Part shown: positions 1 through 64,000 of the stretch, piece after piece | Position numbering within the stretch: the first letter of the stretch is position 1 | How the letters are laid out: each line of letters begins with the position of its first letter | Notes under the pieces: generated by a model | Told to the model about the DNA's origin: nothing | Database searches by the model: none | Seen by the model: only the letters and a program-made list of their open reading frames with translations | Program-made: the position numbers and the translations under genes | NCBI GenBank assembly: GCA_029258885.1 | Contig: JAPDJW010000009.1 | Location: 108,879 to 172,878 of the forward strand | Source of the DNA: Thermoproteota archaeon | GTDB taxonomy: Archaea; Thermoproteota; Thermoprotei; Thermofilales; B9-G17 | Direction of reading: 5' to 3' | Length of the DNA: 64,000 bases

Positions 1-1486
1 TAATCATTAATGCTCTAGCTATGGAGAGCCTTTGTCTCTGACCGCCTGATAACGTTACACCTCGCTCGCCAACATTAGTATCGTAACCTTTTGGAAGCGA
101 AGAAATAAAGTCGTGGATGTGGGCAAGCTTTGCTACACGAACAACATCCTCAATAGAGGTATCCGGTGCTCCAAAGGCGATGTTATTCCTAATGGTATCG
201 GGGAACAAAAATACGTCCTGGTGAACCATCCCTATCTGGCGTCTCAAGCTCTCCAGCTTAAACCTCTTAACATCCACTCCATCTATAAGTATCCTACCCT
301 TCTGAGGATCATATAACCTCATTATAAGCTGAGCAATCGTAGACTTACCGCTGCCCGTAGGTCCAGTTAAGGCAACAATTTCTCCAGGCTTTATCTCTAG
401 ATTTAACCCCTTCAAAACATAGTTTTTCCCATCATATGAGAACCATACGTTCTCAAATCTTATACTCCCCCTCTTAATCTCTATATCCTCCGCATCAGGG
501 AGATCTCGGACTTCAGGCTCAGCCTCAAGAATATCGAATATCCTCTTAGTAGCCACTAGCGCCCGCTGATACCTAACTATGTTATAGCCGATCAACATAA
601 TCGGTCTATTCAAAAACAAAATATAAAGCGTAAATGCCACAACATCCCCTATAGTTATATCGCCAGAGATCGCTCTTAATCCGCCATACCAATATATAAT
701 GGCGATGGTTAAATACACAAACCAGCCCATAGATGGCCATATAATAGCTCTAAGCTTACTTGTCTTCATATCCATGTTAAAATACTCCAGTAGCTTGCTC
801 CTAAAATTGGAGGCAAAGTAGTCGCCTAAAACGTAGGATTTAATAACCTTAATGCCGGTTGCAGCCTCCTTAACTGCAGTAGTCATTTCTGAGTAGATAT
901 TTCTGCTCATAGCAACGTAGGCTCTATATTTAGGTATGGAATATCTTACAAATAGTACCATTAAAGGAAACATCGACAAAGTTACTAGCGTTAACTCAAC
1001 ATCTATAATGAGCATCATAGCGATGGAAAATACGAACATAACTATGATATTAAGGATAGAGGGAATGCCAAAGCCTATAAACCTCCTAATATCCTCAACA
1101 TCCGATGTAGCTCTAGCGATTATCTGACCAGACTCAATTCTATCGAAAAAACCCAGCGAAAGCTCGTTTAAGTGTGCATATATTCTATTCCTCAATTCAT
1201 AGACTATGCTCTGGCCAGTATATTCACTGAAAACATTCTTACCATACGAAGCCAAACCCTGTATTATAGTAAGAACAACGACAAGAACAGCATAAAACCA
1301 TATATCTTCGATTTTGCCAGCATATAGCAGGTTTACCGCTTCTCGAGTCAGATACGGAAATATTGTGGATATGTATGAAACAATAGATGTAAGGATGAGT
1401 GTAACTGTTAGGAGCTTCCACCTAGATAAAACTAGCTTTAAAAGCTTTCTCCCGACATCTTTCGGGATATTATTTTGGGGGAGCAA
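1..1486 (-). CDS. ABC transporter fused permease/ATP-binding protein (MsbA/MdlB-like exporter), 3' end runs off the window
   Basis: Not in ORF track. Manual minus-strand translation from TTG at 1486 gives LLPQNNIPKDVGRKLLK..., TM helices, FFDRIESGQIIARATSDV, GMVHQDVFLF..TIRNNIAFG and ABC signature GERGVTLSGGQRQRLSIARAL at the window edge. Confidence 0.92.
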   Translation of the reverse strand, partial: MLPQNNIPKDVGRKLLKLVLSRWKLLTVTLILTSIVSYISTIFPYLTREAVNLLYAGKIEDIWFYAVLVVVLTIIQGLASYGKNVFSEYTGQSIVYELRNRIYAHLNELSLGFFDRIESGQIIARATSDVEDIRRFIGFGIPSILNIIVMFVFSIAMMLIIDVELTLVTLSMFPLMVLFVRYSIPKYRAYVAMSRNIYSEMTTAVKEAATGIKVIKSYVLGDYFASNFRSKLLEYFNMDMKTSKLRAIIWPSMGWFVYLTIAIIYWYGGLRAISGDITIGDVVAFTLYILFLNRPIMLIGYNIVRYQRALVATKRIFDILEAEPEVRDLPDAEDIEIKRGSIRFENVWFSYDGKNYVLKGLNLEIKPGEIVALTGPTGSGKSTIAQLIMRLYDPQKGRILIDGVDVKRFKLESLRRQIGMVHQDVFLFPDTIRNNIAFGAPDTSIEDVVRVAKLAHIHDFISSLPKGYDTNVGERGVTLSGGQRQRLSIARALMI

Positions 1487-1506
1487 CTAAAACCCCAAAA
1501 TAATAT
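1467..1506. promoter_or_regulatory. 14-bp perfect inverted repeat enclosing the start codon of the ABC transporter
   Basis: ATATTATTTTGGGG (1467-1480), 12-nt loop, CCCCAAAATAATAT (1493-1506). Confidence 0.5.
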
Positions 1507-1581
1507 GATACATATGCATCATTTCAATAGTACACCTAAAACATTATAAACTTTTGCCCTTTATACAAAATAAAATTTTAT

Positions 1582-2271
1582 TTATTTCCCATATAAAGCT
1601 AGAATTATTAACGGCAAAGCTATGGGGACGGTAATGTTATCAGTGCCTTTAGGGGAAATCGCTTCGATTATCATTCCGATAAGTGATGATATAATTGAAA
1701 TAAGTAAAATCTCGCTGAAACCTCCTTCAAACATTCCAATATTGCTGTAGATTGCAAGCGAAATGAACGTAGCTAAAAATCCAAACACTAGAAACGCCAG
1801 CGACCCCTCAATGCTCTTCGTAGATCCTATAATCGTGTACTTATGCTTACCATACTTCCTGCCGAAGAGATCAGCGACGCCGTCTGCCCAAGCCATAACT
1901 ATAGCTCCAACAGCACCAATCCAGGGCTTACCTAGATACCAGAATAATCCCGCTATAAGAGCCATTGAAAAGGCATAGTACACCGTTCCCAATCCGCCAG
2001 CTTTCTCCTTCCGCTCCATAGCCTTAATTAGCTCCTTCTTATACGAGATATAGTTTATGACGACGAAAGTCAATGGAGGTATCATTAGCGCGTACCAGTG
2101 GTCGTAAAGAGGCCACAGGAATATCCAGTGGCCAGTATTTATGTGAATCACCTTTCTGGTGAAGAACGGCTTTAAGCCAAGCTTCGATCGAAGAAGCTCC
2201 GCAACGACTAGGGTAGAGATTACGAATAGGTATGTAGCACCCATTCCTATGAGGTCGTTGTAGGTAAACAT
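1582..2271 (-). CDS. Isoprenoid-alcohol (dolichol/phytol/farnesol) kinase family, CTP-dependent membrane kinase
   Basis: Multi-TM; motifs RKVIHINTG, WADGVADLFGRKYG, KSIEGS, GTDNITVP. Confidence 0.85.
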   Translation of the reverse strand: MFTYNDLIGMGATYLFVISTLVVAELLRSKLGLKPFFTRKVIHINTGHWIFLWPLYDHWYALMIPPLTFVVINYISYKKELIKAMERKEKAGGLGTVYYAFSMALIAGLFWYLGKPWIGAVGAIVMAWADGVADLFGRKYGKHKYTIIGSTKSIEGSLAFLVFGFLATFISLAIYSNIGMFEGGFSEILLISIISSLIGMIIEAISPKGTDNITVPIALPLIILALYGK

Positions 2272-2370
2272 GGTAAATCCATAGGATTTTAGACTAAAAA
2301 GCTTTAACGGGCAATAGTGAGGGGATTATTGAAGCGTAAGAATAATTTAAGAGTTTTAAATAAAATATTT

Positions 2371-2424
2371 CGGTGATGATCCTCGATTCCACCGAACGAT
2401 GAGGACTAGGGTAGGTTGCTGACT
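2371..2424 (+). ncRNA. C/D-box guide sRNA
   Basis: C box GTGATGA 2373-2379, D' CCGA 2392-2395, C' ACGATGA 2396-2402, D box CTGA 2419-2422; intergenic; AT-rich TATA-like sequence ~25 nt upstream. Confidence 0.8.
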
Positions 2425-2468
2425 TATTTCACAATACTATTATATATTTATAATGATTATATTCTAGG

Positions 2469-3299
2469 ATGCCCATGTACACCATAAAGGTTCTAGTAGA
2501 GGACTACTGTCCAATACCAGGATTGCTTGGCGAGCATGGTTTATCCATACTCCTCGAGCAGGGAGATACAAGAATTCTATTTGACGTCGGCCAGAGCTAT
2601 AGAGTTCTTAAAAATAACTCGGAGAAAATGAAGGTTAATCTTCACGATGTAAGCCTAATAGTACTCTCCCACTGCCACTACGACCATACAGGTGGTTTGC
2701 TCGGCTTAATTAAGGATATAGGTGGCAGAACTATAGTAGCTCATCCATCAGTATTTAGAGAGAGCTTCGCTATAGATGGAACTTTGAGATACGTTGGCAT
2801 ACCGTTTAAAAGGAGGATCCTAGAGGATGCTGGGGCGAACCTGCTCCTATGTAAAAACTATGTTAAAATTGCTGAGAACCTATATGTGAGTGGCGAAGTG
2901 AAACGCTACTATCCCGATTACGAGAGAATCGAAAAAATGTATACGGTAGATAACGGCATGCTTACACGGGATCATATGTACGACGATATTTCGCTTATAA
3001 TAAGGGATGGCGATGAGATATCAATAATCACTGGTTGCTCACACTCGGGGATAGTAAATATCGTTAAACACTGCCTAGAGGTAACGCAAACTAAGAGTGT
3101 CAAGGCTGTAATAGGTGGACTACACCTATTAGGTTTAGATAGGATGCAGGTAAAGGAAATAGCTAATAAACTCCTGGAATTAGGCGTGGAGAAAATATAC
3201 ACTGGACACTGCACCGGCTTTGAAGCGTTATGTGTTCTTAGCGAAACTTTTAAAGAAAACTTTAAGAGGATATATTGTGGAGCAGTAATAAAGCTATAA
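2469..3299 (+). CDS. MBL-fold metallo-hydrolase (7,8-dihydropterin-6-yl-methyl...phosphate synthase-like family)
   Basis: GEHGLSILLE, LSHCHYDHTGG, TGCSHSG, GGLHL, HCTG motifs. Confidence 0.85.
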   Translation: MPMYTIKVLVEDYCPIPGLLGEHGLSILLEQGDTRILFDVGQSYRVLKNNSEKMKVNLHDVSLIVLSHCHYDHTGGLLGLIKDIGGRTIVAHPSVFRESFAIDGTLRYVGIPFKRRILEDAGANLLLCKNYVKIAENLYVSGEVKRYYPDYERIEKMYTVDNGMLTRDHMYDDISLIIRDGDEISIITGCSHSGIVNIVKHCLEVTQTKSVKAVIGGLHLLGLDRMQVKEIANKLLELGVEKIYTGHCTGFEALCVLSETFKENFKRIYCGAVIKL

Positions 3300-3321
3300 A
3301 TTATCCCTAAAATAGTTCCTA

Positions 3322-3375
3322 GGAGTGATGAGCAACCCCGAGTGCGAATGGTGAGCGGTGCCGAGTTTGCTGAAC
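3322..3375 (+). ncRNA. C/D-box guide sRNA
   Basis: C box GTGATGA 3325-3331, 12-nt guide, D' GCGA 3344-3347, C' ATGGTGA 3348-3354, D box CTGA 3370-3373; intergenic. Confidence 0.75.
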
Positions 3376-3406
3376 GAACCAAAAGCTTTTAAATTTATCG
3401 GATAGT

Positions 3407-4033
3407 ATGTGGAATATGCTTCACCTAATAGTTGAAATAGTACTCATTACATCGTCTGGCGCTCTATCTCCAGGGCCTCTAACGTTTTCTGCAATAATAT
3501 TAGGGATGAGGAGAGGCTGGAAGGCCGGATTTATGGAGGCTATTGGACATACATTATTTGAGTTCCCGCTCGTAATAGTGATAGCTCTAGGTTTATCCGA
3601 GGTCCTGAAAAACAGGGAAGCATTAAGGATCGTTGGAGCAGTGGGTGGCTTCGCATTGATTGTTTTTGCACTGCTAATGGCTCTCGACTTAATGAACGTC
3701 CTAAAGGGAGAGGATAAGAAGATAGTAGAGGTGAAGAGCGGGCCAGTTCTAACGGGGCTATTATTTACGGCGTTAAATCCATACTTCCTTGTTTGGTGGG
3801 CGTCTGCGGGATTAAAGCTTATAGCAGATATAATGCTATACGGTGGATTAATTCTAGTCATAGCTTTATATCCAGTACACGTCTGGATGGATTACGCCTG
3901 GCTTTCAGCAGTAGCCTACTTATCAAGCAGGGGCAGGAGCCTCGGAAGAAACATTCAGGCATTAATAATGCTCATATTCATAATTATCCTATTATATTAT
4001 GGCGTGAAGTTTCTATTCAATTCTCTCATATAG
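3407..4033 (+). CDS. LysE family amino-acid exporter
   Basis: N-terminal SGALSPGP motif, GH..E, LNPYFLVWW, ~6 TM. Confidence 0.88.
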   Translation: MWNMLHLIVEIVLITSSGALSPGPLTFSAIILGMRRGWKAGFMEAIGHTLFEFPLVIVIALGLSEVLKNREALRIVGAVGGFALIVFALLMALDLMNVLKGEDKKIVEVKSGPVLTGLLFTALNPYFLVWWASAGLKLIADIMLYGGLILVIALYPVHVWMDYAWLSAVAYLSSRGRSLGRNIQALIMLIFIIILLYYGVKFLFNSLI

Positions 4034-4115
4034 AGTCGGTTGTGGAAAGAATCCGATGTTCATGTACGTATCTGGTAAGCTTAAATAATGTTCGGCATGT
4101 AAAGTTAAAGGGTGA

Positions 4116-5105
4116 GTGGAAATGTACATCATCGGCGTGGATATTGGTGCAACCTACACTAGGGTTGCGTTGGCAGATAATGAGGGTAAGATTCTGGATA
4201 AGGTTGTTAGGCATACTGTTAGGGAAGGCGAAGGTATACTCTTAACAAGGCAGATAATTGATATGATTAGAGAGGTGTCAAGCAGAAATCATGTCGATTT
4301 CAAGATGGTTAAGGGTATAGGTATAGGAACTATTGGACCGCTGGATCTAAAGAAGGGAGTTATTACCAAGCCAGCTAACCTGCCTTTAGGGGAAGTTCCG
4401 CTGAGGAATCCTCTCAGGGAGGAGTTCAAGGTTGACGTCTACATACTGAATGATGCGGTTGCAGGAGCTGTTGCAGAAAAGTTCTTCGGTAAGGGCAGGG
4501 AGTACAAGAACGTAGTTTATGTAACCATAAGCACGGGGATAGGGTGCGGTGTATTTGTAGACGGAAACCTTCTTCTGGGGAAGGATGGAAACGCTCATGA
4601 GATGGGACATATAGTTGTGGATTTAGAGGGCAGGCTTAAATGCGGCTGCGGACAGTACGGCCACTGGGAGGCCTATGCTTCTGGAAGCGGTATTCCGAAG
4701 TTCGCTAGGCTATTAATCAGCGAGATGCCGGAGGATATGGTTAGGAAGAGCCTACTTTATCGGATGGTTAAAGGCGACTTCAGTAAGTTGAATGCCAAGC
4801 ATGTATACGATGCTGCAAGGGAGGGTGATAAAGTAGCCTTAAAGATAGTTGATGAAGTGGGGAGAATAAATGCTATAGGAATAGCTAACGTAATTACTGC
4901 CTATGATCCATCTATCATAACTATCGGGGGATCGGTGGCTTTAAACAACGTTGACTTAGTCCTAAATCCGATAAGGAAGCACGTAGGAAAATACACAGTA
5001 AACAGGGTGCCCAGGATAGAGATCACCGAGCTGGGGGGAGACATAGTACTGATTGGAGCCGTAGCAACCGTAGTAAATGAATTAAATACTATACCCGAAG
5101 ACTAG
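4116..5105 (+). CDS. ROK family sugar kinase (glucokinase-like)
   Basis: GVDIGAT, LNDAVAGAVAE, STGIGCG, EMGH, CGCGQYGHWEAYASG zinc motif. Confidence 0.93.
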   Translation: MEMYIIGVDIGATYTRVALADNEGKILDKVVRHTVREGEGILLTRQIIDMIREVSSRNHVDFKMVKGIGIGTIGPLDLKKGVITKPANLPLGEVPLRNPLREEFKVDVYILNDAVAGAVAEKFFGKGREYKNVVYVTISTGIGCGVFVDGNLLLGKDGNAHEMGHIVVDLEGRLKCGCGQYGHWEAYASGSGIPKFARLLISEMPEDMVRKSLLYRMVKGDFSKLNAKHVYDAAREGDKVALKIVDEVGRINAIGIANVITAYDPSIITIGGSVALNNVDLVLNPIRKHVGKYTVNRVPRIEITELGGDIVLIGAVATVVNELNTIPED

Positions 5106-5119
5106 TAAATCTCCATATT

Positions 5120-6262
5120 TTATATGACTCCTCTTAATAGCAGTATTATTACGAAAAGTTGAACTATTACAAGCATTGATCCTTCAATTAAGTCTAGCTT
5201 TCCGTCATCGACTATGCTTCTCTTAAGCGACCACATACAGAGGGCGGTTACTACTAGCTGAAAAAGGACATATTCATCGAGTGGTATGGGCATAACTGTG
5301 CCAATTAAACCTAGAACCAGGAGTACGATCTGGGATACGCTACCTATGAGATTACCTAAAGACACGTTTATCATTCCTCTGCCTGCAAGCATTATTGCTA
5401 TGCCGTGCTCAGGAATTGCCGCTAAAGCCCCCATCAGTAATCCGCTTAAGATCACGGGGTTGCCGAGATGTTCAATTACGCTTTCACCTATAATGAGCTC
5501 TACACTCCTAACCAGTAGTTCGCTTCCCACGAATATGCCTATGATCCCTGCAATAAACATAGCTAGGTACCTAAGTTTTTCCTTCTCCCGATGTTCGTGG
5601 CTCTCCTCTCTACCGCCTTTGCCCATGAAAATAAGGTATACCATATATGATACGACAAGGAGAGCAGATGCTTCTCTCGGAATATAGAATAAGTCTATAT
5701 TACTGGCCTTCTTAATCGAAAACAAGACGTCGACGGTGCCTAAAGCAAATATCGAGAGCAATACGACGACGGTAAATCTAATTGCTTCAACCTCATGGTG
5801 AAGAGCCTCTCTAGGAACCTTTATGAATCCCCTTATCCTCCTGCAACCGATTATAATGACTGCTCCTAGGAGCATTAGGTTAAAGCTTATGGATGAAAGC
5901 ACTGTAAGTACTGCTACGTCGATCATTTCAATGCTGCCTAGTGCATATCCTCTCCAGATAGTAAGGCTCAGCATAATGAGCTCGGGGAGATTTGATGCAA
6001 GACTAATTAGGACGCCTGCAAAGTAGTGGGAGAGCTTTAATGCTCGGGCTAAGCCGCTTATACCCTCGACGGTCCACTCGGAAGGTCTAAACACAAGCCA
6101 TCCACCTATAGCTAAGCCTAAGATTACTATCAGCGGAATACAGTTTATTATGTGAAAGTAAAGGTATGCTGCCGCAAACACTAAAATGGTTATGTATTCT
6201 AGAAAGCTTTTAATTCTTCCTCCTTGCATATGACTAAATGAATCAATGAAATATATAAGCAA
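5120..6262 (-). CDS. Sodium/calcium exchanger (CaCA) family antiporter
   Basis: Two alpha-repeat-like motifs (SLASNLPEL; LAAIPEH...GNLIGS) in a multi-TM protein. Confidence 0.8.
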   Translation of the reverse strand: MLIYFIDSFSHMQGGRIKSFLEYITILVFAAAYLYFHIINCIPLIVILGLAIGGWLVFRPSEWTVEGISGLARALKLSHYFAGVLISLASNLPELIMLSLTIWRGYALGSIEMIDVAVLTVLSSISFNLMLLGAVIIIGCRRIRGFIKVPREALHHEVEAIRFTVVVLLSIFALGTVDVLFSIKKASNIDLFYIPREASALLVVSYMVYLIFMGKGGREESHEHREKEKLRYLAMFIAGIIGIFVGSELLVRSVELIIGESVIEHLGNPVILSGLLMGALAAIPEHGIAIMLAGRGMINVSLGNLIGSVSQIVLLVLGLIGTVMPIPLDEYVLFQLVVTALCMWSLKRSIVDDGKLDLIEGSMLVIVQLFVIILLLRGVI

Positions 6263-6386
6263 TGCTATTTCCTAGATTCACTGTAATTCAGCATAGGCTT
6301 GTCCTCTCTATTAACAAAGAATTTTCGAGTCACAACTATAATATTGTAAACTCGAATTTAAACCACCGAAACTCCTTTATAAGCTC

Positions 6387-7319
6387 TCATTTCCCGCTTA
6401 AGGAATACTCCTCCCAGTAAAACGCTAGATAATACATTATTAAGCCAGCTACATCTCTATATTTAGATACGAAGTCTCTAACTTCCCCCTCCTCTACCCT
6501 CTTACCCAAAGCTCTAGATAATCCCTTAACAACAGCTAGATCCCCTGCAGGCCCCACGGATAAATCTCCAGTAGCCATCACATAGGCCAGTTCAGCAGTC
6601 CACACGCCAACGCCCCTAATGTTATCGAGAACCTCAATTGCCTCTTCCGGCTTCAAATACTTAATTCCCTCAAGGTTAAAGCCTGAACAAACCATTTTGG
6701 CCAGTGAAATTACGTATTCGCACTTCCTTCTGCTCAGCCCGCACTTTCTCAATTCATTAACGCTTACTTCAGCCAGCTTTTCAGGAGTAGGAAAATCATA
6801 GAACATTCTCCCGCCATATATCTCCCTATAGCCGTATTTCTCAACTAAGTTAGCGGTCATGGTTAACGCTAGCCGCAGGTTTATCTGCTGGTTAATAATC
6901 GACTTAACCAGAGCTTCAAAAAGCGTAGGAGATTTAGGAGGCCTTAAACCAAGATACTTGTTCACCAGCATATCCAAAAAATCATCGTTAAACCTTATGT
7001 TGCTCAAATCCAGATCAATGTTAAAAATGTGTCTGACTACTTCAACTGTTTTCTCTTTATTTTCCCATACTTTTACTTTGAGCATGGGCTCCATACCTTC
7101 ACTGACTATTTCAACCTCAATAGGCACTACTTCTCCTCCAACCCTAACGAGACGCCTATAAGTATTTTTCTCGTAAAAGTATGGAACAGGCCTACCCTTA
7201 AGGGAAAAACGCCTAAAATGCAGACTTATGGAATACGGAGGCTTAGGTCTTATAATTACTTCAACTGGATCTACATTGCTAGCCATAAATCTAAAGTTAT
7301 CGTAACCGTATATTAGCAT
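6387..7319 (-). CDS. alkA: DNA-3-methyladenine glycosylase II (AlkA family)
   Basis: FEALVKSIINQQI, FPTPEKLA, HhH motif RGVGVWTAE followed by Asp (GDLAV). Confidence 0.88.
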   Translation of the reverse strand: MLIYGYDNFRFMASNVDPVEVIIRPKPPYSISLHFRRFSLKGRPVPYFYEKNTYRRLVRVGGEVVPIEVEIVSEGMEPMLKVKVWENKEKTVEVVRHIFNIDLDLSNIRFNDDFLDMLVNKYLGLRPPKSPTLFEALVKSIINQQINLRLALTMTANLVEKYGYREIYGGRMFYDFPTPEKLAEVSVNELRKCGLSRRKCEYVISLAKMVCSGFNLEGIKYLKPEEAIEVLDNIRGVGVWTAELAYVMATGDLSVGPAGDLAVVKGLSRALGKRVEEGEVRDFVSKYRDVAGLIMYYLAFYWEEYSLSGK

Positions 7320-7328
7320 ACCTTCGAC

Positions 7329-7344
7329 TTAACGGTACCGTTAA
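7329..7344. promoter_or_regulatory. Perfect 16-bp palindrome, candidate operator of alkA
   Basis: TTAACGGTACCGTTAA, 10 nt upstream of the alkA start. Confidence 0.55.
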
Positions 7345-7378
7345 CTGAAATAGGTTTTAACCCTTGTTCAGGCGGAAT

Positions 7379-8602
7379 TTAGCTAATTGTTATAAGCATG
7401 AGGTAGAGGGATAGGGAAGCTATAATATCGGCAAGAGTGCTTTCAATGGGATTAACGAAGTTATCGGGGTTTAACCCTTTCTCATAAGCGACTATAGCTA
7501 TCAAGTGAGCTAACATTATAATCGCTGAAATGGATAGGATATTTGTAGCTAAGAGGACGGTAACCATAGAATATATCTTATCCAGGCTTAGGGTTAATGC
7601 CCCTGAGGTAAGGGCGTAAAGCATAAACATGAGAATTGATGACAGCCACGACCCTACTATCTCAGGCATATTATCTCTTAAGGCTTTAAGCGATGGATCT
7701 ATGGTACCTAGTGCCAGCTTTGTAGTGGTTTTTGAGCCTACTATGGAGCCAACGTCCCCCACAGTATCTATGATAGCAGGATATATAATGTATACCTCAG
7801 CTCTCCTTCCAATGTATTCGGATATCTTGATGAGTATGTATCCAGTTAAGTTAACTATAGCTGAAACTAAAGTTAATGTTATAATGGATTCCTTTATGGT
7901 CTCAATATATTCATCTTCATCGTAGTAGTTGTAGAATAGATATAATGTTATAGCTATAAGCGTAACTCCTAAAGATAGTAGCACGTTGAAAAACGCGTTT
8001 TCTCGGAGTATGTAGAGTACAGCTACGTAACATAGTGAGGCGATGATATCCGCAACTGTAGACATGACCGGATATACTATATAGTCTGGGTCTAAGCCTA
8101 GTTTCATCGAGAGAATTGAGGCAGAAACCGTTAGAAGCGAAACGATAGCGAATGATAAGCACATCGTAATAACGGATGTCGTAAGAACCTTCAAGGCTAT
8201 TTCAAAAACTCTACATTCTACATTCGATACAACAACTATGGAGGACATTATAAGGCTACTCACGATGGTCAAGGTATAGATGGAATACATGAGGATTTTA
8301 AATTCATAGGTATTTCTCCTTAGGCTTGCTTTAATTATTCCAAGGTGAAGCCCCGTGGTGAGCCGGCCAGCGAATATTCCGTTAATTACTCCCCTAACCG
8401 ATAGTATTCCAGGATATAGGGAGATAGTCCACTTGTACATTGAGATTAAGCTGAAGTACCTGGCGATAATAAGCCCAGCGATAAGGCCGCCTAAATCAGC
8501 TAGAAGAGAAATCATCGAAAGCCTAAATGAGTAAACATAGTCCTCAGCCTCCTCCCACAAGTCGCTTAACGTCGATGAAAGCCTTATCATCGCTGAAAGC
8601 AC
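7379..8602 (-). CDS. MgtE integral-membrane-domain magnesium transporter (archaeal duplicated type)
   Basis: Two repeats: LGLDPDYIVYPVMSTVAD and GLNPDNFVNPIESTLAD. Confidence 0.88.
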   Translation of the reverse strand: MLSAMIRLSSTLSDLWEEAEDYVYSFRLSMISLLADLGGLIAGLIIARYFSLISMYKWTISLYPGILSVRGVINGIFAGRLTTGLHLGIIKASLRRNTYEFKILMYSIYTLTIVSSLIMSSIVVVSNVECRVFEIALKVLTTSVITMCLSFAIVSLLTVSASILSMKLGLDPDYIVYPVMSTVADIIASLCYVAVLYILRENAFFNVLLSLGVTLIAITLYLFYNYYDEDEYIETIKESIITLTLVSAIVNLTGYILIKISEYIGRRAEVYIIYPAIIDTVGDVGSIVGSKTTTKLALGTIDPSLKALRDNMPEIVGSWLSSILMFMLYALTSGALTLSLDKIYSMVTVLLATNILSISAIIMLAHLIAIVAYEKGLNPDNFVNPIESTLADIIASLSLYLMLITIS

Positions 8603-8666
8603 CCTAACGGCAAACGTTTATAAAGCCTTTATATAAACTGGAACTTAAATAATTTTATCTAGATAC

Positions 8667-9473
8667 TTAAGTTCTTACTATTTCAATTATAGTTACCTCG
8701 GGTCTACAGAGAAACCTCACAGGTATAAGTGTAGTACCCAAACCTCTATTAACGTACATTACCGTTCCGTTCACATGAAACATGCCGGACGCATACTTCC
8801 TATACTTCGACGGCAAAGGCACATATAGTGGACCTATAAGAGGCAAAACTACCTGACCTCCATGGGTATGCCCTGAGAGTATTAGATCAACCTTACCCGC
8901 GGCTTCACCTATAATCTCAGGCGAATGCGCAAGCAAAACAATAAACCTATCCCCACAGTTTTCCGGTAACGCCTTCGGGAGGTCATGGAAGTGAGTATGT
9001 GGATCGTCGACACCAGCTATAATTATTCCATTACCTAAATCGACGTATTCATTCATTAATACTGTAACATTATCTATCCCCTCAAGCAGTATCTTAAAAT
9101 TCGTCATGCTTATTCCAGACCAATGGTCCCAATTACCAAAAACCACATATACGGGGGCTATTCTGGCGAGCCGCTCAATGTATTCTAGGGCATACCTTAA
9201 ATTATTCTTATCGCTGATGAGATCACCAGTAACAACTATAATATCAGGCTTATTTTTCTCTATAATCGAGATGCTGTTTTCCTCGCGGCTACCGATACCT
9301 TGAATGTGGAGATCGGAAACTTGAGCTATCACGAAGCTATCTACAGCTAAATTCTTGTTAGTCTCAACTTTAATATGAACTTCCTCAACAAGGTTAACTT
9401 CAATGAAGAAGGGATATATAGCAAAGAAAAGTATCACGGCTACGAGAGCTATCCTAGGTATACGGCCAAGCAT
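8667..9473 (-). CDS. Membrane-anchored metallophosphoesterase (YkuE-like)
   Basis: SDLH, TGDL, GNWDH, LAHSP, SGHTHGGQ motifs; N-terminal TM. Confidence 0.92.
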   Translation of the reverse strand: MLGRIPRIALVAVILFFAIYPFFIEVNLVEEVHIKVETNKNLAVDSFVIAQVSDLHIQGIGSREENSISIIEKNKPDIIVVTGDLISDKNNLRYALEYIERLARIAPVYVVFGNWDHWSGISMTNFKILLEGIDNVTVLMNEYVDLGNGIIIAGVDDPHTHFHDLPKALPENCGDRFIVLLAHSPEIIGEAAGKVDLILSGHTHGGQVVLPLIGPLYVPLPSKYRKYASGMFHVNGTVMYVNRGLGTTLIPVRFLCRPEVTIIEIVRT

Positions 9474-9649
9474 TTCATCACCATACCTAATTTATTTCAA
9501 TTACTACTGCGCTGTCTAACATTATTTAAGCCAACTATATATTGCTTAATACAGTATAAAAATATAATATGTATTAAAAGAGATATGTAGCAAAATAAGT
9601 TTAAACTTAAAGGTCTAGATAGGAAAATAGGGCAGAAGCTCCTATAGGT

Positions 9650-11629
9650 TCAGGATGAAGACGGAGGAGGTGGAGGAGGCGGGGGTTGCTTTTTCTTTCT
9701 AGCTTTAAGGGCTTTTTCAAACGTTTTCTGGAAGTCTCCATATATTTTCCTGAATCCTATCGTAAGAACAAGCGACATCACTCCACTTAAGGAGGTATTC
9801 TGTAGAGTGCCTAATAGCGGCTTCAATAGCGTCGAGTTTATAATCCACTGGTATACTAGAAAGATTACTGCTACAATGGTTGTTGAAAGGAATGAGCTTG
9901 CACCGGAACCATATATTTTCACCGCAATGTAGCCGATGACGTAGCCTATGAACAGCCCTAGGAGACTGATGTAAAGCGACTGCTTAAATGTCATCGATAC
10001 AACAGAGCTAACTATCGCTGGAACCACAAACAGCATTACTAAAGTATATGGCAGCTCCCTCACGAAAATAAGGTCCTTAAACTCAGCCAACTTTTCTTCA
10101 TCTGTTAGTCCATATTCAACAGCGCGTTTAAGCATGAATATCGCTGATAAGACTGAAAACACAAGGAATCCATTGATATGTATTAGTTTAAACCAGTCCT
10201 CCGGAAACGTATGTCCACCCCAAAGATACTCGTAAGTTATTAACGTTACTCCCGGTAGTGCTTGAGCTGCCAATACTACAGCCATTATCTTATAGATGTA
10301 GTTTCCATACAGCTTATTATAGAATATGTCCTCATAGCCTTCAGGGGGAAGGCCCAGCTCAATAACTTCTGAGTATATAAACTCCTCTTCGAAGCGTTTC
10401 CTAAATAGAAGCCACAGTAGGGGCACGCCAATCCAATCCTGCGATAGAACCGTAGCATATACCATAACAGCTACTGTCATAGATATAGTGGGATTAAGCC
10501 CAGTTATTGATAGGTTATTGTAGAGGAAATATGCTATGTAGAGGGATATTAAGCCGTAGGCGAGCCCTAGCATAATCATAAGCCTACACATGTTCGTACG
10601 TAAATTGTCCTCTAGCTCATTCCAGTATAATGCGAAAAACAGTAAGCAGACAGAGAACAGTATAGCTGGCGCTATATATGTCGGGTTGTACGTTCTGTAA
10701 TACAAAGGATTAATGAGAGCTAAAGCCGTATTAACTGCGAGAAACGCTAACACTAACCATCTCGGAACACTTTTTACGATTCTATTCGAAAATGCTACAA
10801 GAGCTGAGGATAGCAGAATTATAGCCACAGCTATGCCTATATATGTATATGTTAAGTTTAGAACGAGGCTATAATCTGCAGTTCTCATATTCAGTCCAGA
10901 ACACCAGCAGAACACGTTCAATAGGAACTGGGCATTATCCTCCGAGTAAATATAGAAGTCGGAGAACATCGTTTCCGAGCCGAAGACTATAACTCTACCC
11001 TTACCATATACAGCTCCAGCAATAGGCGTAAAGTTGCCGTATACGATTTCATCTTTCTCGAAATCATATGCCGCAGTCTCATCATTAGGTAAAACTATGG
11101 GGTATGAAGGGCTATTAGCAACTAAAGCTATAGCATATGGGACAACGACCCTGCTAACATTAAAGCTGAACTCTTCCCTTATTCTGCTATATACAGGTAT
11201 ATTAATATCATCCCAAAACTTGAATACATTCACTGGATCGATGAGGCCATACGGCGTAACGGTAATATTTAGCGTATTTGTTAGCATAGATGGGTTAAAC
11301 AGGTTATGGATTACAACCATACCGCCACCGTTCTCCAGATACTTCAGGAAATTGTCATATGTCTCCTCAGATATAATGTCGGAGATGAAATAGTCGTAGG
11401 TTAAAACCATCCTGTACTCCCTAAGGCGGCTATAGGATATGTACCAGTCCCTATAGAATTCTATAGAGAAGCCATTGTCTTCTAGAAATCTAAATATTCT
11501 CTCATCTCCAGCAAACATCTCACCTGGATCAAATACTAGAATAGTAACCTTAGGAGAAGCACTTACTCTAAATATCGATACAAGCAACAGAATAAGTGTC
11601 AATATTAATGCTTTTCTCATTCTATTCAC
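9650..11629 (-). CDS. Polytopic membrane protein with N-terminal GATase-like/GIFT (GldG/IFT52-like) ectodomain and C-terminal Pro8 tail
   Basis: Signal peptide; YLENGGGMVVI and YGKGRVIVFGSETMFSD..DNAQFLLNVFCW; ~10 hydrophobic helices; ends KKKQPPPPPPPPSSS. Confidence 0.7.
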   Translation of the reverse strand: MNRMRKALILTLILLLVSIFRVSASPKVTILVFDPGEMFAGDERIFRFLEDNGFSIEFYRDWYISYSRLREYRMVLTYDYFISDIISEETYDNFLKYLENGGGMVVIHNLFNPSMLTNTLNITVTPYGLIDPVNVFKFWDDINIPVYSRIREEFSFNVSRVVVPYAIALVANSPSYPIVLPNDETAAYDFEKDEIVYGNFTPIAGAVYGKGRVIVFGSETMFSDFYIYSEDNAQFLLNVFCWCSGLNMRTADYSLVLNLTYTYIGIAVAIILLSSALVAFSNRIVKSVPRWLVLAFLAVNTALALINPLYYRTYNPTYIAPAILFSVCLLFFALYWNELEDNLRTNMCRLMIMLGLAYGLISLYIAYFLYNNLSITGLNPTISMTVAVMVYATVLSQDWIGVPLLWLLFRKRFEEEFIYSEVIELGLPPEGYEDIFYNKLYGNYIYKIMAVVLAAQALPGVTLITYEYLWGGHTFPEDWFKLIHINGFLVFSVLSAIFMLKRAVEYGLTDEEKLAEFKDLIFVRELPYTLVMLFVVPAIVSSVVSMTFKQSLYISLLGLFIGYVIGYIAVKIYGSGASSFLSTTIVAVIFLVYQWIINSTLLKPLLGTLQNTSLSGVMSLVLTIGFRKIYGDFQKTFEKALKARKKKQPPPPPPPPSSS

Positions 11630-11809
11630 CCTGCCTTATTGTAGTATTATAATCGCTAGGATTATATTAAATTTAAGGAAAAATGGGTTAAAAGATCTAG
11701 TGAACGTCATCATGTAATAATTGATTCAAAACACTATGAGAAATTGACATTTAAAAAAATAGCCTTATATATTATCCGAGGCCTATGAAAATAAATACCT
11801 AGATTGTAT

Positions 11810-14800
11810 TTACCACGGAGGTGGAGGAGGCGGAGGCGGGCGAACTTCCGCCTTCTTCCTACTTCTTCCTAGTGTTACTACAATGATGAAGCCAATAGCT
11901 ACTATAGCGATAACTACTATGGCTATATTTAATATGTTTAACTCTACTCTCCAGTTTGCCACTAAGTGTTTAGGCGAATCCATTGTTATATAGAGCTCAC
12001 GCTGACTCGAAGTTACATCGCCGCTCCATCCGGTAAATACCGCCACCTGGAATAGATTTATGTTAACTTTATCCTCTATCGAGACATGTGCAGTACTGCC
12101 TGCATCGTACCATCCGGCTCCGGACGGGCTACCGTATTGCGACTCTATGGTCAGCTTATACTGCCTAGCATAGTTTGCAACTAATGTCATTGGGCGATCC
12201 AGGAATACCGTTATAGTCGTATCCTGCACGCCCGTACTCCATCCCCTGAAAACTATTCTCTCATAGGGAGAAACCTGTATAGAATCAGCAACTGTAATCG
12301 TGTATTCACCATATCCAGTTATTTCCGCAATACCCTGTGCATCGGTCTTATACGTGACACCGTTTACGACAACATTCATATCGGGTATACCCGTCTCTAT
12401 CCTGAGAACAGCTCCAACAGCTTCAATAATAGCTGAAGCTTCACCAAAGTATGTTTGAGCTACAACCTCAAACCTGCCCGATTCATTAAATATAATGCTA
12501 AAAACGGCTCTTCCATGTTCATCAGTGTAGCCATAGTCAATGATGGAACCATTAACCAATAATCCAACGGCAACTCCACTGAGTCTTTCTCCACCGGTAG
12601 TTTCAACAGTTACTTCAATGTATACTTCTTCTCCAATTGAAGCTTCCTCGGGAGCATCAATACTTACGGAGGCAGCGACCTCCCTTACTATAGGCTCGAT
12701 CCTCCAAGAGGACGACCACCAGGCTCCAGCGAAGAGGTATTTTCCATCAGGAGTTAAAGCTATATGTCTAATCAGCCTGGTAGAGAGGCCTTTATTAAAC
12801 CTATAGATTCTCACGGTGTTGTCTGACGACCTAACGTCCTCGAGGAAGGCATAATACATGCCTTCGCCCTCAACGGATGAAATATACACTATTCCTCTGT
12901 TCCAGTCAACTCTGAGTGCCGTATACTGTTCCGCAGAGCTACAGAGGAAGGGCTGAAGAACCAATGTCTTAAAGCTGAGTGTAGTGCTTGAAATATCCGG
13001 ACAATAAATTATCTTACCCGTAGACTCCAGCGCCAGCATTTCACCGCTACCGCTGATAACTATTGATACTATTCCTCCCTCAGTTCTACCGCTGCTCGGA
13101 TAGACCTGCCTCCAAATAGTATTCTCCTTACTGGTTAGCAAGTTTTCAGCTATAAAGAGCCTGCTAGGACCATCCCAGAAGTAATGGTCGTTTCCCTCGG
13201 TCTTAAAGGTAGGTTCCCCCTCATAAGTCGCTAAAACCCATACATCTCTACCGCCAGCACGATATACCGCTATCCTGCACACCCCTCCATCCTGAGGTAA
13301 ACCTTTATTGGATATGAACCCACTGCGGCTGGCTAGGTCATATACTTCAACGCCATCCTCCTGAAGAGCTAAAACTACGTAGTGATCCACGAGAATCCCA
13401 TACACTGCTGGATTGCTCGTTAGGTTAACAGCTCCCTTTACAAGTAATTTACCTGTTTTCCTTGCCTCACATATATATTCGATGGATACCGCTATCAAGC
13501 CGTACCTCTTTGGAGCCTTACCCGATACTCCAGGAACGGGACCTGGATATCCAGTTATTATCAAAAGATCCAGTGGATAATCCTTTCCATCAACAGTAAC
13601 CTTATAGCCATACTCCTGTGGCAGAGGCAGTGCACACCAGGGGAACCCAGCCCTAATAGCTGTTGGAGGCAGGTCAAAACAGTCAAGCCAAGTATTTCCA
13701 TAGTCATAGGATATCTCGATGCCTGCCTGGCACACAACCATGAAAGTATGTGAAAACGGTTCTCTATTGAGGAACCATATCTGATTCATGCACTCCCCGT
13801 AGAGTCCCGAGTAAGATGGATTCCAAGTTCTTCCTCCATCCACCGTCTTAAGCAGACACCTGAAGGAGTAGGAGCAGGTATATGCTATCTTGGCTCCAAC
13901 GACACCATCTATAGTAATTGTATAGTCGTCCGGATTGTCTCCCTCTCCATGCTTATCTATTGCTATAAATGCACCCCATCCATTAGTTATAAACGAATGG
14001 AGAAATTCCTCTTTCACGGGATCCCATGCAAACACTCCAAATACGCACTCCTGAGGCTCGGGATAGGGATAGGCTCTCACCAGCTTTCCTGGAGTACCCC
14101 ACCATACCCTATTCGGATTATATGGATCAACTTCAACTTCACTTATAACAGGAATTATTGGCAGGGATATAGGCTTTAAGGCACCCTCTGTTGGATCTAT
14201 CCTCCTCCACTTCCAGCTATTGTGCTTATATTCTCCCCTATAAATCCAGTCATTATACGTCCCCAAGTATACGATATCATAGTCCACAGCCACATCTACG
14301 TCGGTTGTAGCCTTATCCATAAGCTTAATCCACTTCCACTCGCCTGTGAGATTAGTAGCCATGTATAACCCGCTGGGATACTTAGATACGAAGAGCGTAG
14401 GACCTAAACCAGCAAAGTCGGGGTCGTATGCAAGCCTATAGACGATCATCTTAACATTCTTCGGGACGACATCTGGGGGCAAAGCATGTCTTATGGCAGT
14501 CCATTCGCCACTACTTTCGTTGTATATCAGCTCATATATCCAGTTAATCTGTTTAGCCTGAGGATTAAGGCTCTTAATTCCAACATACAAGTGTTTACTG
14601 CTCAAAGCAACTATAGATGCAATTTCACAGAACTCCTTCTTCTCCAAATCCTCGTCTCCAGTATTAATTCTCCTCCACGAGAATCCATCGTCAAAGCTAA
14701 TATACATTCCTCCCTTGCCAGCTCCAGCAAATAACACACCTTCACTTTCAGCCATCGATACAAAGCCAACATCCACAAGGTTCTCCTCAGTAATCCTACT

Positions 14801-16432
14801 CCAGCTTCTAGCCCCATCAGTACTTCTAAAAGCGGAGTTACCAGTTGCAGATATGACAGTATGTTTCGACGTAACGTAAACGAAGTATTGATCCCCGCCG
14901 TCTGGACCTATATTCACCCACTCGCCGTCAAGAACCTTAACTCCTCTAGGCTGAGGTATCAGCGCAAGTACGCCCGGCAAATCGGGATCCCAGTTGTTAA
15001 AGTAAACTCTATCGGCCATTTCAGCTACTGATGCAATTTCAATCAGCTTCCTAACGTTAGTTACGTGGAGAAATTCTCTATCTGAAATCAGGTGATTCCT
15101 AACATTATCAAAGGTTATGTCGATATTAGCGGCGTTCTCAACCCCCTCCACGCTTCGTCCAGCCACGTACTCCAGATAGCTCATGTCAGGATTAAGCCTA
15201 ATCCATATACCCCTCTTCTTGAAAGCATTATAGTTAACAACAATATTCGGGAAGTCGGGCGCTGGACACATATGCTCCTTCAGGAATCCTAGCTGCATAA
15301 CCTTAAGCCAGGGAGCATTAGCAACAATTTCATCGTAGTGAAACCCCATATCCCTATTATACCAGAAGTTGTATGTTTCATCTAAATCCATAATAACGCT
15401 GGGAAGCCCCGCTAAAAGACCCTTTTCACTTGCAGCCTTAATCACCAGGTAGGAATACACCTTCCTAACACGACCCTCAAGCACAACTATCCAAGGCCTA
15501 AATATGTAATCCTCATAGGGATCTATCCTACCATTACCGTTTAGATCGGTGTTGTAGAACACTCCTCCCCCGGTATAGTCCGGCTTACCATTGCCATTAT
15601 TATCGAGGTAAAAGCCTACAGTGTTATCATAGCTAAGAGTGGTAAAGTTAATGAAACACCACGTCTCGTTGCATGTACCCGGAACGTAGTTCGGATTCCT
15701 CATATCGTTCCACGGCAATCCATCTCCATCAGCATCATAGTTCGGCTGCTTATCATCCCCATTCCTACCTAAATCGGTAGTAGTAAGGAAGTTTGTAGCA
15801 GGGCTCTCATAGAAGACTATGTATTTAACGTTCTCAAGGCCACTACTATATCTGGCGAAAACCATAGCAGCCATAACTCCGCCGTAGGATGAGCCATACA
15901 TGCCGACATTATCCGTTAAAACCTGATAGTCGACGTAATCACCTATAGTCTTACCGGAACCACTTGCAAGTTTTCCCTGAGCAAAACGAAGCACTGAATA
16001 GAGTGCCTCATAGCATGCATCACCCCTATAGTCGTAGATCCCACCGCTTTCAAGGTAAAGCTTTTCACCGGAAGGCGTCTTAAACGTAGTATTACCTCCT
16101 GGGAAAATAAAGTATATCCATATTATGCCATGAGGATCCCAATCATAGTCTAGAAATGGAAAGAAGCCAGCGTATGGGCCGCCATGCACGTATACGACAA
16201 CGGGAGCGGCTGAACCATATCTAGGCTCCTTAGGATAAAGCATTAAGGTAGCAACACCCTTAGATCCAGCGGAGGAACACGGTATCCAGAATATAACAGC
16301 ATAAAACTTCTCAAACTCGTATGGACCGTATTCCTCCGGAGAGGCAATTGGCTGAGCTTGAAGGAACATTAGCTGAGGTCCGGTAATTAGTAGTAATATG
16401 TATAACGATATTAAAATTCTACGTATGTGCAT
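11810..16432 (-). CDS. Giant surface protein: alpha/beta-hydrolase domain, BNR/Asp-box beta-propeller, Ig-like and repeat stalk, C-terminal TM, Pro8-Trp tail
   Basis: Likely ATG at 16432 after GGTGA RBS (track uses TTG 16519). PVVVYVHGG and GMYGSSYGG nucleophile elbow; DxDxDG-like loops; Asp-boxes STDGARSW, SFDDGFSW, TVDGGRTW, SYDYGNTW; YGSPSGAGWY repeat; TM then RPPPPPPPPW. Confidence 0.8.
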   Translation of the reverse strand: MHIRRILISLYILLLITGPQLMFLQAQPIASPEEYGPYEFEKFYAVIFWIPCSSAGSKGVATLMLYPKEPRYGSAAPVVVYVHGGPYAGFFPFLDYDWDPHGIIWIYFIFPGGNTTFKTPSGEKLYLESGGIYDYRGDACYEALYSVLRFAQGKLASGSGKTIGDYVDYQVLTDNVGMYGSSYGGVMAAMVFARYSSGLENVKYIVFYESPATNFLTTTDLGRNGDDKQPNYDADGDGLPWNDMRNPNYVPGTCNETWCFINFTTLSYDNTVGFYLDNNGNGKPDYTGGGVFYNTDLNGNGRIDPYEDYIFRPWIVVLEGRVRKVYSYLVIKAASEKGLLAGLPSVIMDLDETYNFWYNRDMGFHYDEIVANAPWLKVMQLGFLKEHMCPAPDFPNIVVNYNAFKKRGIWIRLNPDMSYLEYVAGRSVEGVENAANIDITFDNVRNHLISDREFLHVTNVRKLIEIASVAEMADRVYFNNWDPDLPGVLALIPQPRGVKVLDGEWVNIGPDGGDQYFVYVTSKHTVISATGNSAFRSTDGARSWSRITEENLVDVGFVSMAESEGVLFAGAGKGGMYISFDDGFSWRRINTGDEDLEKKEFCEIASIVALSSKHLYVGIKSLNPQAKQINWIYELIYNESSGEWTAIRHALPPDVVPKNVKMIVYRLAYDPDFAGLGPTLFVSKYPSGLYMATNLTGEWKWIKLMDKATTDVDVAVDYDIVYLGTYNDWIYRGEYKHNSWKWRRIDPTEGALKPISLPIIPVISEVEVDPYNPNRVWWGTPGKLVRAYPYPEPQECVFGVFAWDPVKEEFLHSFITNGWGAFIAIDKHGEGDNPDDYTITIDGVVGAKIAYTCSYSFRCLLKTVDGGRTWNPSYSGLYGECMNQIWFLNREPFSHTFMVVCQAGIEISYDYGNTWLDCFDLPPTAIRAGFPWCALPLPQEYGYKVTVDGKDYPLDLLIITGYPGPVPGVSGKAPKRYGLIAVSIEYICEARKTGKLLVKGAVNLTSNPAVYGILVDHYVVLALQEDGVEVYDLASRSGFISNKGLPQDGGVCRIAVYRAGGRDVWVLATYEGEPTFKTEGNDHYFWDGPSRLFIAENLLTSKENTIWRQVYPSSGRTEGGIVSIVISGSGEMLALESTGKIIYCPDISSTTLSFKTLVLQPFLCSSAEQYTALRVDWNRGIVYISSVEGEGMYYAFLEDVRSSDNTVRIYRFNKGLSTRLIRHIALTPDGKYLFAGAWWSSSWRIEPIVREVAASVSIDAPEEASIGEEVYIEVTVETTGGERLSGVAVGLLVNGSIIDYGYTDEHGRAVFSIIFNESGRFEVVAQTYFGEASAIIEAVGAVLRIETGIPDMNVVVNGVTYKTDAQGIAEITGYGEYTITVADSIQVSPYERIVFRGWSTGVQDTTITVFLDRPMTLVANYARQYKLTIESQYGSPSGAGWYDAGSTAHVSIEDKVNINLFQVAVFTGWSGDVTSSQRELYITMDSPKHLVANWRVELNILNIAIVVIAIVAIGFIIVVTLGRSRKKAEVRPPPPPPPPW

Positions 16433-16631
16433 GACATCACCTAAACTAAGGTATACCTTAACTAAATCAGCGAATAAATAAACAGTAATGTTTTTAATAT
16501 CGCTTACGATTAACTTCAAAAAGCTATAATATTACATACCGGAAATATAGTCAGGCATGCATCATAAGATAAATAATTTAGATAAATTAAAAATTATCTA
16601 AATAATTACGTTAAAACGGATGATTATCTAA

Positions 16632-17465
16632 TTAGCTTCTACCGGATAAATCGAATCCCTGTTCATCGAGAAAGCCCTTAATTAATGTTAAAATATCTCT
16701 ATTTCTAGCGGATATTATATTCACCCTTTCAGATAGATTCAGCCTTATATTCTTCTCATCCTTTGATGTATATATTCTAGCTCCAGCCTCTTTTAGTATT
16801 AGGTAGGCGGCGGCTATATCAACAACCCTCAATGTATTCCAGAAGCATACGAAGGCATCAACAGTATTGCTTGCAACATGGCAAGCCTCAATACTTGCGC
16901 ATCCAAGTATCCTAACCCAAAATCCATTTTCAATCAAATACCTAATTACCCCTATGGGTTTAAGCCCAGCTTTTCGTGGAAAAGATACGTTAGCTACGGG
17001 CTTGAAAACCGCTGGTGTAACCTCTATTTTCCTACTGTTAAGGTATGCGCCGCTACCTCTGTATCCATAGTAGACGTCGTCGGTAACCACGCTTCTAACG
17101 ACGCCAGCAATTATATCAGCGAAGCTATCCCCCTTAGAGACGGCTATAGATATAGAGTATATCCCTATGCCCTTCTCAGCGTTGAGACTTCCATCGATGG
17201 GATCTATTATGAAATACAACTCAGGGCTTCTACCCTTAGTTAAGACCCCCTTCTCCTCGGAGACAATAACGTATTCGTCAAACGATGAATCTACACTCTT
17301 AACTATTGCATCCTCAACCTCTCTATCAATTCCAAGGGTAATATCGCCGGATGCGCCTACGCCCAGCCTCCTTCCAGCCTCACCACTAGCAGCTACCCTA
17401 CGAGCGACTTCACGCGCCTCCTCTGAAACCTCGAGAATAAACTCTAGAATATCCCTGAAACTCAT
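16632..17465 (-). CDS. suhB: Inositol monophosphatase / fructose-1,6-bisphosphatase (IMPase family)
   Basis: VSEE, IIDPIDGSLN, RILGCAS, RVVDIAAA motifs. Confidence 0.9.
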   Translation of the reverse strand: MSFRDILEFILEVSEEAREVARRVAASGEAGRRLGVGASGDITLGIDREVEDAIVKSVDSSFDEYVIVSEEKGVLTKGRSPELYFIIDPIDGSLNAEKGIGIYSISIAVSKGDSFADIIAGVVRSVVTDDVYYGYRGSGAYLNSRKIEVTPAVFKPVANVSFPRKAGLKPIGVIRYLIENGFWVRILGCASIEACHVASNTVDAFVCFWNTLRVVDIAAAYLILKEAGARIYTSKDEKNIRLNLSERVNIISARNRDILTLIKGFLDEQGFDLSGRS

Positions 17466-17568
17466 GGTTATAGAGATACATTAATAGACTATATATTGCT
17501 TAACATGCATCCTTCAAATAGCGGCTAGCTAAATGCTTAGGCAAAGCTTATTAATTCTATAGCATTCT

Positions 17569-17594
17569 GTTAACATGTTTATAAACATGTTAAC
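17569..17594. promoter_or_regulatory. Perfect 26-bp palindrome, candidate ThiR operator of the thiamine-salvage operon
   Basis: GTTAACATGTTTATAAACATGTTAAC between TATA-like TTATTAAT (~17548) and the ATG at 17604. Confidence 0.7.
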
Positions 17595-17603
17595 GGTGGA
17601 ACT

Positions 17604-18878
17604 ATGAGTTTCATACGTGCTCCACCCGAATGGGGTATTGAACCCGTACCAGAGGAGCTGAGGAAGCTTAGGCACTTCGACATAGCCGTACTATGGTCAA
17701 GCCTAGGCGTAGGTCTACTAGTAATGCAGGCAGGGGCACTGCTGGTTCAGTGGCTTAACTTATCAGTCATTGAGGCTATCATAATATCAATAGTTGGATC
17801 CATTATAGGTTCGCTTATTCTAGCGGTAGCTGGAATAATAGGCGGAAAGTATGGCGTACCCACTATGGTCAGTTTAAGGCCTATAATGGGTTTAAAGGGT
17901 AGCTATCTGCTAACTTTTCTCAACGTTATTCAGCTTGTAGGCTGGACTACATTCGAATTCATAGTAATGGGAGATGCTGCTACAGCTATAACCGGCGAGT
18001 TTCTGGGCTCCTATACAAAGTACTTCTGGATAACCATTGTAGCTATCTGGTGCTATCTCATGGCTACGTTAGGTCCTCTAGCTGTTGTAAGGGAGTGGCT
18101 AGAGAAGTTTGCGATATGGATAGTTTATTTATCATCGATATGGATAACTTTAAACATAACCTCAGTAATATCATTCAGCCCACAACAGTTTTCCGGTAGC
18201 ATATCAGCGTTGCTTCTAGGTCTAGACCTAGTGGTTGCAATGCCTATTTCATGGATGCCTCTAATCGCCGACTACAATAGGTTTAATAGGAGTAGTCGTG
18301 AGGGAGTAATAGGTACCTTTATTGGATATACTATTGCAAATACCTGGTTCTATTCGATGGGTGCATGCTTAGCCTACGTTTATCCTGGTGAAAGCATAGT
18401 TTACTCTATAGCGTTAATATACCTAGGAGTCCTAGCTATACTCGGAATACTCGTGGATGAAACCGATAACGCATTTGCAGACATATATTCCTCCGCTGTT
18501 TCACTGCAAAACATCTTTCAGAAGACTAGACAATGGAAGCTAGCTCTATTCGTCACTGTTATAAGCCTCATTCTAGCATATACTATACCCATAGCTGAGT
18601 ATGAGAGCTTCCTTCTCCTAATAGGTGCCTCATTTATACCTATATTCGGGATAATGATGGGTGATGCTTTAATAATACGTAAGTTAAACTACGATGTTAC
18701 CGAGTTCTATGGAAAGGCCCCCTCAATTAAATGGAGTGCAGTATTTTCGTGGATAATAGGCTTCACAGTATACTATCTCCTAAGCTACGTATTCGTTGAT
18801 CTCAGCATTGGAGCAAGCATACCCACTCTAATTATATCATTATTAATATACGTATTAATTGAGAAGGCTAGGAGGTGA
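17604..18878 (+). CDS. cytX: NCS1/cytosine-permease family transporter, putative HMP/thiamine-precursor transporter (CytX-like)
   Basis: ~12 [28 protein letters not shown]; first gene of operon with thiD and thiW. Confidence 0.82.
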
Positions 18879-18882
18879 ACAT

Positions 18883-20256
18883 ATGGACTTAAGATACGGA
18901 ACCCACGGTAGAATACCCGTTGCAATGACTATAGCTGGAAGCGATTCAGGAGGAGGAGCCGGAATTGAGGCTGACCTTAAAACCTTCGCAGCCCTAGGAG
19001 TACACGGTACCGTTACATTAACGGCAATAACTGCACAAAACACCTATTCCGTCACCGGAGTTCAAGATGTTGAGCTTGAAATTATTGCTAAGCAAATAGA
19101 TGCCGTTGCCGAAGACCTAGGTATAGATGCAGCTAAGACCGGTATGCTCCATACAAGTGAGATAATAAGGCTAGTTGCTGAGAAGGTGAAGGAATACGGA
19201 TTCCCCCTCGTAGTCGATCCGGTAATGATAGCCAAAAGCGGAGCTCCACTACTTAAAAAGGAAGCCGTTAAGACCCTTATTGAAGTACTTATACCTATAG
19301 CAACAGTCATTACACCGAATATACCTGAAGCCGAGGTAATAACCGGATTAAAGATAGAAGATAAAGGGGACATGCTGAAAGCCGCTAAAAGGATAGTTGA
19401 ACTCGGCCCCAAAGCAGTAGTGGTGAAGGGAGGACATGCTAAGGGTATGTTTTCAATAGACATACTCTACCATGAGGGCGAAGTTGTAGAGTTTAAGTCG
19501 CCGAGGTACGAGGTAAAGACAACCCACGGCACTGGATGCAGTTTTTCTGCAGCAATTGCCGCAGAGCTAGCTAAGGGTAAGGATGTTGTATCAGCCGTAA
19601 AAATGGCTAAGAAGCTCATATCTCTAGGGATAAGATACGGCATACCTGTAGGGAAGGGGCACGGTCCAGTTAACCCCATGGCCATACTGTACAAGGAGGC
19701 GGCAAAATACTCTGTCCTCAGAAGGGTGTTCAATGCTCTAATGAAGCTTGAGGAAATACCCAATATCTCAAGACTTGTCCCGGAGGTAGGAATGAACCTA
19801 GCTGAGGCAATACCCTACGCCGAGGATATGGGCGACGTTGTAGCTGTGCCAGGTAGAGTTAGATCCTCAAGAAACGGAAGAATATTCTGGAGCTGCCCAG
19901 ATTTTAATGCCTCATCACACCTAGCTAGGTATATAATGAAGGCTATGGAGTACGATCCATCCATTAGGGCGGCAATCAACGTTAGATTTAACAGGAATTT
20001 CATTGAGGCCGCTGAAAAGCTAGGATTTAAGGTATCCTACTATGATAGGCGCGAGGAGCCACCTGAGGTTAAGGCTGTTGAGGGCATGACCGTGCAGTGG
20101 GGGCTTGAACAGGCTATAAAGAGGATCGGTTGCTTACCAGACGTGGTTTATCATGAGGGCGATTGGGGTAAAGAGCCAATGATAGTGGTTTTTGGCTGTG
20201 ACGCGGTGGATGTAGTTAATAAGGTAGCTAAGATATGGAGCAGTATAGAGGAGTAA
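18883..20256 (+). CDS. thiDN: Bifunctional HMP/HMP-P kinase and ThiN thiamine-phosphate synthase
   Basis: ATG 18883 after [50 protein letters not shown]; C-terminal IPEVGMN-like, [16 protein letters not shown] ThiN domain. Confidence 0.95.
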
Positions 20257-20260
20257 TACT

Positions 20261-20821
20261 ATGCGTAAGCGGTTAATAGAGATCTCCCTTTCAGCCTTCC
20301 TAACGAGCATAGCTGTGATAATATCGCCTGTACTGTGGTTTCCAGCCTTCACGACAAAGGCTTATCCGGGACAGCACATGATTAACGTTATCTCAGGAGT
20401 ACTACTGGGGCCGTGGTGGGCGGCATTAATAGCGCTATTCACAGGGATCATTAGAATGATGCTTGGCGTAGGCACAATATACTCCATACCAGGTGGAATA
20501 CCCGGGGCTTTCCTTGTAGGCATAGGATATGAGATATTGAGGAGGACTAGGTTTAAGGAGAAGGCCGAGTTAGCCGCTTTTCTGGAGCCCATAGGTACCG
20601 TGCTTATAGGTGGAACGCTTGCTCTCTATATTTTCGCTCCTTCGATAGGAGATGTTAGAATGCTTCAGAGGCTTGAAGAAGGTCCAATGTTTGCATTAAT
20701 TGGACTATGGAGTCTCTGGGCTTTAAGTTCAGTTCCCGGATGTATAATCGGCTATATAATACTGCTTGTACTAAAGAAGGCTGGATACACGAGGGAAACG
20801 ATACTTGAAGATAAACATTAG
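20261..20821 (+). CDS. thiW: ECF transporter S component ThiW (thiazole precursor)
   Basis: AYPGQHMINVISGVLLGPW, EPIGTVLIGG motifs; thiamine operon context. Confidence 0.9.
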   Translation: MRKRLIEISLSAFLTSIAVIISPVLWFPAFTTKAYPGQHMINVISGVLLGPWWAALIALFTGIIRMMLGVGTIYSIPGGIPGAFLVGIGYEILRRTRFKEKAELAAFLEPIGTVLIGGTLALYIFAPSIGDVRMLQRLEEGPMFALIGLWSLWALSSVPGCIIGYIILLVLKKAGYTRETILEDKH

Positions 20822-21356
20822 CGAAATACTAGGCAAGAGGACGTTAATAGTGGGAGATGTTGGTAAAGGTAAAACTAGGGTTACCGCTGAAATAGTTACC
20901 CAGCTTATATCCATGGGCTATGAGAGAGAGATAACGATTATAGATATGGCTCCCAAGAGAATAGGTAGTATAGGAGGGAGAATAGCCGACTATGTAAAGC
21001 TACTTAATACTATCAAATACCTATACAGCGATAAAATAATACCTCCCCGAACAATGGGTAAAAATAAAAATGAAGTTTTAAGATATGCTCAAAACAATAG
21101 AATGGTTATACATGATATGCTCCAAAGCTACCTTAATGAGCCAACACGGATACTTGTAATCAACGATATAACGCTCTATTTTCACGCGGGGAGCCTAGAG
21201 GATATACTCCTTTGCGTACGTAAAGCTGAAACATTTCTAGCAAACGGCTACTATGGAACTTATTTTAGTGATGATAAATCATCGGGTATAAGCACGAGGG
21301 AGAAGAGGCTTATGGAGGAGCTGATGGAAAAAATGGATAAAATATATTATTTATAG
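20805..21356 (+). CDS. Small P-loop NTPase of unknown function
   Basis: Walker A GDVGKGKT, Walker-B-like LVIND; start overlaps thiW stop by 17 nt. Confidence 0.65.
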   Translation: MKINISEILGKRTLIVGDVGKGKTRVTAEIVTQLISMGYEREITIIDMAPKRIGSIGGRIADYVKLLNTIKYLYSDKIIPPRTMGKNKNEVLRYAQNNRMVIHDMLQSYLNEPTRILVINDITLYFHAGSLEDILLCVRKAETFLANGYYGTYFSDDKSSGISTREKRLMEELMEKMDKIYYL

Positions 21357-21881
21357 CTAGTAGGGAGGAGGCGGTGGAGGCGGAGGAACAGCTACAGGTC
21401 TTTTAACCTCCTCAGGCTTATGTAAGAAATACGCTATAAACATAAATACTCCGCCAGCCATTACGACTAATGGTCCTAATCCAAAACCTATGCTCGCGCC
21501 TAGTAAACTCCCATATTTAGACAAAATCCTCGATTTTATCATTTCAATCATTGCTATCCAGCATATTCCAGCTACTATAAGTAAGATTCCAGAGGCAATT
21601 TTTGCTTTCTTCGATACGAGGGCTACTATTCCAATCAATACTCCCAGACCATAGGATATAAGCGATGCTGTACCTAGAAACTCCTCGGTTGTCTCGGGAG
21701 CTCTAATGTTAACTCTGAAGCTCTCAGGCACGTTTTTCGCAACTGATATCATATCGTATAGGCTCATTTCAAGTGATAGAAACGCTACCTTTACTGTAAA
21801 CCACGGCAGGAAGAGGGCAACTATAGCTGCTACAAGCCCTATTAAAGCCACAATTAAGGATACAATGTGGATTTTCATCAA
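21357..21881 (-). CDS. Small multi-TM membrane protein with C-terminal Pro8-Tyr tail
   Basis: 4 hydrophobic helices, LFLPWF motif, ends VAVPPPPPPPPY. Confidence 0.75.
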   Translation of the reverse strand: MMKIHIVSLIVALIGLVAAIVALFLPWFTVKVAFLSLEMSLYDMISVAKNVPESFRVNIRAPETTEEFLGTASLISYGLGVLIGIVALVSKKAKIASGILLIVAGICWIAMIEMIKSRILSKYGSLLGASIGFGLGPLVVMAGGVFMFIAYFLHKPEEVKRPVAVPPPPPPPPY

Positions 21882-21951
21882 TATATAATGGTCAGAATAT
21901 AAATATAAATTATATTATTAAAAACAACGCAAGAGAAAAAGTAGAAGAGAA

Positions 21952-24900
21952 TTAAGGATCCCTAATGATTCTTGATAGCTCTTTAATTATTCTGCTTTTT
22001 GTGAGCATATTTATCCGAGATTCATAGTCTACAGCGGCTTTTGTCACCCTAACTCTGTTTTCAATCTCTTTTCTCACCCTACTCCATATCTCGCTGAAGT
22101 CATCGTATAGGACGTCGTTCTCAGTAAGTATAGGTTTCTCTATCTCTGTGATCTCGATCTCCTCTGCCGCGAGCCTCCAAATCATGTCTGAAAGCCTATC
22201 TAAAGCAGATGCAAATATCTCCATTACCTTAGCGTATGCACTCAAGATTGGGGCATACCTGGATCCCGGCATTAAATTTAAAGCACTTGAAAGCTTCCTA
22301 AGGACATCTCCCGGCGTCCTCGGCTTCTCCAGGAGCCTAAGCACTGATGTAATCTTTTCAGTTACCTCCTTAACTCCATCCAGTCCTATACCCTCACTCT
22401 CGATTCTCACAGTATTTTCGCCAAGATACTGTCCGGTAGATACAGCTTTCTGGCAGCTCTCCATAACTTCAATAGCATTCTCAAGAGCCTCTCGTATAGC
22501 CCTTATGAAATCTTCCTCCTCCTCAATAGCCTTAAGTTCCTCGCTGGACAGGAAGTCCCAAAGCCTTTCTCTAGCCATAGCCTTCTTAAAGTTCTTCTTT
22601 ATATTCTCAAACCTTCTCCTAAATTCCGTTAGTTTATCAGAGAACTCCTTCACTTCTCCTTCAAGGTCTGATGGATCGGGAAGCGACCTGTAGCTTCCGG
22701 ACGCACTATAATATTTAGTTAAAACCTTATTCTTATCCTTCAGGTAGCTTCTCCATATCTCCCAGCACTCCTCACGCGTCTTAACGGCTTGAAGCTTAGC
22801 CCTGTAAACATCTACTCTACTCCTCAGGCTAACAATATCATCTACAGCTTCATCAAGCCTTGCATATGTCTGCTCGCCCCTATCAATGTATTCTTTAACA
22901 CGTTCATTAAACGAGTTGAGGTCCTCAAGCACACCTTCAATTTCAGAAATAATATCATCCAATGGGAGGAGTGCGCCCTTAACCCTATCTATCAGATCAG
23001 GTCTACACGGCGGATTGCTCTTATATTCTTTAATATTCTCCTTAAGCCCGCGGAAATGCTTATCTAGGTCGTTCAGCGACCCGAGTATGTTGCGGTACTC
23101 CTCAATCTTCCTTCTACACTCGCCTCTCTCAGAGGCAGCTTCCCTAATTAACTTAGTAAGCTCATCTATCTCATTACGAAGCAGCCGGTCAACCTTATCC
23201 CTACACCTCCTCAGCTCCAGCTCGCAGCTCCTATACTTCTCCTCTAAGGCATCAGCAAACTTATCCACCTTATCCCGCATAGCCTTAAGAGATCCAATAT
23301 TCCTCCTAAGCTCGGATGCCATTTCGTCAAGAGCCCTTATATCGGCCTCAAGATCCCTAATTCTACTCTCCTCCTCAGTAAGCCTCTTAACGCCCCTCCA
23401 GTAATCCCTAATAACCTTACGTAGCTCCCTCCTGAACGAGTTAAACCTTCTAAAGAACTCATCAACTCTATCGGTTAAGTTTATCCTAACTCCGCAGAGC
23501 TCTATATAGTCCCTCCCCTCCCCGTCGGAGACCATGTCATGAAATATGTTTCTAACGTAATCGCCCGCCTCATCAATCCCACGCTTAATCCTCAAAATGT
23601 TACGTTTAGCCTCAGCAAGCTCATCCCGCTTCAGGGAGAGGTTCTTTTCAACTCCATTCAGCTTGCTCTCGTACTCGCTTATCGCCTTATCTATAATGCC
23701 GTCCCTTATATCCATGACCTCCTTATACAGCCTATATATCTCATCACACGTAAAGCACGCAGGATTCAAGGCCAGAATTCTGTTGAGTAGATCCAGAGCC
23801 CTACCAACCCTAATAGCTAGGTCGTCGAGGAGAAGCTTACGCCTACTCTTCGACTCAGATAACTGGACATCCAGCTTAGCTATCTCATCCTCAGCCTCCT
23901 TAAGCCTGCTCCTAAGCCTCGATAGGATCCTATCATACATGTTGATGGCAGCCTTTAAACCCCTATTCGCCATATAGCTACGGGTATAGTCTCCAGCAGC
24001 CTCAGCGCGCCTTGCAATATCCTCATAGAACTTAATACACTCATCCCTACTAGCCTCAGCCCTAGCGATCTTATCGTTTAGAAAATCCCGCATAGCCTTA
24101 GCCCTATAGTACCTCGACAACATATCTCCCAACTTTAAGGTTTCATCGAGAAGATTCTTAGCTGCACTAGATATTCCCGACAGCTCATCCACTATCTGCT
24201 TTCCAAACATGTTAAACGCAACCTTCTCCCTAGCACAAGGCTTCCTCCTACTGTAGTACAAGACGCCGCCGCCTAAACCGAAGGCTGCAAGAAGAATAGC
24301 TATAATAGTTGCTGAAAATGGAACGATAACAGTTATCTCCTTATCCTCCGTCAGCTCAACCGTAATAAACCTATCATAGAATAGACAGCTTACCCTAACA
24401 TTATACGTCCCAACCGGAAGCTTACCTAATAGAACGGATCCATCTCCATGTACTGTTAGAGTTTCACCGTCAGGTAGAACGGTGGATGCTGTGATGCCTG
24501 ATACAGCTATTCCCAGCGGATCGACCACGTTGATTTTCAGGTCGTAGACTCTACAGTCGATCGTGAAGGACTTGGATCCATCAACCTTAAAAACTACAGC
24601 CTCCAGGGGCTTTACGTCAGCACCCCTATACTGTACCAGCGTTAGAGTATATATGCCCTCCTTAAGCCACACATTAACGTACTCCGTTAATATTAGCTTA
24701 ACTCCATCACAGGCTATCTCGATTGCATTGGGAGTTATTTCCTCGCCCTTAGATTTAATAAACCTAAAGCTTACGAGGAAGTATCGATCCCAGTTAGCTA
24801 TTAGGACATAGGGCTTATCCACCCTAAGGGTGAATGAGCTACGGTTGATGGTTAAATCCCCAATCCATTCTCTAAACTCAACCTTCGTCCCGTTATCGAA

Positions 24901-26085
24901 CTCTAGGATGGGCGTAATACTTATCGTCACGTTGCTACCTGCAGGATGCCATCCATCCCCCTTGGGATAGTCGTATCTCGAAATGAGGGTTACTAAGTGG
25001 TATATCCTCCACTTCGCCGTGATGTTTATAGGATCTGCGAGGGAGCCTACAACTAGCTGAGGTTTACTTGGATCAAGCGTATTCCTACCCCAGTCGCCTT
25101 CCCACGAGACAAATACCGCCTTACTTCCATTGCCCACCATAACCTCACTCTGTTTCACTCCAAGCTGAACCGTGCTGCCCTCCTTATACCATCCGCTTCC
25201 ATAGGCTTCCCCATAGGGCGAGCTAACGATAACCCTATACTCGGCGTCGTATTCGCATGTGCCGTTGAACCCATCCTCATCTATATAGACTTTCCTAGGA
25301 TTATCCGTAACGCCGTCGCTCCATTCGACGAAGACATACCTTATATCATCTGATACGTTTATAACTGGGGGAACGTATATCTCGTGCCATCCAACAGGTA
25401 TGTAGGCTGTAATCTCACCATCCTCAGCTACATACTCGACTCCATCTATAACCACGTAGGTTACGTTAACTGGGACGTATATCTCAACAGGCGTCTCAAG
25501 GGCATACCTTATTAGGGTTGAATATTCCTCATCAGGCGTAAAGTCCCCGCACACGTACTCGTACTCGGTGACAACCCTCCAATTAAGCTCCTTAGGCTCC
25601 TCGTTAAGCCCTAGCTCGCTTTTAGGTATAAGGAGAGCTAGTGCAGTAGAGTTTTCAAGATATGCTTGAGCGGAGGTTGATACGTCATCCCAACCCCAGC
25701 TCCTATATACGCTGGCAGAAACTCCTAATCCCTCATAGAGTGTTATTGAATACATTGTATCGCAGTAGTTAAATGGAGCATCCTGACAGTTATTCCCGGG
25801 ATCTCCGTCCCTATCGAAGAGCACGTAATAGTAAGTCTTTTTCTCAGTAACCTCAGGTATTTCACCATAGACGTTTATTACAACCCTGAGGAAATTCTCC
25901 TCCTCAAATACGGCAATGCACTTAACGTCCACGAAACCTACGTAGCCTGAAGCCGCTCCGCCAGTCCATATGTCAAGCAGATCATTGTCGGGATCCTCTA
26001 TAAAATCCATGTAGATATAGGCTGAGGCATAGCTATTGAGAAAAAGCGCAATAATAAGTAAACTAATTATATACCTTCTTTTCAT
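21952..26085 (-). CDS. Giant single-pass membrane protein: ectodomain with repeat stalk, TM, ~760-aa helical/coiled-coil cytoplasmic region
   Basis: Signal peptide; beta-rich DPDND domain; YG..GSGWY..GS repeats; TM ATIIAILLAAFGLGGGVLYY followed by SRRK; long E/K/R/L-rich heptad region. Confidence 0.8.
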   Translation of the reverse strand: MKRRYIISLLIIALFLNSYASAYIYMDFIEDPDNDLLDIWTGGAASGYVGFVDVKCIAVFEEENFLRVVINVYGEIPEVTEKKTYYYVLFDRDGDPGNNCQDAPFNYCDTMYSITLYEGLGVSASVYRSWGWDDVSTSAQAYLENSTALALLIPKSELGLNEEPKELNWRVVTEYEYVCGDFTPDEEYSTLIRYALETPVEIYVPVNVTYVVIDGVEYVAEDGEITAYIPVGWHEIYVPPVINVSDDIRYVFVEWSDGVTDNPRKVYIDEDGFNGTCEYDAEYRVIVSSPYGEAYGSGWYKEGSTVQLGVKQSEVMVGNGSKAVFVSWEGDWGRNTLDPSKPQLVVGSLADPINITAKWRIYHLVTLISRYDYPKGDGWHPAGSNVTISITPILEFDNGTKVEFREWIGDLTINRSSFTLRVDKPYVLIANWDRYFLVSFRFIKSKGEEITPNAIEIACDGVKLILTEYVNVWLKEGIYTLTLVQYRGADVKPLEAVVFKVDGSKSFTIDCRVYDLKINVVDPLGIAVSGITASTVLPDGETLTVHGDGSVLLGKLPVGTYNVRVSCLFYDRFITVELTEDKEITVIVPFSATIIAILLAAFGLGGGVLYYSRRKPCAREKVAFNMFGKQIVDELSGISSAAKNLLDETLKLGDMLSRYYRAKAMRDFLNDKIARAEASRDECIKFYEDIARRAEAAGDYTRSYMANRGLKAAINMYDRILSRLRSRLKEAEDEIAKLDVQLSESKSRRKLLLDDLAIRVGRALDLLNRILALNPACFTCDEIYRLYKEVMDIRDGIIDKAISEYESKLNGVEKNLSLKRDELAEAKRNILRIKRGIDEAGDYVRNIFHDMVSDGEGRDYIELCGVRINLTDRVDEFFRRFNSFRRELRKVIRDYWRGVKRLTEEESRIRDLEADIRALDEMASELRRNIGSLKAMRDKVDKFADALEEKYRSCELELRRCRDKVDRLLRNEIDELTKLIREAASERGECRRKIEEYRNILGSLNDLDKHFRGLKENIKEYKSNPPCRPDLIDRVKGALLPLDDIISEIEGVLEDLNSFNERVKEYIDRGEQTYARLDEAVDDIVSLRSRVDVYRAKLQAVKTREECWEIWRSYLKDKNKVLTKYYSASGSYRSLPDPSDLEGEVKEFSDKLTEFRRRFENIKKNFKKAMARERLWDFLSSEELKAIEEEEDFIRAIREALENAIEVMESCQKAVSTGQYLGENTVRIESEGIGLDGVKEVTEKITSVLRLLEKPRTPGDVLRKLSSALNLMPGSRYAPILSAYAKVMEIFASALDRLSDMIWRLAAEEIEITEIEKPILTENDVLYDDFSEIWSRVRKEIENRVRVTKAAVDYESRINMLTKSRIIKELSRIIRDP

Positions 26086-26212
26086 GTATCTCTAACCATA
26101 CCTATTTCTCCCTAATAATATTATGTTCAAATATCTTTAAAACTATTTCATACTTAAGCTTTAAAACCTAGAGGTAAGACTATATTTACAGGGCTGAAGT
26201 CAAGGTGTAGCC

Positions 26213-27148
26213 TTGAGGCCTCCATGCGAACTAGTGGTTAGAATAATACTCCCATATATTAGGGCTAGGATAGCTAAACAGTTAATAGAGGAGCATGGAT
26301 ACACATTAACGCAGGTTTCAAGGATACTGAAAATCTCCAAGACGTCCGTGTTAAAATATCGGAAAATACTAAGGGAATCTCCTGCTAGAGGCGTAGATGT
26401 ACTAAATAGGATAGCTGATGAAGCGGTGGAGCATATAGTTAGGGGTGAGGCTGAAGATTATCATCTAATTAAAATTATGTGTAGAGCATGTATGCTAGAA
26501 AAAATGGGCGGAACAATATGTTCACTACATAGAAGCGTCTATGGATTCCCGGAGGAGTGCGACATATGTAGAGACGTAGTGCTAGGTATTGGGGAGTTAG
26601 CGCTAGAGAGGGCTAACATATTAGGTGATCTAATGGAGGCATATCGAATATTATCCACTATAGATGGGTTTAACAAGATTATACCTGAGGTAAGAACAAA
26701 TATCGTAATGTGCACTAAGGATGCTGGCAAAGTAGAGGATGTAGCGGGTTTTCCAGGGAGAATAACTGTCATAAAGGGTAAAGCTTCCATAGTTTCGCCC
26801 CCTAAATTTGGGGCTTCAAAACATTTAGCTACAATACTTTTAAAAGCTCATAAGATAAATCCCGAAATTAATAGCTGTACATGTATAAGATATAGTGGAA
26901 AAATAGATGCATGTTTAAAAGCTTCTGGCTACAGGCTACTATACATGGATAGGAGGAAGTTTAAGGATATCATTAACTTTATGAATTCGCTTAAAAGCCT
27001 GAATATGAACGATGTTATAGTGGATTTAGGTGGCAGAGGTATCGAGCCAGTAGCTTACCTCTTTGCACAATCCGCTACGGAGATAGCTAGAAGAGTAAAA
27101 CAGATAGCTGAAAAGATAAATAGAGAGTTTTCTAAGTTAGCGGTGTAG
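26213..27148 (+). CDS. thiR: ThiR-type transcriptional regulator (HTH plus ThiN-like ligand-binding domain)
   Basis: MRPPCELVVRIILPYIRARIAKQL..TLTQVSRILKISKTSVLKY HTH; CxxH..C cluster; IIPEVRTNIV, FPGRIT, GASKHLA, GIEP ThiN-like motifs. Confidence 0.8.
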   Translation: MRPPCELVVRIILPYIRARIAKQLIEEHGYTLTQVSRILKISKTSVLKYRKILRESPARGVDVLNRIADEAVEHIVRGEAEDYHLIKIMCRACMLEKMGGTICSLHRSVYGFPEECDICRDVVLGIGELALERANILGDLMEAYRILSTIDGFNKIIPEVRTNIVMCTKDAGKVEDVAGFPGRITVIKGKASIVSPPKFGASKHLATILLKAHKINPEINSCTCIRYSGKIDACLKASGYRLLYMDRRKFKDIINFMNSLKSLNMNDVIVDLGGRGIEPVAYLFAQSATEIARRVKQIAEKINREFSKLAV

Positions 27149-27292
27149 ATGGAAGAGGAAACAGGTTGCGATAATTGGCTATTAGTCAGGAAGCTATATC
27201 ATGTTCCTATGTAACAATATATCACATCATGGTATGATAAATGTAGTTTCAAAAGAGGGTTACCTATATATACGGTTAATACTGAAGATAAC

Positions 27293-27349
27293 TAGGGATG
27301 AATGGCCGATGGCAGGCTGATGCATGATGACTGGGTAAGCTGTATGACC
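27293..27349 (+). ncRNA. Probable C/D-box sRNA with canonical inner (C'/D') and degenerate outer boxes
   Basis: GGGATGA 27295-27301, CTGA 27317-27320, ATGATGA 27324-27330, ATGA 27344-27347; TATATATA ~25-30 nt upstream. Confidence 0.5.
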
Positions 27350-28029
27350 TACTTTTTCTTGACTGCGATCTTCTCCTCCAGTATTTTCTCCCAATCTATC
27401 CTAAATACTATGAATATTATAGCTATAAGTACGGCTAGCGTTATGAGCGAGACCGTGAGGTCATCCAGCTCCTCAGATGCGCTACTTACCTGAATGCCGA
27501 AGAACGATACGACGTACAGCATTGTTATCTTACCAGCGGTGCACGGTATGAGGGCTTTAAGTAGGGGATAGTTAACTAAGCCGAGTCCTATAAACAGTAT
27601 ATCGTCGGGAAGCGGAGTAAAGGCAAAGAGAAAGATAACTATGGGCACAAACCACTCGCCCTTCATCCTAATAATTCTCAGTAGAGCATCAGCCCTTCTT
27701 CTGGTGGAAGTGGAGACGGCACCCGTAACAAGTCTGCCTAAAACCCAGCCAACAACCTCGCCCAGCGCTGATCCTAAACCACTAAATACAGCGACTTCAA
27801 GAGGATTAATATTTGGTATTCTTGAAGCCAGCAGGAATATTATAACCGTATACGGTATCGGGAAGATAACGCTGGTTGCTCCTATAAAACTGATCATAAA
27901 GAAGACCAGCCACCTATACGTGTACGGCAGGTTAAGAAATACGTCCTTAATATATCCGAAGAACAGATAGAGTATGAAGCTAGCAATGAGTATAGCTAAT
28001 ATAGAGAAGTAGTTTCCAAGCTTTCCCAA
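27349..28029 (-). CDS. DedA/VTT (SNARE-associated) domain membrane protein
   Basis: FPIPYT, GLGSALGEVVGW, FAFTPLPDD, GK motifs. Confidence 0.88.
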   Translation of the reverse strand: MGKLGNYFSILAILIASFILYLFFGYIKDVFLNLPYTYRWLVFFMISFIGATSVIFPIPYTVIIFLLASRIPNINPLEVAVFSGLGSALGEVVGWVLGRLVTGAVSTSTRRRADALLRIIRMKGEWFVPIVIFLFAFTPLPDDILFIGLGLVNYPLLKALIPCTAGKITMLYVVSFFGIQVSSASEELDDLTVSLITLAVLIAIIFIVFRIDWEKILEEKIAVKKK

Positions 28030-28101
28030 TTCATTATTCCCTCCAGCAATGAATACGTTAATCTATTATAGGCTGGAACGTACTATTATCCTTTACGTAG
28101 A

Positions 28102-29516
28102 TTATTCATAGGCAAGTAGTGTTAGATCGCTTAAGGCAGGCCTAATAAAGTAGACTATAACAACAACTACTGCTAATAGTATAAGCATGGATATTACAAA
28201 GTCTCTCCACCTCTTCTCCCTATAGTCCCTATAGGCCACGTATAATAGGGCTATTAGAGGTAACAGGGTAATGCTGGATGGGGCAAGTAGTGTAAGTTTA
28301 ACGATAAAGGGCTTAAGGACATATTCAATAAAGTTTTCAAGGACAAAAGTCCCCTTAAACTCCTCTAAACACATGGCGAATGCACTATTCATTCCCTGCG
28401 AGTTTAGCGTGCGCCCAGCAATATGTATTCTATCACCTACAATATCCACATCCTCTACTAGCGAGAAACTGGGAACGGTAAGGTTAGGTATCCAAAGCCA
28501 AATTAAATTACCATTTAAATCCGTCTTAATTAATAGAGGCTTACGCCAATCCTTAACATAGCTAAATCCAGCAATATAAACTGCATCGTTAGCTGTGGCT
28601 ACGCTGCCGCCATGATCCCTTCCACTGAAGGAGTATTCCATAAGATTATAATCGCCCGAACGGAGATCATATATAGCCAGCAGGATGTGATATTCGCTGA
28701 CTATATTAATTCTCATAAGTATGTAAGCCCTGCCTCTGTATATGCATAGGTCATAAACACTTACACGAGCCTTCCCATGGCCTATGCTTAGCATCCATTC
28801 ACTCAAACTAATGTTAGCCACTAGATTAACCTTGCCCCTATGGTCTACTGCTTCAAGAATTAATCTATCCGCTACCTTACGTACAAGATAAACTACGCCT
28901 GAATGAAAATAGGCGGAGCCGGTCAGGTTTATACTCCATAAAATATCTCCGCTAAAACTCATCCTTAAAATCCTACGTGAAGTTAATACGTATAGCGAAT
29001 TATTCCATGCATATACTTCAAGGCCTCGTTCAATAAATTCATCGGCTCGGGGAAGGCTTATTGTATAGATGAAATCTCCCCGACGATTATACACGTATAT
29101 AACCGCCTTCCCACCGATTGTTCCTACAGCATATACTTTATCATTATATACTTCTAACCCATTGAACTCCGAGGAGACATTGGGATTAATAACCACATGG
29201 CGCCAGAGAAGTTTTCCATCTACATCATATGCTGCAATCAGAGCCTCGGATAGACGACTGTAGGTGACGGCTTATAGCCTACAGAACCCGCTACTAAAAC
29301 TACACTCCCGTCTACATACACGTCCTTAATAAAATCGCTGAAGTCCACTTCAACATAGGTTTCATTGCTTGGGAAAACATCAAGCCATATAGTTTTCAAA
29401 TGACTTACCGCATAAAGCTTAGCATCATAAAATCCCTTCACGTATACAGCAAATATCATTAAGTACAATATAGTTAGGGTTGCTATCCAATATGCTAGGA
29501 TACGATACTTCCTCAT
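28102..29516 (-). pseudogene. Membrane-anchored beta-propeller surface protein split by a 1-nt frameshift near 29272
   Basis: 5' ORF (MRKYRILAYW..., ATG 29516) reads ...GSVGYK then leaves frame; the other frame continues AVTYSRLSEALIAAYDVDGKLLW into ORF 28102-29196; propeller blades (KTDLNGNLIW) and two C-terminal TMs. Confidence 0.7.
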
Positions 29517-29826
29517 ACAAATATTATGTAGTCGGAGATTAGTCGGAGATGCATATATTATTTTCGAGGAAAAGAAAGCTATTCCCAGGAAGAATAACAT
29601 AAATACTGCCTAAGAAGCTTAATGCCCGTGCTATTTCATATAAGCTTCATATGAAAATCTGTAAAGGAATATATTATTTAATTAGCCTAGCCCGCTAGCA
29701 TAATTCGTGTTCCCGCTAAAATATAACCTATTCTACTGTGTCTTAATTTGATAGGCCTCTAGAGCATGTATGGCGTACTCGATAGTATAGGAAGGCTAAT
29801 AAGTTTAAGCGAAGATTTTCGAATGG

Positions 29827-30558
29827 TTGGTAATTATGCGGCTGTGTGACATTAATGTTGGCTTCGGATACGACGCCAGAAACGAGCTAAGAATAGAGAG
29901 GGAAGAATTTATCAAGTTTATATCAGAGGACGTATTTGAGAGAGTTGCAGTTCATCCAATATATTTAACTAATATCTTCGACGCCAATAGCAGAATTGCA
30001 GGGCTAATGAGGCATTCGAGTAAGGTTGTCGGAATAGCCCTAATTAACCCGCTTAGAGAGGATATGGCGGTAAGTGAGCTAGATAGAATTACGACGTTTA
30101 TGAGGATGTCTGGAGCTATGCTTAGACCATACATACACGGCTACAGCTTCGCTTTACAGATTGTATCCGACATTATCGAGGCTATATACAAGTTTGACCT
30201 CCCCATTATAGTATACTGTGAACACAGCTTTTCCCCCACCATGGTTAAGGTTCAGGCACTACAGTACAGCATGGTGGATTTCATAGTGATTAACGGAGTA
30301 CAGAAGTATGGCTACGGCGAAGTTTCATCCCTCATGAGGGGATGCGATAACGTGTTTATCAGCACCTCCCTCCTCCCAAATTACAGGGATTTAAGGAAAA
30401 TAATTGAGGAGTTCGGTCCCGAGAGGGTGCTGTTTGGCTCAAACTATCCCTACTACGACTTCAACTACGAACTATCTAAAGCTAAAAGCGCTGTAAAGGA
30501 GGACTATGAGGAGGAGCTTATATTCAGAAAGAATTTCATCGACTTAATCCTCGAGTAA
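29827..30558 (+). CDS. Amidohydrolase-2 family TIM-barrel protein, degenerate metal site
   Basis: FGPERVLFGSNYPY C-terminal motif, ALINP, LRPYIHGY; N-terminal D-x-H/H-x-H replaced by DIN. Confidence 0.75.
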   Translation: MVIMRLCDINVGFGYDARNELRIEREEFIKFISEDVFERVAVHPIYLTNIFDANSRIAGLMRHSSKVVGIALINPLREDMAVSELDRITTFMRMSGAMLRPYIHGYSFALQIVSDIIEAIYKFDLPIIVYCEHSFSPTMVKVQALQYSMVDFIVINGVQKYGYGEVSSLMRGCDNVFISTSLLPNYRDLRKIIEEFGPERVLFGSNYPYYDFNYELSKAKSAVKEDYEEELIFRKNFIDLILE

Positions 30559-30629
30559 TTGCTTACTTTCACAAATATCTACTGTAAAGTACATTAACCA
30601 CCCTCAACCATATAATCCTTGATGAGAGG

Positions 30630-31916
30630 ATGAAGGCAGGCTATGGCAGACTATCAATAACGCCGCCTATTGGAGAACGCATGGCGGGCTACCCCCTACG
30701 GAGGGATTTCGCTGCCGATATTCTCGATGAACTCTACGCTAGAGCTCTATCCCTAAAGGATGGAGACGAGGTATACGTAATTGTATCAGTTGACCTATTC
30801 TCCGTAGACATAGATATGTCCAATCTAGCTAAATGTATTATAAGCGAGAGAACTGGAGTACCCATGGATAGAATATCGATAGTAGCTACCCACACCCACT
30901 CCGGACCCGATGTCTCTGGAATATTCTATGGAGTATCGAAGCACGTTAGAGGTACTATAATTAGTAAGATAGCTAGTGCAGCAATACTGTCACTGAAGCA
31001 TATGTACGATGTAGGTATAAAGCAGTCGGTAGGTCTCGTCGAAGGCATAGCCGTGAATAGGAGGGCACCACGTAAAGGGGCTATTGATAGCAGGGTGCAT
31101 GCCATAGGATTTGTGGATAGGAGTAGCTTAGACTACAGGTTTATTATAGCATCCTTCTCATGTCATCCGGTCATACTTGGTCCAAGCAATCTATGCTATA
31201 GCGCGGATTATCCTGGAGCATTTAACAGCTTTATAGAAAGAATAACTGAAGCAAGGTCGATATTTCTCAACGGTGCCTGCGGCGACGTAAATCCATTAAC
31301 TCCATCGACTAGGCTGAATAGCGTCTACGATAGAAGCTCGGGAACCTACGATGAGGTTAAGTGGATGGGTAGGATACTTGCATGCGAGGCTGTAAAGTCT
31401 CTGGATATTGTTAGGGAGGAAAGCAATCTCATGCTTAAAGTAATCGGTGACGAGCTGAAGGTAAATATACGTAAGCCTATGGATTTAAAGGAGGCGAAGG
31501 AGAGATATAGGAGAATTAAGGACGAAGCTAAAAGATCTAAGACATGGAATGAGGAGGTAGCATATAGGCTATGGAGGGCAAAGCGGGCCTACAATATTCT
31601 ACTAAAGTTTAAGGATAGGGATCGGCTTAACATAAGGATAAGCGCCTTAGGATTATCCAATAATCTAGCTATAGTGTTCCTGCCGAGCGAGGTGTTCGTT
31701 GAAATAGGATTGAAGATTAAGAAGGATTCGCCGTTTAGAAACACCGTTATAGTATCCTATGCCAACGAATACTTTGGCTATATACCCACAGCTAAAGCCT
31801 TTAATGAAGGAGGATATGAGGCAGATTTCCCCGTATCAATAGTGCCTGAGAATACTGAGGAGGAAATAGTTTCAAAAACGCTTGAGGTATTATATAGGCT
31901 GGAGAGATACTATTAG
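30630..31916 (+). CDS. Neutral/alkaline ceramidase N-terminal-domain family hydrolase
   Basis: MAGY, DELYARAL, ATHTHSGP, FSCHP, SADYPG, NGACGDVNP, GYIPT..F.EGGYE. Confidence 0.85.
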   Translation: MKAGYGRLSITPPIGERMAGYPLRRDFAADILDELYARALSLKDGDEVYVIVSVDLFSVDIDMSNLAKCIISERTGVPMDRISIVATHTHSGPDVSGIFYGVSKHVRGTIISKIASAAILSLKHMYDVGIKQSVGLVEGIAVNRRAPRKGAIDSRVHAIGFVDRSSLDYRFIIASFSCHPVILGPSNLCYSADYPGAFNSFIERITEARSIFLNGACGDVNPLTPSTRLNSVYDRSSGTYDEVKWMGRILACEAVKSLDIVREESNLMLKVIGDELKVNIRKPMDLKEAKERYRRIKDEAKRSKTWNEEVAYRLWRAKRAYNILLKFKDRDRLNIRISALGLSNNLAIVFLPSEVFVEIGLKIKKDSPFRNTVIVSYANEYFGYIPTAKAFNEGGYEADFPVSIVPENTEEEIVSKTLEVLYRLERYY

Positions 31917-32914
31917 TACTTCAACGGAAGCTTTACAGGCTCGTCCCTTTCTATCGACTTATACGCGGCTAAGGCTATCTCTAGAGCCTGCCTTCCATCC
32001 CATCCACTAGCCCTCGGAACCCTATCCTCAACTATTACTCTAATGAAGTCCTTAATCATCTCTAGGTCACAGTCCGTACCAAAATAGATCCACTTAAGCG
32101 GCTGTTTATCAGTAACCAAATTTATACATGACCTAAATGCGTCAACAACTATATACCCTTCAGTACCGAAAATACCCATGTATACGTCGCCCCATATAGG
32201 CCAAGTATCGGGTCTAGACCAGCTACAGTCTATGCTCCCTAACACTCCATTCTTAAACCTAATCAGCATCGATGCTGCATCCTCAGCTCTAAGTTGAGGC
32301 CTAATGTTCTTAGCTTTCATCGCGTATACCGTATCGGCCTCGCTCTTAGTATACCATCTCATGAGGTCAGCCGTATGTACGGTGTGATCCATTATAGCTC
32401 CACCGCCAGCCAGCTCCGGTTCGCCGAACCAACCGCCCGGATACTTGCCGTGGTTGGTGGTGGTTATAACCCTAATATCCCCTATCTCCCCATTCTCCAG
32501 TAGCTCCTTAACCTTAACGGTTACCCCATGATACCTCATTACAAACGCTGTCTGGAACTTCACGTTATACCTGTTGGCGTAGGCCAGCATATCGTCGGCA
32601 TCTCTCAGAGTAGTAGCTATAGGCTTTTCACAGAGGATATGTACTCCATGTTCCGCGGCCGCTACAGCCATATCCTTATGCTTAGCGTTCTCCGAGGTAA
32701 TTATTACCGCATCAAGCTCTTCCTTCTCAAGTAGTTTACGGAAATCAGTATAGGTCTTCTCAACCCCATACTGTTCAGATGCACGCTTAAGCCTAGCTTC
32801 ATCGTCGTCAAATATCGCTACAAACTCGACGTTTTCAAGCTCCCTAAGAACCCTAGCATAGCTCCAGGAGTGTACGTGGGCAAACGATAAAATCGCAAAC
32901 CTTAATTTCCCCAA
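31913..32914 (-). CDS. Gfo/Idh/MocA family NAD(P)-dependent oxidoreductase
   Basis: Likely TTG start 32914 after GAGGGTGA (track starts 32986); LSFAHVHSWSY, CEKPIA, GGGAIMDHTVH. Confidence 0.92.
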   Translation of the reverse strand: MGKLRFAILSFAHVHSWSYARVLRELENVEFVAIFDDDEARLKRASEQYGVEKTYTDFRKLLEKEELDAVIITSENAKHKDMAVAAAEHGVHILCEKPIATTLRDADDMLAYANRYNVKFQTAFVMRYHGVTVKVKELLENGEIGDIRVITTTNHGKYPGGWFGEPELAGGGAIMDHTVHTADLMRWYTKSEADTVYAMKAKNIRPQLRAEDAASMLIRFKNGVLGSIDCSWSRPDTWPIWGDVYMGIFGTEGYIVVDAFRSCINLVTDKQPLKWIYFGTDCDLEMIKDFIRVIVEDRVPRASGWDGRQALEIALAAYKSIERDEPVKLPLKY

Positions 32915-33068
32915 TCCATCACCCTCAAATATACTATCCCCAAAACTTATATAACCATTATTTCTAAGCATGAGCGGAACAAGCACAGCTGACTGAAATC
33001 GTAATCGAGCGGCAGATTAATGCAACAAGTATATTAATGAAGAGCAGATAAGGGATAAGGGTGGTTAA

Positions 33069-33719
33069 TTGAGGCTAATATTTATTGGTCCGCCCGGTAT
33101 AGGTAAGGGGACTTACGCTACAGCTGTATCGGAGCGATATGGAATACCCCATATATCCACGGGCGATATATTTAGGGAGGAGGTTAAGAGGGGAAGCGAG
33201 CTGGGCAGGAAGGTTAAGAAATATCTTGAGGCAGGCGAGCTGGTCCCCGACGAGATAGTTATAGAGGTTGTAAGGGAGAGGCTGAAGAAGGAGGACTGCA
33301 GGAAGGGTTTCATTCTAGACGGATATCCGAGGACCTTAAGGCAGGCGGAGGAGCTTGATAAAATGACCAGCATAGACTTGGTTCTAAACTTTCATGCGCC
33401 AGATGAAGTTATAATTGAGAGGCTGAGCGGCAGGAGGATATGCGTTAAATGTGGAGCAATATACCACGTAAAGTTCATGCCCCCCAAGAAGCCTGGAATA
33501 TGCGATAAGTGCGGCGGGAAGATAATACAGAGGAAGGACGATACTCCCGAGGTAATAAAACATAGGCTTGAAGTCTACAGGAGAGTGTTCACGCCAATAA
33601 TAAACTACTATAAGGAGAAAGGCATTCTCCTAGACGTTTACGCAGGGGAGCCAGCCAATATAGTTATACCCAGGATACTGAAGCTCCTAGAGGAGCACGG
33701 ATTTAAGCCTGAGAAATAG
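33069..33719 (+). CDS. adk: Adenylate kinase (bacterial-type, zinc LID)
   Basis: GPPGIGKGT, HISTGDIFR, GFILDGYPRT, CVKC...CDKC LID, QRKDD. Confidence 0.96.
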   Translation: MRLIFIGPPGIGKGTYATAVSERYGIPHISTGDIFREEVKRGSELGRKVKKYLEAGELVPDEIVIEVVRERLKKEDCRKGFILDGYPRTLRQAEELDKMTSIDLVLNFHAPDEVIIERLSGRRICVKCGAIYHVKFMPPKKPGICDKCGGKIIQRKDDTPEVIKHRLEVYRRVFTPIINYYKEKGILLDVYAGEPANIVIPRILKLLEEHGFKPEK

Positions 33720-33721
33720 TA

Positions 33722-33770
33722 TGCAATCATGCTGCAAATAACTTATATATTTCTTTGCAATAAAATTGCA
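33722..33770. promoter_or_regulatory. Two TGCAAT-N3-ATTGCA-like boxes flanking the TATA box of the AAA ATPase gene
   Basis: TGCAATCATGCTGCA 33722-33736 and TGCAATAAAATTGCA 33756-33770 either side of TTATATA. Confidence 0.45.
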
Positions 33771-35031
33771 CATGGAAGAATACAATCCATGGTGGATAGG
33801 CGAGATAGATCCTATCTACGAGGAATGGCTTAGCTCAGAGGTAAAGTGGAGGCCACATGTAATAGAGGAGTTCAACTTTACCCCTTTCTCGCTACACTTC
33901 TTCATTGGCCCTCGGCAGGTAGGTAAGACCACAACTATCAAGATCCTTATACATGATTTAATTAGATATAGGGATCCTAGATCCATATTCTACTACTCCT
34001 GCGATGAGATTGCAGACTATAGGGAGCTTGGTGAGGTAATAGATAACTACCTATCGGCGAGGAGGGAGTGGGGGATTAGAAGCTCGATAATCTTTCTAGA
34101 TGAGGTAACCTTCGTGGATGAATGGTATAGGGCGATAAAGTCGAGGATAGATAGAGGAGTCCTAAGAAACGATGTACTCGTAGTTACTGGGTCAGCCAGC
34201 CTAGAGTTAGTCGCCGGTAAGGAAATGTTCCCCGGCAGAAGGGGGCATGGGAGGGACATATATATGCTACCATTATCCTTCAGTGAATACCTGCTCCACT
34301 TCAGCGGGATTAAGCTCATTGAAGCCGAGCTTACGGACATCGACTACTACATGAGGAAAATTGAGGGAAATAAACTCTATGCAGCAACAATATCGGATAT
34401 GTTCATGAAATATCTTGAGACGGGAGGCTACCCGACGCCGATAAAGGAGTATTTCACCAAGGGCAGGGTAACGTATCTCTCAATGAGGGTATTAATCGAC
34501 TGGCTTAAAACAGACTGGATAAAGGCGGGGAGAAGCGAAGGATACATGAAGGAGGTAATATCCTACATACTGGAGGCCGAACTCACTCCAGTAGGCTGGC
34601 ATACAATCTCCAAAAACACGTCGATATCCTCGCCCCATACAGCTAGAGAATACGTTGAAACACTGGAACGCCTAATGGTGGCAAAAATCATATACTGGAT
34701 ATCGCCCAGCAGAAAAATAGACTACAGGAAAGCCAAAAAGATAATCTTCACAGACCCATTCATATACAAAACCCTACAAGCATATACAAGGACGAGCGTA
34801 AGCATATCCACGATAGTCGAGGCAACAGTAGCATCCCACATAGCAAGATACAAGCCAACATACTACTGGAGAAACAAATCAGAAGTAGACGTAGTAACAT
34901 TAATCAACGGAAAACCCATAGGAATAGAAGTTAAATGGACCAGAAAACCGAAACAGAGGCGAAGACCATTCAAAACATACACCCTAGATAAAAATACCAT
35001 ACCACTATTCCTAGCATCACTAACAGGATAA
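33766..35031 (+). CDS. AAA_14/DUF4143-type ATP-binding protein with C-terminal PD-(D/E)xK-like motif
   Basis: YNPWW, GPRQVGKTT, IFLDEV, VTGSAS, FPGRRG, GGYP, EVDVV..IGIEVKW. Confidence 0.88.
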   Translation: MHMEEYNPWWIGEIDPIYEEWLSSEVKWRPHVIEEFNFTPFSLHFFIGPRQVGKTTTIKILIHDLIRYRDPRSIFYYSCDEIADYRELGEVIDNYLSARREWGIRSSIIFLDEVTFVDEWYRAIKSRIDRGVLRNDVLVVTGSASLELVAGKEMFPGRRGHGRDIYMLPLSFSEYLLHFSGIKLIEAELTDIDYYMRKIEGNKLYAATISDMFMKYLETGGYPTPIKEYFTKGRVTYLSMRVLIDWLKTDWIKAGRSEGYMKEVISYILEAELTPVGWHTISKNTSISSPHTAREYVETLERLMVAKIIYWISPSRKIDYRKAKKIIFTDPFIYKTLQAYTRTSVSISTIVEATVASHIARYKPTYYWRNKSEVDVVTLINGKPIGIEVKWTRKPKQRRRPFKTYTLDKNTIPLFLASLTG

Positions 35032-35118
35032 TACCCCTCCACTCTAGCGACAAAGTGAGGCAGTACCGGAGGAAAACATACCAGAATAACTTATATTGAA
35101 GACAAACTATAGCTGTAA

Positions 35119-35173
35119 CAGATGATGAATAAACAGTCGGCAGATACATGAAGATCCCGAAGTATACTGATTT
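35119..35173 (+). ncRNA. C/D-box guide sRNA
   Basis: C ATGATGA 35122-35128, 12-nt guide, D' CAGA 35141-35144, C' ATGAAGA 35148-35154, 12-nt guide, D CTGA 35167-35170; TTATATT ~25 nt upstream. Confidence 0.85.
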
Positions 35174-35504
35174 ATAGATTTAATACAGCGGTCTGACTAG
35201 CCATGACACATAAATCTAAAAGTAGAAGAGGTATGCATAAACGCCGTATCTGATGTCGAATGCAGATTTAGCAATAAGTATGTTATAGAGGATTATTTTA
35301 TATACCGTCTATTTAAGGATACATTTAAGCTAATGTTCAAGAATATATATAAGGATAATTTTTCTCGAGCTAAGGAGCTTATTTTCCACGAGTCAGGCGA
35401 TATTTAATATCTTTAGACATCGAGTTTTGTTGATATATACTTCATTTTAAGAGAAATAATGTTATTTAGTAAAGTATATATGAATGTGATGCATTCTTGT
35501 ATTC

Positions 35505-35876
35505 ATGGAATCTGGTAAGTTTAATGTTGAAGTTCTTCGTAGCTACTTCGATAGTCTTTTAAGGAGTGCTAGCTTGTTGGCTGGCTTTTCAACTATAGGT
35601 TTAATAATGTGCATTATTTTGACTAAAAATAGACCTTTATATTACTTGATAGTGATATTCCTATTCATATCTGCTGTATTGTTTGTTTACTCTTTGAGGA
35701 GCATTTATGACGTTCTATGGGATATTTCACGCGTCAAGATTGAGGGTAGAGAGCCGAATGAGGAGGAGTGCAGGAGAATTAATGATGTTAGAGAAAGGGT
35801 AACTGGGCTAATTAAATACGGCCTTGAGTCATTGCTTGTAAGTATAGCTCTACTGTTAATCGTCGCGTTACTCTAG
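35505..35876 (+). CDS. Hypothetical 3-TM membrane protein
   Basis: 123-aa ORF with three hydrophobic segments; no family recognised. Confidence 0.55.
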   Translation: MESGKFNVEVLRSYFDSLLRSASLLAGFSTIGLIMCIILTKNRPLYYLIVIFLFISAVLFVYSLRSIYDVLWDISRVKIEGREPNEEECRRINDVRERVTGLIKYGLESLLVSIALLLIVALL

Positions 35877-36985
35877 GATACCTCGACTCCAAGAATTATT
35901 GAGGCTAGACGACCTATAGCAAAGGTAGTTCCGGCTGAGCCTAGCCCAGCTAGTATCATTTCAGCTATCTTCCTCCTTATCGGTAGGTTGGCTGATATGG
36001 CTATTATGAACCCAGTTACTGCTAGTGCTAGTCCCGCGAGGACTAGTGAAAGGGCTATGGAGATGCCTATTGGAAGGTTGATGATATAGGGGATTAATGG
36101 TACTAAAGCTCCTACGGCATAGGATACTCCGGTATATATTCCAGCTTTAGCTGGCTCCTCCAGCTTTTCTTCACGTATACCGTATTCTTCCTCGGCAATA
36201 ATCCTAGCTAATAGATGCGTTTTTCTGCCTGATTCCTCAGCTATTTCCTCGGCTATCTTCCTCCTGTACCCCTTTCTAACCATGTATTCAGCTACCCTCC
36301 TCGTTAGGATGTGTGCCACGTATTTTGCAGCCATCTTTACTCGATTTAATGTGCCCTCATGGACTTGTCTTTGGGCTTTTACGCTGGCGTATGCTCCTAT
36401 ACCCATTGATAGCGCTCCGCCTGTTCCCACTATTAAGCCGCCTAATGCTACGTGGAATGGGTCCCCATATACTCCAGCTAATCCCGAGGCCACGGATAAT
36501 ACTTCAACAAGTCCATCGTTCATCCCTAGAACAATATCTCTAACGTGATTTAGAAAATCCTCAAACCTAGACTCTTCATCGATGAACTCCTGCTCGTGTA
36601 CTAGCTCGTCCTCGAGTATCTTTTTAAGTTTCTCCCTTTCATCACTGCTGAGGCTGGGATCTTCAAGCATTTTAGAATATAGTTCTACGGCATCTCGTTC
36701 GCCCATCTCAAGGAGGCGTAGGGTCAGTCCCAGACCTAGGATCCTGAATAATGCCGCGTATATGGATACCTTAATTCTATTTACTTCCGCTAGCCGCCTT
36801 ACTCCTCTCTTCTTAAGGAAGTTTAGCCAGAAGTTAGCGTGCTCCTCCTCCATTTCAGCTATATTTATGAGCTTAGACCTAATTTTTCCTCTATGGAAGT
36901 CGGCTAGCTTCCTGTATATTACGGATGAGAATAGTTCATCCTCTAATGCAAGCCTAGCATACTCTATCAGGCGGCTAGTGGACAA
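35873..36985 (-). CDS. Rubrerythrin/ferritin-like domain fused to VIT1/CCC1 iron transporter (MbfA-like)
   Basis: E..H diiron motifs (EMEEEHA, EDELVHE), RDIVLGMNDGLVE, GALSMGIGAY. Confidence 0.9.
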   Translation of the reverse strand: MSTSRLIEYARLALEDELFSSVIYRKLADFHRGKIRSKLINIAEMEEEHANFWLNFLKKRGVRRLAEVNRIKVSIYAALFRILGLGLTLRLLEMGERDAVELYSKMLEDPSLSSDEREKLKKILEDELVHEQEFIDEESRFEDFLNHVRDIVLGMNDGLVEVLSVASGLAGVYGDPFHVALGGLIVGTGGALSMGIGAYASVKAQRQVHEGTLNRVKMAAKYVAHILTRRVAEYMVRKGYRRKIAEEIAEESGRKTHLLARIIAEEEYGIREEKLEEPAKAGIYTGVSYAVGALVPLIPYIINLPIGISIALSLVLAGLALAVTGFIIAISANLPIRRKIAEMILAGLGSAGTTFAIGRLASIILGVEVS

Positions 36986-36989
36986 TCTT

Positions 36990-38204
36990 TCACCGAGCTA
37001 TCTGATCGATAAGGCTATCCACTCCACTCCTGACCTTAGCTAAATCATCTCCATCAGGCATACCCTGAAACTCGACGACATCAACTACCTTAAATCCAGC
37101 ACCGGTTAGAATCTTTAATATTTTTGAGCCAGCTATACGTCCCCAGCCATACGACGATACTACGAGTACGGGCTTACCTGCCTTAATCTTCTCAACCAGT
37201 ACGTCGAGGAGATGCCTTATAAGGGGAAATACGTTATTTTCGTATGTTGCTGCACCGATAATCAACGCTTGGCAGTCCATTACGTCTGAAATGAAGTCGC
37301 TTAGGTTAATACGTTCAGTATCGGTAAATCTGTACACGACCGGGCTAAACCCCTTTTCTTTAAGCTTATCGATTACTGCTGATATAGCTTTCCCAACGGA
37401 GCCATACATTGAGCTATAAACGACGACTATCTTACCCTTCTCTGCTATACCCGATGCAAGCTTAACGTAGTAATCAACTATGGCTTCAGGCTTATTCCTA
37501 AATATCAATCCATGGGCTGGAGCAATAATCTTAGGCTTAATACCAAGCTTATCGAGCTTCTCAACAGCCTTACCAATATAATTGATGTAGTGTCCTATAA
37601 CCGTTGCAACGTATTTACGTACATGCGGCAGATACTCTGCTATCACGTTATCGCTTTCATCATATAGCGTCTTCGGTATAGAGTATCCGCCGAAGGCGTC
37701 GCATGAAAGCAGTACGTCGTCGCCGGGTATAAAGGTCATCATAGTCTCAGGCCAGTGGAGCCATGGAGTATAAATGAACTTAAGCACTTTACCTCCAACC
37801 TTCAGCTCCTCCCCATCCTTTACAGCATGGATCTTAGGTTTAATTCCCAGAAACCTACTGAACATCCTCGTAGCTAACATGTGGCATAAAACCTCAGCTT
37901 TAAACCCGTTCTCCTCGAGAACCCTAGGAAGAGAGCCTGTATGATCCTGCTCCATATGGTGGACGATAATATAAGCTATATCCCTTAGATCAACTACTGT
38001 CTTTAAAGCTTCAATAAATTCATCCGTATAAACATGCTTCTAGGAGTCGAATAATATGGCTCCTTCGCTGGTATGAAGAAGATAAGCGTTATACGTTATT
38101 CCCTCCGGAATCTCCCATAATGCCTCAAAAAACTTAACCTTAATATCGTCAACCCTTAAAACATGCAGGGATTCAGTAACCTTATCTACAAAAATTCCAA
38201 CCAT
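36990..38204 (-). pseudogene. fprA: FprA family flavodiiron protein interrupted by an in-frame TAG at 38040-38042
   Basis: ATG 38204 opens MVGIF...FFEALWEIPEGITYNAYLL...LFDS-TAG-KHVY..., in frame with HHMEQDHTGS, PWLHWPETM, SCDAFGG, APAHGL and a flavodoxin domain. Confidence 0.85.
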
Positions 38205-38298
38205 GTAGCCACCAATCTAAAATATAGTTATGCCTTAATTATCTTATCCGTTGAAATAATGGATAAACATAGATAAGTAGAGAGCTACATAGCTATAG

Positions 38299-39456
38299 TT
38301 GAGGGTTATGCGGGAAGCTATTCTCGTTAGATATGGTGAAATAACTATCAAGTCAAAGCCCGTGAGAAGACGTATGGAGAACACACTTCTAGATAACATT
38401 AAGTTTATGCTGGAACGCTATGGAGTTGAAGCGGAGCTTAAGCTAGCCTCAGGGAGGATATTCATATATACAAGCAATAGAAAGGAGGCGCTTAAAGCTT
38501 TATCCTTCGTGTTCGGTATAGTCTCCTTCAGTCCAGCTATCGAGGTAGGTAATGAATATAGTGAGCTTGTAAGAACAGCTGTAGACTACGCTAAAAAGTT
38601 CCTAGAGCCTGGGGATAGGTTTGCGGTTAGAGCTAGGAGGGTTAAAACACTACCCTATACAAGCAAGGATATTGAAAAGGATGTTGGAAGGTCAATATTG
38701 GAGGAGGTTGATGGAGTATCTGTCGACTTAGAGGAACCGGATAAGGTAATATATGTTGAGGCTAGGACAAACAAGGCATACATATTTACTGAAGTGTATG
38801 TTGGCCCTGGAGGCCTACCCTATGGCGTCGAGGGCAAGGTGGTAGCGCTTATCTCAGGAGGAGTGGACAGCGCTCTAGCATCCTACCTAATGATGAGGAG
38901 AGGATGCGAGGTTGTACCCATACATTTCGACATGACGCCTTTCTATAGCATTGAGGCAAGGGAGAGGTTTAACCGTGTAATAGAGTGGCTTAGAAGATAT
39001 GTGCCACGTAGGGAGTGGAGAGTATACATAGTGCCTTTAGGAGAGATTCATATGAAGGCCGATGATATAGAGCCCAGCCTAAGGTGCATCTTCTGCAAAA
39101 CGATGATGTTGAAGATAGCTGAGAGAATAGCGTTAAACGAGTCGGCCGAAGCAATAGTAACTGGTGATAGTCTGGGGCAGGTAGCTACCCAGACGCTATC
39201 AAACATGGTTTTTCTAACTAAGAGAGTTAAAGTTCCCATATTGAGGCCGCTAGTAGGCTTAGGTAAGGATGATATAGTGAAGATGGCTAGGAGGATAGGT
39301 CTAGCCGAGGTAGCAGATGTAAAAGTACCCCCATGTAAGTTGATACCACAACATCCAAAGACGAGGGCTAGGGAGGAATATGAGGATATATTCTCCAAAT
39401 ACTACAGTCTAGTGGACTATGCCTTATCAAATAGCAAGGTGAAAGTAATCAGCTGA
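38299..39456 (+). CDS. thiI: tRNA 4-thiouridine synthase ThiI (THUMP plus PP-loop, no rhodanese)
   Basis: VRYGEITIK, GPGGLPYG, LISGGVDS, CIFCK, GDSLGQVATQTL. Confidence 0.95.
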   Translation: MRVMREAILVRYGEITIKSKPVRRRMENTLLDNIKFMLERYGVEAELKLASGRIFIYTSNRKEALKALSFVFGIVSFSPAIEVGNEYSELVRTAVDYAKKFLEPGDRFAVRARRVKTLPYTSKDIEKDVGRSILEEVDGVSVDLEEPDKVIYVEARTNKAYIFTEVYVGPGGLPYGVEGKVVALISGGVDSALASYLMMRRGCEVVPIHFDMTPFYSIEARERFNRVIEWLRRYVPRREWRVYIVPLGEIHMKADDIEPSLRCIFCKTMMLKIAERIALNESAEAIVTGDSLGQVATQTLSNMVFLTKRVKVPILRPLVGLGKDDIVKMARRIGLAEVADVKVPPCKLIPQHPKTRAREEYEDIFSKYYSLVDYALSNSKVKVIS

Positions 39457-39463
39457 AGATAGC

Positions 39464-39516
39464 GTAAACCGTCTGTAAACTACTCAAGTTTACGATATCG
39501 TAAACCTACCGTAAAC
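39464..39516. repeat. Five GTAAAC hexamers at 11-13 bp spacing including an 18-bp perfect palindrome
   Basis: GTAAAC at 39464, 39475, 39500, 39511 and GTTTAC at 39488; GTTTACGATATCGTAAAC 39488-39505. Confidence 0.7.
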
Positions 39517-39669
39517 TTTTAGTACGCAGGGTTTCCGGTTCTCTTTCTGCACGTTTCACCAATCCCCATCTAGTATTTCATTAAGTTTTTAACTACAACT
39601 CATCTCAACATATCGATTTCACAGGCGATAAGCGAAACAGGAATATAATCATAGTCAAGGTATATAGAT

Positions 39670-40230
39670 ATGGTGTTTCAAATGATTGAGGTAGATGTTG
39701 AGGAAGCATACCTGCTACTACATCCAAGGCCGGTAGTACTAGTGGTATCACTTAGGGAGGATGGCTCACCGAACGTTATGGCATGTAGCTGGATAACACC
39801 AGTAAGCGAGGAGCCACCGTATATAGCGTTAGCCATGTGGAGGGAGAACTACAGCTATCAGCTAATAATGAGGAACAAGGAGTTCACAGTAAATATTCCT
39901 GGATACGAACACGTCAATCAAGTATGGATGGCTGGAACAAGGAGCGGCAGAAAAGTAGATAAGGCGAAAATATTAGGCTTCAAGTTCATTAAATCATCCA
40001 AATTAAAGACGCCCTACATAGATGGATGCCTAGCATACCTAGGATGCAGGCTAGACAAGACGGTAGACATAGGGGAGATATCCCTAATGATAGCGGAAAT
40101 AGTGGAGGCAAAGGCAAGAAAAGACCTACTAGTAAGGGGGAAATGGAACCTAAAGAAAGCTAAAGTACTCCAGCACCTGGGAGGGAAAGTATTCACCTAT
40201 AGCGAAAAAACTTTATGGCCAAGCAAATAG
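39670..40230 (+). CDS. Flavin reductase-like FMN-binding protein
   Basis: LLHPRPVVLV, NVMACSW, EFTVNIP, GTRSGRKVDK, LQHLGG. Confidence 0.9.
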   Translation: MVFQMIEVDVEEAYLLLHPRPVVLVVSLREDGSPNVMACSWITPVSEEPPYIALAMWRENYSYQLIMRNKEFTVNIPGYEHVNQVWMAGTRSGRKVDKAKILGFKFIKSSKLKTPYIDGCLAYLGCRLDKTVDIGEISLMIAEIVEAKARKDLLVRGKWNLKKAKVLQHLGGKVFTYSEKTLWPSK

Positions 40231-40265
40231 CTGATTTTCTGAAATGAATTTAAAAGTCCAATCGC

Positions 40266-42107
40266 TTAGCTGAGGATTCTATTAGCCTTGAAGAGTCTAG
40301 TATAAGCTTTAATTTTTCTCAGTAGTATGCCTGCTATAGGACATACTTTAATACATTTTTCGCATTTAGAGCATTTATCTAGGTTTATTTGAAGATTTCT
40401 TCCCCTAAGGCTAATGCTTTTATTAGTACACACTTCTAGGCAGGCTCTGCATTGGATGCAGTAGTTGGCCATCCCATAGGCCTGTACTATTTTAGCTAAG
40501 AGTATTGGTAGGTATTTGGAGGATCCCATTATCTCTATTTTATTGCCCACCAACATTCCCTTGCATTTTCTATATGAAAGCTTATCTCCTCTAATCTCAA
40601 CTTTAAGTATATTGAGTATATCTCTAAATGATTCGGAGGGAGCACTTCTAAAGATTATAATTATTTCTCCCTTAGAGATTTTCAGGGAGAATATTTCTTC
40701 AATGCTTCTTTCAACTACCTTAGCCAGGTTTAAGCCTGTCCTTCTAGCGGTTTGCCATGCGTGAGGAGGATGCTTACACAGCCATCTCCATAAACCGTAG
40801 TCGATCCATCTTGAATCGATATTCCTCTCTCTACAGTGTTTTCTCAGTTTTTCAAGCCACCATCTATACTGTTGCCCATAAAACTCCTCTATCCTTCTGA
40901 AATCTACCATATGCAGTGTGGGACACATAAAGCACCCGATACGCGGTAGCCCCTTCGAGTAGAGTGGATTAACCTCGATCTTATTTAAGTAGAGATATGC
41001 GTATACGTCAAGCGTGGTCCAGTCGAGTATAGGCGACATAATGTACTTAGCTTTACCGGGAATATTCGATTTAGCGAAGTATCCTGCACGAGCTCTCTTA
41101 GGCGACTCGTACTTCCTCTGACCAGTAATAGACACTACATCCTCTAGCGGATATCTCTTTTTAAGGAAGCTATTTAATGGGAGTATCTTAAGAACTAGAG
41201 TACACCACCTGTTATCTCTAGCGGGAGGACCATGTCTTCTAAATATTTCCTCGAAAAACCTCCAGTTTGCATATACTTCATGTAGCTCAGCTCCTATCCT
41301 CGCCCCTATACGTCTAGAGTATTCAAGGGACATAGTAAACTCCAGTCCAGTATTACTTAAGACAGCCTCACATATCCCTGCCTCATACGCGATGGATAAA
41401 ACCGTAGTACTATCTTTCCCGCCCGAAAAATTTACGATAGGTTTTATCCCTCCTTTAGAACAGTATTTCTCGATTAGTTTAAGGGATTTCTCCTTAAGAA
41501 ACTCAACCCTACTCGAGAGATGTTTAAAAATCTCCGTAATGCTTCTCCCTACAGGCCGCTCTATCCGCTCCTTAGGCCACACTTCCTCTACAACTATATT
41601 TCTTCCAGATAAATGGAGAATACCGAAGGTTTTCCTAGCGGTAAAGGGCACGTATGCCTCTCCTTCAGGCAGATTCCCTTCTACGATGTCCACCCTACTT
41701 AGATATCTCCCTCTAGGATAATCGTCCTTAAGTTCAACGTAATACCCAAGCTTTTCCTCAGCTATGAGCCCCGCTACTCTACCCCAAGGCTTAACGATAA
41801 AATCCCTTCTAACACAATCATATTCAACTACTAAACCCTTCTCTCCCGTAATAACGACCTCATCAACGGAGTCCAAGTGATAGACTCTATTAAGTAGGAT
41901 GGGGTCTACGAGAACTTTACTATAATCACTAATTCCAAGCTTTTCCCTTAAGAGCCTCCTTAACAGCTCTACATCACATGGAAAAGCTGGCCTCGGATCA
42001 TAGGGTGGACTAACATTAACTGGTAAAGTTTTCTCACCACATAAAGGACAATAACTGGAGAAAACAGGCAAATTACAGCTTCGACACCACTTCAACTCCA
42101 GTTCCAC
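40266..42107 (-). CDS. PAPS-reductase-domain protein with N-terminal Zn ribbon and C-terminal 2x[4Fe-4S] ferredoxin domain
   Basis: WCRSC..CPLC, PP-loop FSGGKDS, RWCT, GQRKYESPKR, RIGCFMCP, CIQCRACLEVC and CSKCEKCIKVC. Confidence 0.85.
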   Translation of the reverse strand: MELELKWCRSCNLPVFSSYCPLCGEKTLPVNVSPPYDPRPAFPCDVELLRRLLREKLGISDYSKVLVDPILLNRVYHLDSVDEVVITGEKGLVVEYDCVRRDFIVKPWGRVAGLIAEEKLGYYVELKDDYPRGRYLSRVDIVEGNLPEGEAYVPFTARKTFGILHLSGRNIVVEEVWPKERIERPVGRSITEIFKHLSSRVEFLKEKSLKLIEKYCSKGGIKPIVNFSGGKDSTTVLSIAYEAGICEAVLSNTGLEFTMSLEYSRRIGARIGAELHEVYANWRFFEEIFRRHGPPARDNRWCTLVLKILPLNSFLKKRYPLEDVVSITGQRKYESPKRARAGYFAKSNIPGKAKYIMSPILDWTTLDVYAYLYLNKIEVNPLYSKGLPRIGCFMCPTLHMVDFRRIEEFYGQQYRWWLEKLRKHCRERNIDSRWIDYGLWRWLCKHPPHAWQTARRTGLNLAKVVERSIEEIFSLKISKGEIIIIFRSAPSESFRDILNILKVEIRGDKLSYRKCKGMLVGNKIEIMGSSKYLPILLAKIVQAYGMANYCIQCRACLEVCTNKSISLRGRNLQINLDKCSKCEKCIKVCPIAGILLRKIKAYTRLFKANRILS

Positions 42108-42333
42108 AAAAACCCCTCTTAAGCCTGAGAGTAGAATATATCCTATGTATCGATGACCTCCGTATCTTTTGTAATATTTCCTAAATAAGCTAGATTAGTT
42201 TTACTCTAGGAAGAACAGTATTTTCATAGAATTTCCATTCCCATACATTTTAGGTAGACTTTACCTAGATAGTTGTCACAAAATTACCTATGAAATTTGC
42301 CTAGAAGGTTATGCGACAGCTGTTGGATGAAAC

Positions 42334-43599
42334 TTAAATCCATCCTCTGAGCTTCATTGCCTCAACAACCCTGGATACAGCTATAGCGTATGCAGCTGTT
42401 CTCATAGGTTCATCACTGTACTTGCTTGTCCACTCACTATAGACGGTGTCGAAGTTCATACTCATTTTCTCGTCGAGGCGCTTAAGTGCGTCCTCATCCT
42501 TAAGCCAGCAGCCCATTTTATTGTGACACCACTCAATCCAGCTCATAATTACTCCGCCAGCGTTAGCCAGTATATCCGGTATATCCACAACTCCCTTTTC
42601 CTTAAGGATGATGTCTGCTTCAGGTGTAACCGGCCCATTAGCTCCCTCCGAGATTATCTTAGCCTTAATTCTGTCGGCGTTTTCCTCGGTAATTACGTTC
42701 TCTATTGCTGCTGGAATGAGAATATCGACATCCAGCTCCAGCAGCTCCCTATTTGAAATTTTCCTCCCTTCAGGATAATTTATAACGCTCCTAGTTTTCT
42801 CCTTAACCTCAACAAGTCTGTTAAAGTTCAGCCCATCAGGGTTGTATATCCCTCCCTTACTGTCGCTCACTGCAATGACCTTGGCGCCCCACTCAATAGC
42901 GTAATACATAGCCCATCTTCCCACGTTACCGAATCCCTGAATAGCTACAGTTTTGCCCTCAAATCCGCCTAAAACCTTCTTAGCGGCCTCTCTAGCAACC
43001 AATGCAACCCCGTATCCAGTGCTAGTAATCCTAGTCTTCAAACCCCCCAGCAGATATGGCTTAGCGGTAACAACCCCCCAGTCGTCGTATCCTACAATCT
43101 TACTATACTCATCGAGGAACCACGCCATAACCTGAGGATCCGTATAGACGTCAGGAGCAGGTATATCGATATCGCTTCCAACGAACCTAGCTATAGCCCT
43201 AAAATATCCTCTAGACAGCTCCTCCAGCTCCCTCCTCGATAACGCCTTAGGATTAACCCTAACTCCACCCTTACCTCCGCCATAGGGTAATCCAGCTAAA
43301 GCGTTCTTCCAAGTCATCCACATTGATAAAGCCACAACCTCTCCCACTGTAACTTCGGGATGGTACCTCACGCCGCCCTTATAGGGTCCAAGGGCACTAT
43401 TATGCTGACTCCTCCATCCAAGGAAAACCCTTATAGAGCCATCATCCATTTTAACTGGAATCTTAACTTGAATAAGCCGCTCGGGATGCATAAGCGCCTC
43501 GACAACCTCATCCTCAAGCCCCAGAATTCTGGCAACATTCCTAAGCTGTCTAACAGCCATACGGTAAACTTTCTCATCCATATATGGGGCATAACCCAT
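42334..43599 (-). CDS. gdhA: Glutamate dehydrogenase (Glu/Leu/Phe/Val dehydrogenase family)
   Basis: GPYKGGVRYHP, GGGKGG, DIPAPDV, IQGFGNVG, EGANGP, DILANAGGV. Confidence 0.96.
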   Translation of the reverse strand: MGYAPYMDEKVYRMAVRQLRNVARILGLEDEVVEALMHPERLIQVKIPVKMDDGSIRVFLGWRSQHNSALGPYKGGVRYHPEVTVGEVVALSMWMTWKNALAGLPYGGGKGGVRVNPKALSRRELEELSRGYFRAIARFVGSDIDIPAPDVYTDPQVMAWFLDEYSKIVGYDDWGVVTAKPYLLGGLKTRITSTGYGVALVAREAAKKVLGGFEGKTVAIQGFGNVGRWAMYYAIEWGAKVIAVSDSKGGIYNPDGLNFNRLVEVKEKTRSVINYPEGRKISNRELLELDVDILIPAAIENVITEENADRIKAKIISEGANGPVTPEADIILKEKGVVDIPDILANAGGVIMSWIEWCHNKMGCWLKDEDALKRLDEKMSMNFDTVYSEWTSKYSDEPMRTAAYAIAVSRVVEAMKLRGWI

Positions 43600-43634
43600 A
43601 TGGACACCTGAGAATGTAAAAACCTTAAGGATAT

Positions 43635-43796
43635 TTATCTTCTGCCATATATCATGTAGTTATAGAGTTGCCTCAGGTAGTTCCTTAAGCCTTGAATCTC
43701 CTTCTCTAAATTTGCTACCCTCTGCTCGAGGAGGACGATCCTCTCTCTAAGCTCAATGTAGTTCCTCCTAAGCTCCCTAATTTCCTCACTTGACAT
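43635..43796 (-). CDS. Small 53-aa leucine-zipper/coiled-coil protein (below ORF-track cutoff)
   Basis: Manual translation MSSEEIRELRRNYIELRERIVLLEQRVANLEKEIQGLRNYLRQLYNYMIYGRR; fills the gap between two minus-strand genes. Confidence 0.65.
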   Translation of the reverse strand: MSSEEIRELRRNYIELRERIVLLEQRVANLEKEIQGLRNYLRQLYNYMIYGRR

Positions 43797-43847
43797 GCTC
43801 ATCGCCAAGTTTTAAATAAGTATTTTATCGATAAAAATTTTAGTATT

Positions 43848-44321
43848 TTAAGTAGGCGGTGGAGGAGGTTGCATCCTATATATCAATCCAGTTATCTGAG
43901 TCTGCCACCACTCCGGATTACTAACACACTTCAAAACGATCTCATACACGTTTCTGCCACCCGTATCTATAAGCACGTCGCCATAGTTGAATATGCTCCC
44001 AGCAAGCCCTTTAACAACTTTAACGCCAGTAACCTGGCTGAGAATAACGTCATCAATAGTCTTCCTAATGGATCCGCGGATAAGCCTAACCCTAAAATTT
44101 GTCAAAACGTAGGTAGTCCTAGTACGTGAGGCTTCAGCATAAATAACCGGAATTATTGAAGCAAGAGCTAGGGAAAGTGCAAGAAGCTCCTTTTCAGAGA
44201 AGAGGTATATTAGAATGGCTGAGGCAAGTAGGAGCACGGTCAGGATATAGTATGGAATGTACTTAGCCCTGGACGGGTGAGCCTTAGCTATAATCCGCTC
44301 GCCCTGATACAGATCCCTCAA
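43848..44321 (-). CDS. Bacterial-type PH domain (bPH_2-like) membrane protein with C-terminal Pro5 tail
   Basis: 2 TM, TTYVLTNFRV..G, IFNYGDVLIDTGG; ends MQPPPPPT. Confidence 0.8.
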   Translation of the reverse strand: MRDLYQGERIIAKAHPSRAKYIPYYILTVLLLASAILIYLFSEKELLALSLALASIIPVIYAEASRTRTTYVLTNFRVRLIRGSIRKTIDDVILSQVTGVKVVKGLAGSIFNYGDVLIDTGGRNVYEIVLKCVSNPEWWQTQITGLIYRMQPPPPPT

Positions 44322-44546
44322 CTAATTCACCGTTATTTGAATTATTATTAATCCTAAATATTTTTAGGCATATAAAGGTAAGGCAAGGAGTAATACATTT
44401 GCTTAAACTAACGAAATATTTTAAGTATATAATTATATGATATGGCTTTACTATCTTTACATTTTGCTTAGGTAAACGGCAGATGGTTTAAAAGATATTT
44501 AAAGCTTATAACTATAGATACTTATATCGTTAGGCGAGTGATCTAA

Positions 44547-46271
44547 ATGGATATTTCAATAATTATTGGTGGTGAGGCTGGAGCTGGAGTAATGAGGAGC
44601 GGATATATTCTAGCTAGAGCCTTAGTTAGAGGAGGATTAAATGTATTCGGAATGAATGACTATCCTTCTCTAATAAGGGGTGGACACAATGCATACATGA
44701 TCCATGCAAGCGATAAGAGGATCCACGCCCATAGGGAGAACTTCGATATAGTGGTGGCGCTCAATGCCGAGACAATAACTAGATACGTTGATCAGCTAAC
44801 AGAGAACGCAGCCATAATATACGATCCAAAGGATAGAAGCTACGCTGAAAAACTATCCGATAAGGCATTGCTCGTAGAAATACCGATGATGGATATAGTT
44901 AAGGAGGAAAAGGCTAAGCCAGTTATGATGAATTCAGTGGCCATAGGGGCTGCAGCCGGACTAACGGAATACGACTACGAAATCCTGAAAAGCTCAATCC
45001 TAGACAGTTTCCCAAAGCCGGAGGTAGGAGAGATAAACGCTAGACTAGCGAAGAGAGGATACGATATAGCACTCGAGGAATATTCCTCAAAGTTCAAGAT
45101 TAAAGTGGCTCCACTGGAGAAAGATGGGAAGCAGATATACTTGACGGGCAATGAAGCCGTGGCTCTTGGAGCCATGCAGGCCGGTATGAAATTCTACGCG
45201 GCATATCCCATGACTCCTGCTTCACCTATACTCCACTTCCTAGCACTACATGGCCCAAAATATGGTATAGTCGTGGTACAGCCTGAGAGTGAGATAGCTG
45301 CAATAAACATGGTTATAGGGGCAGCCTACGCCGGAGTAAGGGCAATGACTGCAACGTCGGGCGGCGGCTTCTCCCTAATGACTGAGGCGCTTGGACTAGC
45401 TGCTATGAGTGAAACGCCCATAGTTGTAGCAATAGCTCAGAGGGTTGGGCCAAGTACTGGCATGCCCACATATACGGCTCAGACAGATCTAATGTTTGTT
45501 TTAAACGCCTCACAGGGAGAGTTCCCGAGATTCGTTATAGCTCCTGGAGACGTCAAAGAGTGTTTCTATAGAACTATCGAGGCGTTTAACTTAGCTGAAA
45601 AGTTCCAGGTTCCAGCAATAATACTAATCGATAAATACCTAGCTGAAAGCCATATGTCAACAGAAATATTCGATACATCGAACATTAAGATAGATAGAGG
45701 CGAGCTGATAACTGGCGAATATAAGGGCAAGGAATACAGGAGATACGAGGTAACAGAGACCGGTGTTTCTCCCAGAGCTATACCATCGACGAGAAACGCT
45801 ATTGTTAAGGCGAATAGCTCCGAACACACCGAGTATGGGTATGCTTCAAGCAACGCTTTAAATGCAGTTAAGATGCAGGAGAAGAGGTTCAGGAAGCTGA
45901 AGTATATGATCATGGAGATGGATAAGCTCAATCCCGCCATATACTATGGAGATCCCCAGGCCGAGCTGGTATTAATTGGATGGGGTTCAATCAAATGTCC
46001 GGTACTAGATGCACTGGAGATTTTGAAGAGCATGGATATTAGTGTAGGATTTCTACATTTCATATATTTATCTCCATTCCCCGCAAAATACGCGTTAAAG
46101 TACCTCAAGGATAGGAAGATAATGCTCGTCGAAAACACGTATACCGGACAGCTTGCAAATCTACTTAAGATGCATACGGGGCTGACCGTTGACTATAAGG
46201 TGTTGAGATACGATGGCAGGCCAATTAATCCATCCCAGATAGTAGAGAAGGTTTTCGAGGTGATCAGGTGA
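44547..46271 (+). CDS. korA: 2-oxoacid:ferredoxin oxidoreductase alpha subunit (gamma-alpha fusion)
   Basis: IGGEAGAGV, IRGGHN, AAYPMTPAS, ESEIAA, ATSGGGFSLM, QRVGPSTGMPT. Confidence 0.95.
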   Translation: MDISIIIGGEAGAGVMRSGYILARALVRGGLNVFGMNDYPSLIRGGHNAYMIHASDKRIHAHRENFDIVVALNAETITRYVDQLTENAAIIYDPKDRSYAEKLSDKALLVEIPMMDIVKEEKAKPVMMNSVAIGAAAGLTEYDYEILKSSILDSFPKPEVGEINARLAKRGYDIALEEYSSKFKIKVAPLEKDGKQIYLTGNEAVALGAMQAGMKFYAAYPMTPASPILHFLALHGPKYGIVVVQPESEIAAINMVIGAAYAGVRAMTATSGGGFSLMTEALGLAAMSETPIVVAIAQRVGPSTGMPTYTAQTDLMFVLNASQGEFPRFVIAPGDVKECFYRTIEAFNLAEKFQVPAIILIDKYLAESHMSTEIFDTSNIKIDRGELITGEYKGKEYRRYEVTETGVSPRAIPSTRNAIVKANSSEHTEYGYASSNALNAVKMQEKRFRKLKYMIMEMDKLNPAIYYGDPQAELVLIGWGSIKCPVLDALEILKSMDISVGFLHFIYLSPFPAKYALKYLKDRKIMLVENTYTGQLANLLKMHTGLTVDYKVLRYDGRPINPSQIVEKVFEVIR

Positions 46272-47119
46272 TGGTAACCATGAATCAGTTGAATACGAAG
46301 GCTAGAAACACGTGGTGTCCAGGCTGCGGAAACTTCGCCATATTAACAGCTCTCAAGAAGGCAATTGTCGAGCTGGATCTTAAGCCTGAAAACGTCGTCG
46401 TAGTTACGGGAATAGGATGCCATGGAAAACTTGGAGACTACATAAACGTAAACAGCTTCCACGTAATCCATGGAAGAGTATTGCCAGTAGCATCAGCCAT
46501 AAAGCTGGCTAACTACGAGCTAACAGTTATCGGACACGCTGGCGATGGAGATGCATATGCTATTGGTCTAGGCCATCTACCCCATGCAGCTAGGAGGAAC
46601 GTAGATATAGTATATATAGTCCACAACAACATGACCTTCGGATTAACTACTGGACAAGTTACCCCGACGACGCCCCGTGGATTAAAAACGAGATCTACTC
46701 CCTACGGAGTATTTGAGGACCCGATAAATCCAATAGCATTAGCCCTAGCCTGCGATGCAACGTTTGTTGCGCGTGGGTTCGCTGGAGATCTAAACCACTT
46801 AACATACCTAATTAAGGAGGCAATTAAACATAGGGGATTTGCTTTCATAGATGTGCTACAGCCATGTGTAACCTTCTACAACACCTACCAGTTCTTCAGG
46901 GAGAGGACGTACAGGCTTGAAGATGAGGGATGGGATCCAACGAATAAGGTTGAGGCATTTAAGAAGGCCTACGAGTGGGGGGATAGAATACCCATAGGAA
47001 TATTCTATCGTGTTGAAAAGCCGACGTTTAGGGATTCGATACCAGGCTATCCTAAGCAGCCATTAGTTAAGGAAGATCTTAAGATAGACCTAACAGATTT
47101 ACTTAATCTATTAACTTAA
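46268..47119 (+). CDS. korB: 2-oxoacid:ferredoxin oxidoreductase beta subunit
   Basis: WCPGCG, GIGCHG, HGRVLP, GDGD TPP motif, GLTTGQ, QPCVTF. Confidence 0.95.
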   Translation: MMVTMNQLNTKARNTWCPGCGNFAILTALKKAIVELDLKPENVVVVTGIGCHGKLGDYINVNSFHVIHGRVLPVASAIKLANYELTVIGHAGDGDAYAIGLGHLPHAARRNVDIVYIVHNNMTFGLTTGQVTPTTPRGLKTRSTPYGVFEDPINPIALALACDATFVARGFAGDLNHLTYLIKEAIKHRGFAFIDVLQPCVTFYNTYQFFRERTYRLEDEGWDPTNKVEAFKKAYEWGDRIPIGIFYRVEKPTFRDSIPGYPKQPLVKEDLKIDLTDLLNLLT

Positions 47120-47172
47120 ACAAGTTATTTTCAAAGTTTAGACTTAAATATTAATAGGTTTTTAAATATTAT

Positions 47173-47709
47173 ATGTCGGACAGGCATAGAATACCGCTTT
47201 TCATAGGTTTCCTGATAACTACGATAAATCAGGTATTTCTAGCTTCAATGTTCCTAGCTATGGTCTCGGTATACATTTACCCGTTAGGATGTATAGTTAG
47301 AGCTATCGGCTGGCTTATCCTAGGTGCCAAGGATAGGGCTTCAGCTATAGCATCAGGTCTAGCTATTCTATTCCTATTCCCTCTTGTCTATCTCTGTTTC
47401 CTTAAGCCCGAGTTAATATGGAGGACGCTTAGTATCGATAAAAGTAAGGTTGTGGGCTTTGCCCTCATCCTCTGGAGCATATATTCAACTATAGAACTAG
47501 TTAACTATATCCTCCTAGCCAGCTACACTAGGCTTTTTTATGTTTCAACGGTTAGCGCTATAAGTATAGTCTACGTAATAGCTAAGGTTCTCACCACAAC
47601 AATTAAGCTAGAGAACTTGGGTGAATTATATCCAGCAGTATTTCCTCTCCTCATTTCAGCATTAGCTTCATGTATAGGCTCCCTAAAAATACACAATAGG
47701 AATGATTGA
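47173..47709 (+). CDS. Hypothetical membrane protein (~6 TM)
   Basis: Hydrophobic 178-aa ORF overlapping the next start; no family recognised. Confidence 0.55.
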   Translation: MSDRHRIPLFIGFLITTINQVFLASMFLAMVSVYIYPLGCIVRAIGWLILGAKDRASAIASGLAILFLFPLVYLCFLKPELIWRTLSIDKSKVVGFALILWSIYSTIELVNYILLASYTRLFYVSTVSAISIVYVIAKVLTTTIKLENLGELYPAVFPLLISALASCIGSLKIHNRND

Positions 47710-48742
47710 AGTAAGGCCTGTATGGTTTGATTCGCTGGGAGCTAAGTCCTCCTGTACGCTAGTTAAGACACCGGATGTTAATATACTCATAGATCCCGGA
47801 GTAGCAATAATGCATTCATCCTTCCCAGCGTCGCCGGAGGATAAGGTGAGGTGGGTTAGGGAGGGCAGGGAGGAAATTAGAAGGGCTGCTGAAGAGGCTG
47901 ATGTAGTAGTTATTTCACACTACCACTACGACCACTTCACCGATTTCGATAAGGCACTATATGAGGGCAAGATAATCTTCGCCAAGAATCCAAATCAGTA
48001 CATAAATGACTCCCAGAGGAAGAGGGCATTAAGGTTCTATAGCAACCTATTCGAGGCGTTTGGCCTAAACCTGGAGGAGATGGTGCTTGAGCCCATCGAC
48101 GGTGGATGGAGAGACATAATTGATGATTTAAGGCATGCATTATCGCTCGACTATGGCGACTATTGGAGTAGAAAGGTGGAATTACTTGAAAAGGGTAGGA
48201 AGTGGTTTGAAAACAGGAGGGATAAATGGAGAACATACCATAGAATACCTGAAATAAATACAGAGAATTTCTCACTATACTTCACTGAGGGAAAGAGCTT
48301 TAAATTTGGGGAGACATGTATTTCATTTAAAGGCCCCCTATTTCATGGAATAGAATACTCCAGAGTTGGATGGGTATTCTCCACGGTTATAGAATATGGT
48401 GGATATAAGATCGTACATACAAGCGACCTAAACGGACCTATAATAGAGGACTACGCCGACTGGATAATAGAGGAACAGCCTAACATAATTATACTGGATG
48501 GCCCAATGACCTACATGCTGGGCTACATGCTAAACCGGATAAATCTGAGGAGAGCGATTGAAAACGCCAGGCGTATAGTGGAGGAGGTGGACTTCGACTT
48601 AATGATATACGACCACCACTTACCTAGGGAACCGAGATTTAGAGAGAGGACAAGCATTATCTGGAGGACTGCAGAGGATCTTAATAAGAAGGTTCTAACA
48701 GCCGCAGAATACCTGGGGAGAAAACCAGTAGTATTAATGTAA
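47702..48742 (+). CDS. UPF0282-like MBL-fold metallo-hydrolase
   Basis: FDSLGAKSSC, IDPG, ISHYHYDH, HG...RVGWV, HTSDL, DGP, DHH..R. Confidence 0.8.
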   Translation: MIEVRPVWFDSLGAKSSCTLVKTPDVNILIDPGVAIMHSSFPASPEDKVRWVREGREEIRRAAEEADVVVISHYHYDHFTDFDKALYEGKIIFAKNPNQYINDSQRKRALRFYSNLFEAFGLNLEEMVLEPIDGGWRDIIDDLRHALSLDYGDYWSRKVELLEKGRKWFENRRDKWRTYHRIPEINTENFSLYFTEGKSFKFGETCISFKGPLFHGIEYSRVGWVFSTVIEYGGYKIVHTSDLNGPIIEDYADWIIEEQPNIIILDGPMTYMLGYMLNRINLRRAIENARRIVEEVDFDLMIYDHHLPREPRFRERTSIIWRTAEDLNKKVLTAAEYLGRKPVVLM

Positions 48743-48750
48743 GTTGCCAA

Positions 48751-49182
48751 CTATGGTAAATTTCCTTTTAAGTACTCCTCCGGAGTTATTGTTTCAAATG
48801 AACCTCTACCTTGGAAATGCCTCTTATTCCATGTAATTAATGTATCAACATCATTTTCTTCCAATATCCATGCTATTTGTGCATCACTAAAACTCATTTG
48901 TCTAAGAATATAATCCAGCAGCTTTGATATATATGCTAGCTGAGAGTACCATTTTTTCCAAAAAAGAATTTCGAAGTCTCTCCTTCTATGCAATAGTAAG
49001 AATAATTGTCGTGCCTTCGTAGCATTTTGCGCTATAGCCATTAAACCCGTAAGTTCAAGTACGTTTACAATGGTGGTTGCTTTACTAATATCTGACTCGA
49101 TAATTGTCTTAGAGTATCTATAACGCTTATCCCACTTAAAGATAAAATATATTGCTAGTACATCGGTATCTAATGCTATCAC
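48751..49182 (-). CDS. vapC: PIN-domain (VapC-like) toxin
   Basis: IALDTDVL, LEL, DAQIA, LITWNKRHF acidic PIN motifs. Confidence 0.85.
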   Translation of the reverse strand: MIALDTDVLAIYFIFKWDKRYRYSKTIIESDISKATTIVNVLELTGLMAIAQNATKARQLFLLLHRRRDFEILFWKKWYSQLAYISKLLDYILRQMSFSDAQIAWILEENDVDTLITWNKRHFQGRGSFETITPEEYLKGNLP

Positions 49183-49505
49183 AGTTTCCTACCTCTAATT
49201 CTACCAATAATCTCATCTAATTCTATAGTATTAAAAAACTTCCTTAGATTTTCCTTGGCTTTTTCAATATCTATTTCAATAGTATCGCTAGGTCCTAGAT
49301 CTCTGTTTAATTTACCGGAACGATACGCTGCTATTACGAGATCTTCTCTGCTTAAGAGTAGGGAATAGTCTAGTAGCAGTCTCCTCAGGGATTCAGCTAC
49401 AGCCTCACTTCTAGACCTAAATATACCTAGCTCAATAAGCTTATCTAATTCCTCAATTATATTCTCCGAAACTCTAACCTGAAGCAGTACATTTTTCTTT
49501 TTCAT
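49179..49505 (-). CDS. Ribbon-helix-helix antitoxin (CopG/MetJ-like)
   Basis: LQVRVSENIIEELDKLIELGIFRSRSEAVAESL; 4-bp overlap with the PIN gene. Confidence 0.82.
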   Translation of the reverse strand: MKKKNVLLQVRVSENIIEELDKLIELGIFRSRSEAVAESLRRLLLDYSLLLSREDLVIAAYRSGKLNRDLGPSDTIEIDIEKAKENLRKFFNTIELDEIIGRIRGRKL

Positions 49506-49532
49506 ACATGTATGTTAAATAAATACATGTAT
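49503..49532. promoter_or_regulatory. Twin ATACATGTAT palindromes, candidate TA autoregulation operator
   Basis: Copies at 49504-49513 and 49523-49532, overlapping the antitoxin start and promoter. Confidence 0.6.
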
Positions 49533-49565
49533 AAATCTTTATGCTTGTGATTTTGATCAAATATT

Positions 49566-50258
49566 TTATCTTGCTCTTTCCTGAACTAGTGGCTCAAGCA
49601 GTGTCCACAGCCATCCAACGAATTCGCTTAGATTCTTAGTTTGCAGGTAGACCTCGCCGGGTCCCTCTATCTCCACTACCAGCCCCTCTCCGCTGAGGAA
49701 TAGCTCCTTTAATCCACCTATCCTCCTAACCCAGTATTTACAGGTATCGGAGAAGGCCACTAGATGGAAGTTGTCGACGATAAGTCTCTCTCCGGGGAGC
49801 AGGTCGTGTCTATCAATAGCTCCAAACGTATTAATAAATAGTTCACCGCTACCAGTAGCTCTAATCATGAACAGGCCCTGGCCAAAGATTCCACGAGTAA
49901 ATCCCTGCCACTTAATATCCAAGTTAACTCCAGGAGTTGAAGCTATGTAGGCGGATTTCTGAATAATGAAACCTCTTCCAGGCTCAATCTTCAAGCTAGT
50001 TATATCACCCAATGGAGCAGCGACAAGCCCTATCTCACCGGGGCCGCCCCTAGCTACATAGTCGTTTACAAAGAAGCTCTGCCCACCTAGAATCGCCAGC
50101 TTAAGAGCATCAAATATGCTCTGCCTAACCTTAGTCCTAACCTCAATGTTAGGAGTCATGTACGTCATAGCGCCAGCTTCAGCCGTAATATACTCCTCTG
50201 GATCGAGGTAGACGACGAGCATCGAATATGAAGGCCTATACTTGATTTCATATCTCAT
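49566..50258 (-). CDS. TIGR00266/AIM24 family protein
   Basis: Likely ATG 50258; AEAGAM, GGQSFFVN, FGQGLF, LLVDNFH-like, SGEGLV..GPG.VYLQT. Confidence 0.9.
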   Translation of the reverse strand: MRYEIKYRPSYSMLVVYLDPEEYITAEAGAMTYMTPNIEVRTKVRQSIFDALKLAILGGQSFFVNDYVARGGPGEIGLVAAPLGDITSLKIEPGRGFIIQKSAYIASTPGVNLDIKWQGFTRGIFGQGLFMIRATGSGELFINTFGAIDRHDLLPGERLIVDNFHLVAFSDTCKYWVRRIGGLKELFLSGEGLVVEIEGPGEVYLQTKNLSEFVGWLWTLLEPLVQERAR

Positions 50259-50415
50259 AAAGACACCATTATTTATCAATAACCCGACAATTATTAAGAT
50301 AACTCCACTAAGCTTAGTGGATGCATTTCCCCGAAATAGGGCACGAAGGCCTTAAACTATAGTTATGAAATAAACGTGAAAGTATATCAAAGAATGTTCG
50401 TTGGGTTAAGTGGTT

Positions 50416-51879
50416 TTAGTATGCCTTAGCTACGTAGACCAGTTCTTTAGCTTTTTCCCCACACCATGCGCATACGCCATCTATCTTTCCATCCCAGTTC
50501 AATGGCGTACCTCTTACTTTAGCTCCATTAGTAGCTTCTCTCATGTTCTCAGCACACTCCTCCCTGCCACAGAACCTCATCCTAACTATCTTCCTCCTCT
50601 CAATAGCCTCTATAAGCTCCTCCCTACTATCTACGTCAACAATATTGCTTTCAAAGAACTCCTTAGCCCTAGCTTTAAGGTTCTCAAGAATCTCCCTCGA
50701 CAGCTCCATGATTCTATTGTAGAGCTTATCCTCGGGAACCTTCTCCCTTCTCCTCGTATCCCTTCTAAATAGCGTCAGCATTCCTGATTCAATCTCCTTT
50801 CTACCGATCTCTATCCTTATTGGAACGCCCTTAAGCTCCCAGTCGTTAAACTTCCATCCCGGAGTCTTCTCCTCCCTATCGTCAATATGTACTCTCAATC
50901 CCTTACTTCTAAGAATCCCTTCTATCTCCCTGCATTTGCCTAAAACAGCATTCTTCTCCTCGGGCTTATAGTATATTGGTATAATGACTACCTGTATGGG
51001 GGCAACCTCGAAGGGCAATACCAGCCCCTTATCGTCGCCGTGTATTGATATTAGGGCTGCAACTATCCTCCAGATGCCGGGTCCATAGCACGTCTGCCAC
51101 ACATACTTCCTCTCACCGTCCTTATCAACGAAGGTTATTTCAAAAGCCTTGGCGAATCTCTGGCCTAAATCATGGGTTGAAGAGATCTGGAGAACCCTGC
51201 CATCCGGTAGTAACGTATCTGCTGCATAGGTATCCTCAGCACCAGCAAACTTATCCCACTTGGGTCTCTTGAGGAAGAGGAAGGGTATTCCTAGTTTCTC
51301 CCAAATAACCTTCCTAGAGTTCTCCATATCCTCCTTAACCTGCTCCAAAGCCTCCCCATGAGTCCTAAAGGCGTCGTGAGCCTCTATCCACAGGAACTCC
51401 CTACCCCTAATGAAAGGTCTAGTGGTCTTCTCATACCTGTACACTGAAACCGACTGATACAGCTTGAGGGGAAGGTCGCGCCAGCTTTCAATCCACAGCG
51501 AATACATTTGGTAGAATGCCGTCTCCGAGGTAGGCCTTAAAGCAAGCCTACGCTCAAGCTTCTCGTCGCCAGCATGAGTAACCCAGAAGACTTCAGGTTT
51601 AAAGCCCTCCACATGCTCCTTCTCCCTCTCAAAGTTCTCCTCAGGAATCACGAGTGGGAAGAGGACTGGCTCATGCCCTGTCTTCTCAAGCTCCTCTTCG
51701 AACATACGGTAGATATTTTTAATTATCCTCATAGCCCACGGCCTATGGACTATAAAGCCCTGAACATTATACCTTAGATCGACTAAACCAGCCTTTATAC
51801 AAACCTGTGTAAACCACTCTGAGAAATTCTCCATCTTACGTACGGTGATGCCTAGTTTCTCTCCCATCCGCATCCCCAC
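50416..51879 (-). CDS. proS: Proline--tRNA ligase (archaeal/eukaryotic type)
   Basis: FSEWF, ALRPTSET, FIRGREFLWIE, KFAGA, QTCYG, C-terminal Zn motifs. Confidence 0.97.
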   Translation of the reverse strand: MGMRMGEKLGITVRKMENFSEWFTQVCIKAGLVDLRYNVQGFIVHRPWAMRIIKNIYRMFEEELEKTGHEPVLFPLVIPEENFEREKEHVEGFKPEVFWVTHAGDEKLERRLALRPTSETAFYQMYSLWIESWRDLPLKLYQSVSVYRYEKTTRPFIRGREFLWIEAHDAFRTHGEALEQVKEDMENSRKVIWEKLGIPFLFLKRPKWDKFAGAEDTYAADTLLPDGRVLQISSTHDLGQRFAKAFEITFVDKDGERKYVWQTCYGPGIWRIVAALISIHGDDKGLVLPFEVAPIQVVIIPIYYKPEEKNAVLGKCREIEGILRSKGLRVHIDDREEKTPGWKFNDWELKGVPIRIEIGRKEIESGMLTLFRRDTRRREKVPEDKLYNRIMELSREILENLKARAKEFFESNIVDVDSREELIEAIERRKIVRMRFCGREECAENMREATNGAKVRGTPLNWDGKIDGVCAWCGEKAKELVYVAKAY

Positions 51880-51929
51880 GTGAAGCTGAAAAATAAATCA
51901 GTATACATCTTTATAAAAGTTTAATTGGG

Positions 51930-53180
51930 CTAGGGGGATATGTCCTCCAGAGACCTACCCATAGTCTCCTCGCCAAGAGCAAAGACCGTAACAGCTGAAA
52001 CGAAGTGCACCAGAGCAAAAAGTATGAAGGGGTAAACCGGATCATTTGTCGCTGACATAATGTATGCGGCAATATAGGGTCCGAGAATACCGCCTACTCT
52101 GCCTACACTGTTAGCCCATCCACTACCGGTACCCCTAAGCCTAGTAGGGTAGAGTTCGGGAGTATAGGTGTAGGTTGCACCCCAAGCCCCAAGGTTGAAG
52201 AAGGATATAACTATACCCCATATTAGGACTTCAAAATCGCTTCCAGCGTTCCAGAAGAGTACGCTTCCAACCCCCGCTAGAGCCATATATATGGATAAAA
52301 CCTTTCTCCTACCTATTTTCTCGATGAGATACGCCGATGAGAGATATCCCGGTATCTGCGCTAACGTCATAACTATCGAGTATGATAGCGATCTAACGTA
52401 GCCTATACCCTTAGCATACAGTATGTGGGGGAGCCATAGGAAGATGCCCCAGTAGGCTAATACTATACAGAACCAGTGTATCCAAAGCATGATGGTGCGC
52501 TTTAGGTAGATTCCGGAGAAAAGCTCCTTAAGTGATGCCTCACATATCACGTACTTCTCGAGTTTAATATCGTATTTCTTCGCGAGGCATAAAGCTTTTC
52601 TCCAAAGTCCCTTACTAGCTAGATATCTAGCTGATTCAGGAACCTTTAACCATATAGCTATCGAGAAGATGAGGGACAATAGACTGAAGTAAAACACTAT
52701 TCTCCAGCCATAAGCTTGAGCTATAAGATAGGATATAGCTAGCGACAACAGCCAACCTAAGGCCCAAGCACTTTCAAGTATCGATATCAATCTACCCCTA
52801 ATCCTCTTAGGTGAATATTCAGCAAGCAACGTGCTGGCAACGACCATATATCCTGATGAGCCAATTCCAGCGAAAAACCTGCATATAGATAGGTCAATCC
52901 ACGAGCTCGAGAAGGAGGATAGGAATGAGAACAGCCCCATTAAGGCCATAGCGAGAGCCATCGAATACCTCCTACCAATCCTATCGCCAAGCGAGCCTAC
53001 CATAAATCCACCGATAAGCATGCCTATAAGCCAGCTACTTAAAACAATGCCAGCCATCTCAGTAGGTATGGCTAGATCTCTAATGATAAGCGTAAGGGTA
53101 CCTGAAATAAGTCCGGCTGTCATCGAGTCGAGGCTCCAGCCAATCATCAGAAGGACGAGTAGGATGATGTAAGGCTTCAC
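51930..53180 (-). CDS. MFS transporter (sugar/organic-anion type)
   Basis: GDRIGRR, EYSPKRIRGR, PESARYL, ELYPTRLRGTG; 12 TM. Confidence 0.92.
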   Translation of the reverse strand: MKPYIILLVLLMIGWSLDSMTAGLISGTLTLIIRDLAIPTEMAGIVLSSWLIGMLIGGFMVGSLGDRIGRRYSMALAMALMGLFSFLSSFSSSWIDLSICRFFAGIGSSGYMVVASTLLAEYSPKRIRGRLISILESAWALGWLLSLAISYLIAQAYGWRIVFYFSLLSLIFSIAIWLKVPESARYLASKGLWRKALCLAKKYDIKLEKYVICEASLKELFSGIYLKRTIMLWIHWFCIVLAYWGIFLWLPHILYAKGIGYVRSLSYSIVMTLAQIPGYLSSAYLIEKIGRRKVLSIYMALAGVGSVLFWNAGSDFEVLIWGIVISFFNLGAWGATYTYTPELYPTRLRGTGSGWANSVGRVGGILGPYIAAYIMSATNDPVYPFILFALVHFVSAVTVFALGEETMGRSLEDISP

Positions 53181-53280
53181 TCACGACACCATAGTCATAA
53201 TATGGGCTTTAACAATTAAAGTTTTCAGCCTAGATAGGCTCCATATCTTCTCTGTAAAACGAAGAAGTTGATGAATTAAA

Positions 53281-53886
53281 TTAGAAAGGTAGAGTATACG
53301 AGCCTTTCCTAAGTACTACAGGTTTTTCTCCTGTTAGATCGACTACCGTTGATGGAGGTATTTCAGGAAGCTTTCCTGCATCCACGAGAATATCCACGTC
53401 TGGTAGGCTTATTGGAATTAGCTTGGAATCGTATATTGGCTCCTCACCGGAGATGTTTGCACTAGTTGCAGTAATAGGCGCCTTAAGTATCTCAGCTATT
53501 GTAGTCGGCAGTGGATGTGGTGAAAGCCTTATACCTATATTTCCCTCAGGGGTAACCACACCCCTTGGAAACTGTTCTGGATTCTTAGCCCTTAAAATTA
53601 AGGTAAGCCTCGCTGGTAGAAGCTTAATGTATTCTTCAGCAAGCTTGTTTACGAGGCAGAGCCTGTATATGTCCCTCTTTGAACCTACAAAAACCGATAT
53701 AACCCTGTCAAGGGGCCTTCGTTTAACTTGGAAAACCCTTTCAACTGCCTTACTATTTAAGGCATAGGCAGCTAATCCATAGCAGGTGTCGGTCGGTATT
53801 ACAACTAACCTTCCATCCTTAATCTCCTCCGCGATTATCGCCGCAATATCCCTACACTTACTGGGTGAATATTTTATAGTTATCAT
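53281..53886 (-). CDS. sua5: L-threonylcarbamoyladenylate synthase (Sua5/YrdC)
   Basis: PTDTCYGL, KRRP, TSANISG, STVVDL. Confidence 0.93.
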   Translation of the reverse strand: MITIKYSPSKCRDIAAIIAEEIKDGRLVVIPTDTCYGLAAYALNSKAVERVFQVKRRPLDRVISVFVGSKRDIYRLCLVNKLAEEYIKLLPARLTLILRAKNPEQFPRGVVTPEGNIGIRLSPHPLPTTIAEILKAPITATSANISGEEPIYDSKLIPISLPDVDILVDAGKLPEIPPSTVVDLTGEKPVVLRKGSYTLPF

Positions 53887-53963
53887 AGCCTATACACTGA
53901 ATATGAGGTGTTAGTTGCTAATGTTTTTTAGTTTAGTTTTCCTCTATATATTGGTGAACCGCC

Positions 53964-54791
53964 TTGAGAATATATGTTTCTATAGACATGGAGGGGATAG
54001 CTGGCGTTGTAAGGAGCGACCATACGAGCACCGCTGGAAGGGACTATAATCTAGCTAGAAAATGGATGACGAAGGAGCTGTCTGTAGTTGTGGATGAAGC
54101 ATTAAAAAATGGTGTTGAGTATATACTTGTAAACGACTCACATGGTGGAATGACTAATCTGCTTCTCGACGAGCTTCCTGAGGGAAACATCGAGGTAATT
54201 ACTGGAAGCCTAAAGCCGCTAATCATGATGGAAGGAATACAGCTCGGCTTCAACGCAGCGTTTTTCATAGGATATCATTCAAAGAAGGGCACGAGAGGCG
54301 GAATACTGGACCATACGGTATTCGGTAGAGCATTTAGGAGGGTAGTTATCAACAATAGGGAGGCAAGCGAATTCTACCTCAATGCACTGATAGCTGGACA
54401 CTACAATACGCCAGTAGTATTGTTATCTGGGGATGATAAGATAGCTAAAGAGGCCCGAGAAACAATTGACGGAATAGAAGTCGTAGTAACTAAATACGGT
54501 ATAAGCAGATACTCCGCGCGACACCTAACAAAATCGCTACTGTATAGGAGGCTTAGAGAGGCCACCCAGAGAGCATTGGGGAAGGCCGATAAAGTTAAAC
54601 CTCTTAAAATAAGCTATCCGGTTAAAATTGAAATAGAGTTTACTGATTCGTCTCTAGCCGATGCAGCCGAACTAATACCTATATTCAATAGAATAGACGC
54701 CATGAGCATAGAATATAAAGCTAGGGATATGGTTGAAGCGGTAAAACTAATTGAAGCCCTATGCCTAATATCCTCTGCTGTACTGAGGTAG
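53964..54791 (+). CDS. dppA: D-aminopeptidase DppA (peptidase M55)
   Basis: SIDMEG, NDSHG, GYHSK, LDHT, SGDD. Confidence 0.92.
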   Translation: MRIYVSIDMEGIAGVVRSDHTSTAGRDYNLARKWMTKELSVVVDEALKNGVEYILVNDSHGGMTNLLLDELPEGNIEVITGSLKPLIMMEGIQLGFNAAFFIGYHSKKGTRGGILDHTVFGRAFRRVVINNREASEFYLNALIAGHYNTPVVLLSGDDKIAKEARETIDGIEVVVTKYGISRYSARHLTKSLLYRRLREATQRALGKADKVKPLKISYPVKIEIEFTDSSLADAAELIPIFNRIDAMSIEYKARDMVEAVKLIEALCLISSAVLR

Positions 54792-55709
54792 CTACTCTAT
54801 CTCCTCAACCCAAACATTATACGTGTTTCCGTTAAACCTTACTCTCAGCGGCACTGCACCTCTCCTCGAGGCCTCGGCTGAGAGCATAATCATTTTTTCA
54901 ATCCTATTTATTTTGCTCAAATACTTGAAGATCTCTATCTTAGCGTCCTCATAACCTATAGCCTTCAGCCTAACTATCGAGCCATTAGTTAAGCGGGCAA
55001 GCTTATCGAAGTCGCAGGGGAGAATCTCCGCCATAACTGAGTACTCCCCATCCTCGCCCCCAATAACTCTAACGTCCCCGTTTTCAAGGACAGCTATCTT
55101 AATATTATCATTTAATGATTTTAGTACTACACTATAGCCGTTACCGTTCCTATACAATATAAACTCCTTTCCATCAATCGATTTCTCGCTTTTACCTAGA
55201 AGAACTATCTTAATTTCCTCAGGATTTCCAGTCTTAGGAATATAGTTGCTTGAGAGGAATCTTCCGGGAACCTCCATTAATATGGCCTCAAAATCTCTCT
55301 TAGACTCTGCAATATCAATAGCGCCTAAGTTGATGAGTTTTATCCCTTTCTTACCCTGAAGCTTAAATCCGCCGAGAACTGATAGGTATGCTACTGAGCT
55401 TGTGCTTAACGTAACCATAGAGCCGGATTTAATAGGTATGCTCCTCCAGAAATTCATTCTCTCTCCATTAACGGTTAACACGCCATTGCCTGTAGCCGAA
55501 ATGACGGTATTTTCGTCAAACGAAAGCTCTACGTCGCCGCACCTAACTTCGATAACAGGAGTCGATCTATCGTTACCTAAAATAATGTTTGAAACAACAT
55601 ACGAATAATAGTCTAGGACATTCTGATGAGCTAAGGGTGCCTCCTCTTTAACTATGAAAGCCCTATATGCCTTATGTATCCTTGCCTTCATACTATCAGT
55701 CTTCGTCAA
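54792..55709 (-). CDS. Divergent PxpC/KipA (allophanate hydrolase subunit 2)-like protein
   Basis: SNIILGND..PVIE, ISATG..LTVNG, VAYLSVLGGF, DFDKLARL; C-terminal VRFNGNTYNVWVEE. Confidence 0.6.
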   Translation of the reverse strand: MTKTDSMKARIHKAYRAFIVKEEAPLAHQNVLDYYSYVVSNIILGNDRSTPVIEVRCGDVELSFDENTVISATGNGVLTVNGERMNFWRSIPIKSGSMVTLSTSSVAYLSVLGGFKLQGKKGIKLINLGAIDIAESKRDFEAILMEVPGRFLSSNYIPKTGNPEEIKIVLLGKSEKSIDGKEFILYRNGNGYSVVLKSLNDNIKIAVLENGDVRVIGGEDGEYSVMAEILPCDFDKLARLTNGSIVRLKAIGYEDAKIEIFKYLSKINRIEKMIMLSAEASRRGAVPLRVRFNGNTYNVWVEEIE

Positions 55710-55803
55710 AAGTCTTAGTCCATTTAAGCTTCTGTCGATATATAAGCTTTGCTCTTATACTATGAATACCGGGTCATATTAAGCAATGGACGTTATTTTA
55801 AAT

Positions 55804-57273
55804 TCAGACAACTGAATGTATTGACTTGATTACTTGCGCATTTTTAATGTCCTTATCTTTCAGTTTAATCCATAGATCCCTGTTACGTATGCATCCGGGG
55901 TCAGGGCCAGTTATGTCTCCAGTGTATGCTAGAGCTCTAGCTCTGCATCCGCCACAAATATACCTATAGGGGCATTCTCTACAGTTTCCTTTAAGGTTGT
56001 TTCTGTCCCTAAGCACCTTGAAGACTCTGGAGTTATTCCATATTCTAACGAAGTGAGTAATTCTGAGGTTGCCTACAACAATATCTGGGATAAATACGCA
56101 TGGAGTTACAGAGCCATCCGGCTGGATGGCAGCATATATTCTTCCAGCTCCACATCCACCGATGTACTCAGCAAGCGATGAAATTACGGGATCTCCTTTA
56201 ACGTAAAAATGTGTAGCCGCTACATCTCTACCGCTGCTCAAAATACACGAAACTCTAGCGAACTGAGGAGCTGTACTATATATCTCTATATCTCGCCGCG
56301 TATTCTCAAAGTATAGCTTAGCTAAGAGTCTCTCTCTTTCCTCCGGCTCAATATCATAGTCTATCATCTTAATGCCTCTACCAACGGGAATAAAGTTAAA
56401 GAATACCATTCTGTTTGCTCCTAGTTCTTCGGCAAAACAAATCATCTCGTCTATTTCATCAATATTAAACCTAGTAATTGTTGTAGCGATACCTACAGAT
56501 ATACCCTCCCTAACAGCGTTCTTAACACCTTTAACAGCCCTATACCAACTACCCTTAACGCCTCTAAACTTATCATGTTTATAAGGATCAGTAGAGTCAA
56601 TGCTAATTTCAACATATCTTAAGCCAGCACGCTTAAGTTTTCTAGTATAACTGGGGTCAGCTAATCTCCAGCCATTAGTAGCTAGAGCGGTATATATACC
56701 TCTGGAGGAAGTCTCAGTCAAAATTTTAATGAAGTCCTCATGAATAGTCGGTTCACCTCCAGAAAAGGCTATAGCAGCTACTCCTGCATGATCGAGCATA
56801 TCCAGTACCTTAAGCTTTTCATTAAAAGTAAGCTCGCTCTCTAGTTTAGCGCCAGCATTTTGATAGCAATGTTGGCATCTCAAATTACAAACATTAGTAA
56901 AGTTCCAGACGATAAGAAAGGGAGCTGGAAATTTCTGAGGAACAGTTAAACCATAAATTCCCAAACCGGAAATTACTAAGTTTAAACCGCGTCTAACGGC
57001 AGGATCTCTGAGGCTCTCCAATGATTTATTAAGATCACCACCAAGCATCTTAACGATAATCGATAAAATAATCCTTAGTAATCCCGCATAGAACCTAGTA
57101 GATAGACAGCTACAGTTGTAGCCAACCATACAATTTATAGCTTCAACAAGTAAAGTAGATTTCTTGTCATTATACTCTACACCTTTAGATAGAGCCTTTA
57201 ACAAGAGCTTGGAAGGGGGAGTATTAAATATAAGTCTAATACCTGCAAGGAACGATGCTATCCCGCTAGACAT
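55804..57273 (-). CDS. Radical SAM/SPASM domain protein with N-terminal extension
   Basis: CNLRCQHC, FSGGEP, GCGAGR..QPDGSVTPC, CRECPYRYICGGCRARA. Confidence 0.93.
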   Translation of the reverse strand: MSSGIASFLAGIRLIFNTPPSKLLLKALSKGVEYNDKKSTLLVEAINCMVGYNCSCLSTRFYAGLLRIILSIIVKMLGGDLNKSLESLRDPAVRRGLNLVISGLGIYGLTVPQKFPAPFLIVWNFTNVCNLRCQHCYQNAGAKLESELTFNEKLKVLDMLDHAGVAAIAFSGGEPTIHEDFIKILTETSSRGIYTALATNGWRLADPSYTRKLKRAGLRYVEISIDSTDPYKHDKFRGVKGSWYRAVKGVKNAVREGISVGIATTITRFNIDEIDEMICFAEELGANRMVFFNFIPVGRGIKMIDYDIEPEERERLLAKLYFENTRRDIEIYSTAPQFARVSCILSSGRDVAATHFYVKGDPVISSLAEYIGGCGAGRIYAAIQPDGSVTPCVFIPDIVVGNLRITHFVRIWNNSRVFKVLRDRNNLKGNCRECPYRYICGGCRARALAYTGDITGPDPGCIRNRDLWIKLKDKDIKNAQVIKSIHSVV

Positions 57274-57394
57274 GTATTTCCCCCGGAAAATATATCGACG
57301 CTTAGATTTAAATTTTTCTGAAAAAACTGAAAAATATTTTTATATCAGCATATTAAATGAGAAAATATTGGGTAAAATAAACCAAGTTAACGGG

Positions 57395-59041
57395 CTATTC
57401 TAAATGACTAAACTTAATTCTTCCTTTAATTAGGTTAGTTACTATAGCTGGTATTTTTTCTAATTTAACCCTAACCTGTTTTCTCGTATCTCTATCCCTT
57501 ATTGTTACGGTATTATCTCTCATTGTATCTGCATCCACAGTTATACAGTAAGGTACACCCCATTGATCATACCTCTTATACCTCGACCCTATGCTTCCCT
57601 TCTCATCATAGACGATATGGTATTCCGTCTCTTCACATAGCCTACGCCAGATATCCCTAGCTATCTTGGATTCCTCCTTAGCGTATTCTCTCGGCATCAT
57701 AAGCGGGAGTACAGCAGCTTTAACTGGCGCAACCTTCCTATGGAGTTTCAGCCAATCGTACTTCCTATCGACCTTAGCTTTAACGTAAGCGTAGGATAGT
57801 ATCGTCAGTATAGTTCTCTCTATACCAATTGAAGGCTCTATAACGTGGGGTACAACCTTAACTCCATTAACCTCCTCAAGCATTTTCACTCCACTCATCT
57901 TCATATGTTTAGTTAAATCGTAGTCCGTCCTGTAGGCGTTACCAACTATCTCCTTCCATCCAAAGCTAAAGCATATTTCAAGGTCAAAGTTTCCAGCTGA
58001 ATAGTGCGGCGTCTCCTCGGGAAGCATCTCCCTAAATCTAATAGCATTAAATGGGACGCCAAGGTCTTCCGTAAGGAACCTCACTTCCTCAGCGAGAACG
58101 TAGGCCATCCACTCGTTAGGCAGTATACCCCTCTTAACGGCTTCATCCGCCGTAATCTCGACAACTTCCTCGCTGCCCTTAAGCTGAGCCTCCCTAGTAA
58201 GTATCCTTAATAGAGTTTTACGGTACTCCTCGGTAAAGTAGGGGCAATTATTCACCTGACACCTCTTACAATCCATACACTTGGGCCTATACCTCAAATC
58301 CTCGCCAACTATACCCTTCCTCTCAGCCTCCTCTCTACTGAACGGTATACACTTCGCATCCCTCAAAACGAAGTACTCTATCTCCATCTGCTCGAACTCC
58401 CTAAGCCTAAACAAACCCCTCCTCGGCGATATCTCGTTCCTATACGATCTACCTATCTGAGCTATACCAAACGGGGGCTTACCGAAAACATTCCTAATCC
58501 TAGGATAGGATAAGAATATAACCTGTGCAGTCTCCGGGCGTAGAACAGCGTTATCCTCCACTGAAACGCCAACTTTAGTCTTAAACATTAGATAGTGTCT
58601 CCTAACGTCACTAAGCACTCCACCACATACGGGACACTTAAGCCCATTAGACCTTATTATCTCAGTAAGCTCATCAACGCTCTTACCCTCAGCCTTAAGG
58701 TTAAGCTTCTCTTCAATAAGGTGATCGGCCCTAAACGTCCTATTGCATCTAGTACAGAATACTATTGGATCCCAAAAGCTATCCAAGTGGCCGGAGGCCT
58801 TCCACACTATCGTAGGCGTCAATATGCTTCCAGAAATCTCATAGACTCTCTCCTTACTCCATATAAACCTCCTCCTCCAGAGCCTCTTAATCTCCTCCAC
58901 AAGCAACGTACCCAAGTGGCCAAAGGTGTAGAAGCCGGAGAAAGCCTGCTTACTAGAATATATTTCAGCAGTCGGAAATACAACCGCCTCCCTTATCAGG
59001 AAACGCATTATCTCCTCTATCCCAGCTGGCTTTAGCTCCAT
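57395..59041 (-). CDS. glyS: Glycine--tRNA ligase (alpha2 type)
   Basis: ASGHLDSF, LRPETAQ, AQIGRSYRNEISPR, REFEQMEIE, PHVIEPSIG, RYKRYDQWGVPYCITVD. Confidence 0.96.
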   Translation of the reverse strand: MELKPAGIEEIMRFLIREAVVFPTAEIYSSKQAFSGFYTFGHLGTLLVEEIKRLWRRRFIWSKERVYEISGSILTPTIVWKASGHLDSFWDPIVFCTRCNRTFRADHLIEEKLNLKAEGKSVDELTEIIRSNGLKCPVCGGVLSDVRRHYLMFKTKVGVSVEDNAVLRPETAQVIFLSYPRIRNVFGKPPFGIAQIGRSYRNEISPRRGLFRLREFEQMEIEYFVLRDAKCIPFSREEAERKGIVGEDLRYRPKCMDCKRCQVNNCPYFTEEYRKTLLRILTREAQLKGSEEVVEITADEAVKRGILPNEWMAYVLAEEVRFLTEDLGVPFNAIRFREMLPEETPHYSAGNFDLEICFSFGWKEIVGNAYRTDYDLTKHMKMSGVKMLEEVNGVKVVPHVIEPSIGIERTILTILSYAYVKAKVDRKYDWLKLHRKVAPVKAAVLPLMMPREYAKEESKIARDIWRRLCEETEYHIVYDEKGSIGSRYKRYDQWGVPYCITVDADTMRDNTVTIRDRDTRKQVRVKLEKIPAIVTNLIKGRIKFSHLE

Positions 59042-59178
59042 TAAAGCAACCCCTGGATTTTTTCACTGATACACTATTGAACAAAGATATAAATTTACTG
59101 AGATTCGAGAAGGCTGAAGTTGGCATAAAACATCGAAACATGTAGTTAAAAATATATCCAACAATAGCAGATAAATAT

Positions 59179-59255
59179 ACGCCGGTAGTTCAGCCCGGAA
59201 GAATGCCCGGTTCGCACCCGGGAGGTCGCGGGTTCAAATCCCGCCCGGTCCACCA
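59179..59255 (+). tRNA. tRNA-Ala(CGC) with mismatched positions 1-2
   Basis: D stem GTTC/GAAT, anticodon arm CCCGG-TTCGCAC-CCGGG (CGC at 59213-59215), T arm GCGGG-TTCAAAT-CCCGC, 3' CCGGTCC-A-CCA, G3:U70 Ala determinant; 5' strand reads ACGCCGG. Confidence 0.9.
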
Positions 59256-59268
59256 CTTAACTTTTCTC
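59256..59268 (+). terminator. Pyrimidine/T-rich tract downstream of the tRNA
   Basis: CTTAACTTTTCTC immediately after the encoded CCA. Confidence 0.4.
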
Positions 59269-59317
59269 ATCTAGCTAATTAAAGGAGATAAAATAACCTT
59301 TTATTAATAAAGAACTA

Positions 59318-59731
59318 TTACTCGCCCATTATCTCAACTATTATTCTCCTCACGCTACGTGGACCGTCGAGTTCAACTAGGAATATGTTCTGCCAAGTAC
59401 CTCTAATTAGTCGTCCATCTTTAACAGGAAATATTCTAGCAGACTCAATGAACGCTGAGGCTAGGTGTGCAGCAGCATTATCATCAATAAGGTTATGCTT
59501 CCACTTACCATCATGCGGATAATCCTCCCTAATCTTAGTAAGCATATCCTCCATTAAGCCGGACTCGTGTTCATTAGCTATAATCGCTGCAGTAGCATGT
59601 GGAGCATAGACAAGACACATCCCATTCTTAATACCGCTCTCCCTAACCGCCTTCTCAACCTCGTAGGTAATATCCACCAGCTCCAGCCGCCTACTAGTCG
59701 AAATCCTAAGCTCCCTAAAGAAGACCTTCAT
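59318..59731 (-). CDS. yjbQ: YjbQ/UPF0047 family protein (secondary thiamine-phosphate synthase family)
   Basis: PHATAAIIANE, HNLIDDNAAAHL, RGTWQNIFLVELDGPR. Confidence 0.92.
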   Translation of the reverse strand: MKVFFRELRISTSRRLELVDITYEVEKAVRESGIKNGMCLVYAPHATAAIIANEHESGLMEDMLTKIREDYPHDGKWKHNLIDDNAAAHLASAFIESARIFPVKDGRLIRGTWQNIFLVELDGPRSVRRIIVEIMGE

Positions 59732-59926
59732 ACACTACACCAATATCCCTTATAAAACCACCAATAATATAGTTTTTGCAGTTCTAGTAATCAAAGCAAC
59801 TAAATAACCGAGTACATACATATTTCGTGGCTTGTAGTCTCCTAAGCATCCTATTTCCGAAAAAATATTTTTATCGGAAAATTTATATTATCGGATATTG
59901 TTTAACCTATTGGGGGACATAATTAT

Positions 59927-60169
59927 ATGAAAGAAATGTACTTGAAAGTAGGTAAAAAGGGCGAAATATATACTTCGAAGGAAATTAGAAATCTGGTAGG
60001 CATTAAGCCATCTGGATATGTCATAGCTAAAATTTCTGAGGGCAAGCTTATAATTGAACCATTAGAAAGGGCTGAGGATATAATTAAGAAACCTAAAAAA
60101 ATCCAACTAACAGTTGAAGAATTTGAGAAGTTAAGTATGGAAGTTCAGAGGGAAATGCTTGAACCATAG
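59927..60169 (+). CDS. AbrB/MazE/SpoVT family antitoxin
   Basis: LKVGKKGEIYTSKEIRNLVGIKPSG..GKLIIEP; overlaps PIN gene; TCCGA/TCGGA inverted boxes at 59856-59878. Confidence 0.85.
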   Translation: MKEMYLKVGKKGEIYTSKEIRNLVGIKPSGYVIAKISEGKLIIEPLERAEDIIKKPKKIQLTVEEFEKLSMEVQREMLEP

Positions 60170-60587
60170 AGGCCTACTGTTGGATACAAGCTATCTACTA
60201 CCCATATTCGGGATAGACATAAGCTTAGAGATGCCTTTAAATGTTATTCTAAACAGTGGACAAAGCCTCCTCTATAATCCCGTAAGCCTCATCGAAATCA
60301 AGTGGGTATACTATAAACTAGTTAGAATGAAGAGAATAGATTTGAGAGATGCGAGGAAAAACTATATCCTAGGATTAAACATCCTAAAAGCAGATGAGAG
60401 ATTTAGAGAAACACCACTTACAACCCCAGCAATAGAGAGAGTAGCAGACATACTCCATGACATGGGTCTTAACGACTATTTCGACCGCATGATAGCAGCC
60501 ACATCAATAGTAGAAAAACTCAAGCTTATAACCGATGATCAAGAACTAAAGTACATAAGGGAGAAATATTTAAAATTCATTAAGTAG
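60159..60587 (+). CDS. vapC: PIN-domain (VapC-like) toxin
   Basis: LLDTSYLLP, SLIEI, DYFDRMIAATS, LITDD. Confidence 0.88.
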   Translation: MNHRGLLLDTSYLLPIFGIDISLEMPLNVILNSGQSLLYNPVSLIEIKWVYYKLVRMKRIDLRDARKNYILGLNILKADERFRETPLTTPAIERVADILHDMGLNDYFDRMIAATSIVEKLKLITDDQELKYIREKYLKFIK

Positions 60588-60607
60588 AATAGAAACCTAA
60601 AACTTTA

Positions 60608-61078
60608 CTATTTTTTCAATATTATAACGTTAAATAATCCTTTTCTTCTACGTTCAATGAGGCCACGTGCTTCAAGTTTATCTAGAATTATACTTACCAT
60701 ACTCTTAGATAGGCCTGATTTATCGACTATCTCACTCTGTAGCGCTACTCCTCCCATTGAGGCTATAATTTCATAGATCCTTCTCTCATTTAAGCTTAGA
60801 TTCTCCATCCTGTGCCGTAGCTCACGCCTAGTTAATTGGAGAAACAGATATATCCCGCTGGCCGTAGCTACGGCTGTAAAGACTATAATCATAACTACAT
60901 CGTATATTGTGTATAGATGGTTGACCTCCTCAACGTATACGTTTAATCCCTCCTGAACCTCAATTCTAATGTTAATTGGACTCTGAACCTCAGAGACAAC
61001 AATATATATGGATATAATGTAGGCTAGTAAAGCCGTAACTCCCAGTAATCTACGCCTTAACTCAATACCTACTCTCAT
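60608..61078 (-). CDS. Membrane-anchored winged-helix transcriptional regulator
   Basis: Two TM segments followed by LQSEIVDKSGLSKSMVSIILDKLEARGLIERRRKG. Confidence 0.85.
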   Translation of the reverse strand: MRVGIELRRRLLGVTALLAYIISIYIVVSEVQSPINIRIEVQEGLNVYVEEVNHLYTIYDVVMIIVFTAVATASGIYLFLQLTRRELRHRMENLSLNERRIYEIIASMGGVALQSEIVDKSGLSKSMVSIILDKLEARGLIERRRKGLFNVIILKK

Positions 61079-61126
61079 ACTAAAACCTTACATTAATCAA
61101 TACGTGGAGCAGAAATATTTCAATTA

Positions 61127-61139
61127 TGGTTTAAAACCA
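61127..61139. promoter_or_regulatory. TGGTTT-A-AAACCA palindrome in the divergent promoter
   Basis: Between the membrane wHTH gene and ORF 61226. Confidence 0.45.
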
Positions 61140-61225
61140 GTTTAAATCAGGCATAAACCATGTTAAAAATAGATTTATAAGATAAATTTTTATGCGATAT
61201 ATAAAATATCTTAACTAGTGATAAC

Positions 61226-62218
61226 ATGACTAGGCATATAGCCTTAATCCTCATCCTAGTAATACCGCTATTATTGGTAGCTTTATTTTACTTAGGGATT
61301 GTTTCAAAGTTTAATTTTACACCAGTAATCTCTAGGGGCGTAATTAGGGAAGATGAGCTAATTATAATACGTTTAATAATGCATAGAAATTTAATAAAAG
61401 AAGGGGACGTTTTTATAATTGGAGGAGAAGATATATCGCTATACAGTGGCTATATAAGGATACTATTTCAGACAGACAGCATCCTTATAAGAGTAGGGGA
61501 TCTAAAAATCAGCTTTAGAAGGGACGATTTAGTTAACGGTGTTGCCGTATATAATACAACCGTGAACAATTATCCCTTAAAGGCAGTTGCAGGCATAGTG
61601 GAAAATACGACGTTATCATCATTTCTTAACATTACGGAATGCATATCCATCAACTGTAGCTTTATGAATCTAACTGCATACATAAGCCCCACGTTACAGA
61701 AGTTTAATGGACAAAACATATGCTATAGGTATTGGTATTCAATGCTAATTTTTAGCCAGATAAATAGGACGTATATAGCTCTGCCCTTATCGGATAATAT
61801 AAATGGAACAAAAGTCGTAGTATATGTCAATGTACGTCCGAACTTTAATCTTATACCGGAGAAGCTGCGCTTCCCCACTAAAGGAGAGGATATCCTGGAA
61901 ATAGTAATTCTAAGGGACTTAAGAGGAACTCTCATAATATTTTACTCAGAGGATTTTCTCGAGGAAGAGTTCCTTGAAAAGCCCTATAAGGAGGAGACGA
62001 GATTGATATTAAGTATTCTCGAGAATAACAAAATTGTAAGGAATATGTTAAACAGTAACTGTACAATTGAAAAAATTGGTGTAAGTAGATTTGGATACAA
62101 GCTCCATTCGGCATATGTATATATTAGCTGTAGGGAGCTGGAGAATTACAGGATAATAGTAGTGGTAAATCCAAAATCATCTAATATAGATAGAATAATT
62201 CTCACGCCGAGAGGGTAA
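61226..62218 (+). CDS. Hypothetical N-terminally anchored extracellular protein
   Basis: N-terminal hydrophobic helix, many N-x-S/T sequons; no family recognised. Confidence 0.65.
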   Translation: MTRHIALILILVIPLLLVALFYLGIVSKFNFTPVISRGVIREDELIIIRLIMHRNLIKEGDVFIIGGEDISLYSGYIRILFQTDSILIRVGDLKISFRRDDLVNGVAVYNTTVNNYPLKAVAGIVENTTLSSFLNITECISINCSFMNLTAYISPTLQKFNGQNICYRYWYSMLIFSQINRTYIALPLSDNINGTKVVVYVNVRPNFNLIPEKLRFPTKGEDILEIVILRDLRGTLIIFYSEDFLEEEFLEKPYKEETRLILSILENNKIVRNMLNSNCTIEKIGVSRFGYKLHSAYVYISCRELENYRIIVVVNPKSSNIDRIILTPRG

Positions 62219-62797
62219 CTAATCAAGTCTTTCGATAATGAATTTATCAATTCTACCATTCCTTACAACAGTTTTTATTTTCCCGCTAATAGTCTTCGCC
62301 CTGGCAAGCGTTAGGGCTATTCCGTAGAAGTCGCCTGAGGATACGGCTAGATGTAGAGTGTATAGGATGTAGAGGAATAGGCGGAGCGGCCCCCTATATA
62401 GGAGTAGATCGACGTTGGAGCTGGATATAAGGGCTGAAGCCAGTAGGATGACTGTTAAAATTTGGGGTGATAGGGCTACGGCGATATACTGTGTAATGGT
62501 GGCTTCATCGTAGATAACCATTAGAGCCAGCGGTACCACCTTAAACCTAACAACCTTAACCTTGAGAACCCTTACTCCTAAGGCTCTAAATACAATCAGA
62601 TGTATGGCCTCGTGTACAAGAGATATAAGTAGAGTAATGAGTAGCAGAGATAAAAGCTCAACCTCAAATTCACTTACCTTTGGAAACTCCATTAAACTAT
62701 ACTGGAAAATAGACATTAAAAGCATTAGGAAGGCTAAAGCAGCCACTATAAAAGCGTCCCTATAGCCAAGCTTAATTTCAATAATTCTATCGTTCAT
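62219..62797 (-). CDS. DUF3267-like membrane zincin metalloprotease
   Basis: HEAIH in TM, ALSPQ, HLAVSSGDF. Confidence 0.78.
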   Translation of the reverse strand: MNDRIIEIKLGYRDAFIVAALAFLMLLMSIFQYSLMEFPKVSEFEVELLSLLLITLLISLVHEAIHLIVFRALGVRVLKVKVVRFKVVPLALMVIYDEATITQYIAVALSPQILTVILLASALISSSNVDLLLYRGPLRLFLYILYTLHLAVSSGDFYGIALTLARAKTISGKIKTVVRNGRIDKFIIERLD

Positions 62798-62824
62798 ACA
62801 TTTATAGTAAACATTGAAGGTTTA

Positions 62825-62980
62825 TTATTTCATGCATATCTGAGCTTCGTCGAAAAGCAGTATCTCGAGGGAAATAATAAACTCATCAATAAGCACAGGC
62901 GATTCAAGGGTAGCATAAAATAATGCAATAGTGAATATCAGCGAAAGAACGATAGCTACTGCTAAATCCCTCCTATTCAT
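62825..62980 (-). CDS. Possible 51-aa single-TM protein (below cutoff)
   Basis: MNRRDLAVAIVLSLIFTIALFYATLESPVLIDEFIISLEILLFDEAQICMK with GGAGGGG RBS. Confidence 0.4.
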   Translation of the reverse strand: MNRRDLAVAIVLSLIFTIALFYATLESPVLIDEFIISLEILLFDEAQICMK

Positions 62981-63070
62981 GCTAACCCCTCCATTATACC
63001 GGGAAAAGAGGGGAAAACTTCAGAATAAACATTATCCACGTTCTACTTAGAACGTAAAAATAATGGAAAG

Positions 63071-63466
63071 CTAAGCCTTAATGAGTCCCCTTAAAATTCT
63101 ATCTCTAAGCTTTAAAGCCTTCCTGAGATCCTCCTTAGTAATTAGATGACTCTGGGGACAGTACTCGTCTACGGTAACGCCCTCAAAATCCACATAGAAC
63201 ACTATGGGGTAGAGCCTGCATCCGATAGGCCTATATTTGTATACCCTGCATAGCCCGCTGGCTGGATCGTAGAATATGCAGTGGCCGTCAATGTTCCTCA
63301 ATCTGAGGTATCCATCCCTATATTCAGCGTAATCCTCAACCCTATATCCAAGCGATGCTAGACGCTGAATATCCTCAACTGTTAATATCATCTCTGTATT
63401 AATACAGCATCTACCACACTTTTTACAAAATTCATTGTTCTCAAGAATTGATAACATATGTTCCAC
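63071..63466 (-). CDS. YkgJ family cysteine-cluster (putative Fe-S/Zn) protein
   Basis: CKKCGRCC, CIFY, CRVYKYRPIGCRLYP, C. Confidence 0.9.
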   Translation of the reverse strand: MEHMLSILENNEFCKKCGRCCINTEMILTVEDIQRLASLGYRVEDYAEYRDGYLRLRNIDGHCIFYDPASGLCRVYKYRPIGCRLYPIVFYVDFEGVTVDEYCPQSHLITKEDLRKALKLRDRILRGLIKA

Positions 63467-63679
63467 CTTATTGTTCTAAGCAAATATGGATTTATCAACT
63501 AGTTTTCTTCCACCTTTATGACTTGAAATAAAGTTCCGGTGTATATATGTTATACGATATTCGTAAAATAAGGGCTGCAATAGCTAGTAGTGGTTTGTTA
63601 AAGTAGGTCACTAACTTATATCTTAAGCTCTCTTTAATCGCATACTATTTATATGTGCGGAGCTGTTATTAGTTTTACA

Positions 63680-63975
63680 ATGAAAAAACTATTACAATCA
63701 AGGTTCCAGAATGGGTAAGCGAGAAAGAAGTTGAGAGAATCATTTCTTTTCTATTCGAGACTAGAGATAGGATGAGCGTCGATGAAGTTAGGGCCTTACT
63801 TGGAATAAGTGAGCTTTCTGAAGACATAGATATTTCTAAAGCAGGAAAGGTGAGAGAAAAAGACAGGGAGAGAGGTGCTGACAACTTAAGTTTATTGGGA
63901 GGGTCCGTAGCCTATAATGTATGGGCAACAAGCAACATAAGCTCTTTAGGAGACTACGGACCCCATTATGGATAA
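63680..63975 (+). pseudogene. Decayed small antitoxin-like gene, frameshifted in an A6 run after the start
   Basis: ATG at 63680 hits a stop after 12 codons; the shifted frame reads TITIKVPEWVSEKEVERII...MSVDEVRALLGI; no PIN partner follows. Confidence 0.4.
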
Positions 63976-64000
63976 TGCTCTACGCAATATATCTTTATCT

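Follow-up and report, generated by a model that had tools for sequence, protein, structure and literature searches.

Terminal polyproline tails on membrane and soluble proteins of a hot-vent Thermoproteota archaeon, with cytoplasmic docking as a tentative role

Proline-tailed genes in the window

The window (the whole stretch of DNA analysed, 64,000 nucleotides) derives from an uncultured hot-vent archaeon whose 2.10-Mb genome is 99.9% complete. The sequence was re-read at four minus-strand open reading frames for which C-terminal proline tails had been described. All four frames and tails matched that description, and the mixed CCN codon strings quoted for the P8 runs were exact. The features are listed below.

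9650-11629 (-): gene of a 659-aa protein with a signal/anchor peptide, a DUF4350/GIFT-like domain, approximately 10 TM helices and the tail KARKKKQ-P8-SSS
9662-9685 (-): P8 run of the 659-aa protein, CCC CCG CCT CCT CCA CCT CCT CCG, followed by three Ser codons and the stop
11810-16519 (-): gene of a 1569-aa type-I surface protein with a signal peptide, a large ectodomain and a single C-terminal TM helix
11816-11839 (-): P8 run of the 1569-aa protein, followed by Trp and the stop
11840-11869 (-): basic juxtamembrane linker of the 1569-aa protein, GRSRKKAEVR (5 K/R)
11870-11926 (-): C-terminal transmembrane helix IAIVVIAIVAIGFIIVVTL of the 1569-aa protein, from hydropathy analysis
21357-21881 (-): gene of a 174-aa protein with four to five TM helices and the tail HKPEEVKRPVAV-P8-Y, KRPVAV preceding the run
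21363-21386 (-): P8 run of the 174-aa protein, CCT CCG CCT CCA CCG CCT CCT CCC, followed by Tyr and the stop
43848-44321 (-): gene of a 157-aa protein with two N-terminal TM helices and a bacterial PH domain (bPH_2), ending YRMQ-P5-T
43854-43868 (-): P5 run of the 157-aa protein, followed by Thr and the stop

The four proteins were mutually non-homologous, as originally proposed; they were not linked by all-against-all BLAST, and their Pfam assignments differed. For the 659-aa protein the Pfam matches were weak (DUF4350/GIFT-like, plus multi-TM). Its homologs ended in P10-SS at 91% identity and in P9-K at 53% identity, and a homolog at 30% identity carried a coiled-coil tail in place of the run. 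A 3-base insertion adjoined the P8 run in a natural strain (approximately 88% identity).

The 1569-aa protein gave a weak Pfam match to Big_1 and had paralogs with beta-propeller and InlB-B-repeat domains; the InlB-B-repeat region of its ectodomain was common to five proline-tailed paralogs. Its P8 run was kept in contigs of three other samples (at least approximately 95% identity), and six bases (two Pro codons) were missing from the run in one strain contig (approximately 89% identity). The 174-aa protein was an orphan, with only itself recovered among 5.8 billion clusters, no Pfam family and no related loci. The P5T end of the bPH_2 protein was shorter than the runs of all other tail members and was absent as a terminal run from all 149 other HMMER homologs, the nearest of which (35% identity) had a zinc ribbon behind a PPPP linker. 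Its membership of the polyproline-tail class is doubtful.

Census and spread of terminal proline runs

A proteome of 2157 ORFs was called from the genome and searched as a whole. Sixteen proteins of approximately 11 unrelated families (0.7% of the proteome) ended in a run of 5-12 prolines followed by 0-4 residues. Runs of seven or more prolines occurred 19 times, 15 of them C-terminal, two N-terminal and two internal. With uniform placement, 0.38 C-terminal runs (no more than four residues from the end) were expected against the 15 observed, and none of 200,000 simulations gave more than five; the clustering at C-termini is far beyond chance. Of 26 homopolymer runs with six or more residues, 20 were proline. 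Since proline runs of 4-6 residues were mainly internal, the long terminal runs are regarded as a distinct class, and run lengths were bimodal with a floor at seven.

Terminal runs measured 7-12 residues in this genome, with eight as the mode; in relatives the lengths were 7-14 and 29. The special status given to exactly eight prolines in the original prediction was not borne out, as orthologs read P8/P10/P9 and P7/P9/P9/P9/P7 and whole-codon indels were present among natural strains. The proposed enrichment on membrane proteins did hold (13 of 16 carriers versus 30.5%, Fisher p=4e-5; by family 8 of 11, p=0.005). The other three carriers were soluble and included coiled-coil and zinc-ribbon proteins.

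The run usually lay 4-12 residues past the last membrane helix, after a basic patch. Basic residues preceded many of the runs, three tails ended in PPPY or PPVY, four ended directly in Pro-stop, and the end residues differed among orthologs. Among C-terminally anchored proteins only 10 of 313 carried a tail. Plain basic tails ended the closest paralog of one P9 protein, as they did at least seven further surface proteins of this kind; a 917-aa P9 protein had an untailed twin of 905 aa. Because of these untailed paralogs and the 10/313 share, the polyproline tail is taken to be an added property and not a requirement for anchoring.

The same TM-basic-polyproline-stop design was seen again elsewhere in the phylum, five or more further Thermoproteota families having it. 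A crude nucleotide proxy for tails, (CCN)7 followed by a stop or Trp codon with the reversed pattern as control, was enriched in Thermoproteota and not in Asgard or Thermoplasmatota genomes. Raw (CCN)7 counts were dropped as a measure of tails, most matches being off-frame in high-GC relatives. Tail distribution across Thermoproteota was patchy, with no obvious co-distributed machinery. The literature searched contained no account of archaeal membrane proteins that end in polyproline.

Topology of the carriers and selection on the run

Basic residues after a TM helix mark the cytoplasmic side (the positive-inside rule), and a cytoplasmic location had been proposed for all four window tails. 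For the 1569-aa protein the basic linker GRSRKKAEVR places the tail in the cytoplasm by this rule. Across the genome a cytoplasmic tail was supported for seven type-I single-pass proteins and for the bPH_2 protein, while four proteins were ambiguous: the DUF996 protein and the N-terminal run of L013 leaned outside, and the PLDc_N and 659-aa proteins were ties. In the seven type-I carriers the sole anchor lay within approximately 40 residues of the stop.

The claim of protein-level selection on unrelated proteins was upheld by the mixed codons and by the orthologs, which kept a pure proline run with rewritten linkers and third positions. The linker was rewritten and third positions were scrambled, with an unbroken terminal run retained, in PLDc_N and DUF996 as well as in the L004/L103 and L008/L104 pairs. 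Tail retention among orthologs was seen at 53% and at 30% identity, and the soluble coiled-coil and zinc-ribbon carriers also kept the tail in their orthologs. What drifted among orthologs was the linker, the codon third positions, the run length (7-10) and the end residues. The CCC codon was depleted in tails (8% versus 20% genome-wide), and no tail contained more than five consecutive C. Judged from these comparisons, the run is under purifying selection as a pure proline run.

The arrangement resembles the PGF-CTERM and PEF-CTERM archaeosortase signals in being a recurrent C-terminal signature on unrelated surface proteins, with a TM helix and a basic cluster. The order is motif-TM-basic in those signals and TM-basic-motif in the present tails, in which the basic cluster after the helix was not the chain end but was followed by 7-12 prolines. 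No PGF/PEF-like motif was seen before the TM helices of the carriers. The tails also differ in being cytoplasmic, in showing no sign of cleavage, and in that soluble proteins, multi-pass proteins and N-termini carry them too.

Docking and alternative roles of the tails

A cytoplasmic polyproline-II docking tag for a putative reader is the best reading of the tails, and is preferred tentatively. The run would act as a short linear motif at the terminus, its 7-12 residues forming a rigid polyproline-II rod, approximately 2-4 nm long, that projects from the very end of the chain; on membrane carriers it would stand a few residues past the last helix and basic patch, on the cytoplasmic face. There it may be a docking ligand for a putative cytoplasmic reader common in Thermoproteota. 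The tagged subset would consist of small membrane proteins, receptors or adhesins of the surface with beta-propellers, and a few coiled-coil and zinc-ribbon proteins. The reader could assign all of these to one common fate, for example clustering, attachment to a scaffold beneath the membrane, or sorting. Both the binding by a reader and the effect of binding are parts of the model that we infer.

Docking is favoured by the purity and end position of the runs, by their retention beside rewritten linkers, by their selectivity and by their recurrence in other families. It is also supported by the run lengths, because a minimum of approximately seven and a mode of 8-10 match the footprint of a polyproline-II reader. 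Profilin needs roughly 6-10 prolines, whereas ribosomes stall at as few as three and exopeptidases are blocked by one or two. The tails are like the ligands of profilin, SH3, WW, EVH1 and GYF domains of eukaryotes (and of some Asgard profilins) in that 7-12 contiguous prolines is a ligand length; for profilin that length is approximately 6-10 or more contiguous residues, and the runs fall within it. A basic residue often precedes the run, which recalls the +xxPxxP context, and some tails read PPPY or PPVY, with end residues that vary among orthologs. The cytoplasmic side is shared with these ligands, the carriers here being receptor-like membrane proteins and coiled-coil proteins. The tails differ from these systems in that no reader domain was detectable and in consisting of proline alone at the very end of the chain, and the host differs from those of the Asgard profilin systems in being a crenactin-bearing member of the Thermoproteota. 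A pure proline rod would probably stay preorganised at high temperature and may be favoured as a linear motif in thermophiles. In known polyproline-II systems the ligand need not sit at the chain end, so docking by itself does not account for the strict confinement of the runs to termini. The patchy distribution, the four ambiguous topologies and the use of proline runs as plain linkers also count against docking.

The readers named in the original prediction were searched for in the 99.9%-complete genome and were not found. Profilin (PF00235) gave no match at E<=1, in a sequence search that could miss a very divergent profilin fold, and SH3_1, WW, GYF and WH1/EVH1 readers (PF00018, PF00397, PF02213, PF00568) gave none at the same threshold. 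An ESCRT-associated reader fared no better in the Pfam search: no convincing CdvA/B/C was present, MIT matches were weak (E>0.16), and CdvA and Snf7 fell below the cut-off. The Snf7, MIT and CdvA searches are too insensitive to prove absence of ESCRT-III, the Snf7 model missing even Sulfolobus. Vps4_C matched only in two-domain, Cdc48-like ORFs of 720-890 aa. To our knowledge, the binding of the ESCRT-III MIM2 by the MIT domain of Vps4/CdvC in Sulfolobus is the only experimentally shown recognition of a proline-rich peptide in Thermoproteota; that motif is patterned, the present one a homopolymer, and a patterned proline motif together with an MIT-domain Vps4 was not found in the genome.

Crenactin, for a cytoskeletal reader, was present as proposed but did not track tail abundance. 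Of 31 relatives, 30 encoded it, however many tails they had, including G008 with no tails and G011 with few, and it was ruled out as a correlate. Glutamate dehydrogenase pointed to Desulfurococcales (71-76% identity), a placement judged misleading in view of the crenactin carried by 30 of 31 genomes of the order; the enzyme was probably transferred or is paralogous. A PH-like plus zinc-ribbon gene adjoining the gene of a P11 coiled-coil protein was rejected as a reader candidate, the adjacency being absent in 5/5 relatives with the PH-like gene. The PH-like protein belonged to no Pfam family, and the P11 coiled-coil protein was narrowly distributed. Structure prediction for an aromatic tandem zinc ribbon (of a PRC-barrel protein) with the P11 tail gave a score of 0.02, which is no verdict on binding.

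Eukaryotic cell cortices are organised by short linear motifs and the proteins that read them, and we know of almost nothing comparable in archaea outside ESCRT. The present tag is very simple, selectively retained and easily synthesised, and it sets apart a restricted group of surface and scaffold proteins throughout an archaeal phylum that includes lineages with cultured members. With a bare P8-P10 peptide, the sub-membrane partners of archaeal surface proteins would be open to direct peptide testing. In a far more speculative extension, which must be considered a long shot, a putative polyproline reader, profilin- or talin-like in function and unrelated in sequence, would couple outside to inside: chosen surface receptors or adhesins, together with some coiled-coil scaffold proteins, would be attached through it to the sub-membrane crenactin cytoskeleton or to a different scaffold. 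Thermoproteota would then have a minimal docking code with an origin separate from the eukaryotic SH3/WW/profilin toolkit.

An unlikely alternative is a device of translation or membrane biogenesis, in which the run slows elongation and termination at the end of the ORF or plugs the last helix in the N-out/C-in orientation. In the pause variant, Pro-Pro bonds would depend on aIF5A and release after Pro would be slow; in the plug variant, run and basic patch would be non-translocatable and the chain would be released with the last helix still in the ribosome tunnel. Membrane-protein enrichment, the 4-12-residue spacing, the nearness of the only anchor to the stop in the type-I carriers and the four Pro-stop ends all fit such a device, as does the patchy phylum-wide spread, no lineage-specific reader being required. 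According to a review, polyproline segments also occupy strategic sites close to TM regions and N-termini, and a/eIF5A aids termination as well (PMC12856214). Like the pause motifs rescued by EF-P or a/eIF5A (PMC12856214), the tails place consecutive prolines near TM segments or chain ends, and aIF5A dependence is expected; their sequence contains the stall motif of PPP or longer. They differ in far exceeding the length needed for a stall (PPP is enough, and 7-12 residues are left unexplained), in being conserved as pure runs past the last helix at the stop, and in occurring on soluble carriers. Moreover, 303 of the 313 C-terminally anchored proteins, closest paralogs included, do without a tail, and from the length of the tunnel the last helix would still be inside it at the stall, so that a pause could not expose it. 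A purely surface-protein reading of the tag and the membrane-insertion pause of the original prediction are both weakened by the three soluble carriers and the few N-terminal runs. Docking fits better than a membrane-biogenesis device because the soluble coiled-coil and zinc-ribbon proteins keep the tail.

It is quite unlikely that the runs are end caps, shielding cytoplasmic chain ends from exopeptidases, AAA+ unfoldases or membrane proteases and prolonging protein life in heat. X-Pro bonds resist most exopeptidases, and a cap would agree with runs that are strictly terminal at both C- and N-ends, with variable and unimportant last residues, and with carriers both soluble and membrane-bound. 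Against it, one to three prolines would be enough, yet no tail is shorter than seven except the doubtful P5T; only 0.7% of proteins would be capped, and nothing indicates that the carriers are otherwise unstable. Should a translational or proteolytic role prove true, the tails would offer a clear example from nature of chain-end homopolymers that serve protein biogenesis or stability in thermophiles.

Very unlikely, too, is a linker remnant or tolerated low-complexity extension, in which linkers that lost or never gained a C-terminal module are kept by triplet slippage and weak selection. Proline runs do serve as plain linkers before zinc ribbons in the same lineage. PLDc_N homologs carry, by lineage, polyproline, a P/Q-rich stretch with a zinc ribbon, or a zinc ribbon alone; L150 of a relative has a TM helix, a proline-rich stretch ending in P7, approximately 10 residues and a ribbon; and a proline linker followed by a ribbon occurs in the nearest bPH_2 homolog and in the PH-like protein (P5-6 as an internal linker in 2/5 relatives). 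Whole-codon indels among strains are also in keeping with slippage. A neutral stub is disfavoured because it would gain substitutions or a premature stop, whereas the runs stay uninterrupted at 30-53% ortholog identity despite a fully rewritten linker. Codon mixing and CCC avoidance speak against recent slippage, as do the bimodal lengths and floor at seven against a remnant. For annotation, a terminal run of at least seven prolines after a TM helix and basic patch is better recorded as a feature than as low-complexity noise.

The last alternative, a C-rich RNA or DNA signal near the stop with the prolines as by-product, was suggested by the position of the tracts at 3' ends of ORFs and their resemblance to CCUCC and is close to refuted, every genomic (CCN)7 tract encoding in-frame proline (0 intergenic, 0 off-frame, 0 poly-Gly on the other strand) and the amino acid alone, not the nucleotide sequence, being conserved between orthologs.

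Proline-tailed proteins of the window and the genome

Re-reading of the open reading frames confirmed exactly the four minus-strand ORFs reported to end in proline runs, and the codon strings quoted for the tails were correct.

9650-11629, minus strand: 659-aa multi-pass protein ending KARKKKQ-P8-SSS, with weak DUF4350/GIFT-like Pfam matches
11810-16519, minus strand: 1569-aa giant type-I surface protein of an InlB-B-repeat/beta-propeller paralog group, ending TM-GRSRKKAEVR-P8-W
21357-21881, minus strand: 174-aa orphan protein ending KRPVAV-P8-Y, no Pfam family
43848-44321, minus strand: 157-aa protein with a Pfam bacterial PH domain (bPH_2), ending MQ-P5-T

The four were unrelated, as had been proposed: BLAST among them gave no link, and their Pfam assignments all differed. 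The first two genes were adjacent and co-oriented, 180 bases apart (9650-16519, minus strand). Directly adjoining the orphan gene was that of a 1377-aa protein (21952-26085, minus strand) with a signal peptide, an ectodomain, one TM helix and, in the cytoplasm, some 780 aa of coiled coil (ATG17-like Pfam match). Its ectodomain held the InlB-B-repeat region common to the Pro-tailed propeller family, as though this ectodomain had been coupled to a scaffold in place of a Pro tail.

The genome (2.10 Mb, 26 contigs, 40% GC, 99.9% complete) was represented by a simple set of 2157 ORFs without overlaps (90% coding), 16 of which ended in P5-12 followed by 0-4 residues. Runs of at least seven Pro numbered 19, with 15 lying within four residues of the C-terminus, two within ten of the N-terminus, and two internally in one zinc-ribbon protein. 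Uniform placement predicted 0.38 C-terminal runs, and the maximum in 200,000 simulations was 5. Runs of 4-6 were mostly internal, which sets the long terminal runs apart as a class of their own. The proteome held 26 homopolymer runs of at least six residues, 20 of them Pro, and the only terminal run of another residue was one of Leu, in a hydrophobic segment at the N-terminus. Every genomic (CCN)7 tract was an in-frame Pro run.

Six of the 16 carriers, the 1569-aa protein among them, were paralogous type-I surface proteins whose ectodomains contain beta-propellers and InlB-B repeats. The remaining ten were mutually unrelated (about 11 families in all): a PQQ-propeller/Ig surface protein, the 659-aa and a 326-aa multi-pass protein, a DUF996 protein, the 174-aa orphan, the bPH_2 protein, a 77-aa PLDc_N mini-protein, and three soluble proteins, namely a zinc-ribbon/GIFT-like protein (end E6-Q-P10-E), a glycine-zipper coiled coil (P8-A) and a 102-aa coiled coil (P11-G). 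The DUF4350/GIFT-like (GldG/IFT52-type) domain of the 659-aa protein also occurred in the soluble P10-tailed zinc-ribbon protein (L004). Two contig ends (C1:79-104 and C13:78-106) repeated the tail-coding DNA of C1:4131-4156 and C12:22-50, which places assembly breaks inside the propeller family; the assembly may have lost or collapsed one or two more of its members.

Topology, selectivity and conservation

Enrichment for TM proteins was upheld: they made up 13/16 of the carriers but 30.5% of all proteins (Fisher p=4e-5), and 8/11 when counted by family (p=0.005). In the membrane carriers the last helix was followed by a short, usually basic linker and then the run. The cytoplasmic location originally predicted held wherever the positive-inside rule gave a clear reading, for seven single-pass proteins, the bPH_2 protein and an N-terminal run (L015), and probably held for the 326-aa and 174-aa proteins and for a second N-terminal run (L014), the last by a weak 2-to-1 count. 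It did not extend to the PLDc_N and 659-aa proteins, which were ties, or to the DUF996 protein and a third N-terminal run (L013), which leaned outside. For PLDc_N a cytoplasmic tail is argued for by homologs with a zinc ribbon at the same position.

A last helix within 35 residues of the C-terminus was present in 313 proteins, of which only 10 were tailed. For the 917-aa P9 protein, the nearest paralog (905 aa, 829 bits) was untailed, ending ...IFRHKHKFINKKK, and plain basic tails were likewise seen on seven or more further related surface proteins with a TM anchor. Since these paralogs and 303 of the 313 anchored proteins lack it, anchoring does not depend on the tail, which adds a property to selected proteins.

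Homologs of the 659-aa protein ended P10-SS at 91% identity and P9-K at 53%, with a coiled coil instead at 30%. Homologs in the propeller family still had P8 or P10 when 40-98% identical and P7-DQA when 30% identical; one that was 27% identical lacked the tail. Within the order, PLDc_N orthologs ended P7-A, P9-A, P9-G, P9-S and P7-SLS, DUF996 orthologs P8-VY and P7-VS, and two soluble ortholog pairs P10-E/P10-SL and P8-A/P8. In these PLDc_N, DUF996 and soluble sets the linker before the run was wholly rewritten and third codon positions were scrambled; persistence of the run despite this bears out selection at the protein level. CCC supplied 8% of tail Pro codons against 20% genome-wide, and no tail held a C stretch longer than 5.

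A selected length of eight, in contrast, was not sustained. Orthologs ranged from P7 to P10, and four independent samples (vent or sediment) gave contigs with whole-codon indels at or beside the runs (-6 bases at 11817 in one strain; +3 bases at 9659); P8 was kept in strains at about 95% identity or more. What the sequences conserve is a terminal stretch of about 7-12 uninterrupted Pro, free in its exact length and last residues. The P5-T protein was the weakest member, having the shortest run and no terminal run in any of 149 other homologs.

Distribution among relatives

The sister genus (G001) had nine Pro runs: six C-terminal, one 13 residues before the stop and two N-terminal (for example MASL-P10-KKR-TM). 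The TM-basic-P7-9-x0-4-stop design also occurred in three other genomes of the order (G012, G005 and G023). Extreme runs were a protein ending in 29 consecutive Pro (L125, G025:C41:2448-2537) and an internal run of 20 (L139, G023:C1:116326-116384).

Wider sampling used a GC-robust proxy, seven Pro codons directly before a stop or Trp codon, with the reversed pattern as control and totals counted by hand.

Proxy sites by phylum (genomes with sites; sites; reversed control)
Thermoproteota: 60/401; ~90; ~35
Asgard: 18/201; 25; ~30
Thermoplasmatota: 38/201; 74; ~77

The genome holding the window had the most sites of any in the Thermoproteota sample: six, of which five were unique. Outside the order, 20 sites from Thermoproteota were sampled; 13 ended long open frames, 11 of them directly behind a hydrophobic segment and in five different families (for example LLLRRQRL-P10, LIRRFRR-P9 and LLRRKKPAPPPAYTA-P8); the others were off-frame noise from high-GC genomes. 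By these counts and sites the habit is enriched in Thermoproteota, where its distribution is patchy, and has been amplified in the lineage of this genome. In the PLDc_N family (two-helix small membrane proteins, L159-L238) the cytoplasmic tail varied by lineage: polyPro in Thermoprotei, terminal P5 in one Thermofilaceae and one Bathyarchaeia genome, and none in Asgard. Thermoplasmata combined a P/Q-rich stretch with a zinc ribbon, and most bacteria (Terriglobia and Verrucomicrobia among them) had just the ribbon.

The window's glutamate dehydrogenase (42334-43599, minus strand) was 71-76% identical to Desulfurococcales MAGs and only 59% to genomes of its own order (L074/L075, in G005/G012). 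Horizontal transfer or a different paralog may account for this, and the gene taken alone is a misleading taxonomic marker here.

Candidate roles and the search for a reader

Being terminal, pure, at least seven residues long, selective, cytoplasmic where readable, present on soluble proteins too and kept amid drift, the run is best regarded as a functional terminal motif. Full-text literature searches returned no description of such a pattern; the nearest known kinds are proline-rich linear motifs and C-terminal tags. We tentatively favour a polyproline-II docking tag, in which the terminal Pro rod of selected proteins would be the ligand docked by a putative reader. In length the run corresponds to the footprint of known readers, and it is longer than ribosome stalling or a block to exopeptidases would require. 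Its restriction to some paralogs is reminiscent of an address label, and the soluble carriers misfit membrane-biogenesis models.

The leading rival is a pause or delayed termination that depends on aIF5A, or else a plug that cannot be translocated and serves last helices emerging late (compare PMC12856214); it seems unlikely given the soluble carriers and a run longer than stalling needs. A protective end cap is less probable again, the run being longer than exopeptidase blocking needs. A linker remnant, with which the Pro runs preceding zinc ribbons in this lineage agree, is given a slightly lower chance still, and an RNA-level signal is nearly excluded by the reading frame and the lack of nucleotide conservation.

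The main weaknesses of the docking reading are that it leaves the need for a chain end unexplained and that the models searched yielded no reader. The eukaryote-type readers originally named (profilin, WW, GYF, SH3_1 and WH1/EVH1 models) had no match at E<=1 in this 99.9%-complete genome. The suggested ESCRT link was likewise without support there: MIT, Snf7 and CdvA gave sub-threshold matches only, the Snf7 model being too insensitive to prove absence, and Vps4_C matches fell in Cdc48-like two-domain ATPases. Crenactin, also proposed, was present in full length outside the window:

C2:404199-405470 (L252:1066-2337), plus strand: crenactin, E=8e-111 to PDB 4CJ7/4BQL

It does not discriminate, since 30 of 31 genomes of the order have it, including one without any Pro runs. 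Downstream lay a 234-aa coiled-coil gene and then an SMC/Rad50-like gene, an arcadin-like arrangement. The tail motif is trivially synthesised, so the question of a partner is directly testable.

A PH-like/zinc-ribbon gene beside the P11 gene was rejected as reader because the neighbourhood was not conserved. One complex prediction, of an aromatic tandem zinc ribbon with the P11 tail, scored 0.02, a value that speaks neither for binding nor against it. Two identical aromatic zinc ribbons (CPTCGKPARWIPQYKRWWCDNC) followed a PRC-barrel head and a Pro/Ala-rich linker in a 179-aa protein (L284, C1:119299-119838, minus strand). The same type of ribbon ended a PH-like protein (C1:601686-602291) and the nearest homolog of the bPH_2 protein, and in all three it was preceded by a Pro-containing linker.

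Follow-up and report, generated by a model that had tools for sequence, protein, structure and literature searches.

The window, a stretch of 64,000 nucleotides of archaeal DNA, contains a tRNA-Ala(CGC) gene whose first two nucleotides cannot pair with the 3' strand of the acceptor stem, and the question that this locus raises is how, if at all, such a gene yields a working tRNA. The genome to which the window belongs (G000, the window genome) is that of an uncultured hydrothermal-vent archaeon and comprises 2.1 Mb in 26 contigs, with 99.9% completeness by marker genes.

Anatomy of the tRNA-Ala(CGC) gene

ARAGORN assigned positions 59179-59255 (+) to tRNA-Ala(cgc), and the Rfam tRNA model (RF00005) matched this gene over model positions 1-71 with 50.5 bits, against a gathering score of 29. 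The cmscan alignment to the same model revealed non-canonical pairs at 1:72 and 2:71 only, and direct reading of the acceptor strands gave 5' ACGCCGG and 3' CCGGTCC. A1 faces C72 and C2 faces C71 as unpaired A.C and C.C combinations, and the encoded acceptor pairs run from 3:70 to 7:66 only, short of the full seven. All arms of the cloverleaf are intact, and the alanine identity elements G3 (59181):U70 (59249) and A73 (59252) are present; by its score and by these elements the gene belongs to the Rfam tRNA family with isotype Ala. An earlier note on this DNA had described the tRNA as intact except at pairs 1:72 and 2:71, and these data bear that description out. Compared with the intact tRNA-Ala(UGC), the body of the gene is 90% identical and its T stem carries a compensatory exchange; the CC at positions 71-72 is kept in all Ala tRNA genes of the window genome and its relatives. 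In other families of the order, every Ala tRNA gene found begins GGGCCGG, in line with the initial G's that the note had expected of an archaeal tRNA-Ala. The features of the locus are listed in Table 1.

Table 1 Features of the tRNA-Ala(CGC) locus in window coordinates
Feature	Position	Strand	Basis or remark
Class II aminoacyl-tRNA synthetase-like ORF	57395-59041	-	Upstream of tRNA-Ala(CGC), divergent
BRE/TATA promoter motif, TAAAAATATATC	59147..59158	+	EM search, 60 nt upstream of 41 tRNA genes; genome consensus GAAAAnTTTATA
Filler A, C at nominal tRNA positions 1-2; unable to pair with C72/C71 and probably outside the mature tRNA	59179..59180	+	Sequence; cmscan; 6 independent assemblies
G3, first paired nucleotide and predicted transcription start (C/G pyrimidine-purine step)	59181	+	Spacing and step statistics over 13 genes; leaderless-mRNA calibration
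Encoded tRNA-Ala(CGC) body, positions 3-73 (5-bp acceptor remnant, D, anticodon and T arms, A73)	59181..59252	+	ARAGORN, Rfam
Anticodon CGC	59213-59215	+	Within the tRNA-Ala(CGC) body
C71 and C72, unpaired 3'-strand nucleotides, would-be template for G2 and G1	59250..59251	+	Sequence
CCA end, genome-encoded	59253..59255	+	Sequence; within the ARAGORN call
UPF0047 ORF	59318-59731	-	Downstream of tRNA-Ala(CGC), convergent

The gene is flanked by ORFs on both sides with no other tRNA gene adjoining, and no gene bearing on tRNA 5' processing was found near it. A 330-aa ORF of the window (61226-62218, +), which is without a Pfam match, adjoins a MarR/TrmB-like regulator (60608-61078, -) and a PIN-domain ORF (60159-60587, +).

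We considered whether the defect is an artefact, marks a dead gene, or conceals an intron or split gene that brings the missing GG from elsewhere. Positions 59179-59180 are spanned by contigs of four runs, each from a different study, which show no alternative letter there although they differ from the window at 58958, 59033 and 59038; two JGI metagenome contigs carry AC as well. These six independent assemblies all read AC, not the GG that the earlier note had thought the raw reads might show, and their agreement rules out an assembly error. No second tRNA-Ala(CGC) was found in the window genome, which settles another point that the note had raised, and a metagenome scan for diverged copies of the defective gene returned the same population only. 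With its arms intact, no second copy and the compensatory T-stem change relative to tRNA-Ala(UGC), the gene was also ruled out as a pseudogene. In favor of a hidden intron, the window genome has many tRNA introns, and in Thermoproteales non-canonical introns near position 3/4 are known. The region within 250 nt upstream was searched for the missing nucleotides together with a 4-bp helix partner of the exon start. Neither Ala(CGC), for which this means a GG with such a partner, nor Pro(CGG), another of the affected genes described below, had an upstream exon or bulge-helix-bulge candidate in that interval; the note had seen none at Ala(CGC) by eye. The matches for Gly(GCC) fell inside the neighboring tRNA-Thr gene, and those for the other affected genes lay inside a neighboring tRNA or upstream of the promoter only. 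Moreover, the promoter motif lies directly upstream of tRNA-Ala(CGC), and an exon of 1 nt is not credible for the seven genes that lack G1 only. A non-canonical intron or split gene was rejected on these grounds, and we consider it extremely improbable that an artefact, a dead gene or a hidden intron accounts for the missing bases.

Recurrence in the genome and restriction to one family

The 5' and 3' acceptor strands were lined up for the 41 tRNA genes found with Rfam in the window genome, the anticodons of intron-bearing genes being read by eye. In 13 of the 41, unpaired nucleotides are confined to 5' position 1, positions 1-2 or positions 1-3, and the 3' strand is canonical in all 13. One nucleotide is missing from seven genes (a CAU tRNA at C3:76786, Lys(UUU), Gly(UCC), Arg(CCU), Val(CAC), Arg(UCG) and Ala(GGC)), two are missing from four (Ala(CGC), Arg(CCG), Arg(UCU) and Pro(GGG)) and three from two (Gly(GCC) and Pro(CGG)). 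The earlier note had singled out tRNA-Ala(CGC) as one unusual gene; the defect is real, but it is not isolated, being one of 13 in the genome and part of a trait common to the sister genus. Three of the defective genes align to the Rfam model only from position 3 or 4, and tRNA finders under-score or clip genes of this set.

All 13 defective genes are present in single copy, each as the sole gene for its anticodon. Between the closest paralogues, differences are limited to the anticodon and the 1-3 nucleotides at the 5' end: Pro(CGG) is 98.6% identical to the intact Pro(UGG) from position 4 onward, and Lys(UUU) is 96% identical to Lys(CUU). Because they are single copies, sole for their anticodons and near-identical to their paralogues, these genes cannot be pseudogenes. 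The genome cannot dispense with Lys(UUU), Gly(GCC), Gly(UCC) and four Arg tRNAs, and therefore the genes must yield working tRNAs. The tRNA-Ala(CGC) itself may be dispensable, with tRNA-Ala(UGC) able to read GCG by wobble.

The tRNA genes are spread very unevenly over the window genome: the largest contig (647 kb) carries tRNA-His only, C4 (181 kb) carries none, and C2 and C3 hold nearly all. Two weak tRNA matches, G000:C3:131649-131715 (-) and G000:C2:377966-378032 (+), scored 30 and 29 bits, respectively, and share an identical upstream stretch of about 60 nt in which a tRNA 5' end (GCCCCGGTCGTATAGCC...) is already present; the pair resembles a duplicated tRNA gene with a Glu/Asp-like acceptor that an insertion or a non-canonical intron interrupts early on.

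The sister genus is represented by G001, the only other genome of the same family. There, 5 of 39 tRNA genes read TT or CT instead of G1-G2 opposite CGGGCCC, and Val(CAC) and the CAU tRNA, which lack G1 only in the window genome, are without G1-G2. The CGGGCCC 3' strand, with its unpaired CCC, is kept in both genera although the T stems have diverged. Across 41 genomes of the order, a count limited to the GGGCCCG/CGGGCCC stem type gave 224 intact and 0 defective genes in the 39 genomes of other families, and 7 intact and 11 defective genes in the two genomes of this family. With 13 of 41 genes defective here, and none of 224 genes with this stem in the remaining 39 genomes, the defect is thus more than chance. 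The 5'-incomplete tRNA genes are, as a trait, restricted to one family. An isolated tRNA gene reading CGGCCGG opposite CCGGCCC (C1.C72) occurs in G025 (L022), a genome from another family of the order that encodes a Thg1-like protein (TLP), the 3'-5' polymerase considered below.

When the pattern search was extended to the 120 genomes of the class, the matches outside the family, in Pyrobaculum-like genomes, were false positives, the true 5' end being further upstream and the match lying inside an intron. A wider scan, covering one genome per species in 185,579 species (GTDB), returned 75 stretches, and G001 was the only genome with more than one match. Twenty of the 75 loci were read, and real single mismatches were found mixed with intron artefacts and chance non-tRNA matches; several matches in Nitrososphaerales, Micrarchaeota and other archaea were intron-type false positives as in the Pyrobaculum-like genomes. 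Among the 20 loci, the real single mismatches came from two Alkanophaga species, Archaeon HR01, a Bathyarchaeota MAG and a Lucifugimonas strain. Ca. Alkanophaga volatiphilum and liquidiphilum (L076, L098), both TLP-positive, have a tRNA-Val(GAC) with G1 paired and U2 or C2 opposite C71, and A. volatiphilum has a second affected gene with TGGGCCG/CGGCCCC (G121:C11:24372). With a 5'-strand mismatch in only 2 of 41 genes, A. volatiphilum was rejected as a second case in spite of its TLP and provides a baseline for the 13 of 41 seen here. Archaeon HR01 (L127), the Bathyarchaeota MAG (L080) and Ca. Lucifugimonas marina (L143) each have one tRNA gene with position 2 unpaired, in which CT, GA or AT precedes GCCCG opposite CGGGCCC (CT before GCCCG in HR01). 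No Thg1-family gene was found in these three genomes, those of HR01 and the Bathyarchaeota MAG being possibly incomplete, and therefore mismatched 5' ends can exist without a Thg1-like enzyme.

Promoter geometry, the Thg1-like protein and the source of the missing bases

An EM motif search on the regions upstream of the tRNA genes yielded the BRE/TATA consensus GAAAAnTTTATA. At tRNA-Ala(CGC) the motif coincides with a TATA-like tract that the earlier note had pointed out at 59146-59158. Among the defective genes, the motif ends 22-25 nt (median 24, n = 13) before the first nucleotide of the uninterrupted paired run, the 22 nt between the motif end and G3 in tRNA-Ala(CGC) being the shortest spacing of the 13; among the intact genes, it ends at a median of 26 nt (mode 25) before G1. 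As a calibration, genome-wide motif matches followed by start codons of long ORFs peaked at 24-25 nt, as expected for start codons of likely leaderless mRNAs. The paired run is immediately preceded by a pyrimidine in 13/13 defective genes versus 7/27 intact genes (Fisher 1.3e-5), and the first paired nucleotide is G in 12 of the 13. A pyrimidine-purine step at such a distance is the expected archaeal transcription start, and in tRNA-Ala(CGC) this step is C59180/G59181. Promoter spacing resolves the start site only within about 2 nt; taken with the pyrimidine-purine statistics, it leads us to infer a start at G3, and the position 3 start with which the note had found the promoter compatible agrees with this spacing. 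The promoter geometry suggests that the mismatched 5' bases may never be transcribed. A run search listed 24 sequencing runs, and none with this organism is recorded as RNA.

The earlier note had proposed looking for a Thg1 or TLP gene, and the window genome indeed has a single Thg1-family gene, at G000:C2:186889-187683 (264 aa). The protein contains Pfam Thg1 (98.5 bits) and Thg1C (34.3 bits) domains, both above the Pfam cut-offs, and matches the Methanosarcina acetivorans TLP (MaTLP, PDB 5AXK) with 187 bits. Its DG and SDE motifs align with D21 and D69/E70 of MaTLP, the residues with catalytic roles in that enzyme (PMC4820378), and the catalytic carboxylates are conserved; the organism with the 13 defective genes thus encodes a Thg1-like 3'-5' polymerase of its own. 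A DUF72 ORF (L001:2262-2975, +) begins 3 nt past the TLP stop codon and may be co-transcribed with the TLP gene. A search of the genome contigs for related loci with the TLP as query gave no match. In tRNA-His, the G-1 that faces C73 (G000:C1:35065-35066, -) and the CCA end are both encoded in the genome, and the TLP is therefore not needed for classical G-1 addition, unless RNase P removes G-1. G001 also has one TLP gene. In the order, 23 of 41 genomes carry a TLP gene and defective genes occur only in the family of the window genome, so that TLP presence was rejected as a simple predictor of the trait; the TLP may nevertheless be necessary for it.

In vitro, MaTLP repairs tRNA lacking G1 or G1-G2, prefers a 5'-triphosphate, acts on the monophosphate form with about 10% of that activity and stops by measuring the stem (PMC4820378), and templated addition by archaeal and bacterial TLPs extends to all four nucleotides (PMC3061083). 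We infer that the addition reaction and the enzyme responsible are of this kind in the window genome. As the best explanation, which we judge to have a somewhat better than even chance, tRNA-Ala(CGC) is functional but 5'-incomplete: its RNA begins at the first paired G, either through initiation there or through trimming, and the TLP restores the absent bases on the template of the 3' strand. The earlier note had likewise proposed that G1-G2 are added after transcription; those of its checks that were run here all came out in its favor, and its interpretation is supported in part. Initiation by the archaeal RNA polymerase would fall on the first paired purine (G3, 59181), about 23-26 nt downstream of the BRE/TATA motif, and would yield a leaderless 5'-triphosphate tRNA without G1 and G2. 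Alternatively, a mini-leader of 1-3 nt could be taken off by RNase P. The single TLP would then add G2 and G1 in the 3'-to-5' direction on the C71/C72 template and would halt once the 7-bp stem is complete. In the other affected genes the addition would take place opposite C72, C71 and C70, or opposite G71 in tRNA-Gly(GCC). For an enzyme of the MaTLP type, primary transcripts with a start inside the stem would be ideal substrates. The wide spread of the TLP in the order, with the trait in one family only, counts against this explanation, as do the single defective-looking genes of Archaeon HR01 and the Bathyarchaeota MAG, genomes in which no TLP was found. We also know of no in vitro demonstration that an archaeal TLP tolerates the loss of the third nucleotide.

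The mismatched nucleotides might instead be kept in the mature tRNA, with RNase P cutting at the nominal -1/+1 site and a frayed A1.C72/C2.C71 end that works, likewise in the other 12 genes. The window genome has an RNase P RNA of full model length (G000:C3:46453-46758, 153 bits); it is of the ordinary archaeal kind, and no match to the type-T (Pyrobaculum) RNase P was obtained. Genes of the same kind occur as singletons in genomes in which no TLP was found and, at 2/41, in the TLP-bearing Alkanophaga, and frayed ends may therefore be tolerated occasionally. Retention would, however, leave six tRNAs with acceptor stems of 4 or 5 bp, and this in an organism that lives at vents and builds its tRNA stems almost wholly from G-C pairs, and elongation factor binding needs a paired 1:72. 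It also leaves unexplained the conservation of the 3' CC or CCC across two genera, the invariable pyrimidine before the paired run, and a promoter that is shifted closer by more than the number of missing bases. We regard retention as unlikely, though the likeliest of the alternatives to fill-in by the TLP.

The promoter geometry fits equally well with tRNAs that are made 5'-shortened, by starting at or being cut before the first paired G, and are used in that form, with a stem of 4-6 bp, a longer 3' overhang and no fill-in. Although this reading has no enzyme step to assume, nucleotides 70-72 of the 3' strand would be free to drift under it, yet intact paralogues and the sister genus have exactly the same nucleotides there. 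Synthetases and the geometry of the CCA end depend on a 7-bp stem with a 4-nt overhang, and the genome retains an enzyme for which just such an RNA is the best substrate in vitro. Use in the shortened form is on this account distinctly unlikely. Still less probable, in our estimate, is a supply of the 5' nucleotides by another route, namely slippage of RNA polymerase on the initial G's or another enzyme. Six of the seven genes without G1 only begin with GG, where a G could be gained by reiterative initiation, which gives slippage some support; it cannot make G1-G2 before a single G3 followed by C, as in tRNA-Ala(CGC), or G-C-G for tRNA-Gly(GCC).

Fill-in by the TLP can be taken one step further. 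It is conceivable, and we hold this tentatively at a little less than an even chance, that a third of the tRNA genes in this family start inside the acceptor stem, and that 5'-triphosphate tRNAs 1-3 nt short are obligatorily completed by the TLP without RNase P or a nuclease.

Comparison with known systems

Many archaea and bacteria have TLPs, and in vitro these enzymes repair 5'-truncated tRNAs. To our knowledge, their natural role in these organisms has been open since 2010, and we know of no natural substrate of the two enzymes with demonstrated 5'-end repair, M. acetivorans MaTLP (PDB 5AXK-5AXN) and B. thuringiensis BtTLP. One reason given for this open role is the absence of known prokaryotic tRNA genes with 5' mismatches: Rao et al. 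noted that sequenced archaeal and bacterial tRNA genes lack mismatches that would need editing, so that an editing role of the TLP was unlikely (PMC3061083). We found no later report of such archaeal or bacterial genes in the published literature. The TLP of the window genome resembles MaTLP in its sequence and aligned catalytic motifs, and MaTLP fills G1 or G1-G2 opposite C72/C71; unlike the situation for MaTLP and BtTLP, the window genome would supply 5'-mismatched tRNAs as substrates. Thirteen sole-copy tRNA genes without a fully encoded acceptor stem would give the TLP an essential job and, if its completion of these tRNAs is indeed obligatory, would be the first case of a prokaryotic TLP with a set of natural, essential substrates. 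The natural role of the enzyme could then be tested directly, for which one recombinant protein and a few transcripts would suffice.

Two further systems share parts of this picture. Nanoarchaeum equitans lacks RNase P, and its tRNA genes encode complete stems. As with its leaderless tRNAs, the promoters of the tRNA genes in the window genome may lie at a short fixed distance that would place the start at the tRNA's own 5' purine; unlike in N. equitans, a full-size RNase P RNA is present and the start would fall inside the stem. Addition of G-1 to tRNA-His by Thg1 involves the same enzyme superfamily and the same 3'-5' chemistry, but here tRNA-His encodes its G-1, and 13 other tRNA species are affected, with an addition that would be templated and extend to 3 nt.

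The closest parallel is mitochondrial 5' tRNA editing, as in Acanthamoeba castellanii, Dictyostelium discoideum (TLP3), Physarum and chytrid fungi. There, a TLP repairs tRNAs after removal of mismatched 5' nucleotides, and the affected set varies between related lineages (PMC6471195). In the window genome, too, many genes (13 of 41) have mismatches only at the first three 5' positions opposite an intact 3' template strand, a Thg1-like polymerase is encoded, and the set of affected tRNAs differs from that of the sister genus. Unlike their mitochondrial counterparts, these genes lie on an archaeal chromosome rather than in an organelle, what is missing is almost always a G opposite C, and transcription may set in at the first paired G, which would possibly make the nuclease step unnecessary. 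Decay under cover of repair is the usual argument for organelle RNA editing. If the proposed mechanism is true, this family would provide a second, independent case in which a repair activity was made indispensable after genes had decayed under its cover, and, with completion by the TLP obligatory, an independently arisen chromosomal counterpart of mitochondrial 5' tRNA editing.
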